In this document: positions 1-64,000 of the stretch, piece after piece
Layout: every line of letters begins with the position of its first letter
Position numbering within the stretch: the first letter of the stretch is position 1
Assembly (NCBI GenBank): GCA_045594005.1
Contig: JAZNXT010000138.1
Location: forward strand, 9,034 to 73,033
DNA from: Victivallales bacterium
Lineage (GTDB): Bacteria; Verrucomicrobiota; Lentisphaeria; Victivallales; UBA1829
Direction of reading: 5' to 3'
Length of the DNA: 64,000 nt
Translations under genes and position numbers: made by a program
The notes under the pieces: generated by a model
The model's database searches: none
Told to the model about the DNA's origin: nothing
The model's input: the letters and a program-made list of their open reading frames with translations, nothing else

Positions 1-563
1 TCCTTGCGGGCATCGTAATGTTCCCCGGCGCGGAGTGCGTCATAGACAATGGGTCCGTTCCGTGTGATTTTCCAACCTTCTTTGGAGCTGACAAGCAGTC
101 CATCGGCATTGCGGATCTCCAGCCGCATTTTCGTATTGTCACGCCACGGCGCATATTCCAAAACCCACGGTCCCATTGTATGAATATCAAACCAACCCGT
201 ACCCAGCACCACACCAATGGCATTTCTGCCTTTTTTCAGCATGGAGGAAACATCGTAAGTGACATACAATGCGCGTTTATCGTACACGCTCACAATGGGA
301 TCCAAACGGTGATCACCCACTTTTTCCCCGTTGATATAAACTTCGTAATAGCCGAGTCCGCAGATCGCCAGCACGGCTCCTGCCGGATCCTCCACATCAA
401 ATTCCTTCCGCATCCACGGGGCTGACGGCTGATCTTTGACCCGGCAATGAAATTCGCTTTCATCCCGTTCTGTCACCCGGAAATCGGTATTGGTGAAATT
501 GCTGAAATCGCTTCTCAATGAACCGATCCATTTTGATTCGCTGTTGTCGGTAAAAAATTTCAT
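1..563 (-). CDS. alpha-L-rhamnosidase (GH78), N-terminal part; 3' end runs off the window
   Basis: My own minus-strand translation from ATG (563-561) stays open to base 1: MKFFTDNSESKWIGSLRSDF...GLGYYEVYINGEKVGDHRLDPIVSVYDKRALYVTYDVS...GPIVYDALRAGEHYDARK. This is the typical GH78 N-terminal signature. It is missing from the ORF track because it has no in-window stop. Confidence 0.75.
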   Translation of the reverse strand, partial: MKFFTDNSESKWIGSLRSDFSNFTNTDFRVTERDESEFHCRVKDQPSAPWMRKEFDVEDPAGAVLAICGLGYYEVYINGEKVGDHRLDPIVSVYDKRALYVTYDVSSMLKKGRNAIGVVLGTGWFDIHTMGPWVLEYAPWRDNTKMRLEIRNADGLLVSSKEGWKITRNGPIVYDALRAGEHYDARK

Positions 564-576
564 TGTGATATCTCCT

Positions 577-2652
577 TTAAAGGTAAAGCGTTTCCTGTTT
601 CTGTACTTCTTTCAAGGCATCTTTGAGCTGATCCAGCTTCCATTCCAGATTTTCCCGGTCCGTGGTATAGAGCATCGTAGCCTCCCACCCCAAACGGGAA
701 TCGGCATCCACCAGCGGGATCGTTTCCCGCACATTGCGTTCTTCATCGGCAAGGATCGCACGCATGAAAGAAAGAGCTTTGCGCTTTTCATCCTTCGTGC
801 TGTTTTCATCCTGTACAGTCAAACCGCGCTGATAAAACTGTTTCACATTCCGCATGGTACGGACACAATGGGCAAGAAAATCCCCCAGCAGCATCATGCG
901 CTGTGCCGTTTCTTTGCAATGTTCCGGCACGGAATCCAGCACAGAACGCAATTTTTCATTGCCGGAAATGAACAGGGCAAGTTCCTTTTCCGCCATTTCA
1001 ATATGAGCTTTGATCAGTTCGGCAGGCATCTTGAACGATTCCGCCATATACATCCAGCCGGTACCGTGCTTGATCCCGTTGTGATACTGATATTGGGGAT
1101 GCAGCGGATCGGGCAGCGGCACTCCGGGAAATGTAAAGGGAAAGACCGGTCCCACACGGAGCGATCCGTATTGATCGAAACCGCGGGCGGAGTGATAATA
1201 CATAGCATCGCTCCAATCACGCCATGCGGCAACCACCTGTGCTGCATTCTTTCTGCCGAAATCGCGGGCTGCGACCGCCAGCAGATGATCTTCATTCACC
1301 GTCAATTCCTCTGTAAATGCCGTTTTTGCCAATTCGGAAATAAAGGATGGCGTAAAACCGTAGTGATGACTTTCCATCGTGCCGGAAAGACCCCAATCCT
1401 GACGGGCTTTCAGCATATTTTCATACCGTTTCATCCACGCAAAGGGGAACGGCATGTACGGAACCACGCCGAAATCCCAGGTGGAACCTGCCGTATTGGT
1501 CATAGAGGTCAATTTGATCCCCCGCCGTGCCGCCACTTCCGCTTCGGAGGCAAAAACCGTTCCCGGTCCGGCACTGGTGATGGAATAATCTTCCACCCAG
1601 GTGGGAACTCCGCATTTTTCCACGCTTTCGTCCCCCATTTCAAAAGTCACATGCAATGTAATATCGGTGGGGATATGTTCCAGCAGTCTCAAGCGGTCTT
1701 CCGCAGGAGCCCAAAACCAGTTGTAGGTCCAGAAATAAAGCTCCAGATCGCTTTTGTATTTCCGTGTCACATCACGGACACGGACGAGCCAATCGCTCCA
1801 GTCCGCCACGGGCCAGAAACCGTTGATCGCCTTTTTTCCGCAGTTGGAACGGTCCCACCAATAGCCGCTGACACCTTCCTCACGGGAGGGAAATCCCACC
1901 GATTCACCCACAAAAACAAGTCCGCGGATCCCCGGTGCATTTTTGACAATGGCTCCATAAAGATCATCATAAAATTCTTCCGCATTGTCATCCAGCGGGT
2001 GACATCCCGCCGCCTGGGTATGCACATGGGGATACACATACACATCCAAGCCGTATTCCGCCGCTTTTTCCACCACTGCATTCAGATCGATCTTGCCGTT
2101 GCGGGTGATATCCGGTACTTCCCGGATGAAGATGATGATGGCATCCATGCCCGCGTGAGCGATCTGCGGCAGATATTCATCCGGAAAAATTTCCAGTTCC
2201 CAGCCGGAATGAGTCATACGCGGTGAAAAAAGCCGGGTGAATGTGCGGCTGCCTTTTTTCACAAAAACTTCGCCGCGCAAATTCAATTCATCTTCCAGCC
2301 GATAACATCCCTGCGCCGCTTCCCGGGCTGTCGCGCCCGTGATCCGTACCATATTTGCCTCTGCACTGATACGGCTGCGCCGTTCGTGATCCTCCGGCGC
2401 AACAGAGATGGTGATACAACATTCCGATCCCGTTTCCGCAATGGGCAGATCCAGATCAAAACTTTTACGGAAATAATCCTGCAAGTCTGCAGCCGCGCGG
2501 ATCAGAACTTTTTCCGCAGAAAGCGGCACGATCTTCCAGCTGCCGTCGATGACGATCTCATCCTCACTCTGCGGCAGAGCTTCCGGCGAACGGCGGGGGA
2601 TATGGACCTGCGCCAATCTTTTTCTGAAATCGTAATGCTGTTCTTTCTTCAT
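577..2652 (-). CDS. uncharacterised glycoside-hydrolase-like protein (function is a guess)
   Basis: 691-aa ORF in a tight operon, with a 6-nt gap to the upstream stop and a 13-nt gap to the rhamnosidase start. GGCGGAG RBS. The N-terminal IVIDGSWKIV...AAADLQDYF segment resembles the alpha/beta domain that precedes TIM barrels in GH20/GH67/GH115-type enzymes. I can name no diagnostic catalytic motif. Confidence 0.6.
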   Translation of the reverse strand: MKKEQHYDFRKRLAQVHIPRRSPEALPQSEDEIVIDGSWKIVPLSAEKVLIRAAADLQDYFRKSFDLDLPIAETGSECCITISVAPEDHERRSRISAEANMVRITGATAREAAQGCYRLEDELNLRGEVFVKKGSRTFTRLFSPRMTHSGWELEIFPDEYLPQIAHAGMDAIIIFIREVPDITRNGKIDLNAVVEKAAEYGLDVYVYPHVHTQAAGCHPLDDNAEEFYDDLYGAIVKNAPGIRGLVFVGESVGFPSREEGVSGYWWDRSNCGKKAINGFWPVADWSDWLVRVRDVTRKYKSDLELYFWTYNWFWAPAEDRLRLLEHIPTDITLHVTFEMGDESVEKCGVPTWVEDYSITSAGPGTVFASEAEVAARRGIKLTSMTNTAGSTWDFGVVPYMPFPFAWMKRYENMLKARQDWGLSGTMESHHYGFTPSFISELAKTAFTEELTVNEDHLLAVAARDFGRKNAAQVVAAWRDWSDAMYYHSARGFDQYGSLRVGPVFPFTFPGVPLPDPLHPQYQYHNGIKHGTGWMYMAESFKMPAELIKAHIEMAEKELALFISGNEKLRSVLDSVPEHCKETAQRMMLLGDFLAHCVRTMRNVKQFYQRGLTVQDENSTKDEKRKALSFMRAILADEERNVRETIPLVDADSRLGWEATMLYTTDRENLEWKLDQLKDALKEVQKQETLYL

Positions 2653-2658
2653 AATGTG

Positions 2659-3957
2659 TTACAACTCCGCCATAATGGAAAGTTTTTCTTCGATCGCAAC
2701 ATCAAGCAAACCAAGTTCATACAGAAAATCCAGCACCGTGTAACGGGTCCGGATCAACTGCGCCATACGGACAGCATGGACGAACTGTTCCCTGTCCAAT
2801 CCGATCCCGGAAGGCGTTACCGGACAGGATGCTTTTTCCAGCATGGCTTTCAATTCTTTGTAGGAGATCATCTGTTTGCGGAGGCGTTCCTGAAGTCGCG
2901 TCCAGTGTTCCCCGATCTCTTTTCTCCGTGCCGCAAGTGCTTCACCGGTACGGAATTTTGCCATCGCTGTCTTCTTCGGAGCTTCGCCGTAACAGCCGCG
3001 TGCCATGATCTGCGCGATCTCCGCCTCCCGTTCCGCCACGGTCAAACCTGCTTTCATACGGGGGACAAGTTCTTCAAAAGAGTGTTCCAGAATAAACTCA
3101 TGGAGCAGCGTGGATGCCAGAAGCCCGAGCCCCACTTTGAACCCGTGGGACACATCTTCGCCATTGAACATCAAGCCTTCCATTTCCCACACATGACTGC
3201 AGAGGTGTTCGGCTCCGGACGCGGGACGGCTGTCTTTCATCATCTGCATGGCATAACCGGTGGCGGCAAGACCGGCAAATACATTGAGCAGGTCTTTGCT
3301 GTCGGAAACCCAGTTGCGGATCTGCCCCTGAATCAGTTCCCACACATCGGGACGGATGGGATCTTCTCCCAATTCATCTGCAATGATCCAGTCCGCACCC
3401 GCCGGGATCTTGGTGAGCAGATCAGCATAACCGGATGCCATCATCGGCGCGGGAGCGGTGTTCAGAATATCCACATCCGCACACAACGCATAAGGCGCGG
3501 GACACGGCACTGTCTGCTTGGTCCCCTTCACGGAAAGCGCAGCTCCGGAAGATGTATAACCATCCACAGAACACGCGGTCGGCACACAGCAGTAGCGCAC
3601 GCCTTTGATGCCGGACGCACACTTCACCAGGTCATTGATCACGCCGGATCCCACAGCCACCGGCACGCAGTTTTCATCCATTTTTTCCGCCAGCATTTCC
3701 GAATAGGAAAAATCCGGATGCAGTTTCGGTGTGCCGGGAAAAATATATTCCGGAATGAGCGCAAATCCGGCAGCTGTCAACAATTCTTTTGCGCGTTTTC
3801 CGGCAACCAGCCAGGTATTATCGTCGGCGACCAGCCACGGTGTTTTTCCGGGAAAAACAGTTTTGAGCAGTTCAGGCAGAAAATCCAGCGCACCGGGAGC
3901 CAACAGAAAAGTATTGGTTTCCAGTCCTTCCGGGACAGCGATCACAGGCATAGACAT
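2659..3957 (-). CDS. sn-glycerol-1-phosphate dehydrogenase family protein (AraM/EgsA-like, DHQS-like iron-ADH superfamily)
   Basis: 432-aa ORF with an AAGGAG RBS before ATG 3957. It has the glycine-rich GSGVINDLVK motif and D/H/H metal-ligand contexts (ASGYADLL, SGAEHLCSHVWE, VSHGFKVG) typical of the G1PDH/AraM branch. Confidence 0.7.
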   Translation of the reverse strand: MSMPVIAVPEGLETNTFLLAPGALDFLPELLKTVFPGKTPWLVADDNTWLVAGKRAKELLTAAGFALIPEYIFPGTPKLHPDFSYSEMLAEKMDENCVPVAVGSGVINDLVKCASGIKGVRYCCVPTACSVDGYTSSGAALSVKGTKQTVPCPAPYALCADVDILNTAPAPMMASGYADLLTKIPAGADWIIADELGEDPIRPDVWELIQGQIRNWVSDSKDLLNVFAGLAATGYAMQMMKDSRPASGAEHLCSHVWEMEGLMFNGEDVSHGFKVGLGLLASTLLHEFILEHSFEELVPRMKAGLTVAEREAEIAQIMARGCYGEAPKKTAMAKFRTGEALAARRKEIGEHWTRLQERLRKQMISYKELKAMLEKASCPVTPSGIGLDREQFVHAVRMAQLIRTRYTVLDFLYELGLLDVAIEEKLSIMAEL

Positions 3958-3996
3958 AATAAAAACTCCTTAGCATTTTATGTTTTGCATTTTATG

Positions 3997-4037
3997 GAGG
4001 TGATTTCAAAAGTCATTCAGGACTTTTGAATTACCTC
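3997..4037. promoter_or_regulatory. imperfect palindrome in the 5' region of the 3957 operon
   Basis: gaggtgatttcaaaagtc / loop attcag / gacttttgaattacctc, with 10 perfect bp plus a 5-bp extension. It is preceded by a direct 10-mer repeat gcattttatg at 3973-3982 and 3987-3996. Role unknown. Confidence 0.3.
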
Positions 4038-4292
4038 TATGGAATTAATATATCTGCAATGCTGTTTTTTTGCAAGCACAAATACAGGTTTTTCAAAAAA
4101 AAGTTTCAGCCCGGAAAACCGGACTTTTCAAGGTGTGCGTTGTGTTTTTTGATTACTTTCCATCACCCCCCGGTCAACAGCAAAATAATTTTCCCTTTGA
4201 TATGAAGTCCGGTTCCCCTTTTTTTATGCCGGTCTCCTGCGGCTGATCTTCTTCCGACAGATCAGCCGTCACATATCAACTGCCATTCTTTC

Positions 4293-4799
4293 TTATTTTT
4301 TCTCATTCGGAATAAGGAAAATACTCCCCAAATCTGATTCGCCTTCTTCTAACGCCAAAGGCAGGGGATCATGAAACAAATTTTCTGATGACCCGTTAAG
4401 TGCAATTTGTGAAGAAAGCCATTTTATGTAGGTACTGCTGCCGGTTTGATACCCTTCTTTCTGAATCGTAACCTTTCTTTTCAGAATATCACGGTTATCC
4501 GGATCAGGATATACTCCCGGAGATCCCATATAAATGATATAATGCCATTGTCTGGGGGCATTTACCAGAAAACAACCGTTCTTATCGCTTATTGCACTTT
4601 CGGTGTATGATTTTTCCTCCGTCGATACCGTGTAATAGATTCTTGCACCGCAGACCGGTTCGCCGGTTTCTTCATCAAAGACCTGACCACGGATTGCTTG
4701 CGCAACTTCGCTCGTATGCGGCAGAAAAATACAACCCGGTAACAGTGTCACAAAAACTGAAACAGCAACTATGTAACGCAAAAAAAACTTGAACGGCAA
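4293..4799 (-). CDS. small putative lipoprotein with carboxypeptidase-regulatory-like beta-sandwich motif
   Basis: TTG start with a GAGGAG RBS 8 nt upstream. The N-terminus MPFKFFLRYIVAVSVFVTLLPGC is a signal peptide plus a lipobox-like LPGC. GQVFDEETGEPVCGARIYY resembles the CarboxypepD_reg fold. It lies 45 nt downstream of the 479-aa gene in a visibly AT-richer stretch. Confidence 0.6.
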   Translation of the reverse strand: MPFKFFLRYIVAVSVFVTLLPGCIFLPHTSEVAQAIRGQVFDEETGEPVCGARIYYTVSTEEKSYTESAISDKNGCFLVNAPRQWHYIIYMGSPGVYPDPDNRDILKRKVTIQKEGYQTGSSTYIKWLSSQIALNGSSENLFHDPLPLALEEGESDLGSIFLIPNEKK

Positions 4800-4843
4800 G
4801 GCTGAAACTCCTCATAAAAAACAAGCACTGAACTAATATAACA

Positions 4844-6283
4844 TTACGGAATAAAATTTTCAAGTGTTTCAACAACCGTTTCCAAAAAAGCCCAGTCAAT
4901 AACAAGGAAATTTTTCCCTTGGTATGAAATGTTCGGTTCCCCTTTTACTGTTCTTGTTCCCCATGCTGCATCCCATTGATACTTCATCTTAAAAATCATT
5001 TCATTTTCGTTCCATGTGCCACTGATATAAGCAACACCTCCGTTTTCTTTTGCAATATTGTTTTTTATACGTTGTACCACTTGCGGGAATGCGTTTTTCA
5101 TAAAATCTTTTTTTGATTTTTGCTGCCAGTTTTTTTTAATATCTTTTGTGGCTTGCTTATAAAAATTATTCCGTAGTTCATCATATGTTATTTTGATTTC
5201 AAAATCTTTATTTCTTCCGCTGTAGCACTGCATCAAATAGACCTTTGCCAGTTTGTATCCCTGATTATCAACTGCACTCAGCAGAGCGGCTTGAGATGTT
5301 TTCTTGCCATTCGATTCACTAATACTACCGAATCTACTTCCATGAGCATATAAAACAAATCCCCAGATCTGCCTCCAGTAAGTTTTGAAGGCAGCATACA
5401 TCTCATCAATGGAACGACAGAAAACCTTTTTCATTCCGTATGAACCGACATAAGAAATAACTTGCCCAATGGTTCCTCCGTGATTTATAAATAACCGTTT
5501 TTCCAAACTCCCGCCCTGAAGTAAATCAATACACAGCCAGACATTCGGGACATCCACTGTAATTGTGGTTTGATTCCCGTGTTTTTGAATATTTATATTC
5601 TGCATCCAGACGAATGCTTCATTCTCATCAAGCCGAACGCGTTCTGCAAGTTTTTTGATCAGGTAATCTGCCAGATAAAAGTTGGGAATCGGAATCGTGA
5701 CAGCATAGGTTGCCAAAGCATCCTCCTTGAGACATTTCCAGGAATAATCGTTCAGATCGACTGTTTTTTTGACTTTATTCCAAATACACTTACAATGCGG
5801 ATGAGGACGATATACGCCATCGTCCTGTCGGTAAAATCCCATTTTTTTCATAAAAGTATCGTCCTGCATTTGCTTCTCTGTCACAGTAACACCATCCATC
5901 GAACGGCATTTCTCACAATTTTCCTGCGATGCATCAAATGTAAATGCCTCAACATATTCAACTGTAGAACCGGAAAAAGCAGCATCAGATGTATCAAAAA
6001 ATGCAGTTGCTCCCGGAATCGCATATCCGAAACGGCAAATATTTTTACCTTTTGCCTCTCCTGTTACACCGCGGCAACCGTATTTTGATACAATCTTTTC
6101 CTTGATTTCTGCAGAAAGATGTTTTTTGCAATCCAAGTTCAATTTCTTTGCAATGTCAAGCGTCTCTGCACAAAACGCAACACACGCCGGATTGCCGCAG
6201 TGGATTCCCGGAAACAATCCGGAAAGTCGATCGCGTTTTTCAAATTCCTTCTGCAAAGATTGATCGATTGAAATATTCAGCAT
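4844..6283 (-). CDS. hypothetical protein with Mu F/SPP1 gp7-like Cys/His motif and a caspase-fold-like HG...C dyad
   Basis: The track ORF starts at TTG 6301. An AAAGGAG RBS sits 7 nt before ATG 6283, giving MLNISIDQSL... (479 aa). Motifs are CEKCRSMDG...RPHPHCKC, and GFVLYAHGS with KVYLMQCYSG 39 residues downstream. No signal peptide. Confidence 0.7.
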   Translation of the reverse strand: MLNISIDQSLQKEFEKRDRLSGLFPGIHCGNPACVAFCAETLDIAKKLNLDCKKHLSAEIKEKIVSKYGCRGVTGEAKGKNICRFGYAIPGATAFFDTSDAAFSGSTVEYVEAFTFDASQENCEKCRSMDGVTVTEKQMQDDTFMKKMGFYRQDDGVYRPHPHCKCIWNKVKKTVDLNDYSWKCLKEDALATYAVTIPIPNFYLADYLIKKLAERVRLDENEAFVWMQNINIQKHGNQTTITVDVPNVWLCIDLLQGGSLEKRLFINHGGTIGQVISYVGSYGMKKVFCRSIDEMYAAFKTYWRQIWGFVLYAHGSRFGSISESNGKKTSQAALLSAVDNQGYKLAKVYLMQCYSGRNKDFEIKITYDELRNNFYKQATKDIKKNWQQKSKKDFMKNAFPQVVQRIKNNIAKENGGVAYISGTWNENEMIFKMKYQWDAAWGTRTVKGEPNISYQGKNFLVIDWAFLETVVETLENFIP

Positions 6284-6346
6284 AAGCACAACTCCTTTCA
6301 ACTTATTTTGAATAGAATGTCTGCGTCAAATATTCAGTCTCAAGAA

Positions 6347-6385
6347 CACAAAAAACGGGGTCCGTCCCGAAGGACAGACCCCGTT
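6347..6385 (-). terminator. rho-independent terminator of nifJ
   Basis: On the minus strand: aacggggtctgtccttcgggacggaccccgtt followed by ttttttg. The stem has 9 + 4 bp and lies about 30 nt after the nifJ stop. Confidence 0.85.
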
Positions 6386-6415
6386 GAAAGATTCTTACAA
6401 GAATCGTTTGCTGAA

Positions 6416-9400
6416 TTACATCAGCTTACCGACTTCCTGATAGAAGCTCATGCGCTTTGCAGCATCCTTTTCAGCCTTTTCAAAGAGTGCTTCAGCTTCA
6501 GCCGGGTTGGCTTTGACCAGAGCTTTGTAACGGCCTTCGCTGCGGATGAAGTCCTGATAGCTGCCGGTAGCCGGTTTGGCATCCCAGGAGAACGGAGCTT
6601 CTGCAGCCGGATTGTAACGGTAGAGCGGCCAGTAACCGGCTTCCACAGCGCGTTTCTGCTCGGTCTGGGTCTTGCTCATATCGATACCGTGAGCGATACA
6701 GGGAGCGTAAGCGAAGATGATGGACGGACCTTCGTATGCTTCAGCTTCGCGGAACGCTTTGAGGACCTGGTTGCGGTCTGCACCGAGAGCCACACTTGCC
6801 ACATACACATAGCCGTAGCTCATGCACATGAAGCCCATGTTTTTCTTGTAGGTGCGTTTACCGCCTGCGGCGAATTTCGCCACAGCAGCAGTCGGAGTGG
6901 CTTTGGAGGACTGTCCGCCGGTGTTGGAGTACACTTCGGTGTCGAGAACGAGAATGTTCACATTCTTGCCCATTGCCACGACATGGTCGATACCGGCATA
7001 ACCGATATCGTTTGCCCAGCCGTCACCACCGATGATCCACACGCTCTTGTCGCAGAAGTAGTCGGAAAGTTCATTGACTTTCGCGAGAACCGGGCAATCA
7101 CATTCCGCTGCGCACTTGGCGATGACTGCCTTTGCGGCAGACTGAGCGGCGATGGCTTCCGGAGTCTTGCTGTTGTCCCAGTGAGCCAGTGCGCCGTTGA
7201 TAGCGTCTTTGAGTTCAGCCGGAGCTTCTTCAGCAGCCAGAACTTTTTCGCAGTATTCTTTGAGGGTGGAGCGGTTGGCATCCACAGCCATTCTCATACC
7301 GAAACCGAATTCGGCGTTGTCTTCAAAGAGAGAGTTCGCCCATGCCGGACCGCGACCTTCTTTGGTCTTGGTGTACGGGATGGTGGGGAACGTACCGCCG
7401 TAGATGGAGGAACAGCCGGTGGCGTTGGCGATGATCGCGTTTTCGCCGAAGAGCTGAGCCATGAGTTTCACATAGGGAGTTTCACCGCAACCGGCGCAGG
7501 CACCGGAGAATTCAAACAGCGGCTTGCGGAGCATCGCACCCTTGACAGTGGCAACGGTGTTCTTGCCCATGACGTTGTCCGGCGTGGCATCGAAGAATTT
7601 TTCGTTGGCATTTTCGCCGGCAGCGCGTTCGGCTTCCAGCGTGGACCAGACAATCGCCTGTTTGCCTTCTTTGGCTGTCATCGGGCACTGATCAAGACAG
7701 ACACCGCAACCGGTGCAGTCTTCGATATAGACCTGAAGTTTGAACTGGAGATCATCGCAAGCCGGGACAGCCGGTTTCACTGCGAAGGAAGCAGGTGCAT
7801 CGGCAAGGTCTTTCTGGCTGATGAGTTTCGTACGGATCGCAGCGTGGGGACATGCAGAAGCGCAGATACCGCACTGGATACAGTTTTCTTTGACCCACTT
7901 CGGAACGCGGGGAGCAATACCGCGTTTTTCCAGACACGCAGTGCCGGTGGGCAGAGTGCCGTCCACAGACATGGCGGAAACCGGGATGGAATCGCCTTCG
8001 TTGTGCATGGAGGGTTCGATGATCTTCTTGGCAAATTCGCTGGCATCATCCGGAATGAGTTTGCCCGGAGTGTAGTACGGAACACCGTCGAGAGATGCCG
8101 GAACGGGAACTTCCTGACAGGCATCAGCAGCAAGATCCACCAGTTTGTTGTTCATATCGACAACATCCTGACCTTTCTTACCGAAGGTCTTGGCGTTGAG
8201 GCTCTTCATACCTTCTTCGGCTTTTTCGTAGGGAACGATGCCGGAAAGTTTGAAGTAGGCAACCATCATAACGGTATTGGCACCTTTGCCGCGGAGACCC
8301 GGCTGGCTCTTGATGATGGCTTCTGCGTTGATATTGTAGAATTTGATCTTCTTGTTGATGATCGTTTCCTGCATATCGCGGGTCAGGTGGGAGAACACTT
8401 CGTCGTTGCTGTAATGGCTGTTCAGCAGGAAGGTACCGCCTTCTTTGATGCCCTTGAGCAGGTCATAACGGCCGATGTAAGCTGCGGTGGAGCAGGAAAC
8501 AAAGTCCGGGCTGGTGATCAGATAGGTGGATTTGATGGGGGAATCGGAGAAACGGAGATGAGAGCAGGTCAGACCGAAAGACTTCTTGGAGTCGTATGCG
8601 AAGTATGCCTGTGCATCTTTGTTCGTGTACATACCGATGATCTTGATGGTGGTCTTGTTGGCACCGACAGTACCGTCGCCGCCCAAACCGTAGAACATAC
8701 AGTTGGTGGTGCCTTCCGGTTCCGTCACGATCTCTTCATCAATGGTGAGAGAGGTGTTGGTCACGTCGTCGATGATACCGACAGTGAAGCCGTGGAACGG
8801 GTTGGAGGAAGCCAGGTGTTTGTAGATCGCCAGCACCATGGACGGGCTGAATTCTTTGGAGGAAAGACCATAACGGCCGCCGATGATGGTGATGGCGGGA
8901 TCGTTCACAGCCACTTTCACATCCAGGTACAGCGGTTCGCCGATGGCACCCGGTTCTTTGGTGCGGTCGAGAACAGCAATGCGTTTCACAGTCTTCGGCA
9001 GTGCAGCAAGGAACGCTTCGGTGCAGAAGGGACGGTACAGACGGACTTTGATCAAGCCGTATTTTGTGCCGCGTTTCGCATTCAGATAGGTGATGGCTTC
9101 TTCGATGGTTTCGCAGGAGGAACCCATGGCAACGATCACATCGGTGGCATCTTCCGCACCGACATAGTCGAAGAGTTTGTAGTTACGGCCAGTCACGGCT
9201 GCAACTTTGTCCATGTATTCCTGAACGATCGCCGGAGCGGCGTTGTAGAATTTGTTGACCGTTTCACGACCCTGGAAGTAAACGTCACCATTCTGTGCGC
9301 CGACTTTGGTGATGGGTTCTTCCGGACGCAGAGCGCGGGCGCGGAATTCTTCAATGTATTTGGGTTCAACAAGTTTCGCGATATCTTCATAGGAGATTTC

Positions 9401-9952
9401 TTCAAACTTGTGGAGTTCGTGAGAGGTACGGAAACCGTCAAAGAACTGCAGGAACGGAACTTTTGCTTTGTAGGTGGAGAGGTGAGCCACCAGAGCCATA
9501 TCCATTTCTTCCTGAACGCTGTTGGCGCAGAGCATGGCAAAACCGGTGTTGCGGCAAGCCATCACGTCGGAGTGGTCACCGAAGATCGCGAGAGACTGGC
9601 ATGCCAGCGCACGGGCGGTCACATGAAACACGGTGGGGAGCAATTCACCGGCGATTTTGTACATGTTCGGGATCATCAGGAGCAAGCCCTGAGAAGCCGT
9701 GTAGGTGGTGGTGAGAGAACCTGCTGCAAGACAGCCGTGAACGGCACCGGCGGCACCGGCTTCAGACTGCATTTCGGCAACGTTGACTTCTTTGCCCCAA
9801 ATGTTTTTCTTGTGTTCGCTTGCCCACTGATCGACCCATTCGCCCATGGTGGACGACGGAGTGATGGGGTAAATAGCTGCGGTTTCGCTCAATGCATAAG
9901 CGACGTACGCGGCGGCATAGTTACCGTCTTGTGTGTTGATTTTGCCCGGCAT
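6416..9952 (-). CDS. nifJ: pyruvate:ferredoxin (flavodoxin) oxidoreductase
   Basis: 1178 aa with a GGAGGA RBS. N-terminus DGNYAAAYVAYALSETAAIYPITPSS, two ferredoxin-type cluster motifs (CIQCGICASACP, CTGCGVCLDQCP) and the TPP motif GGDGWANDIGY. Length and order match single-chain PFOR. Confidence 0.97.
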   Translation of the reverse strand: MPGKINTQDGNYAAAYVAYALSETAAIYPITPSSTMGEWVDQWASEHKKNIWGKEVNVAEMQSEAGAAGAVHGCLAAGSLTTTYTASQGLLLMIPNMYKIAGELLPTVFHVTARALACQSLAIFGDHSDVMACRNTGFAMLCANSVQEEMDMALVAHLSTYKAKVPFLQFFDGFRTSHELHKFEEISYEDIAKLVEPKYIEEFRARALRPEEPITKVGAQNGDVYFQGRETVNKFYNAAPAIVQEYMDKVAAVTGRNYKLFDYVGAEDATDVIVAMGSSCETIEEAITYLNAKRGTKYGLIKVRLYRPFCTEAFLAALPKTVKRIAVLDRTKEPGAIGEPLYLDVKVAVNDPAITIIGGRYGLSSKEFSPSMVLAIYKHLASSNPFHGFTVGIIDDVTNTSLTIDEEIVTEPEGTTNCMFYGLGGDGTVGANKTTIKIIGMYTNKDAQAYFAYDSKKSFGLTCSHLRFSDSPIKSTYLITSPDFVSCSTAAYIGRYDLLKGIKEGGTFLLNSHYSNDEVFSHLTRDMQETIINKKIKFYNINAEAIIKSQPGLRGKGANTVMMVAYFKLSGIVPYEKAEEGMKSLNAKTFGKKGQDVVDMNNKLVDLAADACQEVPVPASLDGVPYYTPGKLIPDDASEFAKKIIEPSMHNEGDSIPVSAMSVDGTLPTGTACLEKRGIAPRVPKWVKENCIQCGICASACPHAAIRTKLISQKDLADAPASFAVKPAVPACDDLQFKLQVYIEDCTGCGVCLDQCPMTAKEGKQAIVWSTLEAERAAGENANEKFFDATPDNVMGKNTVATVKGAMLRKPLFEFSGACAGCGETPYVKLMAQLFGENAIIANATGCSSIYGGTFPTIPYTKTKEGRGPAWANSLFEDNAEFGFGMRMAVDANRSTLKEYCEKVLAAEEAPAELKDAINGALAHWDNSKTPEAIAAQSAAKAVIAKCAAECDCPVLAKVNELSDYFCDKSVWIIGGDGWANDIGYAGIDHVVAMGKNVNILVLDTEVYSNTGGQSSKATPTAAVAKFAAGGKRTYKKNMGFMCMSYGYVYVASVALGADRNQVLKAFREAEAYEGPSIIFAYAPCIAHGIDMSKTQTEQKRAVEAGYWPLYRYNPAAEAPFSWDAKPATGSYQDFIRSEGRYKALVKANPAEAEALFEKAEKDAAKRMSFYQEVGKLM

Positions 9953-10074
9953 AGATTTCCTCCTCTGCGGGTTATGTTATGGTTGAGAAAAAATTGTAAA
10001 TGAACAATATTCTGTAATATACAGCACTTTCACGATTTTTCAAGTGCAAATGAGATTTTTTTCCATTCTGAATA

Positions 10075-10767
10075 TTATTTGTCCGCCAATGCAGGGTCGG
10101 TCATCCCCAATTCCGCAAATGCCGCCGCCCGCAGACGGCAGCTGTCGCAATGTCCGCAGGGGTGTCCATCCTCATCGGGTCCGTAACAGCTGTGGGTCAG
10201 AGAATAATCGAATCCCAGCTCCAGTCCTTTCTGAATGATCTCGGTCTTCCGCAAATTCTGCAAAGGCGCGCGGATCTGGAATTCCCAGCCTTCATCCACG
10301 GCTTTTGTTCCGAGATTTGCACATTTCCGGAAGGCTTCAATGAACGCGGGACGGCAATCCGGATATCCGGAATAATCCAGCGAATTGACTCCGATGAAAA
10401 TATCCCGAGCCCCGATGGTCTCTGCAAAAGAAGCGGCAAAGGAAAGAAAAATGGTATTCCGTGCCGGGACATAGGTGATGGGAACATGATGTTCGCCATT
10501 GGCGGGATCGGCTTCCGGCACATCGATACTGCTGTCGGTCAGCGCGGAGCCGCCCCACAGCCGCATATCAAAAGAAATCCGGCAGAACTGTTTGACACCG
10601 ATAAAGTTGGCGATTTTTTCAGCACACGCCAATTCCACCTGATGCCGCTGTCCGTAATCGAACGACAACGCATAAAGTTCGTATCCCTCCGCCCTGGCAA
10701 TGGCAAGACAGGTAGCGGAATCCAGACCGCCGCTCAAAAGAATCACTGCTTTTCTTGTTTCACTCAT
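10075..10767 (-). CDS. queC: 7-cyano-7-deazaguanine synthase
   Basis: Trimmed to ATG 10767 (GAAGGAG RBS), giving [20 protein letters not shown] with the PP-loop SGGxDS. The C-terminal zinc motif is [10 protein letters not shown]. Confidence 0.93.
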
Positions 10768-10880
10768 CTCTGATCGCACTCCTTCTCTCAAAAAAATCAC
10801 AGTCCGGAATACAATACAGCCAGATCGCACTTTTTACAAGTCCACATTCACGCTTTTGCAGAATGAGTTTTTTTTATAGT

Positions 10881-10929
10881 CTTCAGTCTTCAGTCGGCAG
10901 TCTTCAGTCGGCAGTCTTCAGTCGGCAAA
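10881..10929. repeat. heptad-phased tandem repeat (cttcagt / cggcagt units)
   Basis: Seven consecutive 7-nt units read directly: cttcagt cttcagt cggcagt cttcagt cggcagt cttcagt cggcaaa. This is a 14-nt unit repeated 3 times plus an extra half unit. Confidence 0.9.
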
Positions 10930-10972
10930 GCCACGGGTTAGATGGATGAGCGGCTTCGCCGGAAGGGAAAAA

Positions 10973-11007
10973 GTCGGCAGTCGCCTTGTCCGACTTGTCC
11001 GACTGGG
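10973..11007. repeat. short related repeats (cggcagt unit again, then ccgacttgt / ccgactggg 9-mers)
   Basis: gtcggcagtcgccttgtccgacttgtccgactggg. It re-uses the cggcagt heptad and then shows a 9-nt direct repeat. Confidence 0.6.
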
Positions 11008-11149
11008 GGCAATGCATCTTTGGGGCTTTTTGCTTTTTCGCCATCTATCCTTAAATTAGGAACAGAGCGTTGAGGGAAAACAAATGATTCTGCGCAAAGC
11101 ACGCTTTTTAGCGTGCGGGATTAAAGCCTACGGGCGAGCCCTCATCCGC

Positions 11150-11190
11150 GTCCCGTAAGTCCCTGATGTCCCGAATGTCCCATCAGTCCT
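11150..11190. repeat. 9-nt periodic GTCCC array (5 units)
   Basis: GTCCC starts at 11150, 11159, 11168 and 11177, and GTCCT at 11186, with exact 9-nt spacing. On the minus strand this reads GGGAC every 9 nt. Confidence 0.85.
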
Positions 11191-11246
11191 CCCCAAACCA
11201 AAACGCCCCCCCGGTGCGGCTCCGCACAAACATCCCATAAAAAAAC

Positions 11247-12638
11247 TTACAATGCTTTGCACAGCAATTCTGTCATCAGATCACGGCAGATTTTGTACGG
11301 ATCTCCGTTCAACGGGATCTCCTCCATAAAATCCCACAATTTTCTGCGGCTCAAAAGATCGGCGGCGGCAGGAGAAAGCTGTTTACGGTCGAATGTCAAT
11401 TTTCCTTCTGCCATGCCGTAAGTTGCGCCGCGGAAGCCAATGAACAGCGGATCCAGCACATCTTCATTTTCCAATGCCAATGTGAGGAGAGCGCGATATG
11501 CTTTTGCGTCGGGGTTCCGGATGAAATCACGGTAATACAATGCATGTTTAAGTTTTACCGGATCGGTGAGATATTTTTCTGCGGGGAAATCACAGCCTAC
11601 AAATTCGCCGCTCTGACTGCGCAGGAGCAATTCTGTTTCTGTGGGTTGATAGTTCACTTCTTCGCCGTTGAGAGCTTTTGCCAGGATCTCAAACATTTCT
11701 TCAAAATTGGAATATCCCGGCTCGTATGCTTCGTAGCAAACGCCCTGCAGACCCAGTTTCCGGAATGTTTCCAAATCCTGTAAATAGCTCCATGTGCCAT
11801 GCTGAAACACACCGAAGCTCCCCTGGATCATGGCATTTTCGTGGACATAGACTTTTTGCGGGAAAGCGCGGCTCCATTCCTGCAAGCGTTTGAAGTGATA
11901 AGTATTTGCGCTGTCCGCATCCACTTCTTTTTCCAGAATGGCATCGGCGGCTTCCTTTGCCAGCTCCGGATCGGGAAATGTGCAATTTGCCAATGTATGT
12001 GTGGGTTTGCGGTAGAAAGTGTCGTACATGATATTGGTCATGTGTTGAAACGCCTGTGCTTTTTCCGGGATCCGGTAGCGTTTCACATACACATCGGTTT
12101 CAAATTTCAGATCGCTGCGGACTTCCAGTACCGCCTGCGTAAAAATATCCACAAAGGGCTGCCATTTTTCATTTTGCGGCAAGGCGCGGCATTTTGGACA
12201 TTGACAGAACATCAAACCATCTGCCGCCCGCATGTGAACATGTTTGATCTCCGGCGGCAGTTCTTTGAGCCATTGCCGTGCGCCGTATGCGTAGGCAGCG
12301 AGAGCTTCCGGCTCAAAACAGCAGGGATAAGTTTCACATTCCAAACGCTTTGTGAATGGTTCACCATTGATGTTTTTTGCAAAATAGCTGTGCTTCCAGT
12401 CGGAATAAGAAAGGAAGGTGCGCGGTCCGAATGTCATCAGAATAATATTCACTCCGGCGGCGCGACATTCTTCCAGGATCAGATCGCGATACCGTTTCCA
12501 TCCGTAGTCGTAATGGATGATGATGGTGTTCATGTTCAATTTTTTCATACGCCGGATAAAACGGCGCAGCTGTTCCGGCGTATGCCGCAACAGGCTTTCG
12601 CACGGATTGAATCCACGGATCTCAAAAGGTTTCATCAT
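11247..12638 (-). CDS. hypothetical protein (TIM-barrel-like, possibly carbohydrate-active)
   Basis: Trimmed to ATG 12638, which overlaps the upstream TGA by 1 nt (TGATGATG). 463 aa, MMKPFEIRGFNPCESLL...NTIIIHYDYGW, with the Cys motif MFCQCPKCR. I recognise no family. Confidence 0.7.
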   Translation of the reverse strand: MMKPFEIRGFNPCESLLRHTPEQLRRFIRRMKKLNMNTIIIHYDYGWKRYRDLILEECRAAGVNIILMTFGPRTFLSYSDWKHSYFAKNINGEPFTKRLECETYPCCFEPEALAAYAYGARQWLKELPPEIKHVHMRAADGLMFCQCPKCRALPQNEKWQPFVDIFTQAVLEVRSDLKFETDVYVKRYRIPEKAQAFQHMTNIMYDTFYRKPTHTLANCTFPDPELAKEAADAILEKEVDADSANTYHFKRLQEWSRAFPQKVYVHENAMIQGSFGVFQHGTWSYLQDLETFRKLGLQGVCYEAYEPGYSNFEEMFEILAKALNGEEVNYQPTETELLLRSQSGEFVGCDFPAEKYLTDPVKLKHALYYRDFIRNPDAKAYRALLTLALENEDVLDPLFIGFRGATYGMAEGKLTFDRKQLSPAAADLLSRRKLWDFMEEIPLNGDPYKICRDLMTELLCKAL

Positions 12639-13570
12639 CACACCGGGGTTGGAGTTTCTGCTTCGATCTCGGCAAAGGTCTTCCATTCCACTTCTTTGCC
12701 AAAGACTTTTTCAATGCGTTTCAGCAGCTCGTTCAAGCCTTCCAGACCGATTGCGCGTCCTTCGGAGAAAAGAGATTGCCAATGGGACAGGATCACCACA
12801 GGATCGCCCTTCTCCACCAGATCACGGATCCTGCCGCGTTTTCCATTTTCGCTCAACAGACAATCAATGCCGCATTTTGCGTTCAATAACGCCTGTTTTG
12901 CAGTTGCGGGATATTGCGTTCCCCAGAAGGGATCATCTGTATTTGCGGGGATCGTCACAACGCGTCCGGTTTTATCCGATTTATAAACCAGAGTCGGTCT
13001 TTCCACTTCATCGCTGCAATGCAGGAAATAGAAACAATGGTCGCGGTTCAACACCTTCCGGAACGCGATACCGATCCCGGCGGCATAGTTCACTTCATTA
13101 TCCAAACCGGTTGCCCAGGGCGATGTCACACCATCGGGTGTCAAACCCACATTATCCAGGATTTGGAGAGCAAGGCTCACATATTCTGCCACTTCCAGCG
13201 TGGAAAGTTTGCTGAAAAATTTATCTTCGCAGAGATGATGCACAGACTTATATTTATCGTTCCACGCCAGAAAATGAGTCAGGATCTCCGGTGTCAGAGA
13301 AAAATCCGGCATCACATAATCATGAACTGCCTTGATAAAACTTTTCTGCTCTCGGGGTGTCAAACAACAGATCTTCTCATCCAAACGCCCCAGACACGCG
13401 GGGATCGGTACAACGGAAAATTTACCTCTGGCACCATATTTCCGGGTGACAGATCCAAATTTTCTGACAAAGGATGCGGGGACGATTTTTTCGTGATGGC
13501 GTGTAAAGTCGTGATAACAGTACAGATTGACGGGTGCGCCGTCATCGATATTAAGGCTGAATGTCAACAT
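12638..13570 (-). CDS. hypothetical protein (weak NodB/deacetylase-like NIDDG motif)
   Basis: Trimmed to ATG 13570 (AAAGGGG upstream), giving MLTFSLNIDDGAPVNLYCYHDF... (310 aa). Translationally coupled to the downstream gene. The function call is weak. Confidence 0.65.
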   Translation of the reverse strand: MLTFSLNIDDGAPVNLYCYHDFTRHHEKIVPASFVRKFGSVTRKYGARGKFSVVPIPACLGRLDEKICCLTPREQKSFIKAVHDYVMPDFSLTPEILTHFLAWNDKYKSVHHLCEDKFFSKLSTLEVAEYVSLALQILDNVGLTPDGVTSPWATGLDNEVNYAAGIGIAFRKVLNRDHCFYFLHCSDEVERPTLVYKSDKTGRVVTIPANTDDPFWGTQYPATAKQALLNAKCGIDCLLSENGKRGRIRDLVEKGDPVVILSHWQSLFSEGRAIGLEGLNELLKRIEKVFGKEVEWKTFAEIEAETPTPV

Positions 13571-13734
13571 GGTTTTTGCCCCTTTCTTTTTTGGGATGAT
13601 CGTTTGACTGTGCATTAGTATAGCATGGGACAGGACAAATATCAACATACAATCACAAAAAAATTCTGTTCTGAACTTGAAAAAATGCCCCACAGCTATA
13701 TTTTAACTACATAAATAACACAATCTGATGGAGA

Positions 13735-14094
13735 ATGACAATGGAAGAAACGCTCATTACCACGCATCTGGTCAAAGCATTTGATCTGGGTGTTAATGGA
13801 AATTTGTACGGTGGAAGACTGCTGGACTGGCTGGATGAAGCCGGTGCGCTTTATGTTCACGATCGTTTTCATGCCTGTTTTGTAACATGGAAGATCGGCG
13901 AAACGGTCTTTCACAAACCGGTAAAACAGAATTCCATCGTAAAGATCCATGTAAGGAATGTGGATGTGCGCCGGTCATCTGTCGGTTTTGACCTTGTGGC
14001 AAAAGTCCGCGATGAAGAAGTGCTTACCACCTCTATGGTCTTTGTATGTGTAGATGCGGAAAGCGGCGTAAAAAGACCGATTTTTCCGGAATAA
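13735..14094 (+). CDS. acyl-CoA thioesterase (hotdog fold, YciA/BFIT-like)
   Basis: 119 aa with a GGAGA RBS. It carries GNLYGGRLLDWLDEAGALYV, typical of acyl-CoA thioester hydrolases. Confidence 0.8.
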   Translation: MTMEETLITTHLVKAFDLGVNGNLYGGRLLDWLDEAGALYVHDRFHACFVTWKIGETVFHKPVKQNSIVKIHVRNVDVRRSSVGFDLVAKVRDEEVLTTSMVFVCVDAESGVKRPIFPE

Positions 14095-14107
14095 ACAGGA
14101 GATTTTT

Positions 14108-16024
14108 ATGACAGATACCGTCCGATTCTGGCAGCTTTGCAACAATGGAACAGCCATCCGCTGGATCCCTGCAGAAACAGAAACACCCCATTATGACCAT
14201 GTGGAACTGGCAGGAAAAGAAACCGCACTGGTGATCTATTACGGAGTCAATGCCGATTCCACTCTTTCGCTGGAACTTCATTGCATTTATCCCATGCTGC
14301 GGTTGAAACCAAATGTGACTGTGGCATCCTTTCAGGCGGATCTCAAGGAAGAAGATCTGCCTGCACTCACCGTCAACGGAGAAATGCTGAAAGAATATCC
14401 GGAATCCTTTCTGTTCAATGGGGTTCTGACGATCATCAGCCGCACATCTGTTCCCGGATTGCGCGTCAAACGGGAAATTTTCCCCACAGACAATGATCCG
14501 GTGAATATGATCCGCATCACGCTTTTCAATGAAAGTACAGAAACGCTCCGGATCGATACGGTCAATAATCACGGACAAAAACTGGATCGCGGAGCCAGAG
14601 GGGTCTATATCCTGAACACAGCACTGCTGCCGGAAGGCGGAACCAGCCTTGCGCCCGGTGCGGAAACGACTTTTGCCCTGACCATTCAGGCACGGACAGC
14701 CGATCAGAAGATGCTTGTTTATGACAGTTTGAAAGAACTGCAGATGCGTCTGAACCGGGTAAAAGAACTGACCGCCCCCATGCAGCTGGAAACGGGGATC
14801 GCGGAATTGGATGCCGCATTTTATTTCTGCAAGATCCGGGCGGGCGAAAGCATTTTCCGTACCCGCGGCGGATATATGCACGGTCCCGGCGGGGAACGGT
14901 ATTACGCCGCGACATGGTGTAACGATGAATTGGAATATGCGGGACCGTGGTTTGCCTGGACCGGCGATGCACTGGCACTGGAGGCATCCTTCAATGCCTA
15001 TTGTCATTACATGCCGTTCATGGGACCGGATTACCGTGCCATCCCCAGCTCCATCATTTCGGAAGGGATCGACTTCTGGGAAGGTGCTGGGGATCGGGGC
15101 GATGCTGCCATGTATGCCTACGGGGCATCCCGTTTCGCGCTCACCTGCGGCAACAGGGAGATTGCGGAAAAACTGTGGCGGGGCATTGAATGGTGTCTGG
15201 AATACTGCCGGAGAAATCTGAATGAAGAAGGTGTGGTCAGATCGGATTCCGACGAAATGGAAAACAGATTTGAGTCCGGCAGTTTCAATCTCTGTACCTC
15301 CTCCCTCTATTACGGAGCCTTGAAAAGTGCGGCGGCGATGGCGGAAGAATTCGGCGAAAATAAAAAAGCAGACCTTTTCCGGGATCAGGCAAAAACGCTC
15401 CGTATCAATATGGAAAAATATTTCGGTGCGGAACTGCACGGATTCAAAACATACCGGTACTGCGACGGGAATACCACACTGCGATCCTGGATCGGGATCC
15501 CCCTGTGCATGGGGATCTTTGACCGGGCGGAAGATACAGTGAACGCATTGTATTCGGATTATCTGTGGTTCTACGATGGTATGCTGACAGAAGAAGGCTC
15601 CACGACCTATTGGGACCGCAGTCTGCTTTACGGCTTGCGCGGTGCCTTTGCCTCCGGAGTCAAAGCAGAACAGACCTGGCAAAAATTGCTGACCTATACG
15701 GAACACCGTCTGCTGGGCGATCATGTTCTCTACCCCATTGAAGCGTGGCCGGAAGGAGAAAAACGGCATCTTTCTGCGGAAAGTGCGCTTTATTGCCGTG
15801 TGATCACGGAAGGAATGCTGGGATTGGAACCGGTATCGAGCCATTCCTTCCGTGTGGCTCCGCATCTGCCGGAACAATGCGGATCGGCGGCATTGCGGGA
15901 GATCCGCGCCTTCGGGAAAATCTTTGATCTGACTGTTGACCGTGAATCGATCAAAGTCACCTGCCGCGGCATCACAAAGATTTATCCGGCGGAAGGCGGT
16001 ATTGTGGATCTTGCGGAGTTCTGA
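14108..16024 (+). CDS. hypothetical protein, possibly (alpha/alpha)6-barrel glycosidase-like
   Basis: 638 aa with an AGGAGA RBS, 13 nt after the thioesterase stop. Trp/Tyr-rich C-terminal half (WCNDELEYAGPWFAWTGD, YWDRSLLYGL). The antisense 614-aa ORF has shadow-like composition. The function is a guess. Confidence 0.7.
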   Translation: MTDTVRFWQLCNNGTAIRWIPAETETPHYDHVELAGKETALVIYYGVNADSTLSLELHCIYPMLRLKPNVTVASFQADLKEEDLPALTVNGEMLKEYPESFLFNGVLTIISRTSVPGLRVKREIFPTDNDPVNMIRITLFNESTETLRIDTVNNHGQKLDRGARGVYILNTALLPEGGTSLAPGAETTFALTIQARTADQKMLVYDSLKELQMRLNRVKELTAPMQLETGIAELDAAFYFCKIRAGESIFRTRGGYMHGPGGERYYAATWCNDELEYAGPWFAWTGDALALEASFNAYCHYMPFMGPDYRAIPSSIISEGIDFWEGAGDRGDAAMYAYGASRFALTCGNREIAEKLWRGIEWCLEYCRRNLNEEGVVRSDSDEMENRFESGSFNLCTSSLYYGALKSAAAMAEEFGENKKADLFRDQAKTLRINMEKYFGAELHGFKTYRYCDGNTTLRSWIGIPLCMGIFDRAEDTVNALYSDYLWFYDGMLTEEGSTTYWDRSLLYGLRGAFASGVKAEQTWQKLLTYTEHRLLGDHVLYPIEAWPEGEKRHLSAESALYCRVITEGMLGLEPVSSHSFRVAPHLPEQCGSAALREIRAFGKIFDLTVDRESIKVTCRGITKIYPAEGGIVDLAEF

Positions 16025-16142
16025 ACTGCCTGTTGCAAAAAAAACAACTGAAAGTTTTTCCGTTGCTGCTTGTAATCCGGAAGTTAAGCACTATATTACC
16101 TGTGATATAAGAAGTGTATTTTCAGTTTTGCCCGGAGTTTTC

Positions 16143-16991
16143 ATGAAAAAACAAGAAACTTATCTGTTCCATCCGCTGAAGGCAATAACACTGGTTTTTG
16201 AACGGTGGGACCTTTTGAAACAGTTTGTCCGCCGGTCGGTGGAGGAACGTTATCGCGGATCGGTATTCGGTCTGGTGTGGAGTTTTGCCCAGCCGCTGAT
16301 GATGCTGGCGGTCTATACATTTGTCTTTTCCACGATCTTCAAATCCAAAACGACTTTCGGCGGAGTGGCATCGGACATTCCCTTTTCGTTGTTTCTGCTG
16401 TGCGGGATGGCGGTTTTCGGGATGTTTTCTGAAGCGGTGAACGGCTGCTGCAATTCTGTGGCGACGCGTCCGAATTTTGTAAAAAAGGTGGTTTTCCCGC
16501 TGGAGGTCCTGCCGGTCAGTGCGGTGTTTTCCACCTTCATCCTGAATCTGGTCTGGTTTGTACTGCTCATCGGCGGGATGCTGGTGATGGTGCATAAAGT
16601 GTATTGGACGATGATCTTTCTGCCGTTGATTCTGATCCCGTTATTGCTGCTGTCGCTGGGCTGCGGTTTTATTGCGGCATCCATCAGCGTATATATCAAA
16701 GACTGTCAATATTTGATCGGTGTCTGTCTTCAAGTGCTGTTTTTCATGAGTCCGGTATTTTATTCCATGGACCGGATCCTGGAGTCAGATAAGGTGCCGC
16801 AGATCTGCAAAACGATCCTGCAGCTGAATCCGATCTATCCGCTGATCGAAAACACACGCAAGATCTTTCTGATCGGGGAAATGCCCAATTTTGTCTGGTT
16901 GGGGATTCTGACGGTTGTTTCATATATCATCTTCCACTTGGGAGCGGTGTTTTTTATCAAAACGAAGAAAGGATTTGCCGATGTCATCTGA
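16143..16991 (+). CDS. wzm: ABC-2 type polysaccharide/O-antigen export permease
   Basis: Trimmed to ATG 16143. 282 aa with the typical N-terminus WDLLKQFVRRSVEERYRGSVFGLVWSFAQPLMMLAVYTFVF and six hydrophobic spans. It overlaps the ATPase gene by 11 nt. Confidence 0.85.
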   Translation: MKKQETYLFHPLKAITLVFERWDLLKQFVRRSVEERYRGSVFGLVWSFAQPLMMLAVYTFVFSTIFKSKTTFGGVASDIPFSLFLLCGMAVFGMFSEAVNGCCNSVATRPNFVKKVVFPLEVLPVSAVFSTFILNLVWFVLLIGGMLVMVHKVYWTMIFLPLILIPLLLLSLGCGFIAASISVYIKDCQYLIGVCLQVLFFMSPVFYSMDRILESDKVPQICKTILQLNPIYPLIENTRKIFLIGEMPNFVWLGILTVVSYIIFHLGAVFFIKTKKGFADVI

Positions 16992-18306
16992 TGTGAATAC
17001 CAACGAATGTGTGTTTGATGACGATGTGATCATCGGGGTCCGCCATGTAACAAAAGTCTTTGAGATGTATGACAAGCCGCGACACCGTCTTCAGCAGATG
17101 ATGTTCGGCAAGTTCAAGAAATATTACAAGGAATTCAAAGCACTTGACGATGTGAGTTTTGAAGTTCGGCGCGGCGAATGTGTGGGGCTGATCGGGCGGA
17201 ACGGCTCGGGAAAATCCACGATCCTGCAGATCATCACAGGCACGCTTCAGCCGACGGACGGGGAAGTGTATATCAAGCCGGGTCTGCGGATCGCGGCACT
17301 GCTGGAACTGGGGAGCGGATTCAATCCGGAGTTTACCGGACGGGAAAATGTGTATCTCAATGCCAGTATTCTCGGATTCACGAAAGAGGAAACGGAAGCG
17401 ATGTTCCCGGCGATCGAAGAATTTGCGGAGATCGGGGAATTTATTGACCAGCCGGTGAAGACCTATTCTTCGGGGATGATGGTGCGTCTGGCGTTTTCGG
17501 TTCAGATCATGACGAATCCGGACATTCTCATCATTGACGAAGCTTTAGCGGTAGGTGATGCCAGATTTCAGGAAAAATGTCTTGCCGCCATGGGTAAGAT
17601 CTTCAAAGACAAAAACTGCACGGTACTTTTTGTGAGCCACAGTCAGCAGCAGGTGCAAGCCTTGTGCAACCGTTCGATCCTGCTGAAAAACGGGAAAAAG
17701 ATGTACGACGGCGAAGTGGAAACCGCCTTTCACACCTACAACACCAATGGCGAAGTAAATATTTCTCCCACTTTCGTGGATCTTTCTGATGTGGAAAGAT
17801 CTCATGTGGGGCTGCCGATGCGTATAAAATTGCTTTCTTTTGAATTGCTGGATCGGAAAGACAGCATAATTCCTGCCGGAGAAAAGCTGAAATACAAAGT
17901 AAGGATAGAAGGTTTGGATTTCTGTTCTGACTTCATGATTCGCATTCTTATTTTCACGGTCCAAAACAAATTTCCGGTATCCATGGTTTATACAGCTCCT
18001 GATTTCAGCATACAAAAAGGAGAAATCAAGGAATACATTTTTGAAATGGATATTTCGGCATTTGCCCCGGCGTGGTATTCGGCAACGCTTGTCCTTGCAA
18101 AATATATGGTCAATCATAAGCAACAGTTGTTTGACTCTATCCACCACTGTTGGTTTTTTTCTGTTACGGATGCCTCAAAAGATTTTTTCTATGGTCACTC
18201 ATGGGATTTACAATGGTGGGGACCCCAGAAACTCCCTGCATTGCAGCAACTTTTTCCTCAAGAAAGGAATGAAAACGAAGCATGGAAGAAATTACGAGAC
18301 TCATAA
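16981..18306 (+). CDS. wzt: polysaccharide ABC exporter ATP-binding protein with C-terminal extra (Wzt_C-like) domain
   Basis: Trimmed to ATG 16981. Walker A is GRNGSGKST, the signature is YSSGMMVRLAF, and Walker B is ILIIDEALAVGD. About 190 further residues follow the NBD, as in Wzt carbohydrate-binding domains. Confidence 0.9.
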   Translation: MSSDVNTNECVFDDDVIIGVRHVTKVFEMYDKPRHRLQQMMFGKFKKYYKEFKALDDVSFEVRRGECVGLIGRNGSGKSTILQIITGTLQPTDGEVYIKPGLRIAALLELGSGFNPEFTGRENVYLNASILGFTKEETEAMFPAIEEFAEIGEFIDQPVKTYSSGMMVRLAFSVQIMTNPDILIIDEALAVGDARFQEKCLAAMGKIFKDKNCTVLFVSHSQQQVQALCNRSILLKNGKKMYDGEVETAFHTYNTNGEVNISPTFVDLSDVERSHVGLPMRIKLLSFELLDRKDSIIPAGEKLKYKVRIEGLDFCSDFMIRILIFTVQNKFPVSMVYTAPDFSIQKGEIKEYIFEMDISAFAPAWYSATLVLAKYMVNHKQQLFDSIHHCWFFSVTDASKDFFYGHSWDLQWWGPQKLPALQQLFPQERNENEAWKKLRDS

Positions 18307-18504
18307 GTTTTCATTCTTCGATAACGTTGGGCAATCTTCACAGCTGTTGTCGTATTCGCTATGGGAAAGTATGGGCTATACAAACTCACGATTTTGTTTC
18401 ATTTTTCCAGAATGTGAAAATAGCTCCGGATCCGGAGGTAGTGAAGTACGCCATAAAAACGAATTGTGCAAAATAAAAAGATAGCGAAGATGGGAGAGAT
18501 TTTT

Positions 18505-19557
18505 ATGGAACAAATCAAAAAATTTATTACATGCAGCATTCCGATTACCGCTTGCAATTTGCGTTGTCACTATTGCTATATTACCCAAATGAATTTATGG
18601 AAAAACAAAAAAACAGGCTTTTCCTATTCTGCGGAACATATTGGTAAGTCTTTGACAAAAAAGAGATTGGGTGGAATTTGTATGTTTAACCTTTGTGGAG
18701 ATGGAGAAACGTTATTGCCTCAAGAAACAGTTGACATTGTCTATGCACTGCTACAAGAAGGACATTTTGTCACGATCATAACAAATGCAACATTAACAAA
18801 ACGGATCGAACAATTAATTGCATTCCCTGAAGATTTTCGGGAACGCTTGTTACTGAAATGCTCATTTCAATACTTTGAATTAAAACGACTTAATCTATTG
18901 GGACGTTTCTTTGATAATATACGAAAAGCACGAGCTGCGAATATTTCCATCACTTTGGAACTTGTTGCAAATGATGAAATGATCCCGGATATCCCGGAAA
19001 TAAAACGGCTTTCGGTTGAAAATTTAGGAGCTCCGTGCCATGTAGTAATTCCGCGAGTGAATAATGATCCCGCGCTTCCCGTACTTACAACATTGCCAGA
19101 AGACGAATTTTTGAAGACTTGGTCTGTTTTTGATTCGCCGCTTTTTGATTTTAAGCGGGAAATCTGGGGCATTAACCGTCGTAAATTTTTCTGTTATGCT
19201 GGAGCTTGGGGCGGATTGCTTGATATGGGAACAGGAGACTTTTACCAATGCTATCATGCACCGTGCCTTCAAAATCTTTTCAAAGATACGAATTCTCCAC
19301 TCTGCGAAATTCCTATCGGGCATGAATGCAAGATGGCACATTGCTATAATGGACATGCATTTCTTTCATTCGGCTGTATTCCCGATATGGGAAAAACACC
19401 CGGATATGATGAAATGCGAAATAGGATCTGCCCAGATGGGACTCAATGGTTATCCGAACGCATGAAAAAGTTTTGTGCGACAAAACTCTACGATTCCAAT
19501 AAAAGATGGGGAAAATTACATCAACGTTTCTTCCCTCCCAAGATAAAAAACGATTAA
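18505..19557 (+). CDS. radical SAM protein of unknown function in glycan locus
   Basis: Start chosen at ATG 18505 (GGGAGAG RBS). The CNLRCHYC (CxxxCxxC) motif sits near the N-terminus. The C-terminus is Cys-rich (FFCYAG...YQCYHAPC...PLCEIP...HECKMAHC...FGC). It lies in the lower-GC part of the locus. Confidence 0.85.
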   Translation: MEQIKKFITCSIPITACNLRCHYCYITQMNLWKNKKTGFSYSAEHIGKSLTKKRLGGICMFNLCGDGETLLPQETVDIVYALLQEGHFVTIITNATLTKRIEQLIAFPEDFRERLLLKCSFQYFELKRLNLLGRFFDNIRKARAANISITLELVANDEMIPDIPEIKRLSVENLGAPCHVVIPRVNNDPALPVLTTLPEDEFLKTWSVFDSPLFDFKREIWGINRRKFFCYAGAWGGLLDMGTGDFYQCYHAPCLQNLFKDTNSPLCEIPIGHECKMAHCYNGHAFLSFGCIPDMGKTPGYDEMRNRICPDGTQWLSERMKKFCATKLYDSNKRWGKLHQRFFPPKIKND

Positions 19558-19576
19558 ATTCACTGGAGGATTTACA

Positions 19577-20713
19577 ATGTTTGGCGTAAAAACTTTCCTA
19601 AAAAAACATTTCCCGCTTCGCGAAACAAATTTCAAAGAAGCGATTGATGATCTCAACTGTTCTGTAGAATCAATTGCAAGCAGTTATGGTATCCTAACCG
19701 AGGAAATTAAAAAACAAAAACATCTTGTTGCGTTATCAGAATCGCAGAATTCGGCAAAACACCGTTTTATTTCCATCGGAGTTCATTCCTACCGGAATCT
19801 GGGAGATATTGCGATTACCTATGCACAAAAGTGTTTTATTCACACGCATTTCCCAGACAGTCTCTTTTATCAAATTTCCATTTCTGAATATTTCAATCTG
19901 AAAGATCAGATTATAAATATAATTCGCCCGAATGATACGATTTTACTCTTTGGCGGAGGAAATTTTGGCGATGTTTATCCTGTTGCAGAAGAATTGCGAC
20001 GTTCAGTGATTTTGAATTTCCCCAAAAACAAAATCGTTATTTTTCCGCAAACATATCATTTTTCATCTTCTGAATCGGGAAAAACAGAAGAACAGAAAAC
20101 TGCAGCGATTTACAATCGCCATCGGGATTTGCATATTTTTGCGCGGGAGCAAACATCTTTTCTGTTAATGCAAAAGAACTTTCAAAAAATTCCGATTCAT
20201 TTGGTCCCGGATATGGTATTGACAGAAAGTTGGCATACAAACATTGTGCGATCGGGCGCAATATGTTGTTTGCGATCAGATAAGGAATCAAAACTCACAC
20301 CTCTTGAGAAGGCAAAAATCCGTGGGACTTTGTTAAAAATTTTACAGGTAAAAGAGCTGGACATGCTCATTCCCGGATGTAATCCGATCTCCATTGCTGA
20401 TCATCCGGTTCTTGTGAGCAATCACATGTTTGAATTCAATAAAACGAAACTGGTAGTAACAGATCGGCTTCATGGAATGATTTTTGCTGCGGTGACAAAA
20501 ACTCCATGTATTGTATTTGAAAATTATGATCATAAAATCCGTTCATTCTATAATACATGGCTAAAGGATTCCTTTCCGAACATCCGCTTGTTGGAAAACA
20601 TGGATCTTTTGGAACAGAATGTAAGAGAATTTCTATCTGCACCTCCTGAATCTACAGATATATCCCTGCTGCAAGGTTCCTATCGGGAACTGTTGAATAC
20701 TTTGACCCCGTAA
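19577..20713 (+). CDS. polysaccharide pyruvyl transferase family protein (CsaB/WcaK-like)
   Basis: 378 aa with a GGAGGA RBS. It has NLGDIAITYAQ near the N-terminus and the C-terminal VVTDRLHGMIFAAVTKTPCIVF motif typical of the PS_pyruv_trans family. Confidence 0.8.
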   Translation: MFGVKTFLKKHFPLRETNFKEAIDDLNCSVESIASSYGILTEEIKKQKHLVALSESQNSAKHRFISIGVHSYRNLGDIAITYAQKCFIHTHFPDSLFYQISISEYFNLKDQIINIIRPNDTILLFGGGNFGDVYPVAEELRRSVILNFPKNKIVIFPQTYHFSSSESGKTEEQKTAAIYNRHRDLHIFAREQTSFLLMQKNFQKIPIHLVPDMVLTESWHTNIVRSGAICCLRSDKESKLTPLEKAKIRGTLLKILQVKELDMLIPGCNPISIADHPVLVSNHMFEFNKTKLVVTDRLHGMIFAAVTKTPCIVFENYDHKIRSFYNTWLKDSFPNIRLLENMDLLEQNVREFLSAPPESTDISLLQGSYRELLNTLTP

Positions 20714-20729
20714 AACGGATTTCGCTGTT

Positions 20730-21767
20730 ATGGTTTCAATTATTGTTCCTGTTTACAATGTGAAAAAATATCTGCGGGAATGCCTTGACAGTGTTCTGGC
20801 TCAAACATTCTCCGATTTTGAAGTCATTTGTGTCAATGACGGATCCACAGACGGCAGTCCTGCCATTCTGGAAGAATATGCCGCGAAGGATCTGCGGATA
20901 AAAATAGTCCATCAGGAAAACTCCGGGCTTTCAGATGCGCGAAATACAGGTATGTCTTTTGCACAGGGAAAATATCTTTATTTTCTGGACAGTGATGACT
21001 GGATCGAACCGGACACATTGGAAGTCTGCCACAATACGGCAGAGGAAAATCAGCTGGATGAATTGATTTTCAACCGGATTGAATTTTACGAAAATGAAGA
21101 CATGGAAAATATGTTCCGGGAAAAAGAAAAGAGTCAATTCAGAACGACTGCCGTAATGGAAGGGAAAGCTCTTTTTGCGTCTGCCATGCAGAATGGCACA
21201 TTCCGCTCTCCGGTTCCGTTCCGTTTTTTACGCAGGGAATTTCTTCTTGAAAACGGTTTGCGCTTTTACAGCAAATTGATCCATGAGGATGATTTATTCT
21301 CAACACAATGTGCCTTTTTATCAAAGAGATCCATGTATATTGATAAATATTTTTACCATCAACGGCGCAGAGAAAATTCCATCATGACAAAACAGGTGTC
21401 TTTTCAGCGTTTTATTTCCTGTGCGATCATTCATCGTGAATTTTCTGCATTGCTGTTGGCTTGTATCGGAACCGAAGCAGAAAAAGCACTTGCGCTGTAT
21501 ATGGAGCGCAACTTATTTCGTGCGACTGCTTTCTATAAAAAGTTGGAAAAAGCAGAATTCTACGCAGAATATAAAAAATATCCGGAGTTGCAATCTTTCT
21601 ATGGGTTCCTGCCGCTTTCTGATGTGCAGAACAGAAAAAGTTACCGGGAGGGAGCCAAAGATAAAGCAGAAGAAATTACCTCCGGTCTGACCTGGAGATT
21701 GGGGCATATCCTTCTGTGGCTTCCGCTGAAGATCGTGCAGCTGTTGAAAGGGCGGAAAAATGGCTGA
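20730..21767 (+). CDS. family 2 glycosyltransferase (paralogue 1)
   Basis: The N-terminus is VSIIVPVYNVKKYLRECLDSVLAQTFSDFEVICVNDGSTDGS, with LDSDDW as the DxD motif. The C-terminal tail is LWLPLKIVQLLKGRKNG. Confidence 0.9.
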   Translation: MVSIIVPVYNVKKYLRECLDSVLAQTFSDFEVICVNDGSTDGSPAILEEYAAKDLRIKIVHQENSGLSDARNTGMSFAQGKYLYFLDSDDWIEPDTLEVCHNTAEENQLDELIFNRIEFYENEDMENMFREKEKSQFRTTAVMEGKALFASAMQNGTFRSPVPFRFLRREFLLENGLRFYSKLIHEDDLFSTQCAFLSKRSMYIDKYFYHQRRRENSIMTKQVSFQRFISCAIIHREFSALLLACIGTEAEKALALYMERNLFRATAFYKKLEKAEFYAEYKKYPELQSFYGFLPLSDVQNRKSYREGAKDKAEEITSGLTWRLGHILLWLPLKIVQLLKGRKNG

Positions 21768-22836
21768 AATATCTGTTGTCATTCCTGTTTACAATGTGGA
21801 GCAATACCTGCGGGAGTGTCTGGATTCATTATTGGCACAAACTTTTACAGATTGGGAAGCCATCTGCGTGAATGACGGTTCACCGGATGACAGTCTTTCC
21901 ATTTTGGAAAAATATGCAGCAGCAGATCAACGGTTTAAAATTATCTGCCGGGAAAACGGTGGTCTTTCCGCTGCCAGAAATACGGGTGTTCATGCAACAT
22001 CAGGAAAATATCTTTACTTTCTGGATAGTGATGATTGGATAAAACCGGAATTGCTGCAGCTCTGCTATGAAAAGGCGGAAAAATATCAGTTGGACATTTT
22101 ATATTTCGGCTTTATTCCTCTTTTTGAACACGGTCTTTCGTCTGATGAAAGTTATCCTTTTGATGAAAGTATTTGTAATCGTGTTTTCACTGGAACGGAC
22201 TTCTTTAAGACTGCAGAAACAACTCAAAGTTGGTATCCGGCGGCGTGGCTGCGTTTTTATAGAAGAAGTTTTTATACGGAACATAATTTGCAATATTGTG
22301 AGGGAATTCTTTATGAAGATCTACACCTCCATATTGGATCGGATCTCCTGGCTAAACGGGTGATGCCGTTGAAAGAAAAATTGTATTTTTACCGGATCCG
22401 TAAAAATTCGATTATGTCCCGACAAAAACAAATCCATGATCTTTACTCCAGATGGCTCATCCATAAAAGGATGAATATGGTTTTTCAAAAGTATTTCTCG
22501 GAAAATGATCCTGCCTTCATTCGTGCGATGTTGCTCAGAATACGCAAAAATACTGCGATGGCAACAACTATCTTAAAAAATCTGGATCCGAAAATTGTAT
22601 ATAAATACATTGCGGAACACCCTGAAATGAACGAGTTTTTCGTTTTTCTCTCAAATGAATTGGATATACAGAACGAAAATCAGAAAATGCAGGATATTCT
22701 TTTACAAAAACATGACTGCTTACAGGAAAAACTGGATTTTATACTGAATCATTCCATCTCCTACAAGGTCGGCAAGGCAGTCACATGGCTGCCGCAGAAG
22801 ATCATGCAACTGCTGAAAGGATGCAAAAATGGCTGA
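21760..22836 (+). CDS. family 2 glycosyltransferase (paralogue 2)
   Basis: The N-terminus is MAEISVVIPVYNVEQYLRECLDS...CVNDGSPDDS, with LDSDDW. The start overlaps the upstream stop by 8 nt (ATGGCTGA). The tail is SISYKVGKAVTWLPQKIMQLLKGCKNG. Confidence 0.9.
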   Translation: MAEISVVIPVYNVEQYLRECLDSLLAQTFTDWEAICVNDGSPDDSLSILEKYAAADQRFKIICRENGGLSAARNTGVHATSGKYLYFLDSDDWIKPELLQLCYEKAEKYQLDILYFGFIPLFEHGLSSDESYPFDESICNRVFTGTDFFKTAETTQSWYPAAWLRFYRRSFYTEHNLQYCEGILYEDLHLHIGSDLLAKRVMPLKEKLYFYRIRKNSIMSRQKQIHDLYSRWLIHKRMNMVFQKYFSENDPAFIRAMLLRIRKNTAMATTILKNLDPKIVYKYIAEHPEMNEFFVFLSNELDIQNENQKMQDILLQKHDCLQEKLDFILNHSISYKVGKAVTWLPQKIMQLLKGCKNG

Positions 22837-23944
22837 AATTTCAATCATCATGCCCGTTTACAATGTGGAAAAATATCTGACGGAATGTCTGGATTCCCTG
22901 CTGGCACAGACTTTTACAGACTGGGAGGCGATCTGTGTTAATGATGGATCAAAGGACAGCAGTCTTTCCATTCTTCAGCAATATGCGGAAAAAGACTGCC
23001 GGATCAGGATATTGGATCAGGACAACAGCGGAGCTGCCGCATCCCGCAACAATGGCATGAAACTTGCCACGGGCAGATACTGGATATTTCTCGACAGCGA
23101 TGACCGTTTCCTGCCGAAAATGCTGCAAAGTCTTTATGAAAACGCAACCGCGACCGACGCAGAAGTCACGATGTGCGCCTATGATGTTTTCGATTCAAAC
23201 TCCGGCAATACCTGTTATCGTTTTTTCTATCCGGAATATATGTCTGTATTAAATACATTCAGCTTGAAAGAGAAACACACGATACCATTGCAGGATTTTC
23301 AGCCGGCTCCGTGGGTCTATCTCTATCAAGCCGATTATATCCGGAAACTTGATCTGCGATTCCAGGATCTGCCGCGCTCCAATGATTTGTTTTTTACCCG
23401 CGCCGCATTGCTTCATGCCGACAGACTCGCCATAGTCAATAAAATTCTCGTAAATTACCGGGTGGGAATGACAACTAATCTGCAAAGCGGGAATTCAAAA
23501 TCGCCGTTGGCTTTTCTGCAGGCAATGTATGCGCTGGCAGATTATTTAAAAAAGAATGAACTCTTTACCATTTATAAGACACGTTTTGCCATTGACCTTC
23601 TGCGCTTGTGTAAATACAATCTTTCCACACAAAAAAATGAATCCGGCTTTACCGTATTGTTTGAGGAAATCCGGCAAAGTGTATTGCCCTGCTATTGGAA
23701 AAATATAAATATCACGGAAATTCCTGAAAAAACAACAGCATTTTATCAACGCATTTCCCAGGCGCAAACACCGATAGATTATTTTATCCTTTGGCAGAAA
23801 GACGAACAAATTATGCGAAACAATCTCTATGCTGAAATAGAAAAACAATCTGCTCTCTATGAAGCGATCAAAAATTCCGGATCCTATAAAATCGGCAGAT
23901 TTATTCTCACGCCTTTGGACTGGATCAGGAGATTATTCCGATGA
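22829..23944 (+). CDS. family 2 glycosyltransferase (paralogue 3)
   Basis: The N-terminus is MAEISIIMPVYNVEKYLTECLDS...CVNDGSKDSS, with LDSDDR. It shows the same 8-nt ATGGCTGA overlap. The tail is SGSYKIGRFILTPLDWIRRLFR. Confidence 0.9.
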   Translation: MAEISIIMPVYNVEKYLTECLDSLLAQTFTDWEAICVNDGSKDSSLSILQQYAEKDCRIRILDQDNSGAAASRNNGMKLATGRYWIFLDSDDRFLPKMLQSLYENATATDAEVTMCAYDVFDSNSGNTCYRFFYPEYMSVLNTFSLKEKHTIPLQDFQPAPWVYLYQADYIRKLDLRFQDLPRSNDLFFTRAALLHADRLAIVNKILVNYRVGMTTNLQSGNSKSPLAFLQAMYALADYLKKNELFTIYKTRFAIDLLRLCKYNLSTQKNESGFTVLFEEIRQSVLPCYWKNINITEIPEKTTAFYQRISQAQTPIDYFILWQKDEQIMRNNLYAEIEKQSALYEAIKNSGSYKIGRFILTPLDWIRRLFR

Positions 23945-25014
23945 AAGTTTCTATTGTCATTCCCGTTTATAATGTAGAGCTTTATCTGCGTCAGTGTCTG
24001 GAAAGCGTACTGGCACAGACTTTTTCTGACTTTGAAGCAATTTGTGTTAATGACGGCTCCACAGATGACAGCCTTGCGATTCTGAAAGAATTTGCCGCAA
24101 AAGATCCCCGGTTCAGGATCATTGAACAGCCCAACGGCGGACTTTCCGCCGCAAGAAATACAGGTGCTGAGAAAGCACAGGGGAAATATCTTTATTTCCT
24201 CGACAGTGATGATTGGATCGAACCGGATCTGCTGCAACGTTGTTATGAAACAGCAGAACTGTATGATACAGATGAGGTGATTTTCGGTTTCGTACCAGAA
24301 TATGAAGAAGGAGCTGAAAAACAAAATCTTGCACAAAAAGCTCTGTTTCCTCCCGGAGAAATAAAAAGCGGCAAAGAATATTTTACCGCAATGGAATTAG
24401 CAGGTTATTACCATCAGTGTGCCTGGATCCGTTTTATGAAACGGAATTTTTACAAACAAAACAGTTTTTCGTATATGCCTGGAGTTCTGTATGAAGATGC
24501 TATATTGCATATAACTGCCGATTTGTTGGCTGAACGCGTTGTGTATTTGGATATAGAGTTATATCATTACAGAATCAGAAATAAATCAATTATGCGCTCC
24601 TCATTCACATTCCGCAATATCTATTCTTACTGGTGCTGTGAAAGAAATGTTAATCTTCTACTGGAAAAATATTCTGAAATCCATGATCTTTGTCAGGCTC
24701 TTTTTTTATATCGTGCAGAAATTTTGCGTAGTACGGCAAAACGAATAGCACAAGTTCCAAAAAATGAACTTGAAGAAGGAATAAGAAAATATCCGGAAAT
24801 AAAATCTTTTCTGTTTTCGGTGAACACGATCAAAGCGGATCTGCATTATTTTGATATGATGATCCGGGATTACGGCTGGAATGAAACAGAAATCTTGCGA
24901 GAGAAAATGGATTTTATACTGCATCGTTCCATTTCTTATAAGGTCGGGAAAGTTATCATGTGGTTGCCGCAGAAGATCATGCAACTTCTGAAAGGGCTTT
25001 TCAAACATGGCTGA
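23941..25014 (+). CDS. family 2 glycosyltransferase (paralogue 4)
   Basis: The N-terminus is MKVSIVIPVYNVELYLRQCLES...CVNDGSTDDS, with an ATGA overlap to the upstream gene. By eye it is closest to paralogue 2. The tail is SISYKVGKVIMWLPQKIMQLLKGLFKHG. Confidence 0.9.
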   Translation: MKVSIVIPVYNVELYLRQCLESVLAQTFSDFEAICVNDGSTDDSLAILKEFAAKDPRFRIIEQPNGGLSAARNTGAEKAQGKYLYFLDSDDWIEPDLLQRCYETAELYDTDEVIFGFVPEYEEGAEKQNLAQKALFPPGEIKSGKEYFTAMELAGYYHQCAWIRFMKRNFYKQNSFSYMPGVLYEDAILHITADLLAERVVYLDIELYHYRIRNKSIMRSSFTFRNIYSYWCCERNVNLLLEKYSEIHDLCQALFLYRAEILRSTAKRIAQVPKNELEEGIRKYPEIKSFLFSVNTIKADLHYFDMMIRDYGWNETEILREKMDFILHRSISYKVGKVIMWLPQKIMQLLKGLFKHG

Positions 25015-26008
25015 AATTTCTGTCATCATCCCCGTTTACAATGTGGAGAAATATCTCGCGGAATGTCTGGAAAGCGTCCGGATCCAATCCTTTAAAGACT
25101 GGGAGGCGATTTGCGTCAACGATGGTGCCACAGACAACAGCCCTGCGATCCTGAAAGAGTTTGCAGCGAAGGATCCCCGGTTCAGGATCATTGAACAGGA
25201 AAACGGCGGACTTTCCGCCGCAAGAAATGCCGGAGTGCGCGCGGTCACCGGGAAATACATCTATTTTCTGGACAGCGATGATCTGATCACTCCGGATGCA
25301 TTGCAATGGATGTATGAAACTGCCGAACTGCACAAGACAGATCTTCTTCATTTCGCCGGGGAGCCGTTTTATGAGCCGGGCGTGGAAAAAGATCCTTTTG
25401 AAGAACAGGATTTTTTCAAAGGGCAGTATGGGGAATGTGTTTCCGGGGATGTGCTTCTTCTTCAGATGCTCCGGAAAAATGACTGGAATCCCGGTGTGGT
25501 TTACCGGTTCTACCGGAAAGATTTTTATACGGAAAATCATTTGTCTTTCCACGAAGGGGTCCTGCATGAAGATGAAGCATTTTCCCTGATCGCAGATCTT
25601 TCTGCAAAACGGACGATGCGGCAGAATAAGATCTGCTACCGCCGCCGCGTCCGGGCAGGATCCATTATGACGTTTTCCTCTGCGGCACGGCATCTTACAG
25701 GGTGTCTGACAGCATACGATGACATTCAGAAGTTTTTGAATACAAAACACTTTCCTGCGGAAGTGACAGATTTTATCCGGCGGCGTCTGGCGTGTCTGCT
25801 GCTCACGGCAAAAAAATATCTGCCGGAAGATCCGGATACAACACTTCTTCAGCGGATCGCGGATGCGGAAAAATTCATTGCAGAAGCGGAAGCGGCAGAT
25901 GAACGCGCCAACCGTAAATTTTTGGATCGTCTCTTTGCACCGCTGCGTTGTCTGCGTGAAAATGGATTGCGTTACACTCTCAAAAGGATTTTTGGTAAAA
26001 AATCTTGA
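25007..26008 (+). CDS. family 2 glycosyltransferase (paralogue 5)
   Basis: The N-terminus is MAEISVIIPVYNVEKYLAECLES...CVNDGATDNS, with the 8-nt ATGGCTGA overlap. The tail is CLRENGLRYTLKRIFGKKS. Confidence 0.9.
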   Translation: MAEISVIIPVYNVEKYLAECLESVRIQSFKDWEAICVNDGATDNSPAILKEFAAKDPRFRIIEQENGGLSAARNAGVRAVTGKYIYFLDSDDLITPDALQWMYETAELHKTDLLHFAGEPFYEPGVEKDPFEEQDFFKGQYGECVSGDVLLLQMLRKNDWNPGVVYRFYRKDFYTENHLSFHEGVLHEDEAFSLIADLSAKRTMRQNKICYRRRVRAGSIMTFSSAARHLTGCLTAYDDIQKFLNTKHFPAEVTDFIRRRLACLLLTAKKYLPEDPDTTLLQRIADAEKFIAEAEAADERANRKFLDRLFAPLRCLRENGLRYTLKRIFGKKS

Positions 26009-26076
26009 ATTTTTCCGTGCGCGTGATATATTATAAGCGTTGAAGAATATATTTTACCATCATCAGGAGTGCGAAT

Positions 26077-27444
26077 ATGAAAAAGATCCTTTGTATCGGA
26101 GCGGGGTATGTGGGCGGACCGACTATGGCAGTGGTCGCAGCAAAATGCCCGGATTATCAGGTTACGGTGGTGGACCAGAATGCAGAAAAGATCGCGGCGT
26201 GGAATTCGGATCATCTTCCGATCTATGAACCGGGTCTGGATGAGATCGTTTTCGCGCAGCGCGGCAAAAATCTTTTCTATTCCACAGACATTGTGAAGGG
26301 GATCAGGGAAGCGGATATTATTTTCGTTTCTGTGAATACGCCTACGAAACTCCACGGGATCGGCGCGGGCAAAGCCTCCGATCTGCAATATATCGAAAAA
26401 GCCGCGCGGATGATCGCGGAACACGCGGAAACCGACAAAGTGGTGGTGGAAAAAAGCACTCTGCCCGTCCGCACGGCGGCGGCACTGGAACGGATCCTCA
26501 GCCAGAATGCGAAGGGCAGAAAGTTCAGTGTTGTTTCCAATCCGGAATTTCTTGCGGAAGGGACGGCTATCGAAGATTTGTTCAATCCCGACCGCGTCCT
26601 TATCGGCGGTTCCGATACGCCGGAAGGTCGGCACGGCGTGGATGAGATCGTGGCGATTTATGCGCAATGGGTCCCCCGCGACCGCATCGTTACCACAAAT
26701 CTGTGGTCCAGCGAACTGACCAAACTGGTTTCCAATGCGTTGCTTGCACAGCGTATTTCTGCAGTCAACGGGCTTTCCGCGCTCTGCGAAGAAACGGGTG
26801 CGGATATTGACGAAGTGGCGGCGGCGGCAGGCAGGGACAAACGGATCGGCTCAAAATTCCTGAAAGCGGGGATCGGATTCGGCGGTTCCTGTTTCAAAAA
26901 AGATTTGCTGAATCTGGTTTATCTCTGTGAATTTTACGGTCTGCCGGAAGTTGCGGCATTCTGGGAAAACGTGTTGAAGATCAATGAGTTTCAGGCAAAG
27001 CGTTTTGTGCAGAAGGTCCTCAGCAATATGTTCAATACCGTCACCGGGAAAAAGATCGCCATCTTCGGTTATGCGTTCAAGGAAAATACCGGAGACACCC
27101 GGGAAACGCCGTCAAAAACAGTGGCAGATCTGCTGATCAACGATGGAGCTGTTCTGGCGATCCACGACCCCAAAGCATTGCCCAATGCCCGCACGGAAAT
27201 GGCGTATGCCGGTGACGCGGTGACCTTCTGTGAAGATCCCTACGAAGCGGTGAAAGACGCCCATGCGCTGCTGGTGCTGACGCCGTGGGAATGTTTCAAC
27301 GAACTGGATTATAAAAAGATCTTCGACAGCATGAGCAAGCCCGCGTTCCTTTTTGACGGGCGCAATAAACTGGATCACAATGCGCTGTTTGAAATGGGCT
27401 TCAATGTGTTCCCCATCGGAAAAGATGCGAAAACGCATTTCTGA
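26077..27444 (+). CDS. ugd: UDP-glucose 6-dehydrogenase
   Basis: 455 aa with an AGGAG RBS. N-terminal Rossmann motif KILCIGAGYVGGPT and catalytic-Cys context GFGGSCFKKD. Length and layout match the long UGDH type. Confidence 0.95.
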   Translation: MKKILCIGAGYVGGPTMAVVAAKCPDYQVTVVDQNAEKIAAWNSDHLPIYEPGLDEIVFAQRGKNLFYSTDIVKGIREADIIFVSVNTPTKLHGIGAGKASDLQYIEKAARMIAEHAETDKVVVEKSTLPVRTAAALERILSQNAKGRKFSVVSNPEFLAEGTAIEDLFNPDRVLIGGSDTPEGRHGVDEIVAIYAQWVPRDRIVTTNLWSSELTKLVSNALLAQRISAVNGLSALCEETGADIDEVAAAAGRDKRIGSKFLKAGIGFGGSCFKKDLLNLVYLCEFYGLPEVAAFWENVLKINEFQAKRFVQKVLSNMFNTVTGKKIAIFGYAFKENTGDTRETPSKTVADLLINDGAVLAIHDPKALPNARTEMAYAGDAVTFCEDPYEAVKDAHALLVLTPWECFNELDYKKIFDSMSKPAFLFDGRNKLDHNALFEMGFNVFPIGKDAKTHF

Positions 27445-27452
27445 TCTCTGCT

Positions 27453-28520
27453 ATGAGTTGTAAAGTTTCCATCATCGTCCCGGTTTACAATGGTGAAGCG
27501 TTCCTGCGGGAATGTCTTGACAGCGTCAGACAACAGACCTTGACGGATTTTGAAGTCATCTGCATTGATGACGGCTCCGCGGATTCCTCTGCAGAAATTC
27601 TCCGTGAATATGCAGAAAAAGATCCCCGTTTCAAAGCGGTCTGCCGGGAAAACCGGGGTGTTTCCGCGACCAGAAACGAAGGGTTGGCTCTTGCACAGGG
27701 TGATTATATTCTGACATTGGATTGCGATGATCTCTATCCTTCCCGCCATGTTCTTGAAGCAATGGTGGAAGCGGCGAAAGCACAGAATGCCGATATCGTG
27801 GGCGGATCTCTCGGAGAGTTTTTTCCGGACGGCAGAAAGATTCTGGAATTCAGCGGCAAAAAATCCGGCTATACATTTACGCGGAATGGGTGGCTGGATT
27901 TTTCAGATTTTGCATTTGAATACGGCTGCCCGCGATTCCTTTTCCGGCGGTCGTTGCTGAAACAGTACAAACTGTGCTATCCGCCTTACAGGGCTTATGA
28001 AGATCCCGTTTTTCTGGTAAAAGTGATGGCGGTTACGAAAAAATTTTATGCCATTCCGGATCTGGTCTATCTGTACCGGCAGCGGGAAAAGCAGATCGCT
28101 TACACCGCAGATAAGATCCGGGATATCGTCTGCGGCGGCTGTGACATCATGTTTATGGCGTATGATAACGGTTTTACGAAACTTCACGAAAAATATGCAA
28201 CGCAATTTTTCGGGGATTTCTCCGAAGAAAATGCAGTGGGTTCGCTCTGTATGAAAATGATCGTTGCGGGAGATGAAACGGTGACGGATCGCCTGTTCCA
28301 AACTTCCCTTGAAGCCAATGATGACCGACTTCTTCCGCCGCTGCAGAAGATCCTCGGAAAAGATGTGAAAGCGAGTCATTTCAGCCGGACTTATTTCAGA
28401 TCTTCGGAATGGCGCAGCAGGATCAAACGCTATGAATTACGCCGCAAGGTACGCGGTTTCTTTATCTGTCTGAAGGAAAACGGATTGAGCTACACGCTCA
28501 AACGACTATTTGTACATTGA
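27453..28520 (+). CDS. family 2 glycosyltransferase (paralogue 6)
   Basis: The N-terminus is KVSIIVPVYNGEAFLRECLDSVRQQTLTDFEVICIDDGSADSS, with LDCDD. The tail CLKENGLSYTLKRLFVH is of the same type as paralogue 5. Confidence 0.9.
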   Translation: MSCKVSIIVPVYNGEAFLRECLDSVRQQTLTDFEVICIDDGSADSSAEILREYAEKDPRFKAVCRENRGVSATRNEGLALAQGDYILTLDCDDLYPSRHVLEAMVEAAKAQNADIVGGSLGEFFPDGRKILEFSGKKSGYTFTRNGWLDFSDFAFEYGCPRFLFRRSLLKQYKLCYPPYRAYEDPVFLVKVMAVTKKFYAIPDLVYLYRQREKQIAYTADKIRDIVCGGCDIMFMAYDNGFTKLHEKYATQFFGDFSEENAVGSLCMKMIVAGDETVTDRLFQTSLEANDDRLLPPLQKILGKDVKASHFSRTYFRSSEWRSRIKRYELRRKVRGFFICLKENGLSYTLKRLFVH

Positions 28521-28755
28521 TTGTTTTTACAGAAAAATCTTCCGTATTCCGGGAATCAATGACAATATATAGCACTATCAAACGGACATTCAAGAAAATG
28601 GTTTTATCAAAAAACATGTTTCTATAATATACTTCCCCATCAGAAAATTACAAAAAAGATTATGGTAATTTCATTGATTTTTTACAGATGACAACTTGAT
28701 TTTTTCTTTTTCTCATCCATATTTATACACAGCAAGCGGAACGAAAGGATTTTTT

Positions 28756-29733
28756 ATGAACCGGATCATTGTCACAGGGGGAGCGGGATTTATCGGATCG
28801 GCACTGGTGCGCTGGCTGATCCGGGAAACCGGTGATGCTGTCTGCGTGCTGGATAAACTCACTTACGCCGGGAATCCGGACGCATTGGCAGAAGTCGCCG
28901 CAGATCCGCGTTACAATTTCGTGAAAATGGATATCTGCGACCGCGCCGGAGTCCGGAAACTTTTTGCAGATTTCAAGCCGACTCACATTATGCACCTTGC
29001 GGCGGAATCCCACGTGGACCGCTCCATTGCATCCGGAGAAGAATTCATCCGCACCAATATCGACGGCACATTCAATCTGCTGGAAGCGGCACGGGAATAC
29101 GGAAAACTGGTCATGTTTCACCATATTTCCACCGATGAAGTGTATGGAGATCTGCAGGAAGGCGCGTTCACGGAAGAAAGCCCTGTCCGCCCCAGCAGTC
29201 CCTATTCCGCCAGCAAAGCGGCTGCCGATCATCTTGTCCGTGCCTGGTATCGCACTTACGGACTGCCGACCATCGTAACAAACTGTTCCAATAATTTCGG
29301 ACCGTGGCAGCATCCGGAAAAACTGATCCCCCACATGATCCACCATGCCGTCACCGGGCAATCGCTGCCGATTTACGGCAACGGATGTCAGGTGCGGGAC
29401 TGGCTGTATGTGGAAGACCATGTCCGCGCCCTGTATCTTGCGGTGACGCGCGGCAAAGCGGGCAGCACCTACAACATCGGAGCAAACTGCGAATACAGGA
29501 ATATCGATCTTGTGAAAAAGATCTGCGGCATACTGGATGAACTCAAGCCCCGTCCGGACGGAAAATCTTATACGGAACAGATCGAATTCGTGGCAGACCG
29601 TCCCGGACACGATGTGCGCTATGCCATCAATGCAGGAAAGATCAGAAAAGATTTACACTGGCTGCCGGAATTTGATTTTGAAACGGCACTACGCAAAACC
29701 GTGATATGGTATCTCAATAAAGGGTCTTTCTGA
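28756..29733 (+). CDS. rfbB: dTDP-glucose 4,6-dehydratase
   Basis: Trimmed from a TTG-extended track ORF to ATG 28756. It has [20 protein letters not shown] and [12 protein letters not shown] (YxxxK). The C-terminus is typical of RmlB. Confidence 0.93.
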
Positions 29734-31186
29734 TCAGATCGCGCCAGACTGTTTCGCCCGCCGCCTGACGGAATACAGAAAACGAGGCGAGGCAGGTTCC
29801 CATCACTCCCGGCACCAATGCACTCTGACCTGCCGCAAAAAAGTTTTCCGCCGGCAGTTTCCCGAACAGCCGTGCCTGACCGCAGATGCTCCGGGTTCCG
29901 TAAGCACTGCCCGTGGGCGGATCGTAGTCCAGACAAGTCAGCGGGGAACCGGATTCCACAACTGTGAGATGGTCTTTCAGCTGCGGATAAATGCCGGTGA
30001 TCTCCTGTTGGATCTCATCACAAAGATGCGTCTTGAAGTTCTGATATTCCTCCTGTTTCAGGCGTTCGCGGTGCGAAATCCTGAATCCTTCCGGCAAATG
30101 TTCCAGCCGCATGGTGCGGAACGCGGAAATGGAAGTTTTGCCGTCTTCACGGCTGATCTGGATCCCGGTACTGGAGGAATTTCTGCCGTCCAGCAGGATC
30201 GAATCCACATCGTTTGCAGTAAAATAAGAGGTCAGCCCTGCGGGTATCTCCACACCATCATCCACCAGAAAATAGGCACAGAAAAAGCTGCAGGATTCCT
30301 GCATCCGCCGGACACGCCGCAGGAAGGACGGTGTGCGTGCATTTTCCGGCAGTAAAGACGCGATGGCAGAAGGGTGTACAGTGAAAAACACCTGCTCCAC
30401 GGAAACGCTGGAACCATCGGAAAAATATGCGGTATTTTCGTCTTTGAACGGCAGAAGTTCCGCAGAGGTACGGATCTCGATATCCAGTTTTGCCGCTTCC
30501 CGTTTGAATCCGTCGATCATGGAATCGCCGCCGCGATGCGGACGGGCAAGATCGTGATGCAGCGCGTAGGATACCCGTGCATGAAAACTCACAGGTGCTT
30601 CATTGAAGGGCGTTCCGTGGCACATGGCAAAACTGCCTGCGGCAGTCATTGCGGCGGGATCGGTCAAATTCAATTCATTGCGCCAGACTTCCTCCACCGT
30701 TTGGATATCGCTGCCGGAAATGGTCAGTTCCAGCGGGGAAAGATCCCGCAGATCCGCCATGGGAGTGCTTTGCCAGATTTGCCGTTCCTGTTCAAAAAGT
30801 TTGCGGAGCGCATCGGCGGAACCGGGGAACGCGCGGCAGAATATATCTTCCGTCCCGGCATGTCCGCATCCGGCGGGCAGAAAAATATCGTGTGCGCCGT
30901 CCCGGAGGACGATCCGGTGGGGGATGGGTGTTCCGCCGACCATATCATCCATTCCCAATATCTGCATCATTTGAGTCATCACACCGGAAAAACCGCCGGT
31001 AAAATGATAGCCGGTATCGAAAAACGCGCCTTTGCGTCTGAACCGCCGCAGATATCCGCCGATCTCCGGCTGGGAATCAACAAGCAGCACCGGTCTTCCG
31101 GTCTTTGCCAGCAGCAGAGCGAGGGTCATGCCGCCGGCACCTGCACCGACGACCAGTGTTTTTTTTCTGTGAGCAACGGGAATCAT
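29714..31186 (-). CDS. CrtI/phytoene-desaturase-like FAD-dependent oxidoreductase
   Basis: 490 aa with the N-terminal dinucleotide fold [40 protein letters not shown] overlap with the fabG stop. Its 3' end overlaps the convergent rfbB by 20 nt. Confidence 0.8.
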
Positions 31187-31911
31187 ATCACCAGACCGCC
31201 GTTGACGGCAATGACCTGACCGTGGATATAGGTGCTGTCCGGTCCGCAGAGGAAGCTGACCACTCCTGCGATCTCCTCCGTTTTTCCGGCACGGTGCAGC
31301 GGGATCAGCGGCAGGAATTGTTCTTTTGGCAGATCTCTGGTCATATCCGTTTCGATCACGCCGGGCGCGACCACATTCACCAGGATCCCTTTTCTGCCGA
31401 CTTCCCGCGCCAATGCCTTTGCCGCTCCGATGAGCGCGGCTTTGGATGCAGAATAATTCACCTGCCCCGCCTGTCCGGTCTGACCGGATGCCGAACTGAT
31501 GATCACGATCCTTCCCCGTTTTTTTGCCAGCATCCCGAAGACCAGCGGCTGAACGGTGTTGTAGAATCCCTCCAGATTGGTGGAGAGAACGTTATCCCAT
31601 TCATTTTCATCCATAAACACAAAAAGATTGTCCCGGCTGATCCCGGAATTGTAGATCACTGCATCCGGCGGAGCATCGGAAGGGAAGGCTTCAGCAAGGA
31701 CGGCACGGGATCCGGAGCGGTCGCACACATCCAATTCCAGGATAGTGGCAGAACTGCCCGCTTCGGAGACCGCCTGAACGAGAGATTCCGAATCGCTGCC
31801 TTTTTTCCGGCAGGTGGCAAAAATATCGAATCCGTCTTTTGCAAGGCGGATGGCGATGGCGCGGCCGATCCCGCGGCAGCCGCCGATGATGAGAGCTTTT
31901 TTCGTATTCAC
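31183..31911 (-). CDS. fabG: 3-oxoacyl-ACP reductase (SDR)
   Basis: 242 aa with KALIIGGCRGIGRAIA and YSASKAALIGAAKAL (YxxxK). It sits between the KS and the oxidoreductase in one operon. Confidence 0.9.
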   Translation of the reverse strand: MNTKKALIIGGCRGIGRAIAIRLAKDGFDIFATCRKKGSDSESLVQAVSEAGSSATILELDVCDRSGSRAVLAEAFPSDAPPDAVIYNSGISRDNLFVFMDENEWDNVLSTNLEGFYNTVQPLVFGMLAKKRGRIVIISSASGQTGQAGQVNYSASKAALIGAAKALAREVGRKGILVNVVAPGVIETDMTRDLPKEQFLPLIPLHRAGKTEEIAGVVSFLCGPDSTYIHGQVIAVNGGLVI

Positions 31912-31917
31912 TGTTTT

Positions 31918-33165
31918 TCACTCCTTCCAGCGTCTGAACAGCAATGCGGTGTTGTGACCGCCGAAGCCCAGACTGTTGACTATGGCATATTCTGTATTGA
32001 CTTGTTTTGCATCCAATGCCGTCACATCCAGATCACATTCCGGATCCTGATCTGTACAGTTGATGGTGGGCGGCACGATCCCCGTGCGCAAAGTCTGAAT
32101 GGCAGAGATCGCGCCGATGGGTCCGGATGCACCGATGGTATGACCGATCATACTCTTGATGGAGTTCACGGCAATATGGTCTGCGTGCGTGCCGAATACA
32201 CTGCGGATCGCACGACATTCGCTGACATCGTTGGCTTTTGTGGCGGTCCCGTGGGCGGCGATATGCCCGATTTCTTCCGGTACGCAACCGCCGTGACACA
32301 TGGCTGTTTTCATGGCACGGGCAATACCGTCCCCTGCGGGATCGGGTGCAGTGATATGATATGCGTCGCAGGTCGCACCGTATCCGGCAAATTCCGCCAA
32401 TATTTCCGCGCCCCGTTTCCGGGCGTGTTCCAATTCCTCCAGCACCAGAAGACCTGCTCCTTCGGAAAAGACGAAACCATCCCGGTTTTTATCAAACGGA
32501 CGGCTTGCTTTCTGCGGATCGTCATTGCGCGTACTCAACGCCGTGAGTGCCGCAAATCCGGAAAGGAGAGAAGGCGTGATACAGGCTTCCGAACCGCCTG
32601 CAAGCATCACATCCGCATCCCCCCGTTTGATCATCCAGAACGCCTCTCCAAGACCGTGCGCACCGGAGGCGCAGGCGGAAGCCGCAGAAAAATTGCATCC
32701 TTTGAACCCGTAACGGATCCCCAGTATCCCGGAGGCATTGTTGGAAATGAAGGTGGGGATGTAAAACGCGGAAACGCCGGACGCACCGCGGTTGGCACAG
32801 GCAATGATATTTTTTTCCAGCACCTCCAGACCGCCGGATCCGGATGCGGCAAGAACGCCGCAGCGATAAAGATCCAGCGCAGGATCATGGGGTCCCAGTC
32901 CCGCTTGTGTCATGGCTTCGTGAGCGGCGGCAACGGCAAAGCGGGTGTACCGGGCAAACCGCCGTTCCTCTTTTTTATTCACATTCTGCAATTCCAGATC
33001 GCGTACTTCGCCGCCGAATCTCACCGGCATACCGGACACATCAAAAAGGGTGAGCGGCGCGATCCCGCTTCTGCCGTGGATCAGCGTATCCCACAAGGCA
33101 TCCACACTGTTTCCGCCGCAGGAAACGGATCCCATCCCGGTAATGACGACACGCCGTTCTTTCAT
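31918..33165 (-). CDS. beta-ketoacyl-ACP synthase (FabF/FabB-type, Cys-His-His)
   Basis: Trimmed to ATG 33165 (AGGAGA RBS), giving MKERRVVITGMG. The active-site contexts are SACASG, AAHGTATKAND and IGHTIGASG. ATGA overlap with the upstream hydrolase stop. Confidence 0.92.
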   Translation of the reverse strand: MKERRVVITGMGSVSCGGNSVDALWDTLIHGRSGIAPLTLFDVSGMPVRFGGEVRDLELQNVNKKEERRFARYTRFAVAAAHEAMTQAGLGPHDPALDLYRCGVLAASGSGGLEVLEKNIIACANRGASGVSAFYIPTFISNNASGILGIRYGFKGCNFSAASACASGAHGLGEAFWMIKRGDADVMLAGGSEACITPSLLSGFAALTALSTRNDDPQKASRPFDKNRDGFVFSEGAGLLVLEELEHARKRGAEILAEFAGYGATCDAYHITAPDPAGDGIARAMKTAMCHGGCVPEEIGHIAAHGTATKANDVSECRAIRSVFGTHADHIAVNSIKSMIGHTIGASGPIGAISAIQTLRTGIVPPTINCTDQDPECDLDVTALDAKQVNTEYAIVNSLGFGGHNTALLFRRWKE

Positions 33166-34169
33166 TGTTTTTCTCCTGTAAAGCCGTGTTGTTTCAGCCA
33201 ATCCAGCAATTCGCCGGACCATTTTGCAGTTTCCGGGAATTTTTCTTTTTCGCGTGCGGTCATCAACCCCATTCCATGGGGACCGTGTTCATAAATGATG
33301 GTTTTATGGTCGATATTGTTTTCCGTGAGCGCACGATCCAGCATCCGTGCATTTTCCGGATCCACGCAGGTATCCTCCAATGTCTGCCACAAAAATGACG
33401 GGGGGAAATCCGGAGTGATCTGCTGTTCCAGAGAAAGTTTCTTCACCAGTTCATCCGGCGGATTTTTTCCGATGAGATTGGCGCGGCTTATGGCGTGGGC
33501 ATATCCTTTTTCCATCGTCACCACCGGATAACAGAACACCACAAAATCGGGCGTGGCGCGTACCTGATCCACCGGATCGTTTTCCGGAAGGGTGTGTGCA
33601 GTGGGTTCCCGCCAGGTGCAGGCAAGCCCTGCAAGATGTCCGCCTGCGGAAAATCCCATAGTACCGATCCGGTCGGGATCGATCCCGAGCTGCGGCGCAT
33701 AATAACGGATCAGCCGGATCACACGCTGTGCGGATTCCACCATTGCCGGATGGCGTTTGAAATGCCCGAACATGGAACCGAGGGGATATTTCACCGCGAT
33801 CCCGGCAATACCGTTTTGAGCGAGAAATTCTGCGATCGCGCGTCCTTCCTTCTCAAAAGCCAGCACACCGTATGCGCCGCCGGGATACACGATCACCGCG
33901 GGGATCTTTCCGGCAGATCTTTTTTCCGGCAGATGAATGGTAAAACAGTTCATCCCGTCATCATCAAAGATATGATAAAAGCGTTGTTTTTTTTCTTGCG
34001 GAGCGTGGGGAACAGCATCATTTTTCCGGTTGGGAAAAGAAAAGAGAAATGCCAGATTGTGGCGGATCTTTGTAAAATAATCGACCACGGGCGTAAAAAT
34101 GCTGCGTGTTTCCGGTTGCTGTGCCGTCATAGCGGATCCTGTCCTGTTGCTTTGAAATTTTCTGTTCAT
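33162..34169 (-). CDS. alpha/beta hydrolase (esterase/lipase-like)
   Basis: It has the GFSAGGHLA nucleophile elbow and an oxyanion-type VIVYPGGAYG. The start is uncertain (ATG 34169 or 34130). The track start at 34283 would run through the strong plus-strand promoter at 34272-34300. Confidence 0.75.
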   Translation of the reverse strand: MNRKFQSNRTGSAMTAQQPETRSIFTPVVDYFTKIRHNLAFLFSFPNRKNDAVPHAPQEKKQRFYHIFDDDGMNCFTIHLPEKRSAGKIPAVIVYPGGAYGVLAFEKEGRAIAEFLAQNGIAGIAVKYPLGSMFGHFKRHPAMVESAQRVIRLIRYYAPQLGIDPDRIGTMGFSAGGHLAGLACTWREPTAHTLPENDPVDQVRATPDFVVFCYPVVTMEKGYAHAISRANLIGKNPPDELVKKLSLEQQITPDFPPSFLWQTLEDTCVDPENARMLDRALTENNIDHKTIIYEHGPHGMGLMTAREKEKFPETAKWSGELLDWLKQHGFTGEKQ

Positions 34170-34271
34170 CAATAATGTCAATATATAATAAATTGCAGAA
34201 AAATCAAGTATTCCACCGTTTTTTTCTGTGCGGCGGATCGAATTTTTTTGAAAAAAAATGAGAATCACATC

Positions 34272-34300
34272 TTGACAAATCATCAGTCACGGTGTAGAAT
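34272..34300 (+). promoter_or_regulatory. sigma70-like promoter of the Phe-leader / DAHP synthase-pheA operon
   Basis: TTGACA (34272-34277), a 17-nt spacer, then TAGAAT (34295-34300). It lies about 30 nt upstream of the leader ATG. Confidence 0.55.
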
Positions 34301-34332
34301 AAATGGAGTAAACAACAGGAAATATCAACAAA

Positions 34333-34425
34333 ATGAATCTGAACAGCAAGTTTTTCTTTTACTTTTTCAGCTTCGCTTTCTTCTTTAGAACGCGGAGTCC
34401 GCTTGCTGTTGCTTCTTCCATTTGA
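34333..34425 (+). CDS. Phe-rich leader peptide (pheL-like)
   Basis: Hand translation gives ATG AAT CTG AAC AGC AAG TTT TTC TTT TAC TTT TTC AGC TTC GCT TTC TTC TTT AGA ACG CGG AGT CCG CTT GCT GTT GCT TCT TCC ATT TGA, i.e. MNLNSKFFFYFFSFAFFFRTRSPLAVASSI. Nine Phe and one Tyr fall within 12 residues. It sits directly upstream of a terminator/antiterminator and of pheA. Confidence 0.7.
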   Translation: MNLNSKFFFYFFSFAFFFRTRSPLAVASSI

Positions 34426-34455
34426 TCCTGAACCAGGAAAAACAACAAAATACGG

Positions 34456-34490
34456 ACTCCGCTCCTGACAAAGGCAGCGGAGTTTTTTTT
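34456..34490 (+). terminator. attenuator terminator upstream of DAHP synthase-pheA
   Basis: ACTCCGCT (34456-63) pairs with AGCGGAGT (34476-83), 8 perfect bp, followed by a T8 run to 34490. The competing 10-bp helix is GCGGAGTCCG (34392-34401) with CGGACTCCGC (34453-34462). Confidence 0.8.
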
Positions 34491-34548
34491 ATGCAGAAAA
34501 ACAATAAAAAGATCATCAGAACATAACAAAATGAAAGGACACTGAAAA

Positions 34549-35574
34549 ATGATCATCATCCTCAAAGAGAATCCCGAAGCAAAACAAATGAACGATCTTT
34601 CCGCATGGCTGCAGGAACAGGGAGTGGAACTCCACGCCACCAAAGGGCTGCATCAGACCATCCTCGGATTGATCGGTGATACCTCCCGTATCGATATCGA
34701 TCTGATCAAACAGATGGATATTGTGGACGATGTGAAACGCGTGCAGGAACCTTTCAAATGCGCCAACCGCAAATTCCACCCGCTGGATACAAAGATCACG
34801 CTGAAAAACGGTACCGTGATCGGCGGCGGTAATATGACCGTGATGGCAGGTCCCTGCTCCGTGGAATCGGAAGAACAGATCATTACCGTGGCACAGAGCG
34901 TGAAGGCTTCCGGAGCAAATCTTCTCCGTGGCGGTGCTTTCAAACCCCGTACATCGCCTTACGCGTTCCAGGGTTTGCGCGGCGAAGGGATCCGCCTCCT
35001 GCTGGAAGCAAAAAAAGTTACCGGTCTGCCCATCGTCACAGAGATCATGGATCTTTCCCAGCTGGACCTTTTTGCGGATGTGGATGTGATTCAGGTAGGC
35101 GCACGCAATATGCAGAACTTTGAACTGCTCAAACAGTTGGGACATTGCAAGAAACCCATTCTGCTGAAACGCGGGCTGGCAAATACGTATCAGGAACTGC
35201 TGATGAGTGCCGAATATATCATGGCATCCGGCAATGAATCGGTGATGCTCTGCGAACGCGGGATCCGCACATTCGAGACCTACACACGGAATACGCTGGA
35301 TATTTCCGCAATCCCCGCCCTCAAGACGCTCTCCCATCTGCCGGTGATCATCGACCCCAGCCACGCGGCGGGTCACGCACGGTTCGTCAATCCCCTCGCC
35401 CTTTCCGCCATCGCGGCGGGTGCGGATGGGTTGATCATTGAAGTCCACAACAATCCCTCCAAAGCGTTGTGCGACGGTGTGCAATCTCTCACCATGGAAG
35501 ATTTCGCCGCCCTCATGCCCCGTCTGAATGTGATGAAAGATGCCCGCATGACCTGCGAAACGATAGGAAAATAA
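34549..35574 (+). CDS. 3-deoxy-7-phosphoheptulonate (DAHP) synthase, type I-beta with N-terminal ferredoxin-like regulatory domain
   Basis: 341 aa. Core motifs are GPCSVESEEQ and FKPRTSPYAFQGL. The roughly 70-aa N-terminal extension (MIIILKENPEAKQMNDLSAWLQEQGVELH...) resembles that of Thermotoga-type enzymes. Confidence 0.93.
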   Translation: MIIILKENPEAKQMNDLSAWLQEQGVELHATKGLHQTILGLIGDTSRIDIDLIKQMDIVDDVKRVQEPFKCANRKFHPLDTKITLKNGTVIGGGNMTVMAGPCSVESEEQIITVAQSVKASGANLLRGGAFKPRTSPYAFQGLRGEGIRLLLEAKKVTGLPIVTEIMDLSQLDLFADVDVIQVGARNMQNFELLKQLGHCKKPILLKRGLANTYQELLMSAEYIMASGNESVMLCERGIRTFETYTRNTLDISAIPALKTLSHLPVIIDPSHAAGHARFVNPLALSAIAAGADGLIIEVHNNPSKALCDGVQSLTMEDFAALMPRLNVMKDARMTCETIGK

Positions 35575-35577
35575 ATC

Positions 35578-36747
35578 ATGGAAGATCACTATAAAGACGG
35601 AAATATCTCTCCGCTGAAAGAAAGCCGTGCAGAGATCGATACTATTGATTCCGAAATACTTGCGTTGTTTCAGAAACGCATGGATCTCTGCGCAAAAATC
35701 GGTGAAGAAAAACAGGCGCACGGTCTGCCGCTGGAACATCCGGAACGGGAACGGGAAATTTTGCTGAAGGTCACAAAAGATTCCCCCTCCGATCTGGCGG
35801 CATCCGCACGGATGCTTTTCAGTACACTCTTTGAATTGAGCAAAGCCTATCAACGCCGTCTGACTCCGAAAGGTTCGGAATTTGCACGGACACTGCAGCT
35901 TGCGGCGGAAAACGCGGAACACAATTTCCCGGAATCGGCACGGATCGCCTGTTGCGGTCTGCCGGGAGCCTACGCTCAAATCGCAGCAGACCGGATGTTT
36001 CCGCTGGCGGATATTTCCTATTTCAACAGTTTTTCCGCCGTATTTCAGGCAGTGGAAAAAGATTTCTGTTCCTACGGTGTCCTGCCGGTGGAAAATTCCA
36101 GTGCCGGAACCGTGGATGCAGTTTATGACCTGATGAAAGATCACAAGTTCTACATCGTGCGGAGTCTGCGGCTGAAAGTGCGTCATTCCCTGCTGCTGCC
36201 GCCGGGCGTGAAACTTGCCGGTGTGAAAGAAGTCATTTCCCATGAACAGGCATTGAAACAATGCAGCATCCGTCTGAATCAATTTGGGGACATCAAACAG
36301 ACCACAGCACCCTCCACCGCGTGGGCGGCGCGTTATGCGGCGACTTGCGGCAGAAAAGATGTGGCTGTCATTGCCAGTCCGGAGTGTGCGCCGCTTTACG
36401 GTTTGACTCTGGCGGAACGCTCCATTCAAAACAATGATTTCAATTTTACGCGATTCATCTGTATTTCCAAGAAACCGGAGATCTATCACGGCTCCGACCG
36501 GATCAGCATCATGGCGGCATTGCCTCATAAAGCGGGCAGTCTGAACAGCCTGCTTTCCCGGTTCGCCGCACTGGGATTGAACCTGACGAAACTGGAAAGC
36601 CGTCCCATTCCCGGAGAAGATTTTGAATATCTTTTCTACTTTGATTTTGAGGCGGATCTGATGAATGAGGAAGTGCGGTCGCTCCTGGCTGAACTTTCCG
36701 AAGAAAGTGAAAATTTTGTTTTTCTGGGGAATTACCGCTGTCTGTGA
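35578..36747 (+). CDS. pheA: bifunctional chorismate mutase / prephenate dehydratase (P-protein)
   Basis: 389 aa. It has an N-terminal CM helix (LKESRAEIDTIDSEILALFQKRMDL), a PDT domain with the TRF motif (NFTRFICI), and an ACT domain with ESRP (TKLESRPIPG). Confidence 0.93.
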   Translation: MEDHYKDGNISPLKESRAEIDTIDSEILALFQKRMDLCAKIGEEKQAHGLPLEHPEREREILLKVTKDSPSDLAASARMLFSTLFELSKAYQRRLTPKGSEFARTLQLAAENAEHNFPESARIACCGLPGAYAQIAADRMFPLADISYFNSFSAVFQAVEKDFCSYGVLPVENSSAGTVDAVYDLMKDHKFYIVRSLRLKVRHSLLLPPGVKLAGVKEVISHEQALKQCSIRLNQFGDIKQTTAPSTAWAARYAATCGRKDVAVIASPECAPLYGLTLAERSIQNNDFNFTRFICISKKPEIYHGSDRISIMAALPHKAGSLNSLLSRFAALGLNLTKLESRPIPGEDFEYLFYFDFEADLMNEEVRSLLAELSEESENFVFLGNYRCL

Positions 36748-36825
36748 TGTTGAAAAATGCCGCATTTCATGGTATATTAAATGCGGTATGTTTGAGATCT
36801 CAACGGCAGGAAGGAAAATAAAAAG

Positions 36826-37470
36826 ATGTCATACTACACACGATTCACAGAAAACGGCTGGAACCCGGAAGAATGGCAGATCGTGCGCAGTCCGCGGTGG
36901 CTGGATGTGAGCCATTGGGAACAGTACAGCGACCATATTGCAAATTATGTACCTGCCGATTTGAAGCCGGAAGATATGCAGATGGGACGGGATCGCACCG
37001 GAGAAAGTTATATCAGTATGCTTTTGAAAACGCCGGTCAACGGCAGCAGCCGCATTTCCACGGTGTGCGCATTTGACAGCCGCATGGCTCCGCTTCTGGT
37101 TCTTTCCAAAGAATTGGGAGATGTCCACCATGAACATCTGGAAGTGGTTTTGTACGACCGCGGGATCAATCTGTGGCATCACTTTTTCCATGACGGCAAA
37201 CCCTCCTGGAAACTGATCGGATTCATTGAACTGGATCTCAAGATCGGCGAAAAATATACGCTCTCGGCAGAAATGCGCTTTACGCATAAAGGCAAATTTC
37301 TCATCATGGCGTGCAACGAACATTCTTTCGGCTGCCGTATTGCAGACGACTGGAGTGATACTTATTATGTGGGCTTCACCGGCTGTGAAGGCAGAAACCG
37401 TTTTTATGATTTCCGCCTGACTCCCGGTGCAAGTGAATCCGAAGCCATGAAGGAAAGGACATCCGACTGA
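36826..37470 (+). CDS. hypothetical protein
   Basis: 214 aa with a GGAAGGA RBS. The composition looks coding and the antisense ORF looks like a shadow. I recognise no family; it may be a beta-sandwich protein. Confidence 0.65.
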   Translation: MSYYTRFTENGWNPEEWQIVRSPRWLDVSHWEQYSDHIANYVPADLKPEDMQMGRDRTGESYISMLLKTPVNGSSRISTVCAFDSRMAPLLVLSKELGDVHHEHLEVVLYDRGINLWHHFFHDGKPSWKLIGFIELDLKIGEKYTLSAEMRFTHKGKFLIMACNEHSFGCRIADDWSDTYYVGFTGCEGRNRFYDFRLTPGASESEAMKERTSD

Positions 37471-37539
37471 AAAATTTTTATTTGAATTGAAGCGAAAACG
37501 ATTCAGAACTTTTGAGGAATTTTGAAATTACCTCATTCA

Positions 37540-37630
37540 TCATTGCGGGGTGCTGCTGTCAAAAAAACAGCGGCTGAGATCATACCCATTGAACCTGATC
37601 CGGATAATACCGGCGAAGGGAACAATATCA
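37540..37630 (+). promoter_or_regulatory. TPP (THI-box) riboswitch controlling thiC
   Basis: gcGGGGTGCtgctgtc...cagcggCTGAGAtcatACCCattgAACCTGATCcGGATAATaCCgGCGaAGGGAAc matches the conserved TPP aptamer elements in order. It ends about 70 nt before the thiC ATG. Confidence 0.92.
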
Positions 37631-37701
37631 AAACAACTGATTTCCGGCGTTGCATACCAGCCTCCCCCGCGTAAACTCAAAACGAGAAGGAGAAAAGAAG
37701 T

Positions 37702-38991
37702 ATGTCAACCCAGATGACAGCCGCACAGAACGGCGAAATCACTCCGCAGATCCGTACAGTGGCGGAGTACGAAAACCGCAGCGTCGAATTTATCCGCGAA
37801 CGCGTTGCCGACGGCAGGATCGTGATCCCCGCCAATATCCACCACAAAAATCTGAATCCCGTCGGGATCGGCAGAGAACTCCTGACCAAGATCAATGCCA
37901 ATATCGGCAATTCCGCCAATTCCAGCTGTGCCGGAGCGGAAAAACAGAAACTCGCTCACGCCGTGAAATACGGAGCCGATACCGTGATGGATCTGAGTAC
38001 CGGCGGCGGGATCGATCTCATCCGCAAAGCGATCATTGAAGCAAGCCCCATTCCCGTCGGCACAGTTCCCATTTATCAGATCGTGGCAGAACACGGATCC
38101 GATGATTTTGACGGAAAATATATCCTTGAAGCCATTGAAAAACAGGCACAGCAGGGCGTGGACTATATGACCATTCACGCAGGCTTGCTCCAGCATCATG
38201 TGCCGATGGCAATGAAACGCACGCTGGGGATCGTGAGCCGCGGCGGGTCTCTCCTTGCCCGCTGGATGAAACAGCATAATGCCGAAAACCCGTTCTATAC
38301 CCATTTTGACGAAATCCTGGAGATCTGCCGCGAACACGATGTGACGCTCTCCCTCGGTGACGGGCTCCGTCCTGGATGTCTTGCCGATGCCTCCGATGAA
38401 GCACAGTTTGCCGAACTGGATACATTGGGGGAACTGGTCCGCCGCTGCCGTGCCGCCGGAGTGCAGGCAATGGTGGAAGGACCCGGTCATGTGCCGTACA
38501 ATGAAATCGAAATGAACATGAAACGGGAACGGGAAGTCTGCGGAGATGCTCCGTTCTATATTCTCGGTCCGGTGGTGATCGATTGCGCACCCGGATACGA
38601 TCATATCACAGCAGCTATCGGCGGGACTGCAGGCGCGTATCACGGTGCCGCCATGTTGTGCTATGTGACACCGATGGAACACCTCGGTCTGCCGGAAGCG
38701 GAAGATGTCCGCAACGGTGTGATCGCCTTCAAGATCGCAGCACATGCCGCCGATGTGGCATTGCAGAAACCCGGAGCCGATCGCCGCGATCATGCCATCT
38801 CCCTTGCCCGTGCCGCGTTCGATTGGGAAAAACAGTTTGATCTTGCATTGGATCCCGAACGGGCGCGGGAATTCCGGAAACGGGCGGAAGATGCCGCCGG
38901 AGTCAAAGTGCAGCACGGATCGGAATACTGCACCATGTGCGGACCGGATTTCTGTTCCATGCGGATCAGCCGCGATCTGAAAAAAGATTGA
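37702..38991 (+). CDS. thiC: phosphomethylpyrimidine synthase
   Basis: 429 aa with a GAAGGAG RBS. It has the conserved ThiC core ([20 protein letters not shown]) and the C-terminal [12 protein letters not shown] cluster motif. Confidence 0.97.
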
Positions 38992-39004
38992 TATTGTCCG
39001 GATG

Positions 39005-39040
39005 ACTTTCCCGTTGAGATCACAGCGGGAAAGTTTTTTT
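39005..39040 (+). terminator. rho-independent terminator after thiC
   Basis: ACTTTCCCG (39005-13) pairs with CGGGAAAGT (39026-34), followed by a T7 run. Confidence 0.85.
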
Positions 39041-39082
39041 GAAAGTTCACTTATTTTTCTGCGGTAAAAAATTTTTTCCTGC

Positions 39083-39110
39083 TTGACACTGCATGATCTT
39101 TGATTATATT
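39083..39110 (+). promoter_or_regulatory. sigma70-like promoter of the APE-like locus
   Basis: TTGACA (39083-88), a 16-nt spacer, then TATATT (39105-10). It lies between the thiC terminator and the first KS gene. Confidence 0.5.
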
Positions 39111-39184
39111 ATAATAATTGCGGCAACAAGGTGTTTTTTTACCGCAATGAAAGAAGAAGAACAACAAATAACAACGGATCAGGC

Positions 39185-40414
39185 ATGACAAATACACGCA
39201 GAGCAGTCGTTACCGGTATCGGGGTGATCAGCCCTTCAGGCAATTCTGCCATCGAGCTTTATGATTCCCTGAAAAACGGCCGTTCCGGCGTCCGCGGGAT
39301 GACGGAATGGAAAGACTATTTCGGCAAGGTCATTGCCAATGCACCCGTCACACTGGACCCGGCACGGATCAAACAGATCAACCGGAAAGTCCGCCGGACG
39401 ATGGGTAATGCCGCGTTGTTTTCCGGTCTGGCGGCACAGGAAGCTGTCCTTCAGAGCGGGATCGATCCGGCGGAATTCACCAATGGCAGGACAGCTGTGG
39501 TGATCGGCTCCACCGTGGGGAGTGCATCCAGTATGGCGGAAGCGTGCATTGCGGAGAATGAAGGCAGGAGAGATGATCTTTCCAGCTGTCATTTTTTCCG
39601 TATGATGAGCCATTCCTCCAGTTTCAATGTGGCGGATCTTTTCGGGATCAACGGGATCCAGCTTTCCCCCTGTGCCGCATGTGCTTCCGGGCTTCAGGCA
39701 CTGGGGACCGCGCAGGAACTGATCCGGCTGGGAAAAGCGGATGTGGTTCTGGCCGGCGGTTCGGATGAATCCACCAGTCTTGTGGCATCCTCCTTCCAGC
39801 TGCTCTACGCGCTGGCGGAAGAAGAAACTGCCGAACCCGATAAACTGCCCCGTCCCTTTGACGCAAACCGCACCGGGCTTGTCTGCGCGGAAGGCGCGGG
39901 GATCCTGGTGGTGGAAGAATATGAACACGCGAAAAATCGGGGAGCGGAGATCCTTTTTGAGATCGCCGGTTATGCCACAAACTGTTCCGGATGGCATGTG
40001 AGCCATTCCGATGAAATGCAGATCGCCAACTGTATGCGTACAGCCATGCAGGATGCGGGGATCAATGCGGATGAGATCGACTATGTGAGTGCCCATGCCA
40101 CCGGCACGAAAGTGGGTGATCAGGCGGAAGCGGCGGCGATCCGGCAGGTCCTCGGGGACAAGGTGCCGGTATCCAGTCTGAAGGGTCATATCGGGCATAC
40201 GCTGGGGGCGTCCGGTGCATTGGAGCTGGCGGCAGTCCACGGGATGATGAAAGACGGGATCGTGCTGCCTACGCGGAATCTGGAAACGGTCACGGACTGT
40301 GCAGGGATCTGTCTGCCGCAGAACATTATGGAACACCGGGTCCGCACCTTTGTGAAAAACAGCATTGCCTTCGGCGGAGTGAACACCAGTATGGTTTGCA
40401 GGGTCATTGATTAA
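39185..40414 (+). CDS. beta-ketoacyl-ACP synthase (Cys-His-His; ApeR/ApeO-like)
   Basis: Trimmed from a GTG-extended ORF to ATG 39185, giving MTNTRRAVVTGIGVISPSG. Active-site contexts are CAACASG, SAHATGTKVGD and IGHTLGASG. Confidence 0.92.
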   Translation: MTNTRRAVVTGIGVISPSGNSAIELYDSLKNGRSGVRGMTEWKDYFGKVIANAPVTLDPARIKQINRKVRRTMGNAALFSGLAAQEAVLQSGIDPAEFTNGRTAVVIGSTVGSASSMAEACIAENEGRRDDLSSCHFFRMMSHSSSFNVADLFGINGIQLSPCAACASGLQALGTAQELIRLGKADVVLAGGSDESTSLVASSFQLLYALAEEETAEPDKLPRPFDANRTGLVCAEGAGILVVEEYEHAKNRGAEILFEIAGYATNCSGWHVSHSDEMQIANCMRTAMQDAGINADEIDYVSAHATGTKVGDQAEAAAIRQVLGDKVPVSSLKGHIGHTLGASGALELAAVHGMMKDGIVLPTRNLETVTDCAGICLPQNIMEHRVRTFVKNSIAFGGVNTSMVCRVID

Positions 40415-40451
40415 ACATACAAAAAACAAAACGAACGGAGAGAAAAAGAAG

Positions 40452-40730
40452 ATGAACAGAGATGAGATCGTTCAGGCAGTCAATTCCATTTTTATTGACC
40501 GTTTTGAATTTGATGAAGCGGAATTGACGCCCGAAAAGAAGATCTTTGACGATCTGGAACTGGACAGTCTGGATATTGTGGATATGATCGTGGGACTTCA
40601 GCAGAAATTCGGAGTGAATCTGCGTGAAAACAAAGATATCCGGGAAGCAAAAACACTGGATGATGTGTATAACATTTTTGAAAAACTGATCGCGGAACAT
40701 CCGGAGATCGCCGATAAGATCCGCAGTTGA
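40452..40730 (+). CDS. acyl carrier protein
   Basis: Trimmed to ATG 40452 (GGAGAG RBS). 92 aa with the phosphopantetheine-attachment context LELDSLDIVDMIVGLQQKFG. Confidence 0.9.
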   Translation: MNRDEIVQAVNSIFIDRFEFDEAELTPEKKIFDDLELDSLDIVDMIVGLQQKFGVNLRENKDIREAKTLDDVYNIFEKLIAEHPEIADKIRS

Positions 40731-40735
40731 GAGAT

Positions 40736-41491
40736 ATGACCTTCCTGCGCAGTTTCGCCATTTATTTTTCCACCGTGTTCTGGGCGGTCCTCTATTGGGG
40801 GATCGTGCTTGTGCCGCTGCTGCTTTCCCTGTTTCTGCCGGTGAGGATCCGTCAGAAATTTGTACGGATCCTGCTGCTGTGGTTCGGTCTTCTTACCATC
40901 CATGGGGCATGGCGGCCGTTTTTCCGGGTGAGTTTCAAAGATCTTTCCGGCAGTCCGCTGACACCGGGTGTGGTGGCGGTCAATCACCGGGCGGCGACAG
41001 ATGCGTTTCTGGTGGCGATGCTGCACAGCAGTTGTGCGCAGACCGTGAACGGCTGGCCGATGCGGACTCCCATTATCGGGACGGTGGCATATCTGGCGGG
41101 ATATTTGAATATCACCAACTGGAGTTTTGAAAAATTGCGTTCACGCGCGGAAACCGTTATAAAGTCAGGGGATGTGATCGTATCATTTCCGGAAGGGACG
41201 CGCTCGGAATCGAAAGAAATGAACCCGTTTCACAGCGGGATCTTTCAACTGGCTCTGGAATTGAATCTGCCGGTCCATATTTTGTGTATCGCGGGGAATG
41301 AGTTTATGCCGGACCGGAAATTCCGTTTCCGCTGTTTCAGGAAGGTGCTGACCCGCAGGATCGTATCCCTTTCCGCAGAAGAAGTACAGAATTGCGGCAC
41401 GGCATTTGCCTTGAAAAAAACGGTATTCCGGATGATGAAAGAAGAACTTGCACGGATGGATGAGGAGTTGGAAAATGAAAACAGAATTTGA
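40736..41491 (+). CDS. lysophospholipid acyltransferase (PlsC/LPLAT family)
   Basis: It has NHRAATD (the HX4D motif) and FPEGTRS, with N-terminal membrane spans. It overlaps the next gene by 17 nt. Confidence 0.85.
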   Translation: MTFLRSFAIYFSTVFWAVLYWGIVLVPLLLSLFLPVRIRQKFVRILLLWFGLLTIHGAWRPFFRVSFKDLSGSPLTPGVVAVNHRAATDAFLVAMLHSSCAQTVNGWPMRTPIIGTVAYLAGYLNITNWSFEKLRSRAETVIKSGDVIVSFPEGTRSESKEMNPFHSGIFQLALELNLPVHILCIAGNEFMPDRKFRFRCFRKVLTRRIVSLSAEEVQNCGTAFALKKTVFRMMKEELARMDEELENENRI

Positions 41492-42767
41492 ACTCAAAGA
41501 TGACATTTCGTTTCTGCCGGAGGCGGAATTGCGCGCGGCACAGGATAAATTGCTTTCCGAACAGATCCGTTACTGCCGCGAAAACTCCCCGTTCTACCGC
41601 AAAAAACTGGCAGATCTGCCCGGGGATATGGTGGTGGATTTTGACTCATTGCAGCAGTTGCCCACCACAAGTAAAAGCGATCTTGCGGAACACAATGAAG
41701 AATTTTTCGCGCTCCCCATGGAGCAGATCTCCGATATCTGTTTTACCAGCGGCACCACCGGCAATCCCTGCCGGATCGTGTATTCCGCCGGAGATTTGGA
41801 CCGGTTGGGATACAACGATGCCGTGGGATTCGTTTCCGCCGGGATGACAGCCAGTGATAAAGTTCTGCTCACCTGCACCATCGACCGCTGTTTCATTGCG
41901 GGGCTTGCCTATTACAACGGTGCGGTCAAGACCGGAGCCGCCGCCATCCGGAACGGTTTGAACTCTGTGGAAAGCCACGCCTCCATCATTGCATCGGTCC
42001 AGCCGGAAGCGATCGTGGGTGTTCCCAGCTTCATTGCAAAACTGGGGCAATATCTTTCTGACAACGGGATCGATACCTCCTGCGTGAAACGGATCATCTG
42101 TATCGGCGAACCCATCCGCACGAAAACGATGCAGCTGACTCCCCTCGGACAGAAACTGGAAGAATTCTGGCCCGGCGCAGTCCATTCCACTTATGCCTCC
42201 AGCGAGATCGTGACCAGTTTCACGGAATGTTCCGCACGGTGCGGCGGGCATCCCCCTGCCGATCTTGCCATTGTGGAAATTCTGGATGATGACGGCAACC
42301 GCGTCCCCGATGGTGAATGTGGCGAAGTGACAGTGACACCGCTTCAGGTGGCAGGGATGCCGCTGGTGCGGTTCCGGACCGGGGACATCAGTTTTCTGAT
42401 CCCGGAAAAATGTTCCTGCGGCAGAAACACCAAACGGCTCGGTCCCATTCTCGGACGGAAAGCACAAATGCTGAAAGTCCACGGGACAACACTTTTCCCC
42501 AATGCCTTTTTCCATATTCTTGACGGGATCGACGGTGTGACGGAATACTACATGGAAGTCAGCGGCTGCGCACTTTCCGATGAGATCAAAATTTTTGTGG
42601 CGTGCCGCAACGGGGAAACGCCGGAATCATTGAACATCTCCGAAAAACTTTACAGCAGGACCCGGATCCATGTACCGGTCTGTGCGGTGAGTGCGGAAGA
42701 AGCGCGGAAAAAAGTTTTCGGTGTTTCCCGGAAACCGGTCCGGTTCTTCGACCTGCGGAAATTTTGA
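41475..42767 (+). CDS. adenylate-forming enzyme, PaaK / coenzyme F390 synthetase-like (ApeH-like starter ligase)
   Basis: Trimmed to ATG 41475 (GAGGAG RBS). It carries TSGTTGNPCRIVYS, the (S/T)SGTTG.P motif of the PaaK-like clade. 430 aa. Confidence 0.85.
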   Translation: MKTEFELKDDISFLPEAELRAAQDKLLSEQIRYCRENSPFYRKKLADLPGDMVVDFDSLQQLPTTSKSDLAEHNEEFFALPMEQISDICFTSGTTGNPCRIVYSAGDLDRLGYNDAVGFVSAGMTASDKVLLTCTIDRCFIAGLAYYNGAVKTGAAAIRNGLNSVESHASIIASVQPEAIVGVPSFIAKLGQYLSDNGIDTSCVKRIICIGEPIRTKTMQLTPLGQKLEEFWPGAVHSTYASSEIVTSFTECSARCGGHPPADLAIVEILDDDGNRVPDGECGEVTVTPLQVAGMPLVRFRTGDISFLIPEKCSCGRNTKRLGPILGRKAQMLKVHGTTLFPNAFFHILDGIDGVTEYYMEVSGCALSDEIKIFVACRNGETPESLNISEKLYSRTRIHVPVCAVSAEEARKKVFGVSRKPVRFFDLRKF

Positions 42768-42779
42768 GGTGCGGCGGAT

Positions 42780-44228
42780 ATGATCATACCTTTTGACAAA
42801 AGCAAATACGATTATTCTACGGAAGAAATTCTGGAAAACATCACCGGAAGCCGTCTGCTTTCGGCAGAGATCGAATTCAACCGGAGCTGCAATTATCTCT
42901 GTCCCTACTGCTATGCTGCGGGGAACAGCGATCACGCGCAGCTTGATCCGGCAGTGGCGACCGATGCCATCCGGCAGGTCCACGCGCTGGGAGCCAGAAA
43001 GATCGTGGTACTGGGTGGAGAACCGCTCCTCTGCAAACAGTTGAAAGCCAATATTGAACTCATCACCGGCGAACTGGGTATGGGTGCGGAGATCTTCACC
43101 AACGGTGCTTTGATCAATGAAGACTGGGCAAAATTTTTCTTTGAACACGGCTGCCGCGTGGTGGTCAAACTCAATTCGCTCCGTCCGGAAGTACAGGAAC
43201 GCCTGACAGGTGTTCCCAATGCGCTGGACAAGGCATTTCACGCCATTCGCGTTTTGAAAGATGCCGGATTCGATTCGGAGATGCTGGTGGCAAGTTCTGT
43301 GATCTCTGCCGAAAATGAACAGGAAGTGGCAGAACTCTGGAAATATTTGCGGCGCAACGGCATCAAGCCCTATCTGGAGATCATGACTCCTCAGGGAAGA
43401 TTGCTGGAAAACCGGGATCTGGAAGTGCATCCCCGCAGATTGAAGGAGATCTTTGATGAGATCGCCGCATTCGACAATGCCAACGGTTACGACTGGGAAC
43501 CCCAGCCGCCGCTGGTCGGCTCAAAATGCCTGCGTCATCTGTATTCCTGCGTGATCGGAGCCACCGGAAATGTTACCCCGTGTGTGGGTCTGACGGAAGT
43601 ATTGGGCAATATTTACGAACGGAAACTTTCCGATATTCTCAGCACCAGTGTGGTATTACGGAAACTCAAAGATTTCCGCAACACCATCAAAGGTCCCTGC
43701 AAGACCTGTGAAAAAGCGGACAGCTGCTACGGCTGCCGCGGCGCGGTCTATCAGCTGACCGGGGATTATCTTGCCTCCGATCCGCTCTGCTGGAAGAATT
43801 GCGATACCCTTCTGGATCAGCCCTATCCCCTGCCCTGCGACGCACAGCAATGGCTGCCGCACCGTCCGCCTATGACTATGGTGGATGAACTGATTGAGTT
43901 CGGGGAATGGACAAAAGTCACGGCACGGATCAAGCCTGACAACCGTTTTCTGCGCGATGGCGTGCTTGACAACGAAGCTCTGCCGGAGATCGTGGCACAA
44001 GCCTGTGCTGTCATGACCGGTTTTGAACGGAACGATCACGATCTGGGTGGATTCCTTACCGGCTTGCGGTCCATCCGTTTTCTCCATCCTGTCCGCAGCG
44101 GTGATCTTCTGATCCTCCAGCTCCACGAATCCGGTCATGTGGATAACTATCATACTCTTGATTTCAAAGCAGTTCTGGAAGATGGGACCCTTTGTGCGGA
44201 AGGAGAACTTTCAATATGCGAAATCTGA
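42780..44228 (+). CDS. radical SAM / SPASM-like enzyme fused to C-terminal ApeI/FabA-like hotdog domain
   Basis: Single 482-aa ORF. The rSAM motif is C37-x3-C41-x2-C44 (CNYLCPYC). A Cys-rich block spans C250 to C337 (CLRHLYSC..TPCVG..GPCKTCEKADSCYGCRG..DPLCW). Residues 359-482 start with LPHRPPMTMVDEL, the hotdog entry motif. Confidence 0.85.
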   Translation: MIIPFDKSKYDYSTEEILENITGSRLLSAEIEFNRSCNYLCPYCYAAGNSDHAQLDPAVATDAIRQVHALGARKIVVLGGEPLLCKQLKANIELITGELGMGAEIFTNGALINEDWAKFFFEHGCRVVVKLNSLRPEVQERLTGVPNALDKAFHAIRVLKDAGFDSEMLVASSVISAENEQEVAELWKYLRRNGIKPYLEIMTPQGRLLENRDLEVHPRRLKEIFDEIAAFDNANGYDWEPQPPLVGSKCLRHLYSCVIGATGNVTPCVGLTEVLGNIYERKLSDILSTSVVLRKLKDFRNTIKGPCKTCEKADSCYGCRGAVYQLTGDYLASDPLCWKNCDTLLDQPYPLPCDAQQWLPHRPPMTMVDELIEFGEWTKVTARIKPDNRFLRDGVLDNEALPEIVAQACAVMTGFERNDHDLGGFLTGLRSIRFLHPVRSGDLLILQLHESGHVDNYHTLDFKAVLEDGTLCAEGELSICEI

Positions 44229-44791
44229 TTTTTTTTCTGATTTTTCTTTTTTCTGCGGGGATCGCGGCAGGTGAAATGCCCGCAGTGGTTCAGGCGGATT
44301 TTATTCAGACGCGTTTTCTGAAAGATCTGGAAATGGAGATCAGGATCACCGGAAGCATGGTTTATGAACGGAACGGCAGGATCCGCTGGGAGGTCAAAGA
44401 TCCGGTCAAAAGTATCACGGTCATCGGGAAAGATTTTTTGCGGCATTACGATGGGGATACCGGAAAAGTTGCTGAACTCAAAGGCAAGGATGCCTCCTGG
44501 GTGAAACTGCTCCATTCCAGTTTTTCCGACTGGCTTTCCGGCGATATGAAAAAACTGGCGGAGAATCAGGATTGCACCGTGGAAAAGATCTCGGAGCAGG
44601 AATTCCGTTTTACTGCCCGGGAAAAGGATAAGGGCTTATTCAAAACGCTTTTCATCACATTCAATAAGGGGAAAAACGGGATCAGCAGGATCCTGCTGGA
44701 AGAACATTCCGGCGATACGATGAAAATTGAGTTCCGCGCCGTCAAACACGATCCGGTACTGCCGGATTCCATTTGGAAAATTACAGAATGA
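44216..44791 (+). CDS. LolA-like outer-membrane lipoprotein carrier family protein (ApeL-like)
   Basis: Trimmed to ATG 44216 (GGAAGGAG RBS). It has the signal peptide MRNLIFFLIFLFSAGIAAG, then FIQTRFLKDLEMEIRITGSMVYERNGRIRWEV, typical of LolA-fold proteins. Confidence 0.8.
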   Translation: MRNLIFFLIFLFSAGIAAGEMPAVVQADFIQTRFLKDLEMEIRITGSMVYERNGRIRWEVKDPVKSITVIGKDFLRHYDGDTGKVAELKGKDASWVKLLHSSFSDWLSGDMKKLAENQDCTVEKISEQEFRFTAREKDKGLFKTLFITFNKGKNGISRILLEEHSGDTMKIEFRAVKHDPVLPDSIWKITE

Positions 44792-47721
44792 ATGAGCGGA
44801 TCGAACAATGGATCATCTGGATCGGGAAGCACCGCAAATGGTGTTTTTCCGCCCTGATCCTTGCGGCGATCCTTTCCGGAGCGGCACTTTATTTCAAGGG
44901 AGCGTTCACCAATGATGTGCGTCATCTTTTTCCGGAAAATGCGGAATCGGGCAGGACCTTCAAACTGCTTTCGGAAAGTCATCTTGCGGATCTGATCCAG
45001 CTGGAATTCATCTGTACGGATGAAACACAAACAGTGCAGGATCACGAAAGATGGCTGGATGAAGTCTATCGGAAAATGCAGCAGTCGGACAGGATCCGGA
45101 ATGTGGTATTCCGTTACCGTGCCGACGATCCCGTGGCGCAGATGGGGGATTTTGCGGATACGCTCCCCCGGTATCACACTCCCGACATTCTGAAAAGCTG
45201 TGATCCGGAGGAGGCTGCCGCCAATGCGTTGAAACGCCTTGCCATGCCGGGAAGTGCCAAAGCATTGCGCAGTCAGCCCTTCCCGCAGGTCTCCGGGAAA
45301 GTGATGAAAGAGCTTCAGTTACTGGACCGTTATTCCGGCATGGATCTTGCGCCGGAAGTGCCGTATTTTGCCTCAAACGATCTGAAACGGGCGATGATCG
45401 TTTTTGAATCGGATATTGCCGTGGGGGATGCCGATGCCGTCCGTGCGCTTTATGCGGAATTGGATACGCTCCTTTCTCCCCTGCCGGACGGCTTGCGGTT
45501 CCGGATCGTTTCCGGTGCGAATCACACATTGGGCAATGAGGAGGTTCTGAAACGGGATGCAGCCATCGCAGGTACGCTTTCGACCGTACTTTTTCTGCTG
45601 TTGTTTCTGATTTTTTACCGTCGTGATCCCGGTGCGCTGTGGATCCCGGTGATCCCTGCATTTGCATCACTGCTGGCATTGGGTGTAATGACACTGTTTT
45701 TCAATGAGATCTGTATGTATGTGATCGGGCTCGGCAGCTGCATCACGGGGCTTGCCATTGATCAGGGGATCCATATTTATTCTGCGTGCAGAGGATGCGA
45801 TGCGAAAAAAAAAGCGGCGGCACTGGCGAACCCCATGATCCTTTCCACGGCAACTACGGTGATCGTATTTATATTTCTGGCTTTTACAGGGATCCATGCC
45901 TATCATCAGCTGGCATTGTTTGCGGGTCTTTCGCTGGTATTGAGCTGTATCTTTGCCCTGTTCGTGCTGCCGTCACTGCTGAATACGGAAAAAGTCAGCG
46001 ACCCGCGCGATCCGCCGGAGTGGAATTTGAAGTTTGCCCGTACAGGAACGCTTGTTTTGCTCGTTGGCGGCGTGGCGGCATTGCCGTTCCTGTCTGTCAA
46101 TTTTGATTTGAAATCATTGGACGGGACACCTGCATCTGTTTTGGCGGAAGAGGAAGACTTCAACGCGGTCTGGCGGGAGGGAAGCATGAAGACGGCACTG
46201 CTTGCGGCATCCACGGATTCGCCGGATAAATCACTGGAAAGACTTCTTGCCGTAAAAGAAAAAGTGCGCAATATCGGGATCGCCCTGCCGCCGGAACCTT
46301 CCGCAGAGCGTCAGGAACAGAACCGGAAATCATGGCGGACAGCAGAAACAGCGGAACACATTGCAAAGTTGAAAAAAGCGACAGCGGATGCCTGTGTGAA
46401 GAAAGGACTTCCCGCAAAATTTTTCGATCCCTTTTTCGAGCGGCTGGATCGTGCCATCCGATCTGATGATCTGACCACGCCGGAACTTCTCCGGAGCGTA
46501 ATGAACAAAATGGGGAAAGACAACGGCAAGACCGTTGCCGCCATTGCCATGTTTGAGGAAACACCGGACAATGTGCGTGCGGTGCGTCATGCGATCCGCG
46601 ATCTTGAACTGGATAACGAAGCGGCGGTGATCTCCGGGACAGCTTTCAGGCAGATGATCAGTTATGATCTCTCCCTGCGTTTTCTGCTGCTGATGCCGCT
46701 GTGCATCATCGGAGCGATCGCATTGGCGGTATGGATGCTGCGGAAGATTTCCCATGTGCTGCTTGCGTTGATTCCGGTCGTTTCCGCGTTCTGCGGGCTG
46801 TTCATCGCGGGAGCATTGACAAATTATGAGATCACGCCTGCCGCCGGATTTGCCCTGATCATTCTTACCGGAATCGCCATCGACTACGGTGTTTATGCGG
46901 TCCATCTGGTTCAGAATCCGGAAAAACGCTCCATCCGCAGTTCCGTTCTGCTTTCGGCTCTGACCACCATTTTCGGAGCGGGCGCACTCATTTTTTCCCG
47001 GCATCCCGCTCTTTTCGGGACGGGTGTGGTGCTTTCGCTGGGGATCACCATTGCCTGTTTCGGCGGATTGTATCTGGTGCCGGCACTGGCAAAAAAAATC
47101 AAAGTTTCCGTACTGCTCGGCTGTATGATCCCATTATTTTTCTGTGCGTGTACGGCAACGGGGGGGACACCATTGGCGGATCATCCCCGGAAAATACAGT
47201 TGGAAAAAGCTGCGGATCTTCTTCCCGGCGGAGAAGGGATCGTTCATTTGCAGGCAAAAGCACTCTGCCGTTTCCGGGATATGGAACACGCTATGATCCT
47301 GGCGGGAAAGATCGATCCCGTACAGAAAAAAATCGAGTTGGCAGGGATCAGCAGCGCAGGGACTCTGATTTTCAAAACGGACGGAAAAGATTGTGTGCCG
47401 GGACCGGGCATCCCCGACAACGCAAAACAGATCTTCCGTCAGATCCCGGAAGACACGGCAAACATTTTTCTTTTTAATACAGATCAAGCCCTTGCAGAAA
47501 ATACTGCAGACGGATATATTACTCTGAAAGCACAGGACGGGACCGGGAGTCTGTTTCAGCAGCAGCCCGACGGCGCGCTGCGTCTGACGGAACGGTGGAA
47601 CACACGCCATTGGCATTGTCATTACGATGCCGATGGAAAAACGATCCGTTACCGCCGGTATGGTATTTTGCGCGGCTATGAACTGGAATTGACATTGACC
47701 AAGATCTGCAGAAGGAAATAA
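44788..47721 (+). CDS. MMPL/RND-like predicted exporter (ApeM-like) with about 200-aa C-terminal extension
   Basis: ATG 44788 forms an ATGA overlap with the LolA-like stop. It has two blocks of multiple hydrophobic spans separated by soluble regions, as in MMPL exporters. After an A8 tract (47091-47098) comes a lipoprotein-signal-like KKIKVSVLLGC segment and then a soluble domain. Confidence 0.85.
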   Translation: MNERIEQWIIWIGKHRKWCFSALILAAILSGAALYFKGAFTNDVRHLFPENAESGRTFKLLSESHLADLIQLEFICTDETQTVQDHERWLDEVYRKMQQSDRIRNVVFRYRADDPVAQMGDFADTLPRYHTPDILKSCDPEEAAANALKRLAMPGSAKALRSQPFPQVSGKVMKELQLLDRYSGMDLAPEVPYFASNDLKRAMIVFESDIAVGDADAVRALYAELDTLLSPLPDGLRFRIVSGANHTLGNEEVLKRDAAIAGTLSTVLFLLLFLIFYRRDPGALWIPVIPAFASLLALGVMTLFFNEICMYVIGLGSCITGLAIDQGIHIYSACRGCDAKKKAAALANPMILSTATTVIVFIFLAFTGIHAYHQLALFAGLSLVLSCIFALFVLPSLLNTEKVSDPRDPPEWNLKFARTGTLVLLVGGVAALPFLSVNFDLKSLDGTPASVLAEEEDFNAVWREGSMKTALLAASTDSPDKSLERLLAVKEKVRNIGIALPPEPSAERQEQNRKSWRTAETAEHIAKLKKATADACVKKGLPAKFFDPFFERLDRAIRSDDLTTPELLRSVMNKMGKDNGKTVAAIAMFEETPDNVRAVRHAIRDLELDNEAAVISGTAFRQMISYDLSLRFLLLMPLCIIGAIALAVWMLRKISHVLLALIPVVSAFCGLFIAGALTNYEITPAAGFALIILTGIAIDYGVYAVHLVQNPEKRSIRSSVLLSALTTIFGAGALIFSRHPALFGTGVVLSLGITIACFGGLYLVPALAKKIKVSVLLGCMIPLFFCACTATGGTPLADHPRKIQLEKAADLLPGGEGIVHLQAKALCRFRDMEHAMILAGKIDPVQKKIELAGISSAGTLIFKTDGKDCVPGPGIPDNAKQIFRQIPEDTANIFLFNTDQALAENTADGYITLKAQDGTGSLFQQQPDGALRLTERWNTRHWHCHYDADGKTIRYRRYGILRGYELELTLTKICRRK

Positions 47722-47727
47722 CAAGTT

Positions 47728-48123
47728 ATGGATTCGATCATCGGAAATGAATTGCGGAAACGCCTGAAAGATCTTTCCGCATTGGAAAATAAAGAAAACA
47801 CATATTGCTGCCGGATCTTTTTCGACCGGGCGTTCCGTGGATTTGAAGGACATTTTGAAGGCAATCCGGTAGTCCCCGGTGTCTGTCTGATAGAACTGAT
47901 CCGGGTTCATACGGAGGAGATCCTGCAGAAAGAATTGATCGTGAAAGAGATCGGTCAATGCAAATTCCGCAGTCCGTTCCTTGCCGGTATGGAAGGGGAA
48001 TGTATCACTCAAATCAGAGAAGCGGACGGCGGCATTTTTTCTGTTCAGGCGGAGATCCGGAACGACAGCGGCTCTGCCTGTAAGATGAAGCTGGTTCTGA
48101 CAGAAAGGGCGGCGGCACGATGA
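47728..48123 (+). CDS. 3-hydroxyacyl-ACP dehydratase, hotdog fold (ApeP/FabZ-like)
   Basis: 131 aa with the catalytic-His motif context FEGHFEGNPVVPGVCLIELI. Confidence 0.85.
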   Translation: MDSIIGNELRKRLKDLSALENKENTYCCRIFFDRAFRGFEGHFEGNPVVPGVCLIELIRVHTEEILQKELIVKEIGQCKFRSPFLAGMEGECITQIREADGGIFSVQAEIRNDSGSACKMKLVLTERAAAR

Positions 48124-48596
48124 GAAGAAAAAAAAGTTATTTTCAACAGCAGGAAGGCGATCCCGCGCCGCTGGTTCAGGAAGTGAAACGCCGTGTGGCA
48201 TTCAGCGAAGTGGATGCCATGGCGGTGGTATGGCACGGGAATTATCTGCGTTTTTTTGAAGCGGCACACACGGAACTCATGAACCGGATCGGATTGGGAT
48301 TTGCGGAATATGCAAAAGAACGGATCGCCGCACCCATGGTTCAGGCACATGTGGATTATCATGCGCCGCTGCTGCTGGATGAAGAGTTTACCGTCCGGGC
48401 GGAATTATATTGGAACGAAGGCGCACGGCTGGATATCGCCTATACCATCACCGGAGAAGACGGCAAGATCCGTGTCAGCGGATATACCGTACAAATGTTC
48501 TGCGGTTTGGATGATCACGCGCCCTGCATTTTTCCGCCGCCGGTGGCGGCACGGATGCGGGAACGCTGGCAGAACGGTGAATTTTATCAGGGATGA
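48120..48596 (+). CDS. 4HBT/YbgC-type acyl thioesterase (ApeK-like)
   Basis: ATGA overlap with the dehydratase stop. It has RVAFSEVDAMAVVWHGNYLRFFE, the typical 4-hydroxybenzoyl-CoA thioesterase-family N-terminus with catalytic Asp. Confidence 0.85.
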   Translation: MRRKKSYFQQQEGDPAPLVQEVKRRVAFSEVDAMAVVWHGNYLRFFEAAHTELMNRIGLGFAEYAKERIAAPMVQAHVDYHAPLLLDEEFTVRAELYWNEGARLDIAYTITGEDGKIRVSGYTVQMFCGLDDHAPCIFPPPVAARMRERWQNGEFYQG

Positions 48597-49687
48597 TGGC
48601 GATGAAAAAAGATGTTTCCTGCGTCATTACACACACAGCGGCAGTCACGCCCGCCGGAACGGGTATGGCGGAACAAATCCGCACCCTTTATAACGGGATT
48701 CAGCATTTTTCCCTGCCGGAACATTTTGACAGCCGCGGCACACAGCTGGGGGTGATCCATTCTCTGGACAGGACCGGCAGCAGATCCAGAGCGTTGGCTC
48801 TGTTGAAAATGCTGCGGGATGCCGTGGATTTTCCCATTCCTGAAGAAGGAACAAAACTTTTTCTTGCCACGACTGTGGGTGCGGTGGACCTGTTGGAACA
48901 GGGGGAAGTCTGCGACGGGACAATCGCGTTGCTGGAAGAAGCCAAAACACTGTTCGGGATCGGAAATGCCACACTCATCGCGGCGGCGTGCGCATCGGGT
49001 CAGACCGCTGCCGCAGTGGCGATGGAACAGTTGAAAAATCACAGTTGCGATCACGCACTGGTCATCGGCTGCGATGCCGTAAGCGAATTTGTTACCACAG
49101 GGTTTACGGCATTGGGGGCAACTGCCGGAAAAGATGTCTGCCGCCCTTACGATACCAACCGGTGCGGTCTGACACTGGGTGAAGCGGCATGCGCGTTGCT
49201 CCTGACGCGGCAGGATCTTGCAGAAAACGGGATCGGCAGGATCGTTGCCGTGGCGGAAAATTGTGATGCGAGCCATATCACCGCGCCCGATCTGGAAGGG
49301 ACGACACTCCGGAGAGCCATTGCACAGGCACTTGATGCCGCAGGCGGGTCAATCGGGGGGATCATCGGACACGGCACGGGAACGCTTTACAACGATCTGG
49401 CGGAAGTCAATGCCCTTTCTCATGTTTTCGGGAACGGGGAAAATGTACCGCCGCTTTTTTCGTTGAAGGGAAATTTCGGGCATACGCTGGGTGCGACCGG
49501 AGTTTTGCAGATCGCTCTCGGTTTGGAGATCTCCCGCAGAAAACTGCTGCCGCCGCAGGCAGGTTTGCGCGAAGGCATGATCCCCTCCGTTTCAAAAGAA
49601 GCGCAGGAATTGACTTCCGGCAGACTGTTGAGTCTGAATGTGGGATTCGGCGGTTTGAACAACGCATTGATCCTGGAGGCGTTATGA
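48593..49687 (+). CDS. beta-ketoacyl synthase (Cys-His-His; ApeO-like)
   Basis: ATGA overlap upstream. Active-site contexts are AAACASG, IGHGTGTLYND and FGHTLGATG. Confidence 0.9.
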   Translation: MMAMKKDVSCVITHTAAVTPAGTGMAEQIRTLYNGIQHFSLPEHFDSRGTQLGVIHSLDRTGSRSRALALLKMLRDAVDFPIPEEGTKLFLATTVGAVDLLEQGEVCDGTIALLEEAKTLFGIGNATLIAAACASGQTAAAVAMEQLKNHSCDHALVIGCDAVSEFVTTGFTALGATAGKDVCRPYDTNRCGLTLGEAACALLLTRQDLAENGIGRIVAVAENCDASHITAPDLEGTTLRRAIAQALDAAGGSIGGIIGHGTGTLYNDLAEVNALSHVFGNGENVPPLFSLKGNFGHTLGATGVLQIALGLEISRRKLLPPQAGLREGMIPSVSKEAQELTSGRLLSLNVGFGGLNNALILEAL

Positions 49688-50319
49688 TGGAACTTGCGCT
49701 CAAAGCCGGAGCATTGATCCGGACAAATACAGACGGTACCGTATCGGCAGAAATGCTGAACAGACCGGAACACTGGGAACAGATCCCGAACCTGAACGCA
49801 TTGCGTCTGCTTCTGACAGAACAGCCATTCATTCCCAAAGGGGATATGGATGATTTCGGACGGGGCAGTATCGCAGTCCGTTATGCCATGCTGGCGGCTC
49901 TGCTCACAGCCGCAGATCACGGCGGAAATATCAGCACGGATACCGGGATCATCGGTTGGAACGGACGGGGATGCACAAAGGAAAATCTGCGGTATTGGCA
50001 GGATTATACCGGGAATGATAAAATTGCCGGACGGGGCGGACTTTTTGTGGCGACACTGCCCACGATCCCGTATTGCGAAGCGGCGATCACACTGGGGTGT
50101 CACGGAGCTTCCGCCTATTTTCACACGGAGGCGGATACGGCGGAACTTTTCGCACTACTTTCCGATCGTGCGGGCGAACACTTCATTGCGGGAGAGATTA
50201 CGGAGGATTCCGCGTGTATGCTGCTCCTTTCCAAAGGAAAAAACGACACACAAATATCAGCCGGTCTGCCCTCGCTGGAAGCATTGTTTCACGCACTGAA
50301 AAAGGATCTGCCGAAATGA
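49684..50319 (+). CDS. KS N-terminal-like protein lacking active-site Cys (chain-length-factor-like, ApeC-like)
   Basis: 211 aa with ATGA overlaps on both sides. The thiolase-like segment TLPTIPYCEAAITLGCHGASAYF has no ACASG-type nucleophile motif. Confidence 0.7.
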   Translation: MMELALKAGALIRTNTDGTVSAEMLNRPEHWEQIPNLNALRLLLTEQPFIPKGDMDDFGRGSIAVRYAMLAALLTAADHGGNISTDTGIIGWNGRGCTKENLRYWQDYTGNDKIAGRGGLFVATLPTIPYCEAAITLGCHGASAYFHTEADTAELFALLSDRAGEHFIAGEITEDSACMLLLSKGKNDTQISAGLPSLEALFHALKKDLPK

Positions 50320-51905
50320 GATTTGCCTGTATCATTCCGTTATACAATCACGCAAAAACAGTCCTGCCGGTGGCACAGGGTGCAAAAAAACATATCAGCG
50401 ATGTACGGATCGTGGACGACGGCAGTACGGATCTGCCGGAAAATTTTGAAGAAGAGTTGAAAAATTCCGGCATTAAACTGATCCGGCATGAAGTCAATGC
50501 AGGCAAGGGAGCCGCGTTGAAAACGGCGGCAAAACTGCTGGCGGAAGAAAAGATTGACTATATGATCGTGCTGGATGCCGATGGTCAGCATGATCCCGAT
50601 GATATTCCGAAGTTTACGGATGCAGTGGAACAGAATCGCGCATCTGTCGTGATCGGGTGCCGGGATTTCAATACGGAAAATGTGCCGGGCTCCAGCAGAT
50701 TCGGCAGAAAATTTTCCAATTTCTGGTGTTATGTGGAAACGGGGAAATATTGTGACGATACTCAAAGCGGCTTCCGGGCTTATCCGGTAGAGGCGTTCAA
50801 TGCTTTGAAATTATATTGCGACCGTTATAATTTTGAGATCGAAGTGCTGGTAAAGCTCATTCGTGCCGGATTCACACCGGTGGATATCCCCATAAAAGTG
50901 ACGTATGAACCGCGTGGGAAAAGGATCAGCCATTTTCATCCGTGGAAAGACAATTTCCGTTTATCGCTGCTCCATACGGCACTGGTGGCGCGCCGGCTTC
51001 TGCCCATCCCGTACAAACGCCTTGCGCCGGAAACGAACTTGAGTGCAAAACGCGGCAACCGGCTCGGGATCGGTTTCTTCCGGGTACTGCTGGCATTGGG
51101 TGGATTCCGGATCGCATTGTTCTGCGCATGGATCGTCACCTGGTTTTATGCGGTCTTTGATAAAAAAGCATTTGCCGCCGCAGAAGGATATCTGCGTTTG
51201 CGCTTTCCCGCAGAACGGAAACTCAAAAAACATTTTCACCGTCTGATCTATGAACTGGCAAAGATCCTGATCCTTTCCGCACGGCAGGGAAGCGGGAAAG
51301 AATTGCCCGTGGAGGAAAGAGGAACGGAATTTCTGCCGGAAGACGGGGAAAGTGCCGTGCCGCTGCTGGCACATTTCGGCTGTTGGCAGATGTCCATGAG
51401 TCTGCTGGGGAAACCGGGCAGAGAAGCCTGTATCATGGCACGGCCGGACTACAATCAGAACATGGATAAATTTCTTGCCTTGAAGGATCCGCAGAAAAAA
51501 TTCCGTGTGATCTCCACCGAAAGTTTTTCCGGCGGTCTGGTGGAAGCTGCCGCCGCATTGGAACAGGGGACCAGTGTGATCGTGATGGGAGACCGGGCAG
51601 TTTCCGGAACGGCTTTGGCAAAAGTTCCCTATTTCGGCGGGACCATTGAACTGCCGCTGTCCCCGTGGATGCTGGCGGCACGGTGCCGGAAAAAAGTGAT
51701 CCCGGTCTTTGCGGAACTGGCGGAGAAACCGTACCGGATCATCCTGCATTATTGCAAGGGGATCGATTTTCAGGATATGGATGCCGATCATCGGATCAGG
51801 CAATCCGATCTGCTTCCAGCCATGGAAGAATACGGCAAACTGCTTCAGGAAATGGCGGAAAGATGTCCGTATCAGGTTTTCCGGTTCGGAAATGAACAAA
51901 AATAA
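50316..51905 (+). CDS. GT2 glycosyltransferase fused to LpxL/HtrB-like lipid acyltransferase
   Basis: Trimmed to ATG 50316 (ATGA overlap). The N-terminal half has IIPLYNHAKTV...VDDGSTD...VLDADGQHDP. The C-terminal half resembles late lipid A acyltransferases (LLAHFGCWQMS). 529 aa. Confidence 0.85.
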   Translation: MRFACIIPLYNHAKTVLPVAQGAKKHISDVRIVDDGSTDLPENFEEELKNSGIKLIRHEVNAGKGAALKTAAKLLAEEKIDYMIVLDADGQHDPDDIPKFTDAVEQNRASVVIGCRDFNTENVPGSSRFGRKFSNFWCYVETGKYCDDTQSGFRAYPVEAFNALKLYCDRYNFEIEVLVKLIRAGFTPVDIPIKVTYEPRGKRISHFHPWKDNFRLSLLHTALVARRLLPIPYKRLAPETNLSAKRGNRLGIGFFRVLLALGGFRIALFCAWIVTWFYAVFDKKAFAAAEGYLRLRFPAERKLKKHFHRLIYELAKILILSARQGSGKELPVEERGTEFLPEDGESAVPLLAHFGCWQMSMSLLGKPGREACIMARPDYNQNMDKFLALKDPQKKFRVISTESFSGGLVEAAAALEQGTSVIVMGDRAVSGTALAKVPYFGGTIELPLSPWMLAARCRKKVIPVFAELAEKPYRIILHYCKGIDFQDMDADHRIRQSDLLPAMEEYGKLLQEMAERCPYQVFRFGNEQK

Positions 51906-51916
51906 AGTCTGCGCAG

Positions 51917-51944
51917 TTGAAAAGCGCGGAATATATGCTATAAT
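51917..51944 (+). promoter_or_regulatory. possible internal sigma70-like promoter before ACP2
   Basis: TTGAAA (51917-22), a 16-nt spacer, then TATAAT (51939-44), inside the 88-nt gap before ATG 51994. Confidence 0.45.
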
Positions 51945-51993
51945 ATGCAAAAAGAAATCAATAATCACTGAAAAATCCCGGAGAAAACAGAAC

Positions 51994-52269
51994 ATGGATG
52001 AAGCAACACAGGCATTCCGCAAGGAATTGAAAGAAAATCTGATCGACTGGCTGCAGCTTTTGGATAAAACACCCGAAGATGTGGTGGATGAAGAACCCCT
52101 TTTCAATACCGGCATGGGATTGGATTCATTGGATGCTGTGGAAATCGTGATCCTGATGCAGAGGAAATACGGGATCGCACAGGCAGAAGTGGAAAACGGC
52201 GATAAACGCGCCATCTTTGCCACCTTTGCCTCTCTTGCGGATTTCATTGCGGAAAAACGCACGAAATAA
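51994..52269 (+). CDS. acyl carrier protein (second ACP)
   Basis: Trimmed to ATG 51994 (GGAGA RBS). 91 aa with the attachment context GMGLDSLDAVEIVILMQRKYG. Confidence 0.88.
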   Translation: MDEATQAFRKELKENLIDWLQLLDKTPEDVVDEEPLFNTGMGLDSLDAVEIVILMQRKYGIAQAEVENGDKRAIFATFASLADFIAEKRTK

Positions 52270-52312
52270 ACCATAGCGGCACTCAAAAAAAAACAAAACG
52301 GGATCTTCCACA

Positions 52313-54211
52313 ATGGCACGCGCAGGTATCAGCGGGATCGGGATCAAATCCGCACTCGGCGGCAACAGGACCGAAACTTTGAAAAATCTTTTTGCAGATT
52401 TCCCCGCACTTCCCGGCGGTACAGACCGTTATCAGACAGAATTGGATCTGCCTGTTTTTACGCTGCCGGAAAAAAAGGATCCGGAATTCTTTTTTGAATG
52501 GCCCGTCTATCTGCTTCAGCACGCATTGGAAGAAGCTCTCTCCCACGCGAATCTGACGCTTGATGATCTGAAAAACAAGCGCGTCGGCGTGGCTGTCGGC
52601 ACCACCGTGGCATGTCAGCTGAACAGTCTTTGTGCTTACACGAAATTGCGGAACGGTGATACGGCAGATGCCAAACCGTTTCTCCGTTATGTGCTGGGTA
52701 TGCCGGCGGAATATGTGCGCCGCACATTGAATTTGAACGGACCGGCAGTGACGATCTCCAATGCCTGTGCCTCCGGAGCCGATGCGGTGATGCTGGGGCT
52801 GAACTGGCTGAAAAATGAGGAATGTGATCTGGTCATTGCAGCCGGATGCGATTCTGTGGAAAAAGTTTCCCTCAACGGATTCAACGCATTGCGGGTCTGT
52901 TCCGCCGAACCGTGCCGTCCCTTTGATGCAAAACGAAGCGGCTTGAATTTGGGTGACGGTGCCGGTGTGGTGATTTTGGAAGATCCCGCGCAAGCAGAAA
53001 AACGGGGGATCAGAGTTGAATATGAAGTTGCCGGAGCGGGAAAGACTGCCGACGGATTCCACATCACCCAGCCGGAAGGATCCGGTGCGGAACTGGAACG
53101 GGCGATCCGTCTTGCGCTGAAAGAAAGCGCACTTGCGCCGGAAGATATTGATTTTATCAATGCGCACGGAACGGGTACGCTGGTGAATGACCGTGTGGAA
53201 GGTTCGGTATTGCCGCGGATCTTCGGGAACGGATTGCTTTATCACTCCACCAAAGCGATGACCGGGCATACGCTGGGGGCGGCGGGAACTCTGGAACTGA
53301 TCCTGACGATGCTGATGCTGAAGGAGAAAAAAATCTGCGCGAGTCACCGTTTTGAAACACTGCCGGAAGAATTGACTGTCCCACCGGTGCAGGAAGTAAC
53401 GCCTGTTGCGGGAAATGCTGCAGTTTCCACCTCTCTTGCTTTCGGCGGATCCAATACAGCACTGGTCGTAAAACGCATTGACTCTGACAAAAAAGAACAA
53501 ACAGCCGCGGAAGATCAAGATCTTTTCATCGCCGCCGCCTGCGTGCAGGAAAATGGCGCGCCGGATAAAGATACAGTGCTGGCAGTCTGCCGGAAATATG
53601 CCATGCGGCGGATCGACCGGTTGACACAGCTGGCAGTGGTGACTGCCGACAAACTGGCAGAACACCTTGATCCCCGGGAAGAAACGGCATTGATCACAGT
53701 CACATCCTACGGACCGATGGCGACCAGCTGCAAAGTTCTGGACGATATTCTGGATTTCCCGGAAAACCAGATCCTGCCCACCGGATTTTCCCATTCTGTG
53801 GTGAATGCGGCGGCTTCCTACATTGGAGCCGCACTGAAACTGCACGGACCCACCTTTGCCATTGCCGGATTTGAAGATCCCTTCCGCGAAGGGGTGAAAC
53901 TGGCAAAAAGTCTGCTCACAGGCGGGCGTTGCAGCAAAGTCATGCTCGTTGCACTGGATGAAGAAAACATCATCCGTGATGCGGCGGAACCGCTGCGGAA
54001 AAGCGGTATTCCCCTGCGTGCGGAAGGCAGCTGCGGATTGCTTCTGACGCTGGATCCGGCGCAAAACCGCTGCGGAAAACTGGAATTGACAGATGATACC
54101 GCTGCAGAAAGGCTCCTGCCCTGCGGGATCCCGGCAGATCTTCTTCCGCAGTTGGGAAATCACACAAATACAGTCCGTTTGAACAAATTGCACCCATCTC
54201 ATTGGAATTAA
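52313..54211 (+). CDS. beta-ketoacyl synthase fused to C-terminal KS-N-like (chain-length-factor-like) domain
   Basis: 632 aa. The first roughly 385 residues form a complete KS (SNACASG, NAHGTGTLVND, TGHTLGAAG, FGGSNTALVV). After a charged linker (DSDKKEQTAAEDQD) comes a second thiolase-like half without the Cys motif (PTGFSHSVVNAAASYIGAALKLHGP). Confidence 0.88.
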   Translation: MARAGISGIGIKSALGGNRTETLKNLFADFPALPGGTDRYQTELDLPVFTLPEKKDPEFFFEWPVYLLQHALEEALSHANLTLDDLKNKRVGVAVGTTVACQLNSLCAYTKLRNGDTADAKPFLRYVLGMPAEYVRRTLNLNGPAVTISNACASGADAVMLGLNWLKNEECDLVIAAGCDSVEKVSLNGFNALRVCSAEPCRPFDAKRSGLNLGDGAGVVILEDPAQAEKRGIRVEYEVAGAGKTADGFHITQPEGSGAELERAIRLALKESALAPEDIDFINAHGTGTLVNDRVEGSVLPRIFGNGLLYHSTKAMTGHTLGAAGTLELILTMLMLKEKKICASHRFETLPEELTVPPVQEVTPVAGNAAVSTSLAFGGSNTALVVKRIDSDKKEQTAAEDQDLFIAAACVQENGAPDKDTVLAVCRKYAMRRIDRLTQLAVVTADKLAEHLDPREETALITVTSYGPMATSCKVLDDILDFPENQILPTGFSHSVVNAAASYIGAALKLHGPTFAIAGFEDPFREGVKLAKSLLTGGRCSKVMLVALDEENIIRDAAEPLRKSGIPLRAEGSCGLLLTLDPAQNRCGKLELTDDTAAERLLPCGIPADLLPQLGNHTNTVRLNKLHPSHWN

Positions 54212-54245
54212 AAATATATCAAAACATATCACAGGAGAACAAAAC

Positions 54246-55556
54246 ATGGCTCACATTGTTTTGAAAAAAGATCAGATCATCGGCACGATCAAACCCATGC
54301 ACGCAGTCAACAACGGTCCCACCGTGGCGCGTGCGGATCAAACCAGAGGCAACTTTGATACATTCAAGGCGGCAAAGATCCCCTTTGCCCGGAATCATGA
54401 TGCCTCCCATTGTTCTGCCTACGGCGGACCGCATACCGTGGATGTGAACTGCATTTTCACCAATTTCGATGCCGATGAAAATGATCCGGCATCCTACGAT
54501 TTCGTGCTGACCGATCAGTATCTGGAAAATACACTCAAAGCGGGTACACAGATCTTCTACCGTCTGGGTGCCTCCATTGAACACTGGATCAAAAAATATA
54601 ATACGCTCCCCCCGAAGGATTTTCACAAATGGGCGCGGATCTGCGAACACATCATTGCGCACTACAATGAAGGCTGGGCAGACGGGTTCCGTTGGAATAT
54701 CGAATACTGGGAAATCTGGAACGAACCGGATCTGGATCCCGATGACAGCCCCAACAAACGTTGTTGGGGCGGCACCGAAGCACAATTCCACGAGCTGTAC
54801 CGCATTGCGGCAAGACATCTGAAAAACCGTTTCCCCACACTGAAGATCGGCGGTCCTGCCATCGCGGGAAATATGGCTTGGGGGGAACGCTTCATCACCG
54901 CCATGGCAAAAGACAATGTGCCGATGGATTTCTTCTCCTGGCACCGCTATACGGTGGATCCGTATCAGATCGCGGAACGGCAGAAACTCGTCCGGGAAAT
55001 GCTGGATAAAAACGGTTATACCGAAACGGAAAGTATCCTCAACGAATATAATTATGTCCGCGGCTGGGGTGCAGACTGGATCTATTCTCTGGAACAGATG
55101 ACCGGTCTGAAGGGCGCGGCGTTCACTGCCGGATGCTTCTGCACCGGACAGAACAGCGGTCTGGATATGCTCATGTACTACGATGCACGGGTCGGCTGCG
55201 GGATGAACGGGATGTTCCACCAGCTGACGCTCCGTCCCATCAAAGGATATTATGTTTTCACGGCGTTCTCCGAGTTGTATGAACTCAAAAACCATGTGGA
55301 ATGTTCCTGCGATGATCCGCTGGTCTATGTGACCGCCGCCGCAAACGGAGATGAAGCGCGTATCCTCGTGAGCAATTATAAGGAAGATGATTCCACGCCC
55401 GCGACAGAAATCACAGTGAGCGGACTGAAAAATCCGGAAGTGGTGCTGACCGATGCCGGTCACGACGGCGAAGAGATCCCCGTGAAACTGGATAAAAACG
55501 GGAATCTGAAACTGACTCTGGAACGCAATGCCTTTGCGCTGATCCGCTCGAAATAA
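54246..55556 (+). CDS. clan GH-A glycoside hydrolase (GH39-like)
   Basis: 436 aa with an AGGAGA RBS. The WEIWNEPD motif (acid/base Glu of clan GH-A) and the N-terminal MHAVNNGP context resemble GH39-type enzymes. The family assignment is tentative. Confidence 0.75.
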   Translation: MAHIVLKKDQIIGTIKPMHAVNNGPTVARADQTRGNFDTFKAAKIPFARNHDASHCSAYGGPHTVDVNCIFTNFDADENDPASYDFVLTDQYLENTLKAGTQIFYRLGASIEHWIKKYNTLPPKDFHKWARICEHIIAHYNEGWADGFRWNIEYWEIWNEPDLDPDDSPNKRCWGGTEAQFHELYRIAARHLKNRFPTLKIGGPAIAGNMAWGERFITAMAKDNVPMDFFSWHRYTVDPYQIAERQKLVREMLDKNGYTETESILNEYNYVRGWGADWIYSLEQMTGLKGAAFTAGCFCTGQNSGLDMLMYYDARVGCGMNGMFHQLTLRPIKGYYVFTAFSELYELKNHVECSCDDPLVYVTAAANGDEARILVSNYKEDDSTPATEITVSGLKNPEVVLTDAGHDGEEIPVKLDKNGNLKLTLERNAFALIRSK

Positions 55557-55586
55557 TCACCCGGAAAGAAGAAAAGAAGTCTGATC

Positions 55587-56504
55587 ATGAAACTTGGACT
55601 GATCTTTGCAGTCTGTGCCGGTCTGACGGCAATGGGTGCGGGTATCGTTTCCAGCAACGCCGCAAAAAAATCCCTGAATCTGGGATTGATCCAAGGGGTG
55701 GCATCTGTATTCCTTGCCATTCTGACATTTGCTCTCGCCGGTGGCAAGATCCTCTGGACGGGCAGCGGTCATGAGATTTGGATCAACTTTTTTGTGTTCC
55801 TTGCCGGTGCCGGAAATTTTATTGTGTTCCTGCTGCTGGAACGGGCAATGCGCTATGGACATAACGGGCTGATCTGGTCGATCGTCAATTCCGCGCTGAT
55901 CTTCCCATTCCTTATGGGGATCGTGATTTTCGGTGTGGAGGCTTCCGTCTGCCGGTGGCTGGGTGCCGCGGCGATCGTCGCAGGGATCTTCACGGCAAAA
56001 ATGAAGAAATCCGGCGGCGACACGACGGAAGAAAAAGGAAACGACAACAGCAACCGTGCATGTATGCTCTGGACTTTGGCGGCATTTCTCATGGCGGGGA
56101 TCACACAATCTTCGGTGAATATCCCATCTTATCTGGACGGGATCGGGAATATTTCCAATCTCCAGAAGGGGTTTGTGATGCAGCTGGGTATGATCGCAGC
56201 GGCGGCGGCAACTCTGCCTTTCATGTTGGATCTGAAGGAATTGAAACGCGATTGGAAACCAACGGTGGGCATGAGTCTTTTCCTTACCGTGATGAACGGT
56301 TTGTTCCTGTGCGTATTCCTTTACAGCAGTTGTGACCTGCTGAAAGAAGCGGGTGCGGGCGCGATCGCCTATCCGGTGATCGTGGGTGTGACGATCACGG
56401 CGTTCTCCCTTTACAGCGTGACGGTTCTGAAAGAAAAACTATCGGTGATGACGGTCGTCTCCACGATCCTGACGGTCTGCGGTGTGGTGATGGTGGCATT
56501 ATGA
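55587..56504 (+). CDS. DMT-superfamily membrane transporter
   Basis: 305 aa with about 10 hydrophobic spans in two halves. ATGA overlap with the next DMT gene. Confidence 0.7.
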   Translation: MKLGLIFAVCAGLTAMGAGIVSSNAAKKSLNLGLIQGVASVFLAILTFALAGGKILWTGSGHEIWINFFVFLAGAGNFIVFLLLERAMRYGHNGLIWSIVNSALIFPFLMGIVIFGVEASVCRWLGAAAIVAGIFTAKMKKSGGDTTEEKGNDNSNRACMLWTLAAFLMAGITQSSVNIPSYLDGIGNISNLQKGFVMQLGMIAAAAATLPFMLDLKELKRDWKPTVGMSLFLTVMNGLFLCVFLYSSCDLLKEAGAGAIAYPVIVGVTITAFSLYSVTVLKEKLSVMTVVSTILTVCGVVMVAL

Positions 56505-57403
56505 GCTGGATCGCGTTTGTGTTGATTGTGACTTCCGCCGGACTTCACGCGGGCTGGAATCTTCTTGCAAAAAAATCGAAGATGACTCCGGCATTTTATA
56601 CGATCCTCTGTACGATCTGCGCGTTTTTCTGGTGGCATACGGTGCTGTGGACACCTTTGGAGATTTCAGAACTGCCGTTGCGGTTCTGGCTTTGTCTGGC
56701 AGGATCCATTGCCAGCGATGTGCTGTACTGTTTCGGGCTTTCCGCCGCCTACAACCGGCTGGAAATGTCAACAGCATATCCCATGATCCGTGCGCTGCCG
56801 CTGCTTTTCATTGCGTTGCTGACCACGGTGCTGGGATTGGGTGCGCCTCTGTCTCTTGCCGCGGTCACGGGGATGGTGGTGGTGTTCGCCGGATGTCTGC
56901 TGATGCCGTTGACAGATCTGACTCATTTCCGCTGGCAGAATTATCTGAACAAAGATATTCTTTTTGTGATCCTGGTGGCATTAGGCACGACCGGTTATAC
57001 GATTTTTGACAGTCAGGCGATCCGGACGATCACGGAAAATGTTTCCGGGATCAGCAAACCGATGATCTCCCTCACCTATTATGCCACCCGTGTGATCACG
57101 CTGACCATTACACTGTGGTGTCTGGTGCTGTTGAGTCCGGCAGGCAGAGCAGTGGTGCGGGATGTCTGGATACGACGGGACCGGATTGCGGTTTATGCGG
57201 GACTTTTTGCATCCTGTTCCTATGTGCTGGTGCTGCTCTCCATGGGGTATGTGACCAATGTTTCCTTTGTGCAGGTATTCCGTCAGATGGGAATGTTGAT
57301 CGGCGTGGCACTGGGGATCTTTCTCCTGAAAGAAAAATGTACTTTACCCAAGATCATCGGTGTGACACTCATCGTGCTGGGTCTGATCCTTACAGTGTTA
57401 TAA
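56501..57403 (+). CDS. EamA/DMT-family membrane transporter
   Basis: 300 aa and polytopic. The N-terminus is SAGLHAGWNLLAKKS. It has a two-repeat architecture typical of EamA. Confidence 0.8.
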   Translation: MSWIAFVLIVTSAGLHAGWNLLAKKSKMTPAFYTILCTICAFFWWHTVLWTPLEISELPLRFWLCLAGSIASDVLYCFGLSAAYNRLEMSTAYPMIRALPLLFIALLTTVLGLGAPLSLAAVTGMVVVFAGCLLMPLTDLTHFRWQNYLNKDILFVILVALGTTGYTIFDSQAIRTITENVSGISKPMISLTYYATRVITLTITLWCLVLLSPAGRAVVRDVWIRRDRIAVYAGLFASCSYVLVLLSMGYVTNVSFVQVFRQMGMLIGVALGIFLLKEKCTLPKIIGVTLIVLGLILTVL

Positions 57404-57424
57404 ACAGAAACGGAAGAATATATT

Positions 57425-58249
57425 ATGATCAAATTGGTTGCATTCGATCTGGACGGGACTCTGCTGGATGAAGAAAAACAGCTGCCGCCCAATTTTTATC
57501 AAATCGCGGAACGGCTGCTGGATCATGGTGTCCGGGTGGTCATTGCCAGCGGCAGACAATATCAGAATCTGTATGAACAGTTCGCACCATTGGCGGACCG
57601 GTTCAGTTATTTGAGTGAAAACGGTGCATTTTTCTTTGAAGACGGAAAATGTATCATGCAGCACTCCCTGCCGCGGGAACGCTGGGAACCGATCTTTCTT
57701 CTGGCGGAAAGTCTGCCTACTGCCACACCGATCCTTGCCGGAGCGAAAGCCGGATATGTCCGTACGCCGGCCACGGAAGATTTTTTCCGGAACTGGTGTC
57801 TTTATTATGCGGCGCGTGATCTTTCTGCGGATCCGCTGGAAACGGCATTCCGGAACGATCACATTGTGAAGATCGCAGTGTATGACAGAGAAAGCACGGA
57901 AAAAAATTGTACGCCGCTTTTTGAACAGTTCGGAAACGTGTTCAACATTTCCCTTTCCGGAAAAAACTGGCTTGATATTATGGAAGTCGGTGTGAATAAA
58001 GGTGTTGCATTAACAGAATTTATTGAAAAAGTCGGGATCCGGAAAGATGAATGTCTTGCATTCGGGGATTATCTGAACGATGCGGAAATGCTTCAGAGCG
58101 TGGAATACGGATACGCCATGAAGAATTCACATCCGGATGTCCTCAAAATCGCGAAATATGTAGCTCCGGCAAACACCGAAAACGGCGTGATGCGCGTTCT
58201 GAAACGCCATTTCCCGGAACTCCTCTCCGATCTGGTGGCAGAAGATTGA
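57425..58249 (+). CDS. Cof-type HAD-IIB sugar phosphatase
   Basis: It has the FDLDGTLL motif I, and C-terminal GDYLNDAEML followed by YAMKNSHPDVLKIAKYV, typical of the Cof/YidA subfamily. Confidence 0.9.
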   Translation: MIKLVAFDLDGTLLDEEKQLPPNFYQIAERLLDHGVRVVIASGRQYQNLYEQFAPLADRFSYLSENGAFFFEDGKCIMQHSLPRERWEPIFLLAESLPTATPILAGAKAGYVRTPATEDFFRNWCLYYAARDLSADPLETAFRNDHIVKIAVYDRESTEKNCTPLFEQFGNVFNISLSGKNWLDIMEVGVNKGVALTEFIEKVGIRKDECLAFGDYLNDAEMLQSVEYGYAMKNSHPDVLKIAKYVAPANTENGVMRVLKRHFPELLSDLVAED

Positions 58250-58278
58250 ACAACGGTACATGCGGTTCTGCTTTTTTT
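58238..58278 (+). terminator. probable rho-independent terminator overlapping the HAD gene 3' end
   Basis: GCAGAA...GAAC / GTTCTGC, a stem with an internal bulge, followed by a T7 run (58272-58278). Confidence 0.6.
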
Positions 58279-58396
58279 CAAGTCTTTTCCGGAGAGGTTA
58301 TTGAATTTTCCGCAAAGGGGATTATATTACTTTTGAAAGAGAAAAATACGCCGTCAAAATGTGCAAGCTCAAAGAGAAAGTCGGAAAATATTTTTT

Positions 58397-59128
58397 ATGA
58401 AAAAGATCGTTTATATACTGCTTTGCGGGGTGTGTCTGGGATCGCTTGTCTGTGCGGTCACAGGATGCAGACAGGAAGAAAAACAGAAAGCTCCGGTCGT
58501 CCGGAAAGCTCCTGCGGAAAGGCTGTACGGCGAAAAAGAAGTACGGATCCTGCTGCTGGATCAGATGTCACCGGAAATGATTTTGGCTGATCACGCCGAT
58601 AAAATGACCTATGACGGCGTCATTTATCTTGCGGCAAACGGGCTGAAATTGAATCCGGAATTGATCTCGCGCACGCTTGACAAAGGTTCGTTGCCGGTTG
58701 TCACTTATATTCTGGAACGGGAAAATAATTACTTCGATACGAAAGGCGATGCCATCCGTTTGATGCACCTCTTTTCCGAAAATAATCGCCGTATGCATGT
58801 GGGGACCCTGATCGCAAAAGGTGTCAAACCGACGGGCAAAGTGTTTTTGAAAAGCTGTGCGGAAGGGGATTATACCCTGGTGAAATTGATGCTGCAAAAC
58901 GGGATCGATGCCAATGTGAAGGATGCGGACGGAAACACTGCGCTTCATCTTGCAGCCGCGTCAAAGGATCTGCTGTCTGTCAAACTGCTGGTCGAAGCGG
59001 GTGCGGATCTTACGGCAAGGGACAAAAACGGCAAAACGCCTGCGGATCTTGCGGCGACGGACAAACTGCGGAAATATTTTGAAGAATTGAACACAAAACC
59101 GGAACAATCAACCGAAAAAATAAAATAA
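58397..59128 (+). CDS. ankyrin-repeat lipoprotein
   Basis: Trimmed to ATG 58397, giving MKKIVYILLCGVCLGSLVCAVTGC (signal peptide plus lipobox). ANK repeats are DGNTALHLAAASKDLLSVKLLVEAGADLTARDKNGKTPADLA. Confidence 0.85.
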   Translation: MKKIVYILLCGVCLGSLVCAVTGCRQEEKQKAPVVRKAPAERLYGEKEVRILLLDQMSPEMILADHADKMTYDGVIYLAANGLKLNPELISRTLDKGSLPVVTYILERENNYFDTKGDAIRLMHLFSENNRRMHVGTLIAKGVKPTGKVFLKSCAEGDYTLVKLMLQNGIDANVKDADGNTALHLAAASKDLLSVKLLVEAGADLTARDKNGKTPADLAATDKLRKYFEELNTKPEQSTEKIK

Positions 59129-59140
59129 GGAATCAACACC

Positions 59141-59944
59141 ATGTTGACAAAATTCTTTCAGACTCTGTGCTGTGCCGTGATCGGCGTAACCTTTCTTTTC
59201 CTTTTTACGGCTTGCGGCGAAAAGGAAACAGCCTCCGCACCCGTCCGTACCTTCACGGTGGGATTTGATGCGGAATTTCCGCCCTACGGCTACAGAGATG
59301 AAAAGACCGGCGAATATGTGGGGCTGGATCTGGATCTTGCCCGGGAAGTTGCCAAACGCAACAACTGGCAGTTTGTGGCAAAACCCATCAACTGGGATGC
59401 CAAAGATATGGAGCTGAACTCCGGAGCAATCGACTGCATCTGGAACGGTTTTACCATCAACGGCAGAGAAGAAGCCTACACTTGGACGGAACCCTATGTT
59501 GACAACAGTCAGGTGGTGCTTGTCCTGAAAGATTCCGGCATTGCGAAACTGGCAGATCTCGCCGGAAAGACTGTGGCAGTCCAGACCGATACTCCGGTGA
59601 AAAAAGCACTGGAAGCCGGCGGCAAACAGGAAGCACTGGGTAAAACATTCAAACAGCTGAAAGTGACTCCCAACTACAACAATGCCATTATGGAACTGGA
59701 ATCCGGCGGTGTGGATGCCGTGGCTCTGGATATCGGTGTTGCCATTGACAAATTGAAAAGCGGCAAATTCGCTATGCTGAGCGAAGTGGTGATCACGGAA
59801 AAATACGGTGTCGGCTTCAAGAAAGGCAATACGGAACTGCGCGATCAGGTGCAGAAAACCTTCAAGGAAATGGTGGCAGACGGCACTGCCGCGAAGATCT
59901 CCGGCAAATATTTCAAAGGCAAAAACATCATCATCCTGAAGTAA
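59141..59944 (+). CDS. amino-acid ABC transporter substrate-binding lipoprotein
   Basis: 267 aa with a LFTACGEK lipobox. The family 3 SBP core is FDAEFPPYGYRD...WDAKDMELNSGAIDCIWNGFT. Confidence 0.9.
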   Translation: MLTKFFQTLCCAVIGVTFLFLFTACGEKETASAPVRTFTVGFDAEFPPYGYRDEKTGEYVGLDLDLAREVAKRNNWQFVAKPINWDAKDMELNSGAIDCIWNGFTINGREEAYTWTEPYVDNSQVVLVLKDSGIAKLADLAGKTVAVQTDTPVKKALEAGGKQEALGKTFKQLKVTPNYNNAIMELESGGVDAVALDIGVAIDKLKSGKFAMLSEVVITEKYGVGFKKGNTELRDQVQKTFKEMVADGTAAKISGKYFKGKNIIILK

Positions 59945-59945
59945 G

Positions 59946-60833
59946 ATGAAATCTCTGCGAACCCTTCTTTTTCTGCTGCTTGCATTTTTCTGCGTTTCGG
60001 CGAGTCCCTGCGTCTTCGGGGAAACGGTGTCTGCTCCTGCTCCGGCATTGAAGTCTGATACTCTCCGGGATCCGCTGCTGGACCTTGCCAATGAAACCAT
60101 TGCAGAAAATAACAGCGATGCCGTTGCCGAAACGCAACAGGCGGCTCAACCGGCAAAAAAGAAGGTGTCGCTGCCGAAGATCCTGAAAGATTTGGGAAAA
60201 GGATTCCTTGTTTCCGTAGCGATTTTTTTCCTGACGCTGTTTTTTGCATTGCCGCTGGGCTTGCTCATTGCGTTCGGGCGTATGTCGAAGTTCGCACCGG
60301 TCAACTGGCTCTTCCGTCTTTATATTTCCGTGATGCGCGGAACACCGCTGATGCTTCAGCTGCTGGTGTGGTATTTTGCGCCGTATTACATTTTCGGTGT
60401 AAATCTGGGGAAATTGTCCTTTTGCGGGATCGAATTCCGTTTCACGGCAGTCATCATCGGATTTTCCCTGAACTATGCGGCATATTTTGCCGAGATCTAC
60501 CGGGCGGGGATCGAAGCGATCCCACGGGGACAATATGAAGCGGCATCCGTGCTTGGCTATACGAAAAGTCAGACTTTTTTGCGGATCGTGCTGCCTCAGG
60601 TGATCAAGCGGATCATTCCGCCGGTGACCAATGAAACGATCACACTGGTGAAGGATACATCTCTGGCGTTTTCCCTTTCCGTGCTGGAGATGTTCACCGT
60701 AGCAAAACAGATCGCCAGCGCACAGACAACTATGATCCCCTTCGTGGTGGCAGGCGTCTTCTATTACATCTTCAACTTTATTGTGGCGTTCGGCATGGAA
60801 CAGCTTGAAAAGAAATTGAATTATTACAGGTGA
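59946..60833 (+). CDS. amino-acid ABC transporter permease (His/Glu/Gln/Arg type) with N-terminal extension
   Basis: The permease core has an EAA-like loop (YFAEIYRAGIEAIPRGQYEAASVLGY). About 85 extra N-terminal residues include a signal-like segment. Confidence 0.9.
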   Translation: MKSLRTLLFLLLAFFCVSASPCVFGETVSAPAPALKSDTLRDPLLDLANETIAENNSDAVAETQQAAQPAKKKVSLPKILKDLGKGFLVSVAIFFLTLFFALPLGLLIAFGRMSKFAPVNWLFRLYISVMRGTPLMLQLLVWYFAPYYIFGVNLGKLSFCGIEFRFTAVIIGFSLNYAAYFAEIYRAGIEAIPRGQYEAASVLGYTKSQTFLRIVLPQVIKRIIPPVTNETITLVKDTSLAFSLSVLEMFTVAKQIASAQTTMIPFVVAGVFYYIFNFIVAFGMEQLEKKLNYYR

Positions 60834-60838
60834 CCGGC

Positions 60839-61588
60839 ATGAACGATGTATTCAAAATCGAACATATCTCAAAAAGTTTCGGCACCACACAAGTGCTGAA
60901 AGATATTTCCCTTTCCGTGAAAGCCGGGGAAGTTGTGGCGATCATCGGACCCTCCGGATCCGGAAAAACCACATTTCTGCGCTGTGCCACACTGCTGGAG
61001 ACCATGGACAGCGGAAATATGTTCTACGGTGATCTGCTGGTTGTGAAAAACGGCGTGTACGCAAAAGAAAGACTGGCGAGAGCACGGAGCAGATTCGGGC
61101 TGGTCTTCCAGAATTTCAATCTGTTTCCTCATTATTCCGTACTGAAAAATATCACCGATGCCCCCATCTGCGTGCAGAAACGGAATGCGGCAGAAGTCAG
61201 ACAGGAAGCCATGAACCTCCTGAAAAAAATGGGGCTTGCCGGAAAAGAAAACGCCTATCCCTGCGAACTTTCCGGCGGTCAGCAGCAGCGCGTATCCATT
61301 GCCCGCGCACTGGCATTGAATCCCGATATCCTCTTTTTCGATGAACCGACTTCCGCTCTGGATCCGGAACTGACTCACGAAATTCTGAAAGTCATCCGCA
61401 GTCTGGCAGAAGAATCCATGACCATGGTCATCGTGACTCATGAAATCGATTTTGCCTCGCAGGTTGCCGACCGCATCATCTTTATGGCGGACGGCGTGAT
61501 CGTGGAGGAAGGTCCCGCTCTGGAACTGGTCAATCATCCGAAAGAAGAACGCACACGCACATTCCTCGCCGGAATGAAAAACACTTGA
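60839..61588 (+). CDS. amino-acid ABC transporter ATP-binding protein (GlnQ-like)
   Basis: Start taken at ATG 60839, after the permease stop. Motifs are GPSGSGKTT, LSGGQQQRVSIARAL and ILFFDEPTSALD. Confidence 0.93.
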   Translation: MNDVFKIEHISKSFGTTQVLKDISLSVKAGEVVAIIGPSGSGKTTFLRCATLLETMDSGNMFYGDLLVVKNGVYAKERLARARSRFGLVFQNFNLFPHYSVLKNITDAPICVQKRNAAEVRQEAMNLLKKMGLAGKENAYPCELSGGQQQRVSIARALALNPDILFFDEPTSALDPELTHEILKVIRSLAEESMTMVIVTHEIDFASQVADRIIFMADGVIVEEGPALELVNHPKEERTRTFLAGMKNT

Positions 61589-61641
61589 TCACGCTCATAA
61601 CACACGCACGGCGCGGCAGCAGACCGGCTTCGCCGGTCGTT

Positions 61642-61693
61642 CCCCGAAACAAAAAAAACGAACCCGCAAAGGTTCGTTTTTTTTGTTTCGGGG
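61642..61693. terminator. long perfect hairpin, bidirectional terminator between convergent genes
   Basis: ccccgaaacaaaaaaaacgaacc / loop cgcaaa / ggttcgttttttttgtttcgggg, 23 perfect bp with internal A8/T8 runs. Confidence 0.8.
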
Positions 61694-61697
61694 GACA

Positions 61698-61722
61698 GCA
61701 GCAGCGCGTTCCGCGCTGCTGC
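61698..61722. terminator. second GC-rich hairpin next to the bidirectional terminator
   Basis: gcagcagcgcg ttc cgcgctgctgc: 11 perfect bp with a 3-nt loop. It lies 17 nt from the aminotransferase stop. Confidence 0.5.
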
Positions 61723-61738
61723 GCTGCCGCGCCGGATT

Positions 61739-63013
61739 TTATGCGTTGTTTTCCAGCAGTTTGTTCACTCCTGCCAGTTTCACGCAAACGCAGAAAAGTT
61801 CGATCGCGATTTTAAGTTCATCGTATGTGGGATAAGTGGGAGCCAACCGGATATTGGAATCCGCCGGATCTTTCCGGTAGGGGAATGTGGCACCGGCATT
61901 GGTCAGAGTCACACCGGCATCTTTTGCCAATGCCACGGTAGCTTTTGCGCATCCGGGCAATGTATCCAGAGCCACAAAATAACCGCCCAGCGGTTTGGTC
62001 CATTCAGCCAGACCGGAACCGGCAAGTTCCCGATCGAGAGTTTCCAGCACCACATCGAATTTCGGCTTGAGTTCCGCCGCCAGTTTTTCCATGTGTTCCC
62101 GGACGCCTTCGGGATTTTTCAGATAGGAAACGGTACGCAGCTGATTGAGTTTATCGTGACCGATGGTCTGCATACCCATGTGTTTTTTGATTTCCGCGAT
62201 ATTGTTGGGGCTTGCCGCCACCAGAGCCACACCCGCGCCGGGGAATGTGATCTTGGAAGTGGAGAAGAAATAGAACACGCGATCCGGATTCCCGGCTTTT
62301 TCGCAGACATCAAAAATATCTCTGATACTGTTTTTGGAATAGATATGATGCACGCCGTAGGCATTATCCCACATGATCCGGAAGTCGGGAGCCGCCGTCT
62401 TCATGGAGCCGAGGCGTTCCACCGTTTCATCGCTGTAAATGATCCCCTGAGGATTGGAATACAGCGGCACACACCAGATCCCCTTGATGGAATCATCTTC
62501 CGCCACCAGTTTTTCCACCAGATCCATATCCGGTCCGGTCTTGGTCATGGGAATGGTGATCATTTCGATCCCCAGATCTTCGCAGATCCCGAAATGACGG
62601 TCATATCCGGGACTGGGACAGAGGAATTTCACTTTATCCAATTTGGACCACGGCGTATTTCCGCCGGTCCCGAAAAGCATACAGCGCACAATGGCATCGT
62701 ACATCAGATTCAAACTGGAGTTCCCGCCGATAATGATTTTTTCCATAGGAATGGAAAGCAGTTCGGAAAAAAGTTTTTTCGCTTCGGGGATCCCGTCCAG
62801 TCCGCCGTAATTGCGGGCATCCACACCATCTTCTGTGGTATATTTTGTGAGCGCGAGAAGGATCCCGTTTGTGAGGTCAAGCTGCGTTCCCGCAGGTTTC
62901 CCGCGGGACATATCCAATTTCAGATGCTGTGCCTGATAAGCAGCATACTGTTTTTCAAGCTCCTCTTTCAAAACAAGAAGCTGTGCCTTGGAATAATTCC
63001 GGATGTTTTCCAT
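61739..63013 (-). CDS. class I/II PLP-dependent aminotransferase
   Basis: 424 aa with the N-terminal LDMSRGKPAGTQLDL and the PLP-Lys context FFSTSKITFPGAG. Confidence 0.9.
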   Translation of the reverse strand: MENIRNYSKAQLLVLKEELEKQYAAYQAQHLKLDMSRGKPAGTQLDLTNGILLALTKYTTEDGVDARNYGGLDGIPEAKKLFSELLSIPMEKIIIGGNSSLNLMYDAIVRCMLFGTGGNTPWSKLDKVKFLCPSPGYDRHFGICEDLGIEMITIPMTKTGPDMDLVEKLVAEDDSIKGIWCVPLYSNPQGIIYSDETVERLGSMKTAAPDFRIMWDNAYGVHHIYSKNSIRDIFDVCEKAGNPDRVFYFFSTSKITFPGAGVALVAASPNNIAEIKKHMGMQTIGHDKLNQLRTVSYLKNPEGVREHMEKLAAELKPKFDVVLETLDRELAGSGLAEWTKPLGGYFVALDTLPGCAKATVALAKDAGVTLTNAGATFPYRKDPADSNIRLAPTYPTYDELKIAIELFCVCVKLAGVNKLLENNA

Positions 63014-63069
63014 ATTTTTTCTTCCTTACTCGCTTGTGTAATAAGTATATTTCTTCAAACAGGTCAATC

Positions 63070-63110
63070 TATAATATACAACCGTTTCCCGCCATTTCAA
63101 CAGCAGGAAA
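63070..63110. terminator. hairpin downstream of the ABM gene
   Basis: aaccgtttcc / 16-nt loop / ggaaacggtt, followed by a T-run on the plus strand. It most likely ends the minus-strand ABM transcript as the weak arm of a bidirectional terminator. Confidence 0.5.
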
Positions 63111-63146
63111 CGGTTTTTTTGCGCAAAACAGCAAACAAAAATGATA

Positions 63147-63437
63147 TTATGCCACAGGCTTGCCCAGCACAAAAACCTGAAGATCACCCACGATCATCGG
63201 GGCAATAGCATCGCCGAACGCCACAAAATGAGGCTGTTTCATGTGGGAATCCAGCACTTCCTGATTCTCCCACTGTTCATGGAAGATCCAGCTGCCCGCT
63301 TTCCCTTCCACCGCGTTGCAATGATAAAAAATATTGCCCGCATCCATACGGGAGCCTTCGATCAGCGGCAACAGACATTTTTCAGCTTCAGCGGCACATT
63401 CGCTGCGGACATTGAGAATTGCAATGACTTCGACCAT
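63147..63437 (-). CDS. antibiotic-biosynthesis-monooxygenase (ABM) domain protein
   Basis: Only the last 96 aa of the 260-aa track ORF look real: MVEVIAILNVRSECAAEAEKCLLPLIEGSRMDAGNIFYHCN...WENQEVLDSHMKQPHFVAF. ATG 63455 is an alternative start. Confidence 0.75.
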   Translation of the reverse strand: MVEVIAILNVRSECAAEAEKCLLPLIEGSRMDAGNIFYHCNAVEGKAGSWIFHEQWENQEVLDSHMKQPHFVAFGDAIAPMIVGDLQVFVLGKPVA

Positions 63438-63557
63438 TTTGATTGTTCCTTTCATCTTTGGTTTCAGAAAATATAATGGCAAAAATTCATTTTTCAAGTT
63501 GCAAAATCTCTTTTGCTCCGCTATATTGAACATAATGAAACAGAATGGATCAAAATC

Positions 63558-64000
63558 ATGAACAATAATCCTCAAAAAGATCTCCTCCTCCATACCTGCT
63601 GCGGACCCTGTGCCGCCGGATGTGTAGGCACACTCGCAAATGCAGACCGCAAGTTCGTGATGTATTTTTCCAATTCCAATCTTTCCGATAAAGAAGAATA
63701 TGAACGCAGACTCGAAGCCGCAAAAAAAGTCGCAGAGATCTGCGGGGCGGAATTGATCGCCGATCCCTACGACCACGAAGCATGGCTCAAAACTGTGCGC
63801 GGATATGAAAATGAACCGGAACGCGGCGCACGGTGCAGACTCTGTTTCCAGTTTTCTCTCTCTCGGACTGCACAAATGGCAGAACAGAAAGCAATGAACT
63901 TTGCCACCACACTCACCGTGAGTCCTCATAAATCATCCAAACTGATTTTTGAGATCGGCAGCGCGTGGACTCTTTTTGAACCGTGGGATTTCAAGAAAAA
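63558..64000 (+). CDS. queH: epoxyqueuosine reductase QueH (DUF208), 5' part; runs off the window
   Basis: My own translation from ATG 63558 gives MNNNPQKDLLLHTCCGPCAAGCVG...ERGARCRLCF...LTVSPHKSS. The HxCCxPC and CxxC motifs are diagnostic of QueH. Confidence 0.85.
   Translation, partial: MNNNPQKDLLLHTCCGPCAAGCVGTLANADRKFVMYFSNSNLSDKEEYERRLEAAKKVAEICGAELIADPYDHEAWLKTVRGYENEPERGARCRLCFQFSLSRTAQMAEQKAMNFATTLTVSPHKSSKLIFEIGSAWTLFEPWDFKK

Follow-up and report, generated by a model that had tools for sequence, protein, structure and literature searches.

The locus analysed here, contained in a 64,000-nucleotide stretch (the window) of a contig from a Victivallales bacterium, presumably one living in gut or rumen, is an intact member of a large cross-phylum family already described by gene content. 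With 18 genes in two operons, it probably specifies a type II FAS/PKS-like pathway built on the aryl-polyene (APE) plan, belonging to a subfamily having a radical SAM (rSAM)::dehydratase fusion and a CrtI-like enzyme and working by the mechanism proposed below. This assignment is built on direct observations of gene content and catalytic motifs, of fused domains, of homology with Ape proteins and of synteny across phyla. The original prediction, made from the letters of the window, had considered the composition non-canonical; it is not idiosyncratic, the architecture being conserved across phyla and the gene content having been published before (PMC2649909).

Organization of the two operons

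The main operon consists of 14 intact plus-strand ORFs between 39 and 54 kb, all of which were found as predicted and with the expected domains confirmed by Pfam and NCBIfam. The overlaps claimed for these genes occur at 7 of the 13 junctions, five being of the ATGA type and two longer (13 and 17 nt); the remaining junctions span 5–43 nt, with the single exception of one of 88 nt, and translational coupling is found in this operon as well as in the detached, minus-strand one.

Direct reading of the sequence upstream of the main operon gives the sigma-70-like promoter TTGACA-16-TATATT (39083–39110, +), located directly after a strong terminator-like hairpin (39004–39035) that closes thiC, and a second element that is TG-extended, TTGAAA-16-TATAAT (51917–51944, +; 11/12 match), and may serve as an internal promoter, falls within the sole 88-nt gap; both elements are present where they had been proposed, and they are the only two sites scoring 11/12 in the 19.5 kb from 36.5 to 56 kb. 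Since the total of 18 promoter-like sites in these 19.5 kb does not exceed the 14 ± 3 expected by chance, the promoter calls rest on position and not on number. A 749-aa minus-strand ORF lying between the two operons was rejected as an antisense artefact.

The second operon comprises four minus-strand genes (29.7–34.3 kb) set apart from the main operon; in L001 and L002, the closest relatives, the two are contiguous. Its first gene encodes an α/β hydrolase (33162–34283, −; BD-FAE and Abhydrolase_3 matches), which probably begins downstream of that ORF start, near 34168, and is found at the 5′ end of the cluster only in L001 and L002. The others encode KSup, a ketosynthase of the FabF/ApeR type whose triad is intact (31918–33222, −; 34% identical to ApeR) and whose likely start, 33165, forms an ATGA overlap with the hydrolase stop; an ApeQ/FabG-like SDR ketoreductase (31183–31911, −; adh_short_C2 E 8e-49; 39% identical to ApeQ); and a CrtI-like FAD amine-oxidase-fold enzyme (29714–31186, −; PF01593 and PF13450), in which the N-terminal FAD-binding motif alone matches CrtD, CrtI and PDB 4dgk. 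The SDR/CrtI-like pair is conserved across phyla: of 46 loci with enough flank, 36 have it upstream of the cluster. The associated CrtI-like enzyme that had been noticed is present, next to the SDR in the detached operon, while the reported lack of an in-locus ketoreductase holds for the 39–54 kb operon but not for the locus.

Ketosynthases and carrier proteins

The Cys-His-His triad is kept in all four KS domains (KS1, KS2, KS::CLF and KSup), both CLF parts are without Cys, and the DSL serine is present in both ACPs. KS1 (39185–40414, +; PF00109 and PF02801) is an ApeR-like β-ketoacyl-ACP synthase, 38% identical to ApeR, whose top NCBIfam match (339.6 bits vs a cutoff of 470) is to PRK09116, to which E. 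coli ApeR belongs. KS2 (48593–49687, +), assigned by sequence comparison, has a divergent N-terminus and is ~35% identical to both ApeO and ApeR across its C-terminal two thirds. Its presumed chain-length-factor-like partner, CLF2 (49684–50319, +; 211 aa), aligns as a truncated KS N-domain lacking the catalytic Cys; the Pfam scan of CLF2 itself gave no match, PF00109 was matched in 6 of 13 orthologues (best E 2e-8) and hhalign gave a weak match between CLF2 and the CLF part of the KS::CLF protein. The latter (52313–54211, +; PF00109, PF02801 and PF13723) joins an ApeO-like KS to an ApeC-like Cys-less half, has PRK09185 as top match and is 31% identical to ApeO.

As to the carrier proteins, ACP1 (40452–40730, +), recognized by its PP-binding domain and DSL motif, is of the ApeF type (37% identity to ApeF; PRK05350 64.7 bits vs a cutoff of 65), and ACP2 (51994–52269, +) is of the ApeE type (41% identity to ApeE), its score with PRK09184, the family of E. 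coli ApeE, being 77.1 bits vs a cutoff of 70; ACP2 is the sole core protein not falling below the NCBIfam APE-family cutoffs, and the low scores of the others weigh against the APE-type pathway.

A radical SAM enzyme fused to half a dehydratase

The fusion of an rSAM/SPASM enzyme with a hotdog domain (42780–44228, +) had been recognized earlier and is confirmed by motifs, by PF22817 (ApeP-like) and by Foldseek on its AlphaFold2 model (pLDDT 85.7). The radical SAM domain has CX3CX2C and is accompanied by a complete seven-Cys SPASM motif; in the model SkfB, SuiB and anSME match residues up to ~340, and the C-terminus matches FabZ with a TM score of 0.78–0.82. This ApeP-like half keeps Glu403 and is missing the catalytic His, whereas the FabZ-type GHF histidine, His42, is found in a separate ApeI-like hotdog protein (47728–48123, +; weak ApeI-like, FabA and FabZ matches). 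The same distribution is seen in the relatives: GHF occurs in 54 of 54 ApeI-like orthologues examined and in none of 14 rSAM-fused hotdogs, of which 13 display the pattern [PI]E.xAQ and all 14 an invariant Glu403. The His and Glu positions are provisionally named by reference to E. coli FabZ, the FabZ fold being supported independently. From the complementarity of the ApeI-like His and the Glu of the rSAM-fused half we infer that the two proteins form a heterodimeric dehydratase, to which the radical enzyme is tethered.

Proteins proposed for activation, anchoring and export

The adenylating ligase (41475–42767, +), a presumed activator of the starter acid, is of the PaaK/FlxY type, matching NCBIfam FlxY over its full length (413.9 bits vs a cutoff of 520) and the phenylacetate-CoA ligases of the PDB (E 7e-35). 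Sequence comparison found no similarity with E. coli ApeH, so that this enzyme, listed earlier within the ApeA-R gene set, is not ApeH-like; as the two are not orthologues, an aryl starter is no more than a guess drawn from PaaK/FlxY similarity.

Transfer to an anchor may involve an ApeD-like LPLAT acyltransferase (40736–41491, +; PF01553; BLASTP to ApeD E 2e-11), an ApeK-like 4HBT/YbgC-type thioesterase (48120–48596, +; PF13279; 34% identical to ApeK) and a GT2 glycosyltransferase::LpxL-type acyltransferase of ApeJ-like architecture (50316–51905, +; PF00535 and PF03279), which matches ApeJ over its full length (E 2e-38). Export proteins are represented by an ApeL-like, LolA-like periplasmic carrier (44216–44791, +; PF03548), having a short match to ApeL and a weak one to the flexirubin LolA2 family, and by an ApeM-like MMPL/RND exporter (44788–47721, +; PF03176; 25% identity with ApeM across 500 aa). 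The exporter does carry the fused C-terminal domain that had been listed as a departure from APE; however, this domain (residues ~771–982), which retains a lipoprotein-signal-like segment, is the canonical, LolB-like ApeN (DUF3261), its family matching DUF3261 and ApeN by hhalign with a probability of 98.5–99.1% and E values from 3e-15 to 1e-17, and therefore makes the locus more APE-like, not less. The MMPL::ApeN fusion is kept in seven relatives.

Comparison with aryl-polyene clusters

The closest characterised system is the ApeA-R gene cluster, known from E. coli CFT073 and from Xenorhabdus doucetiae (Cimermancic 2014; Grammbitter 2019; Johnston 2021, PMC8253772). With it the locus shares an ApeR-like KS, a KS with a truncated CLF, ApeE- and ApeF-type ACPs, a FabG-like ketoreductase, the split ApeI/ApeP dehydratase, the 4HBT thioesterase, LPLAT and GT2::acyltransferase, the LolA-like carrier with the MMPL and DUF3261 export proteins and the lack of an enoyl reductase. 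Indeed, one-to-one similarity is found to CFT073 ApeD, E, F, I, J, K, L, M, N, O/C, P, Q and R, and the premise that the locus is APE-like is borne out for nearly every gene.

Given these counterparts and the antiSMASH “aryl polyene” clusters reported in Lentisphaeraceae MAGs (PMC9476954), the locus could be taken for an ordinary aryl-polyene pigment cluster of a characterised APE subfamily, with the rSAM and CrtI-like genes as incidental neighbours. This is quite unlikely, in view of the covalent fusion of the rSAM to the ApeP-like half in every member inspected (14 aligned sequences and the best 120 matches), the synteny of the CrtI-like/SDR pair, the non-orthologous PaaK/FlxY-type ligase in place of ApeH, the absence from the locus of counterparts of ApeA, ApeB (methyltransferase) and ApeG, and the divergence of the core enzymes (25–41% identity, below the equivalog cutoffs). 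As had been pointed out, the rSAM, the second KS/CLF set and the CrtI-like enzyme set the locus apart from the characterised APE clusters, which are without them; further differences are the α/β hydrolase, the extra KS, the fusion of ApeN to ApeM and the splitting into two operons.

A cross-phylum family

The rSAM/SPASM::ApeP-like-half fusion is the hallmark of the family and occurs 545 times in the species genome collection. Matching gene order is found in Lentisphaerae, Verrucomicrobia, Omnitrophota, Nitrospirota, Deltaproteobacteria and Brocadiaceae, the order in 80 loci of at least six phyla being SDR-CrtI-KS-ACP-LPLAT-ligase-rSAM::DH-LolA-MMPL-(DUF3261)-ApeI-like-TE-KS-CLF-(two B12-rSAM)-GT2::LpxL-(ACP-KS::CLF). 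At least 30 related loci carry two B12-binding radical SAM genes in tandem; these are missing from the window and its clade, a reduced form of its own family.

A cluster type of equal gene content was first described by Rattray et al. 2009 (PMC2649909) with two extended “FASII” clusters, kuste3335-3352 in Kuenenia stuttgartiensis and DP1853-1860 in Desulfotalea psychrophila, from which the antiSMASH “ladderane” class derives, and antiSMASH labels such clusters “ladderane” or “aryl polyene” (PMC4489286, PMC9902471, PMC9476954); our literature search found no reported product for the rSAM::dehydratase-fusion family. Compared by gene content, the “FASII” clusters and the locus have in common radical SAM, phytoene-dehydrogenase-like and phenylacetyl-CoA-ligase-like enzymes, a glycosyltransferase, a large membrane protein, several FabF paralogues, some of them Cys-less, two ACPs, and FabZ-like and FabG-like proteins. 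On the other hand, the window is without tandem B12-binding radical SAM genes and SAM methylases, its genes follow another order than the kuste numbering, and the family matches listed include no Kuenenia-named protein.

The antiSMASH “ladderane” label, applied to similar clusters in many non-anammox phyla, and the orthologous loci in three Brocadiaceae MAGs would invite the reading of the locus as a ladderane lipid biosynthesis cluster. This is extremely improbable: it is another cluster, kuste3603-3608, that is considered particular to ladderane producers, even the B12-binding radical SAM genes are absent from the window, and the host belongs to the Lentisphaerae, with rumen and gut MAGs as its nearest relatives. 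Ladderanes are not known outside anammox bacteria.

The flexirubin cluster of Bacteroidota (FlxA-Y, DarA/B) resembles the locus in its type II FAS-like chain building, in FlxY, to which the ligase is closest, and in LolA2, which the LolA-like protein weakly resembles; both matches, however, are below the family cutoffs, and among the window ORFs scanned there is neither a tyrosine ammonia-lyase nor the DarA/DarB dialkylresorcinol genes. No flexirubin cluster is known to have a radical SAM or CrtI-like enzyme.

Proposed pathway

With the APE pathway model (PMC8253772) as a template, a carboxylic acid starter, probably an aryl acid, would be activated by the PaaK/FlxY-type ligase and passed to a carrier protein, and the chain would be extended by malonyl units on ACP1 and ACP2 by the ApeR-like KS, KS2 with CLF2, and the KS::CLF fusion. 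After each condensation the SDR would reduce the β-keto group and the putative heterodimeric dehydratase, with the ApeI-like His and the rSAM-fused Glu, would remove water; since the locus encodes no enoyl reductase, the chain, presumably a polyene, would stay unsaturated, although a housekeeping enoyl reductase could saturate it. The rSAM/SPASM domain tethered to the dehydratase and the CrtI-like enzyme may carry out an oxygen-independent oxidative tailoring of the carrier-bound chain, before the thioesterase, LPLAT and GT2::LpxL would transfer it to a (glyco)lipid anchor for delivery to the outer membrane by the MMPL::ApeN fusion and the LolA-like carrier. The earlier suggestion that the product would be a lipid or pigment related to, yet distinct from, the known ones is reasonable.

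The taxa carrying the family are mostly anaerobes, which would also suit an oxygen-independent route to membrane polyunsaturated fatty acids or hydrocarbons in which the CrtI-like and rSAM enzymes act as desaturases. Such a route, proposed by Rattray et al., fits the gene content (radical SAM, phytoene-dehydrogenase-like, phenylacetyl-CoA-ligase-like, glycosyltransferase, membrane protein and non-canonical FabF) and the polyunsaturated hydrocarbons found in D. psychrophila (PMC2649909). It is nonetheless unlikely, since a ketoreductase and a dehydratase without an enoyl reductase give conjugated unsaturation with no need for a desaturase, and the dedicated ligase, thioesterase, LPLAT, GT2::LpxL and LolA/MMPL/ApeN proteins argue for an outer-membrane lipid of a specialised, anchored kind and not for bulk fatty acids. 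Furthermore, in a result that counts against the APE-type pathway as well, heterologous expression in E. coli of the Kuenenia cluster of equal gene content gave no new fatty acids, and the Kuenenia CrtI-like protein did not desaturate phytoene (PMC4790861).

For the tailoring envisaged in the APE-type pathway a parallel is offered by Jaw5, the radical SAM cyclopropanase working with the iterative PKS of jawsamycin, whose proposed substrates are enoyl intermediates bound to the carrier while the polyketide grows (PMC13459092); Jaw5, however, is a separate protein associated with a type I iterative PKS, whereas the enzyme of the locus is a SPASM-type rSAM fused to a type II dehydratase half.

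Gene content and operon organization

The main operon consists of fourteen intact plus-strand genes at 39.1–54.2 kb, and Pfam and NCBIfam scans assign to them the domains that the original prediction had listed: a ketosynthase (KS1), an acyl carrier protein (ACP1), an LPLAT acyltransferase, a PaaK-like ligase, a radical SAM-SPASM protein with a C-terminal hotdog, LolA, MMPL, a small hotdog protein, a 4HBT thioesterase, a second ketosynthase (KS2), a 211-aa protein (CLF2), GT2::LpxL, a second ACP (ACP2) and a KS::CLF fusion. The probable starts were refined with the help of start codons and ribosome-binding sites, and also from how genes are called on a metagenome contig of identical sequence. 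The close packing claimed for these genes is borne out, seven of the thirteen junctions being overlaps: five are of the ATGA type and the remaining two measure 13 and 17 nt. The TTGACA-16-TATATT promoter is indeed found at 39083–39110, directly past a strong terminator-like hairpin (39004–39035), and the suspected internal promoter-like sequence, TTGAAA-16-TATAAT at 51917–51944, occupies the only 88-nt gap of the operon. These two sites are the best promoter-consensus matches within the 19.5 kb scanned, a region in which the total of promoter-like sites is not above chance.

The CrtI-like enzyme noticed 8 kb away is present at that distance, on the minus strand, as one of a pair with an SDR, and the two belong to a detached operon having the order alpha/beta hydrolase – KS (KSup) – SDR – CrtI-like, which runs from 34283 to 29714 on the minus strand with tightly coupled junctions (ATGA, a 6-nt gap and ATGA). 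Since the two related loci nearest to the window (L001 and L002) carry the same four genes directly before KS1 and on the same strand, the system is one of 18 genes in two operons.

The space between the operons is filled by plus-strand genes, namely DAHP synthase (34549–35574; PDB 4grs, E 5e-104), chorismate mutase/prephenate dehydratase (35578–36747; E 2e-40), a 214-aa protein (36826–37470) lying between pheA and a TPP riboswitch, the riboswitch itself (37536–37639; 70.1 bits vs a gathering score of 54.3) and, downstream of it, thiC (37702–38991). The 214-aa protein has no match in Pfam, NCBIfam or the PDB and only a marginal one to rhodanese (E 0.026). With its own TPP riboswitch upstream and the terminator-like hairpin at its end, the thiC unit is independent and inserted beside the cluster. 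None of the genes from DAHP synthase through thiC was found near the cluster in any of the 80 best related loci. The two parts of the cluster thus flank the phenylpyruvate-supply genes, an adjacency that is possibly coincidental; because it recurs in 0 of 80 loci, a link of the aromatic precursor to the pathway is unproven. The DAHP synthase leader (34272–34548, plus strand) contains an 11/12 promoter-like site (34272–34300) and a GC-rich hairpin followed by T8 at about 34455–34500; it looks like a transcription attenuator, and an Rfam scan of it returned nothing meaningful. A 749-aa minus-strand ORF (34516–36765), first taken as a gene of the cluster, was rejected as an antisense artefact in view of the odd composition of its translation, the lack of family matches and the presence of real genes on the opposite strand.

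Relationship to the aryl-polyene pathway

When the proteins of the E. coli CFT073 aryl-polyene (APE) cluster were compared with those of the window by BLASTP, KS1 and KSup were found to be 38% and 34% identical to ApeR, the KS half of KS::CLF 31% to ApeO (its CLF half resembling ApeC weakly), ACP2 41% to ApeE, ACP1 37% to ApeF and the thioesterase 34% to ApeK. GT2::LpxL matches ApeJ over its full length (26%, E 2e-38), LPLAT matches ApeD (E 2e-11), MMPL matches ApeM (25% over 500 aa) and the LolA-like protein gives a short match to ApeL. The SDR is 39% identical to ApeQ, so that the ketoreductase held to be missing is in fact present, displaced to the detached operon. The absence of a methyltransferase, on the other hand, is confirmed, no such domain appearing in Pfam scans of the window.

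The likeness extends from single proteins to the logic of the pathway. Like the APE cluster, the window has two dedicated carrier proteins of the ApeE and ApeF types, a ketoreductase, and a dehydratase in two pieces, one an ApeI-like protein and the other a domain of the ApeP-like type (PF22817), with no enoyl-reductase domain in any ORF of either operon according to Pfam scans. To the APE pair of a KS with a truncated, Cys-less CLF (ApeO:ApeC) correspond two such sets, KS2 with CLF2 and KS::CLF. The lipid-attachment and export set is represented by counterparts of ApeD, J, K, L and M and by ApeN in the form of a fusion.

The Cys-His-His triad is intact in all four KS domains, and the CLF parts of both KS/CLF sets are devoid of the catalytic Cys. 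In its alignment CLF2 covers the N-terminal half of a KS and ends before the active-site Cys. An hhalign comparison of the CLF2 family with the single ApeC sequence gave no signal and one with the CLF half of KS::CLF a weak signal (E 6.5e-4). The question was settled by the Pfam matches of the orthologues, PF00109 being matched by six of thirteen CLF2 orthologues and PF13723 by the KS::CLF fusion: judged by these matches, CLF2 would be a KS-related, chain-length-factor-like protein.

The extra C-terminal domain attributed to the exporter likewise exists: in the 977-aa MMPL it takes up the final ~210 residues and is homologous to DUF3261/ApeN (hhalign probability 98.5–99.1%, E 3e-15 to 1e-17). 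ApeN is a LolB-like protein encoded in E. coli by a separate gene directly past ApeM; a DUF3261/ApeN gene is found directly past MMPL in 39 related loci, and the MMPL::ApeN fusion is kept in all seven close relatives examined. The fusion retains a lipoprotein-signal-like segment with a Cys, which in several relatives is part of a canonical L-x-G-C lipobox. In the window this internal signal-peptide-like stretch with its lipobox-type Cys lies at about 47083–47150, i.e., at MMPL residues about 771–795, and such a stretch is also seen in L001, L002, L004–L006, L008 and L009; LLSVTGC and LFLAGC are examples from this set of fusions. Such a Cys makes it possible that the ApeN-like domain is cleaved from MMPL and lipidated after translation.

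Could the locus, then, be an ordinary APE cluster? Its gene set and the BLASTP similarities speak for this, yet it is the less likely reading. The top NCBIfam families of the window proteins are PRK09116, PRK09185, PRK09184 and PRK05350, the same that the true ApeR, ApeO, ApeE and ApeF match above cutoff, whereas in the window ACP2 alone reaches its cutoff (PRK09184, ApeE type, 77.1 vs 70). ACP1 falls just under (PRK05350, ApeF type, 64.7 vs 65) and KS1 scores 339.6 bits with PRK09116, its best match, against a cutoff of 470 and the 778.8 of E. coli ApeR. No counterpart of ApeG was found in the window, and the lipoprotein ApeA and the SAM-dependent methyltransferase ApeB have no significant BLASTP match among the window proteins compared. 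A clear exception to the likeness is the ligase: ApeH, which adenylates 4-hydroxybenzoate and loads the ACP, is of the 4-coumarate-ligase kind, but the enzyme of the window belongs to the PaaK family, and BLASTP between the two gave nothing significant (best E 0.18). It is closest to the FlxY model and to phenylacetate-CoA ligase structures, but remains under the FlxY equivalog cutoff (413.9 bits vs 520), which sets it apart from flexirubin clusters, and neither an ammonia-lyase domain nor a standalone KS-III-type protein, as expected for the tyrosine ammonia-lyase and the DarA/DarB dialkylresorcinol genes of flexirubin clusters, was detected among the window ORFs scanned.

APE clusters proper make an aryl polyene carboxylic acid that is anchored in the outer membrane. 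The best-supported reading is that the locus encodes an APE-type pathway. Here a starter acid would be activated by the PaaK/FlxY-type ligase, and its chain would be built up by the KS and KS/CLF enzymes and undergo ketoreduction and dehydration but no enoyl reduction; the thioesterase, LPLAT and GT2::LpxL would release the chain and pass it onto a (glyco)lipid, and MMPL::ApeN together with the LolA-like carrier would export the product to the outer membrane.

A widespread family and its reduced members

Among relatives of the radical SAM fusion (42780–44228, plus strand), the closest, at 63–72% identity, are encoded in MAGs of Lentisphaerae/Victivallales, several of which derive from rumen or caecum samples. 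An exact-sequence look-up of the protein gave no match, and its 100%-identical cluster representative (P0001) led to two short metagenome contigs only. When 185,579 species genomes were scanned by pattern, a relative was found encoded at 545 places; among the best 80 are the cultured Victivallis vadensis DSM 14823 (locus L015) and Oligosphaera ethanolica DSM 24202 (L018), as well as Verrucomicrobia, Kiritimatiellae, Omnitrophota, Nitrospirota, Deltaproteobacteria/Syntrophales and three Brocadiaceae MAGs, whose loci (L051, L063 and L078) are syntenic and 40–43% identical. The taxa carrying the family are mostly anaerobes. A second protein search, in metagenomes, returned more than 1,900 clusters (90% identity) at E ≤ 1e-60, and the best 120 of them all have the Radical_SAM + SPASM + ApeP-like architecture. 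Among the matches listed the source names read only "radical SAM protein", with or without a note of the SPASM domain.

As judged by tBLASTN of the window proteins against the 80 best related loci, the conserved order is SDR – CrtI-like – KS – ACP – LPLAT – ligase – rSAM::DH (the radical SAM fusion) – LolA – MMPL – (DUF3261) – ApeI-like DH – TE – KS – CLF – (two B12-binding radical SAM genes) – GT2::LpxL – (ACP – KS::CLF). The SDR and CrtI-like genes lie upstream of the fusion gene in 36 of the 46 loci having more than 7.5 kb upstream of it, and on the same strand in 33; in the window this pair stands apart from the main operon, as it apparently does in several relatives. Tandem B12-binding radical SAM genes (B12-binding + Radical_SAM domains) stand between CLF and GT2::LpxL in at least 30 loci of several phyla, all within L010–L078 (e.g., L012:17658–18902 and L012:18911–20254), whereas tBLASTN over the whole window gave no match to them. 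Accordingly, KS2 and GT2 are 0.63 kb apart in the window and 0.37–0.58 kb in L001–L009, compared with about 3.1–3.5 kb in 23 other loci. The window and L001–L009 thus differ from the rest of the family in lacking these genes and in having ApeN fused to MMPL; the extra KS and the alpha/beta hydrolase are shared by the window, L001 and L002.

The same kind of gene set has been met before. The extended fatty-acid clusters that Rattray et al. (2009) described from Kuenenia stuttgartiensis (kuste3335–3352) are syntenic with those of Desulfotalea psychrophila (DP1853–1860), Geobacter and Pelobacter, and they encode radical SAM enzymes, proteins resembling phytoene dehydrogenase, one resembling phenylacetyl-CoA ligase, a glycosyltransferase, a new membrane protein and FabF paralogues devoid of the Cys (PMC2649909). 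The two operons of the window match this content in their FAS-like genes, radical SAM, phytoene-dehydrogenase-like and phenylacetyl-CoA-ligase-like enzymes, glycosyltransferase and large membrane protein (PMC2649909, PMC4790861). No Kuenenia or Desulfotalea name occurs among the listed homologues of a Brocadiaceae orthologue of the fusion. The anaerobic PUFA route of Rattray is the less likely reading: when the Kuenenia genes were expressed in E. coli, new fatty acids did not appear, nor could kuste3336 replace CrtI (PMC4790861).

Ladderane synthesis is suggested by the "ladderane" class of antiSMASH 3.0, which was built on Rattray et al. (2009) and under which clusters have been reported, and found expressed, in Desulfobacterota, Verrucomicrobiota, Omnitrophota and other phyla. 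It too is less likely, ladderanes being reported from anammox bacteria only and the cluster now held specific to their producers being a different one, kuste3603–3608; the present host, judged from the relatives of the fusion, is a Lentisphaerae bacterium. Lentisphaeraceae MAGs have also been reported with "aryl polyene" clusters (PMC9476954).

The gene observation of the original prediction therefore stands and its interpretation stands in part: the APE-type character holds, but no new kind of system comes to light in the window, the locus being a naturally reduced member of a known, chemically uncharacterised cluster family. Such clusters are routinely labelled "ladderane" or "aryl polyene" in genome-mining surveys, although literature searches turned up no paper identifying a product. 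Naming the product would correct a widespread annotation, would aid the ladderane question by setting aside non-specific clusters and would show the role of a radical SAM enzyme fused to a fatty-acid dehydratase. To this end the window adds a reduced variant (no B12-radical-SAM genes, ApeN-fused exporter) and a testable split-dehydratase model.

The radical SAM::dehydratase fusion

The locus matters chiefly as a way into the question of what the fusion does; literature searches found no paper that characterises it. The radical SAM domain has a CNYLCPYC motif and a full SPASM cysteine set, which would imply two auxiliary clusters. The AlphaFold2 model is confident (pLDDT 85.7, pTM 0.84) and in Foldseek matches SkfB, SuiB, anSME and CteB, with residues ~345–482 matching FabZ (TM 0.78–0.82). 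The dehydratase motifs were read from an alignment with ApeI, ApeP and what we take to be the FabZ reference sequence. The small ApeI-like protein keeps the F-x-G-H-F catalytic-His motif with His42, and the motif is likewise kept in all 54 orthologues examined, whereas the radical-SAM-fused hotdog, like ApeP, has no catalytic His but retains the E-x-x-A-Q motif with its Glu, residue Glu403 being invariant. Since the active site of FabZ pairs a His from one protomer with a Glu from the other and the two halves in the window are complementary, the simplest reading is that the ApeI-like protein and the ApeP-like half form a heterodimer with one composite active site, so that dehydration would take place right next to the radical SAM domain.

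If so, what could a radical SAM domain do there? Its SPASM architecture and a weak relationship to AhbD/NirJ-type enzymes in NCBIfam suggest that, with the CrtI-like enzyme, it may add an oxygen-independent two-electron oxidative or cross-linking step. More specifically, and with considerable doubt, the dehydratase-tethered enzyme might effect a radical C–H or C–C change on a carrier-bound enoyl or polyenoyl intermediate during elongation. Were this true, it would amount to an in-line radical step within a type II FAS/PKS cycle and to a new class of outer-membrane lipid for anaerobes, e.g., a cross-linked, cyclised or further desaturated polyene, of which the clade of the window, having no B12-radical-SAM genes, would make the unmodified core scaffold.

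Flanking regions

Downstream of the main operon a GH39-like gene begins 34 nt past KS::CLF, with no terminator between, and is followed by two EamA transporters (54246–57403, plus strand); these genes may be co-transcribed with the cluster, and EamA-like genes also come after MMPL in L042 and L043. On the other side, a polysaccharide locus (15936–29733) abuts the CrtI-like gene; its G+C content is low (0.39–0.44 at 18–26 kb) and it comprises an ABC-2/Wzt exporter pair, a radical SAM protein (18466–19557), a pyruvyl transferase, six GT2 glycosyltransferases, a UDP-glucose dehydrogenase and an epimerase/dehydratase. Five long ORFs have no Pfam match at E ≤ 1e-4 (577–2652, 4844–6301, 11247–12686 and 12638–13693 on the minus strand and 14108–16024 on the plus strand), and some of them, as with the 749-aa ORF, may be mere antisense artefacts. 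Pyruvate:ferredoxin oxidoreductase and QueC are encoded on the minus strand at 6416–9952 and 10075–10830, respectively, the former being consistent with an anaerobic host.
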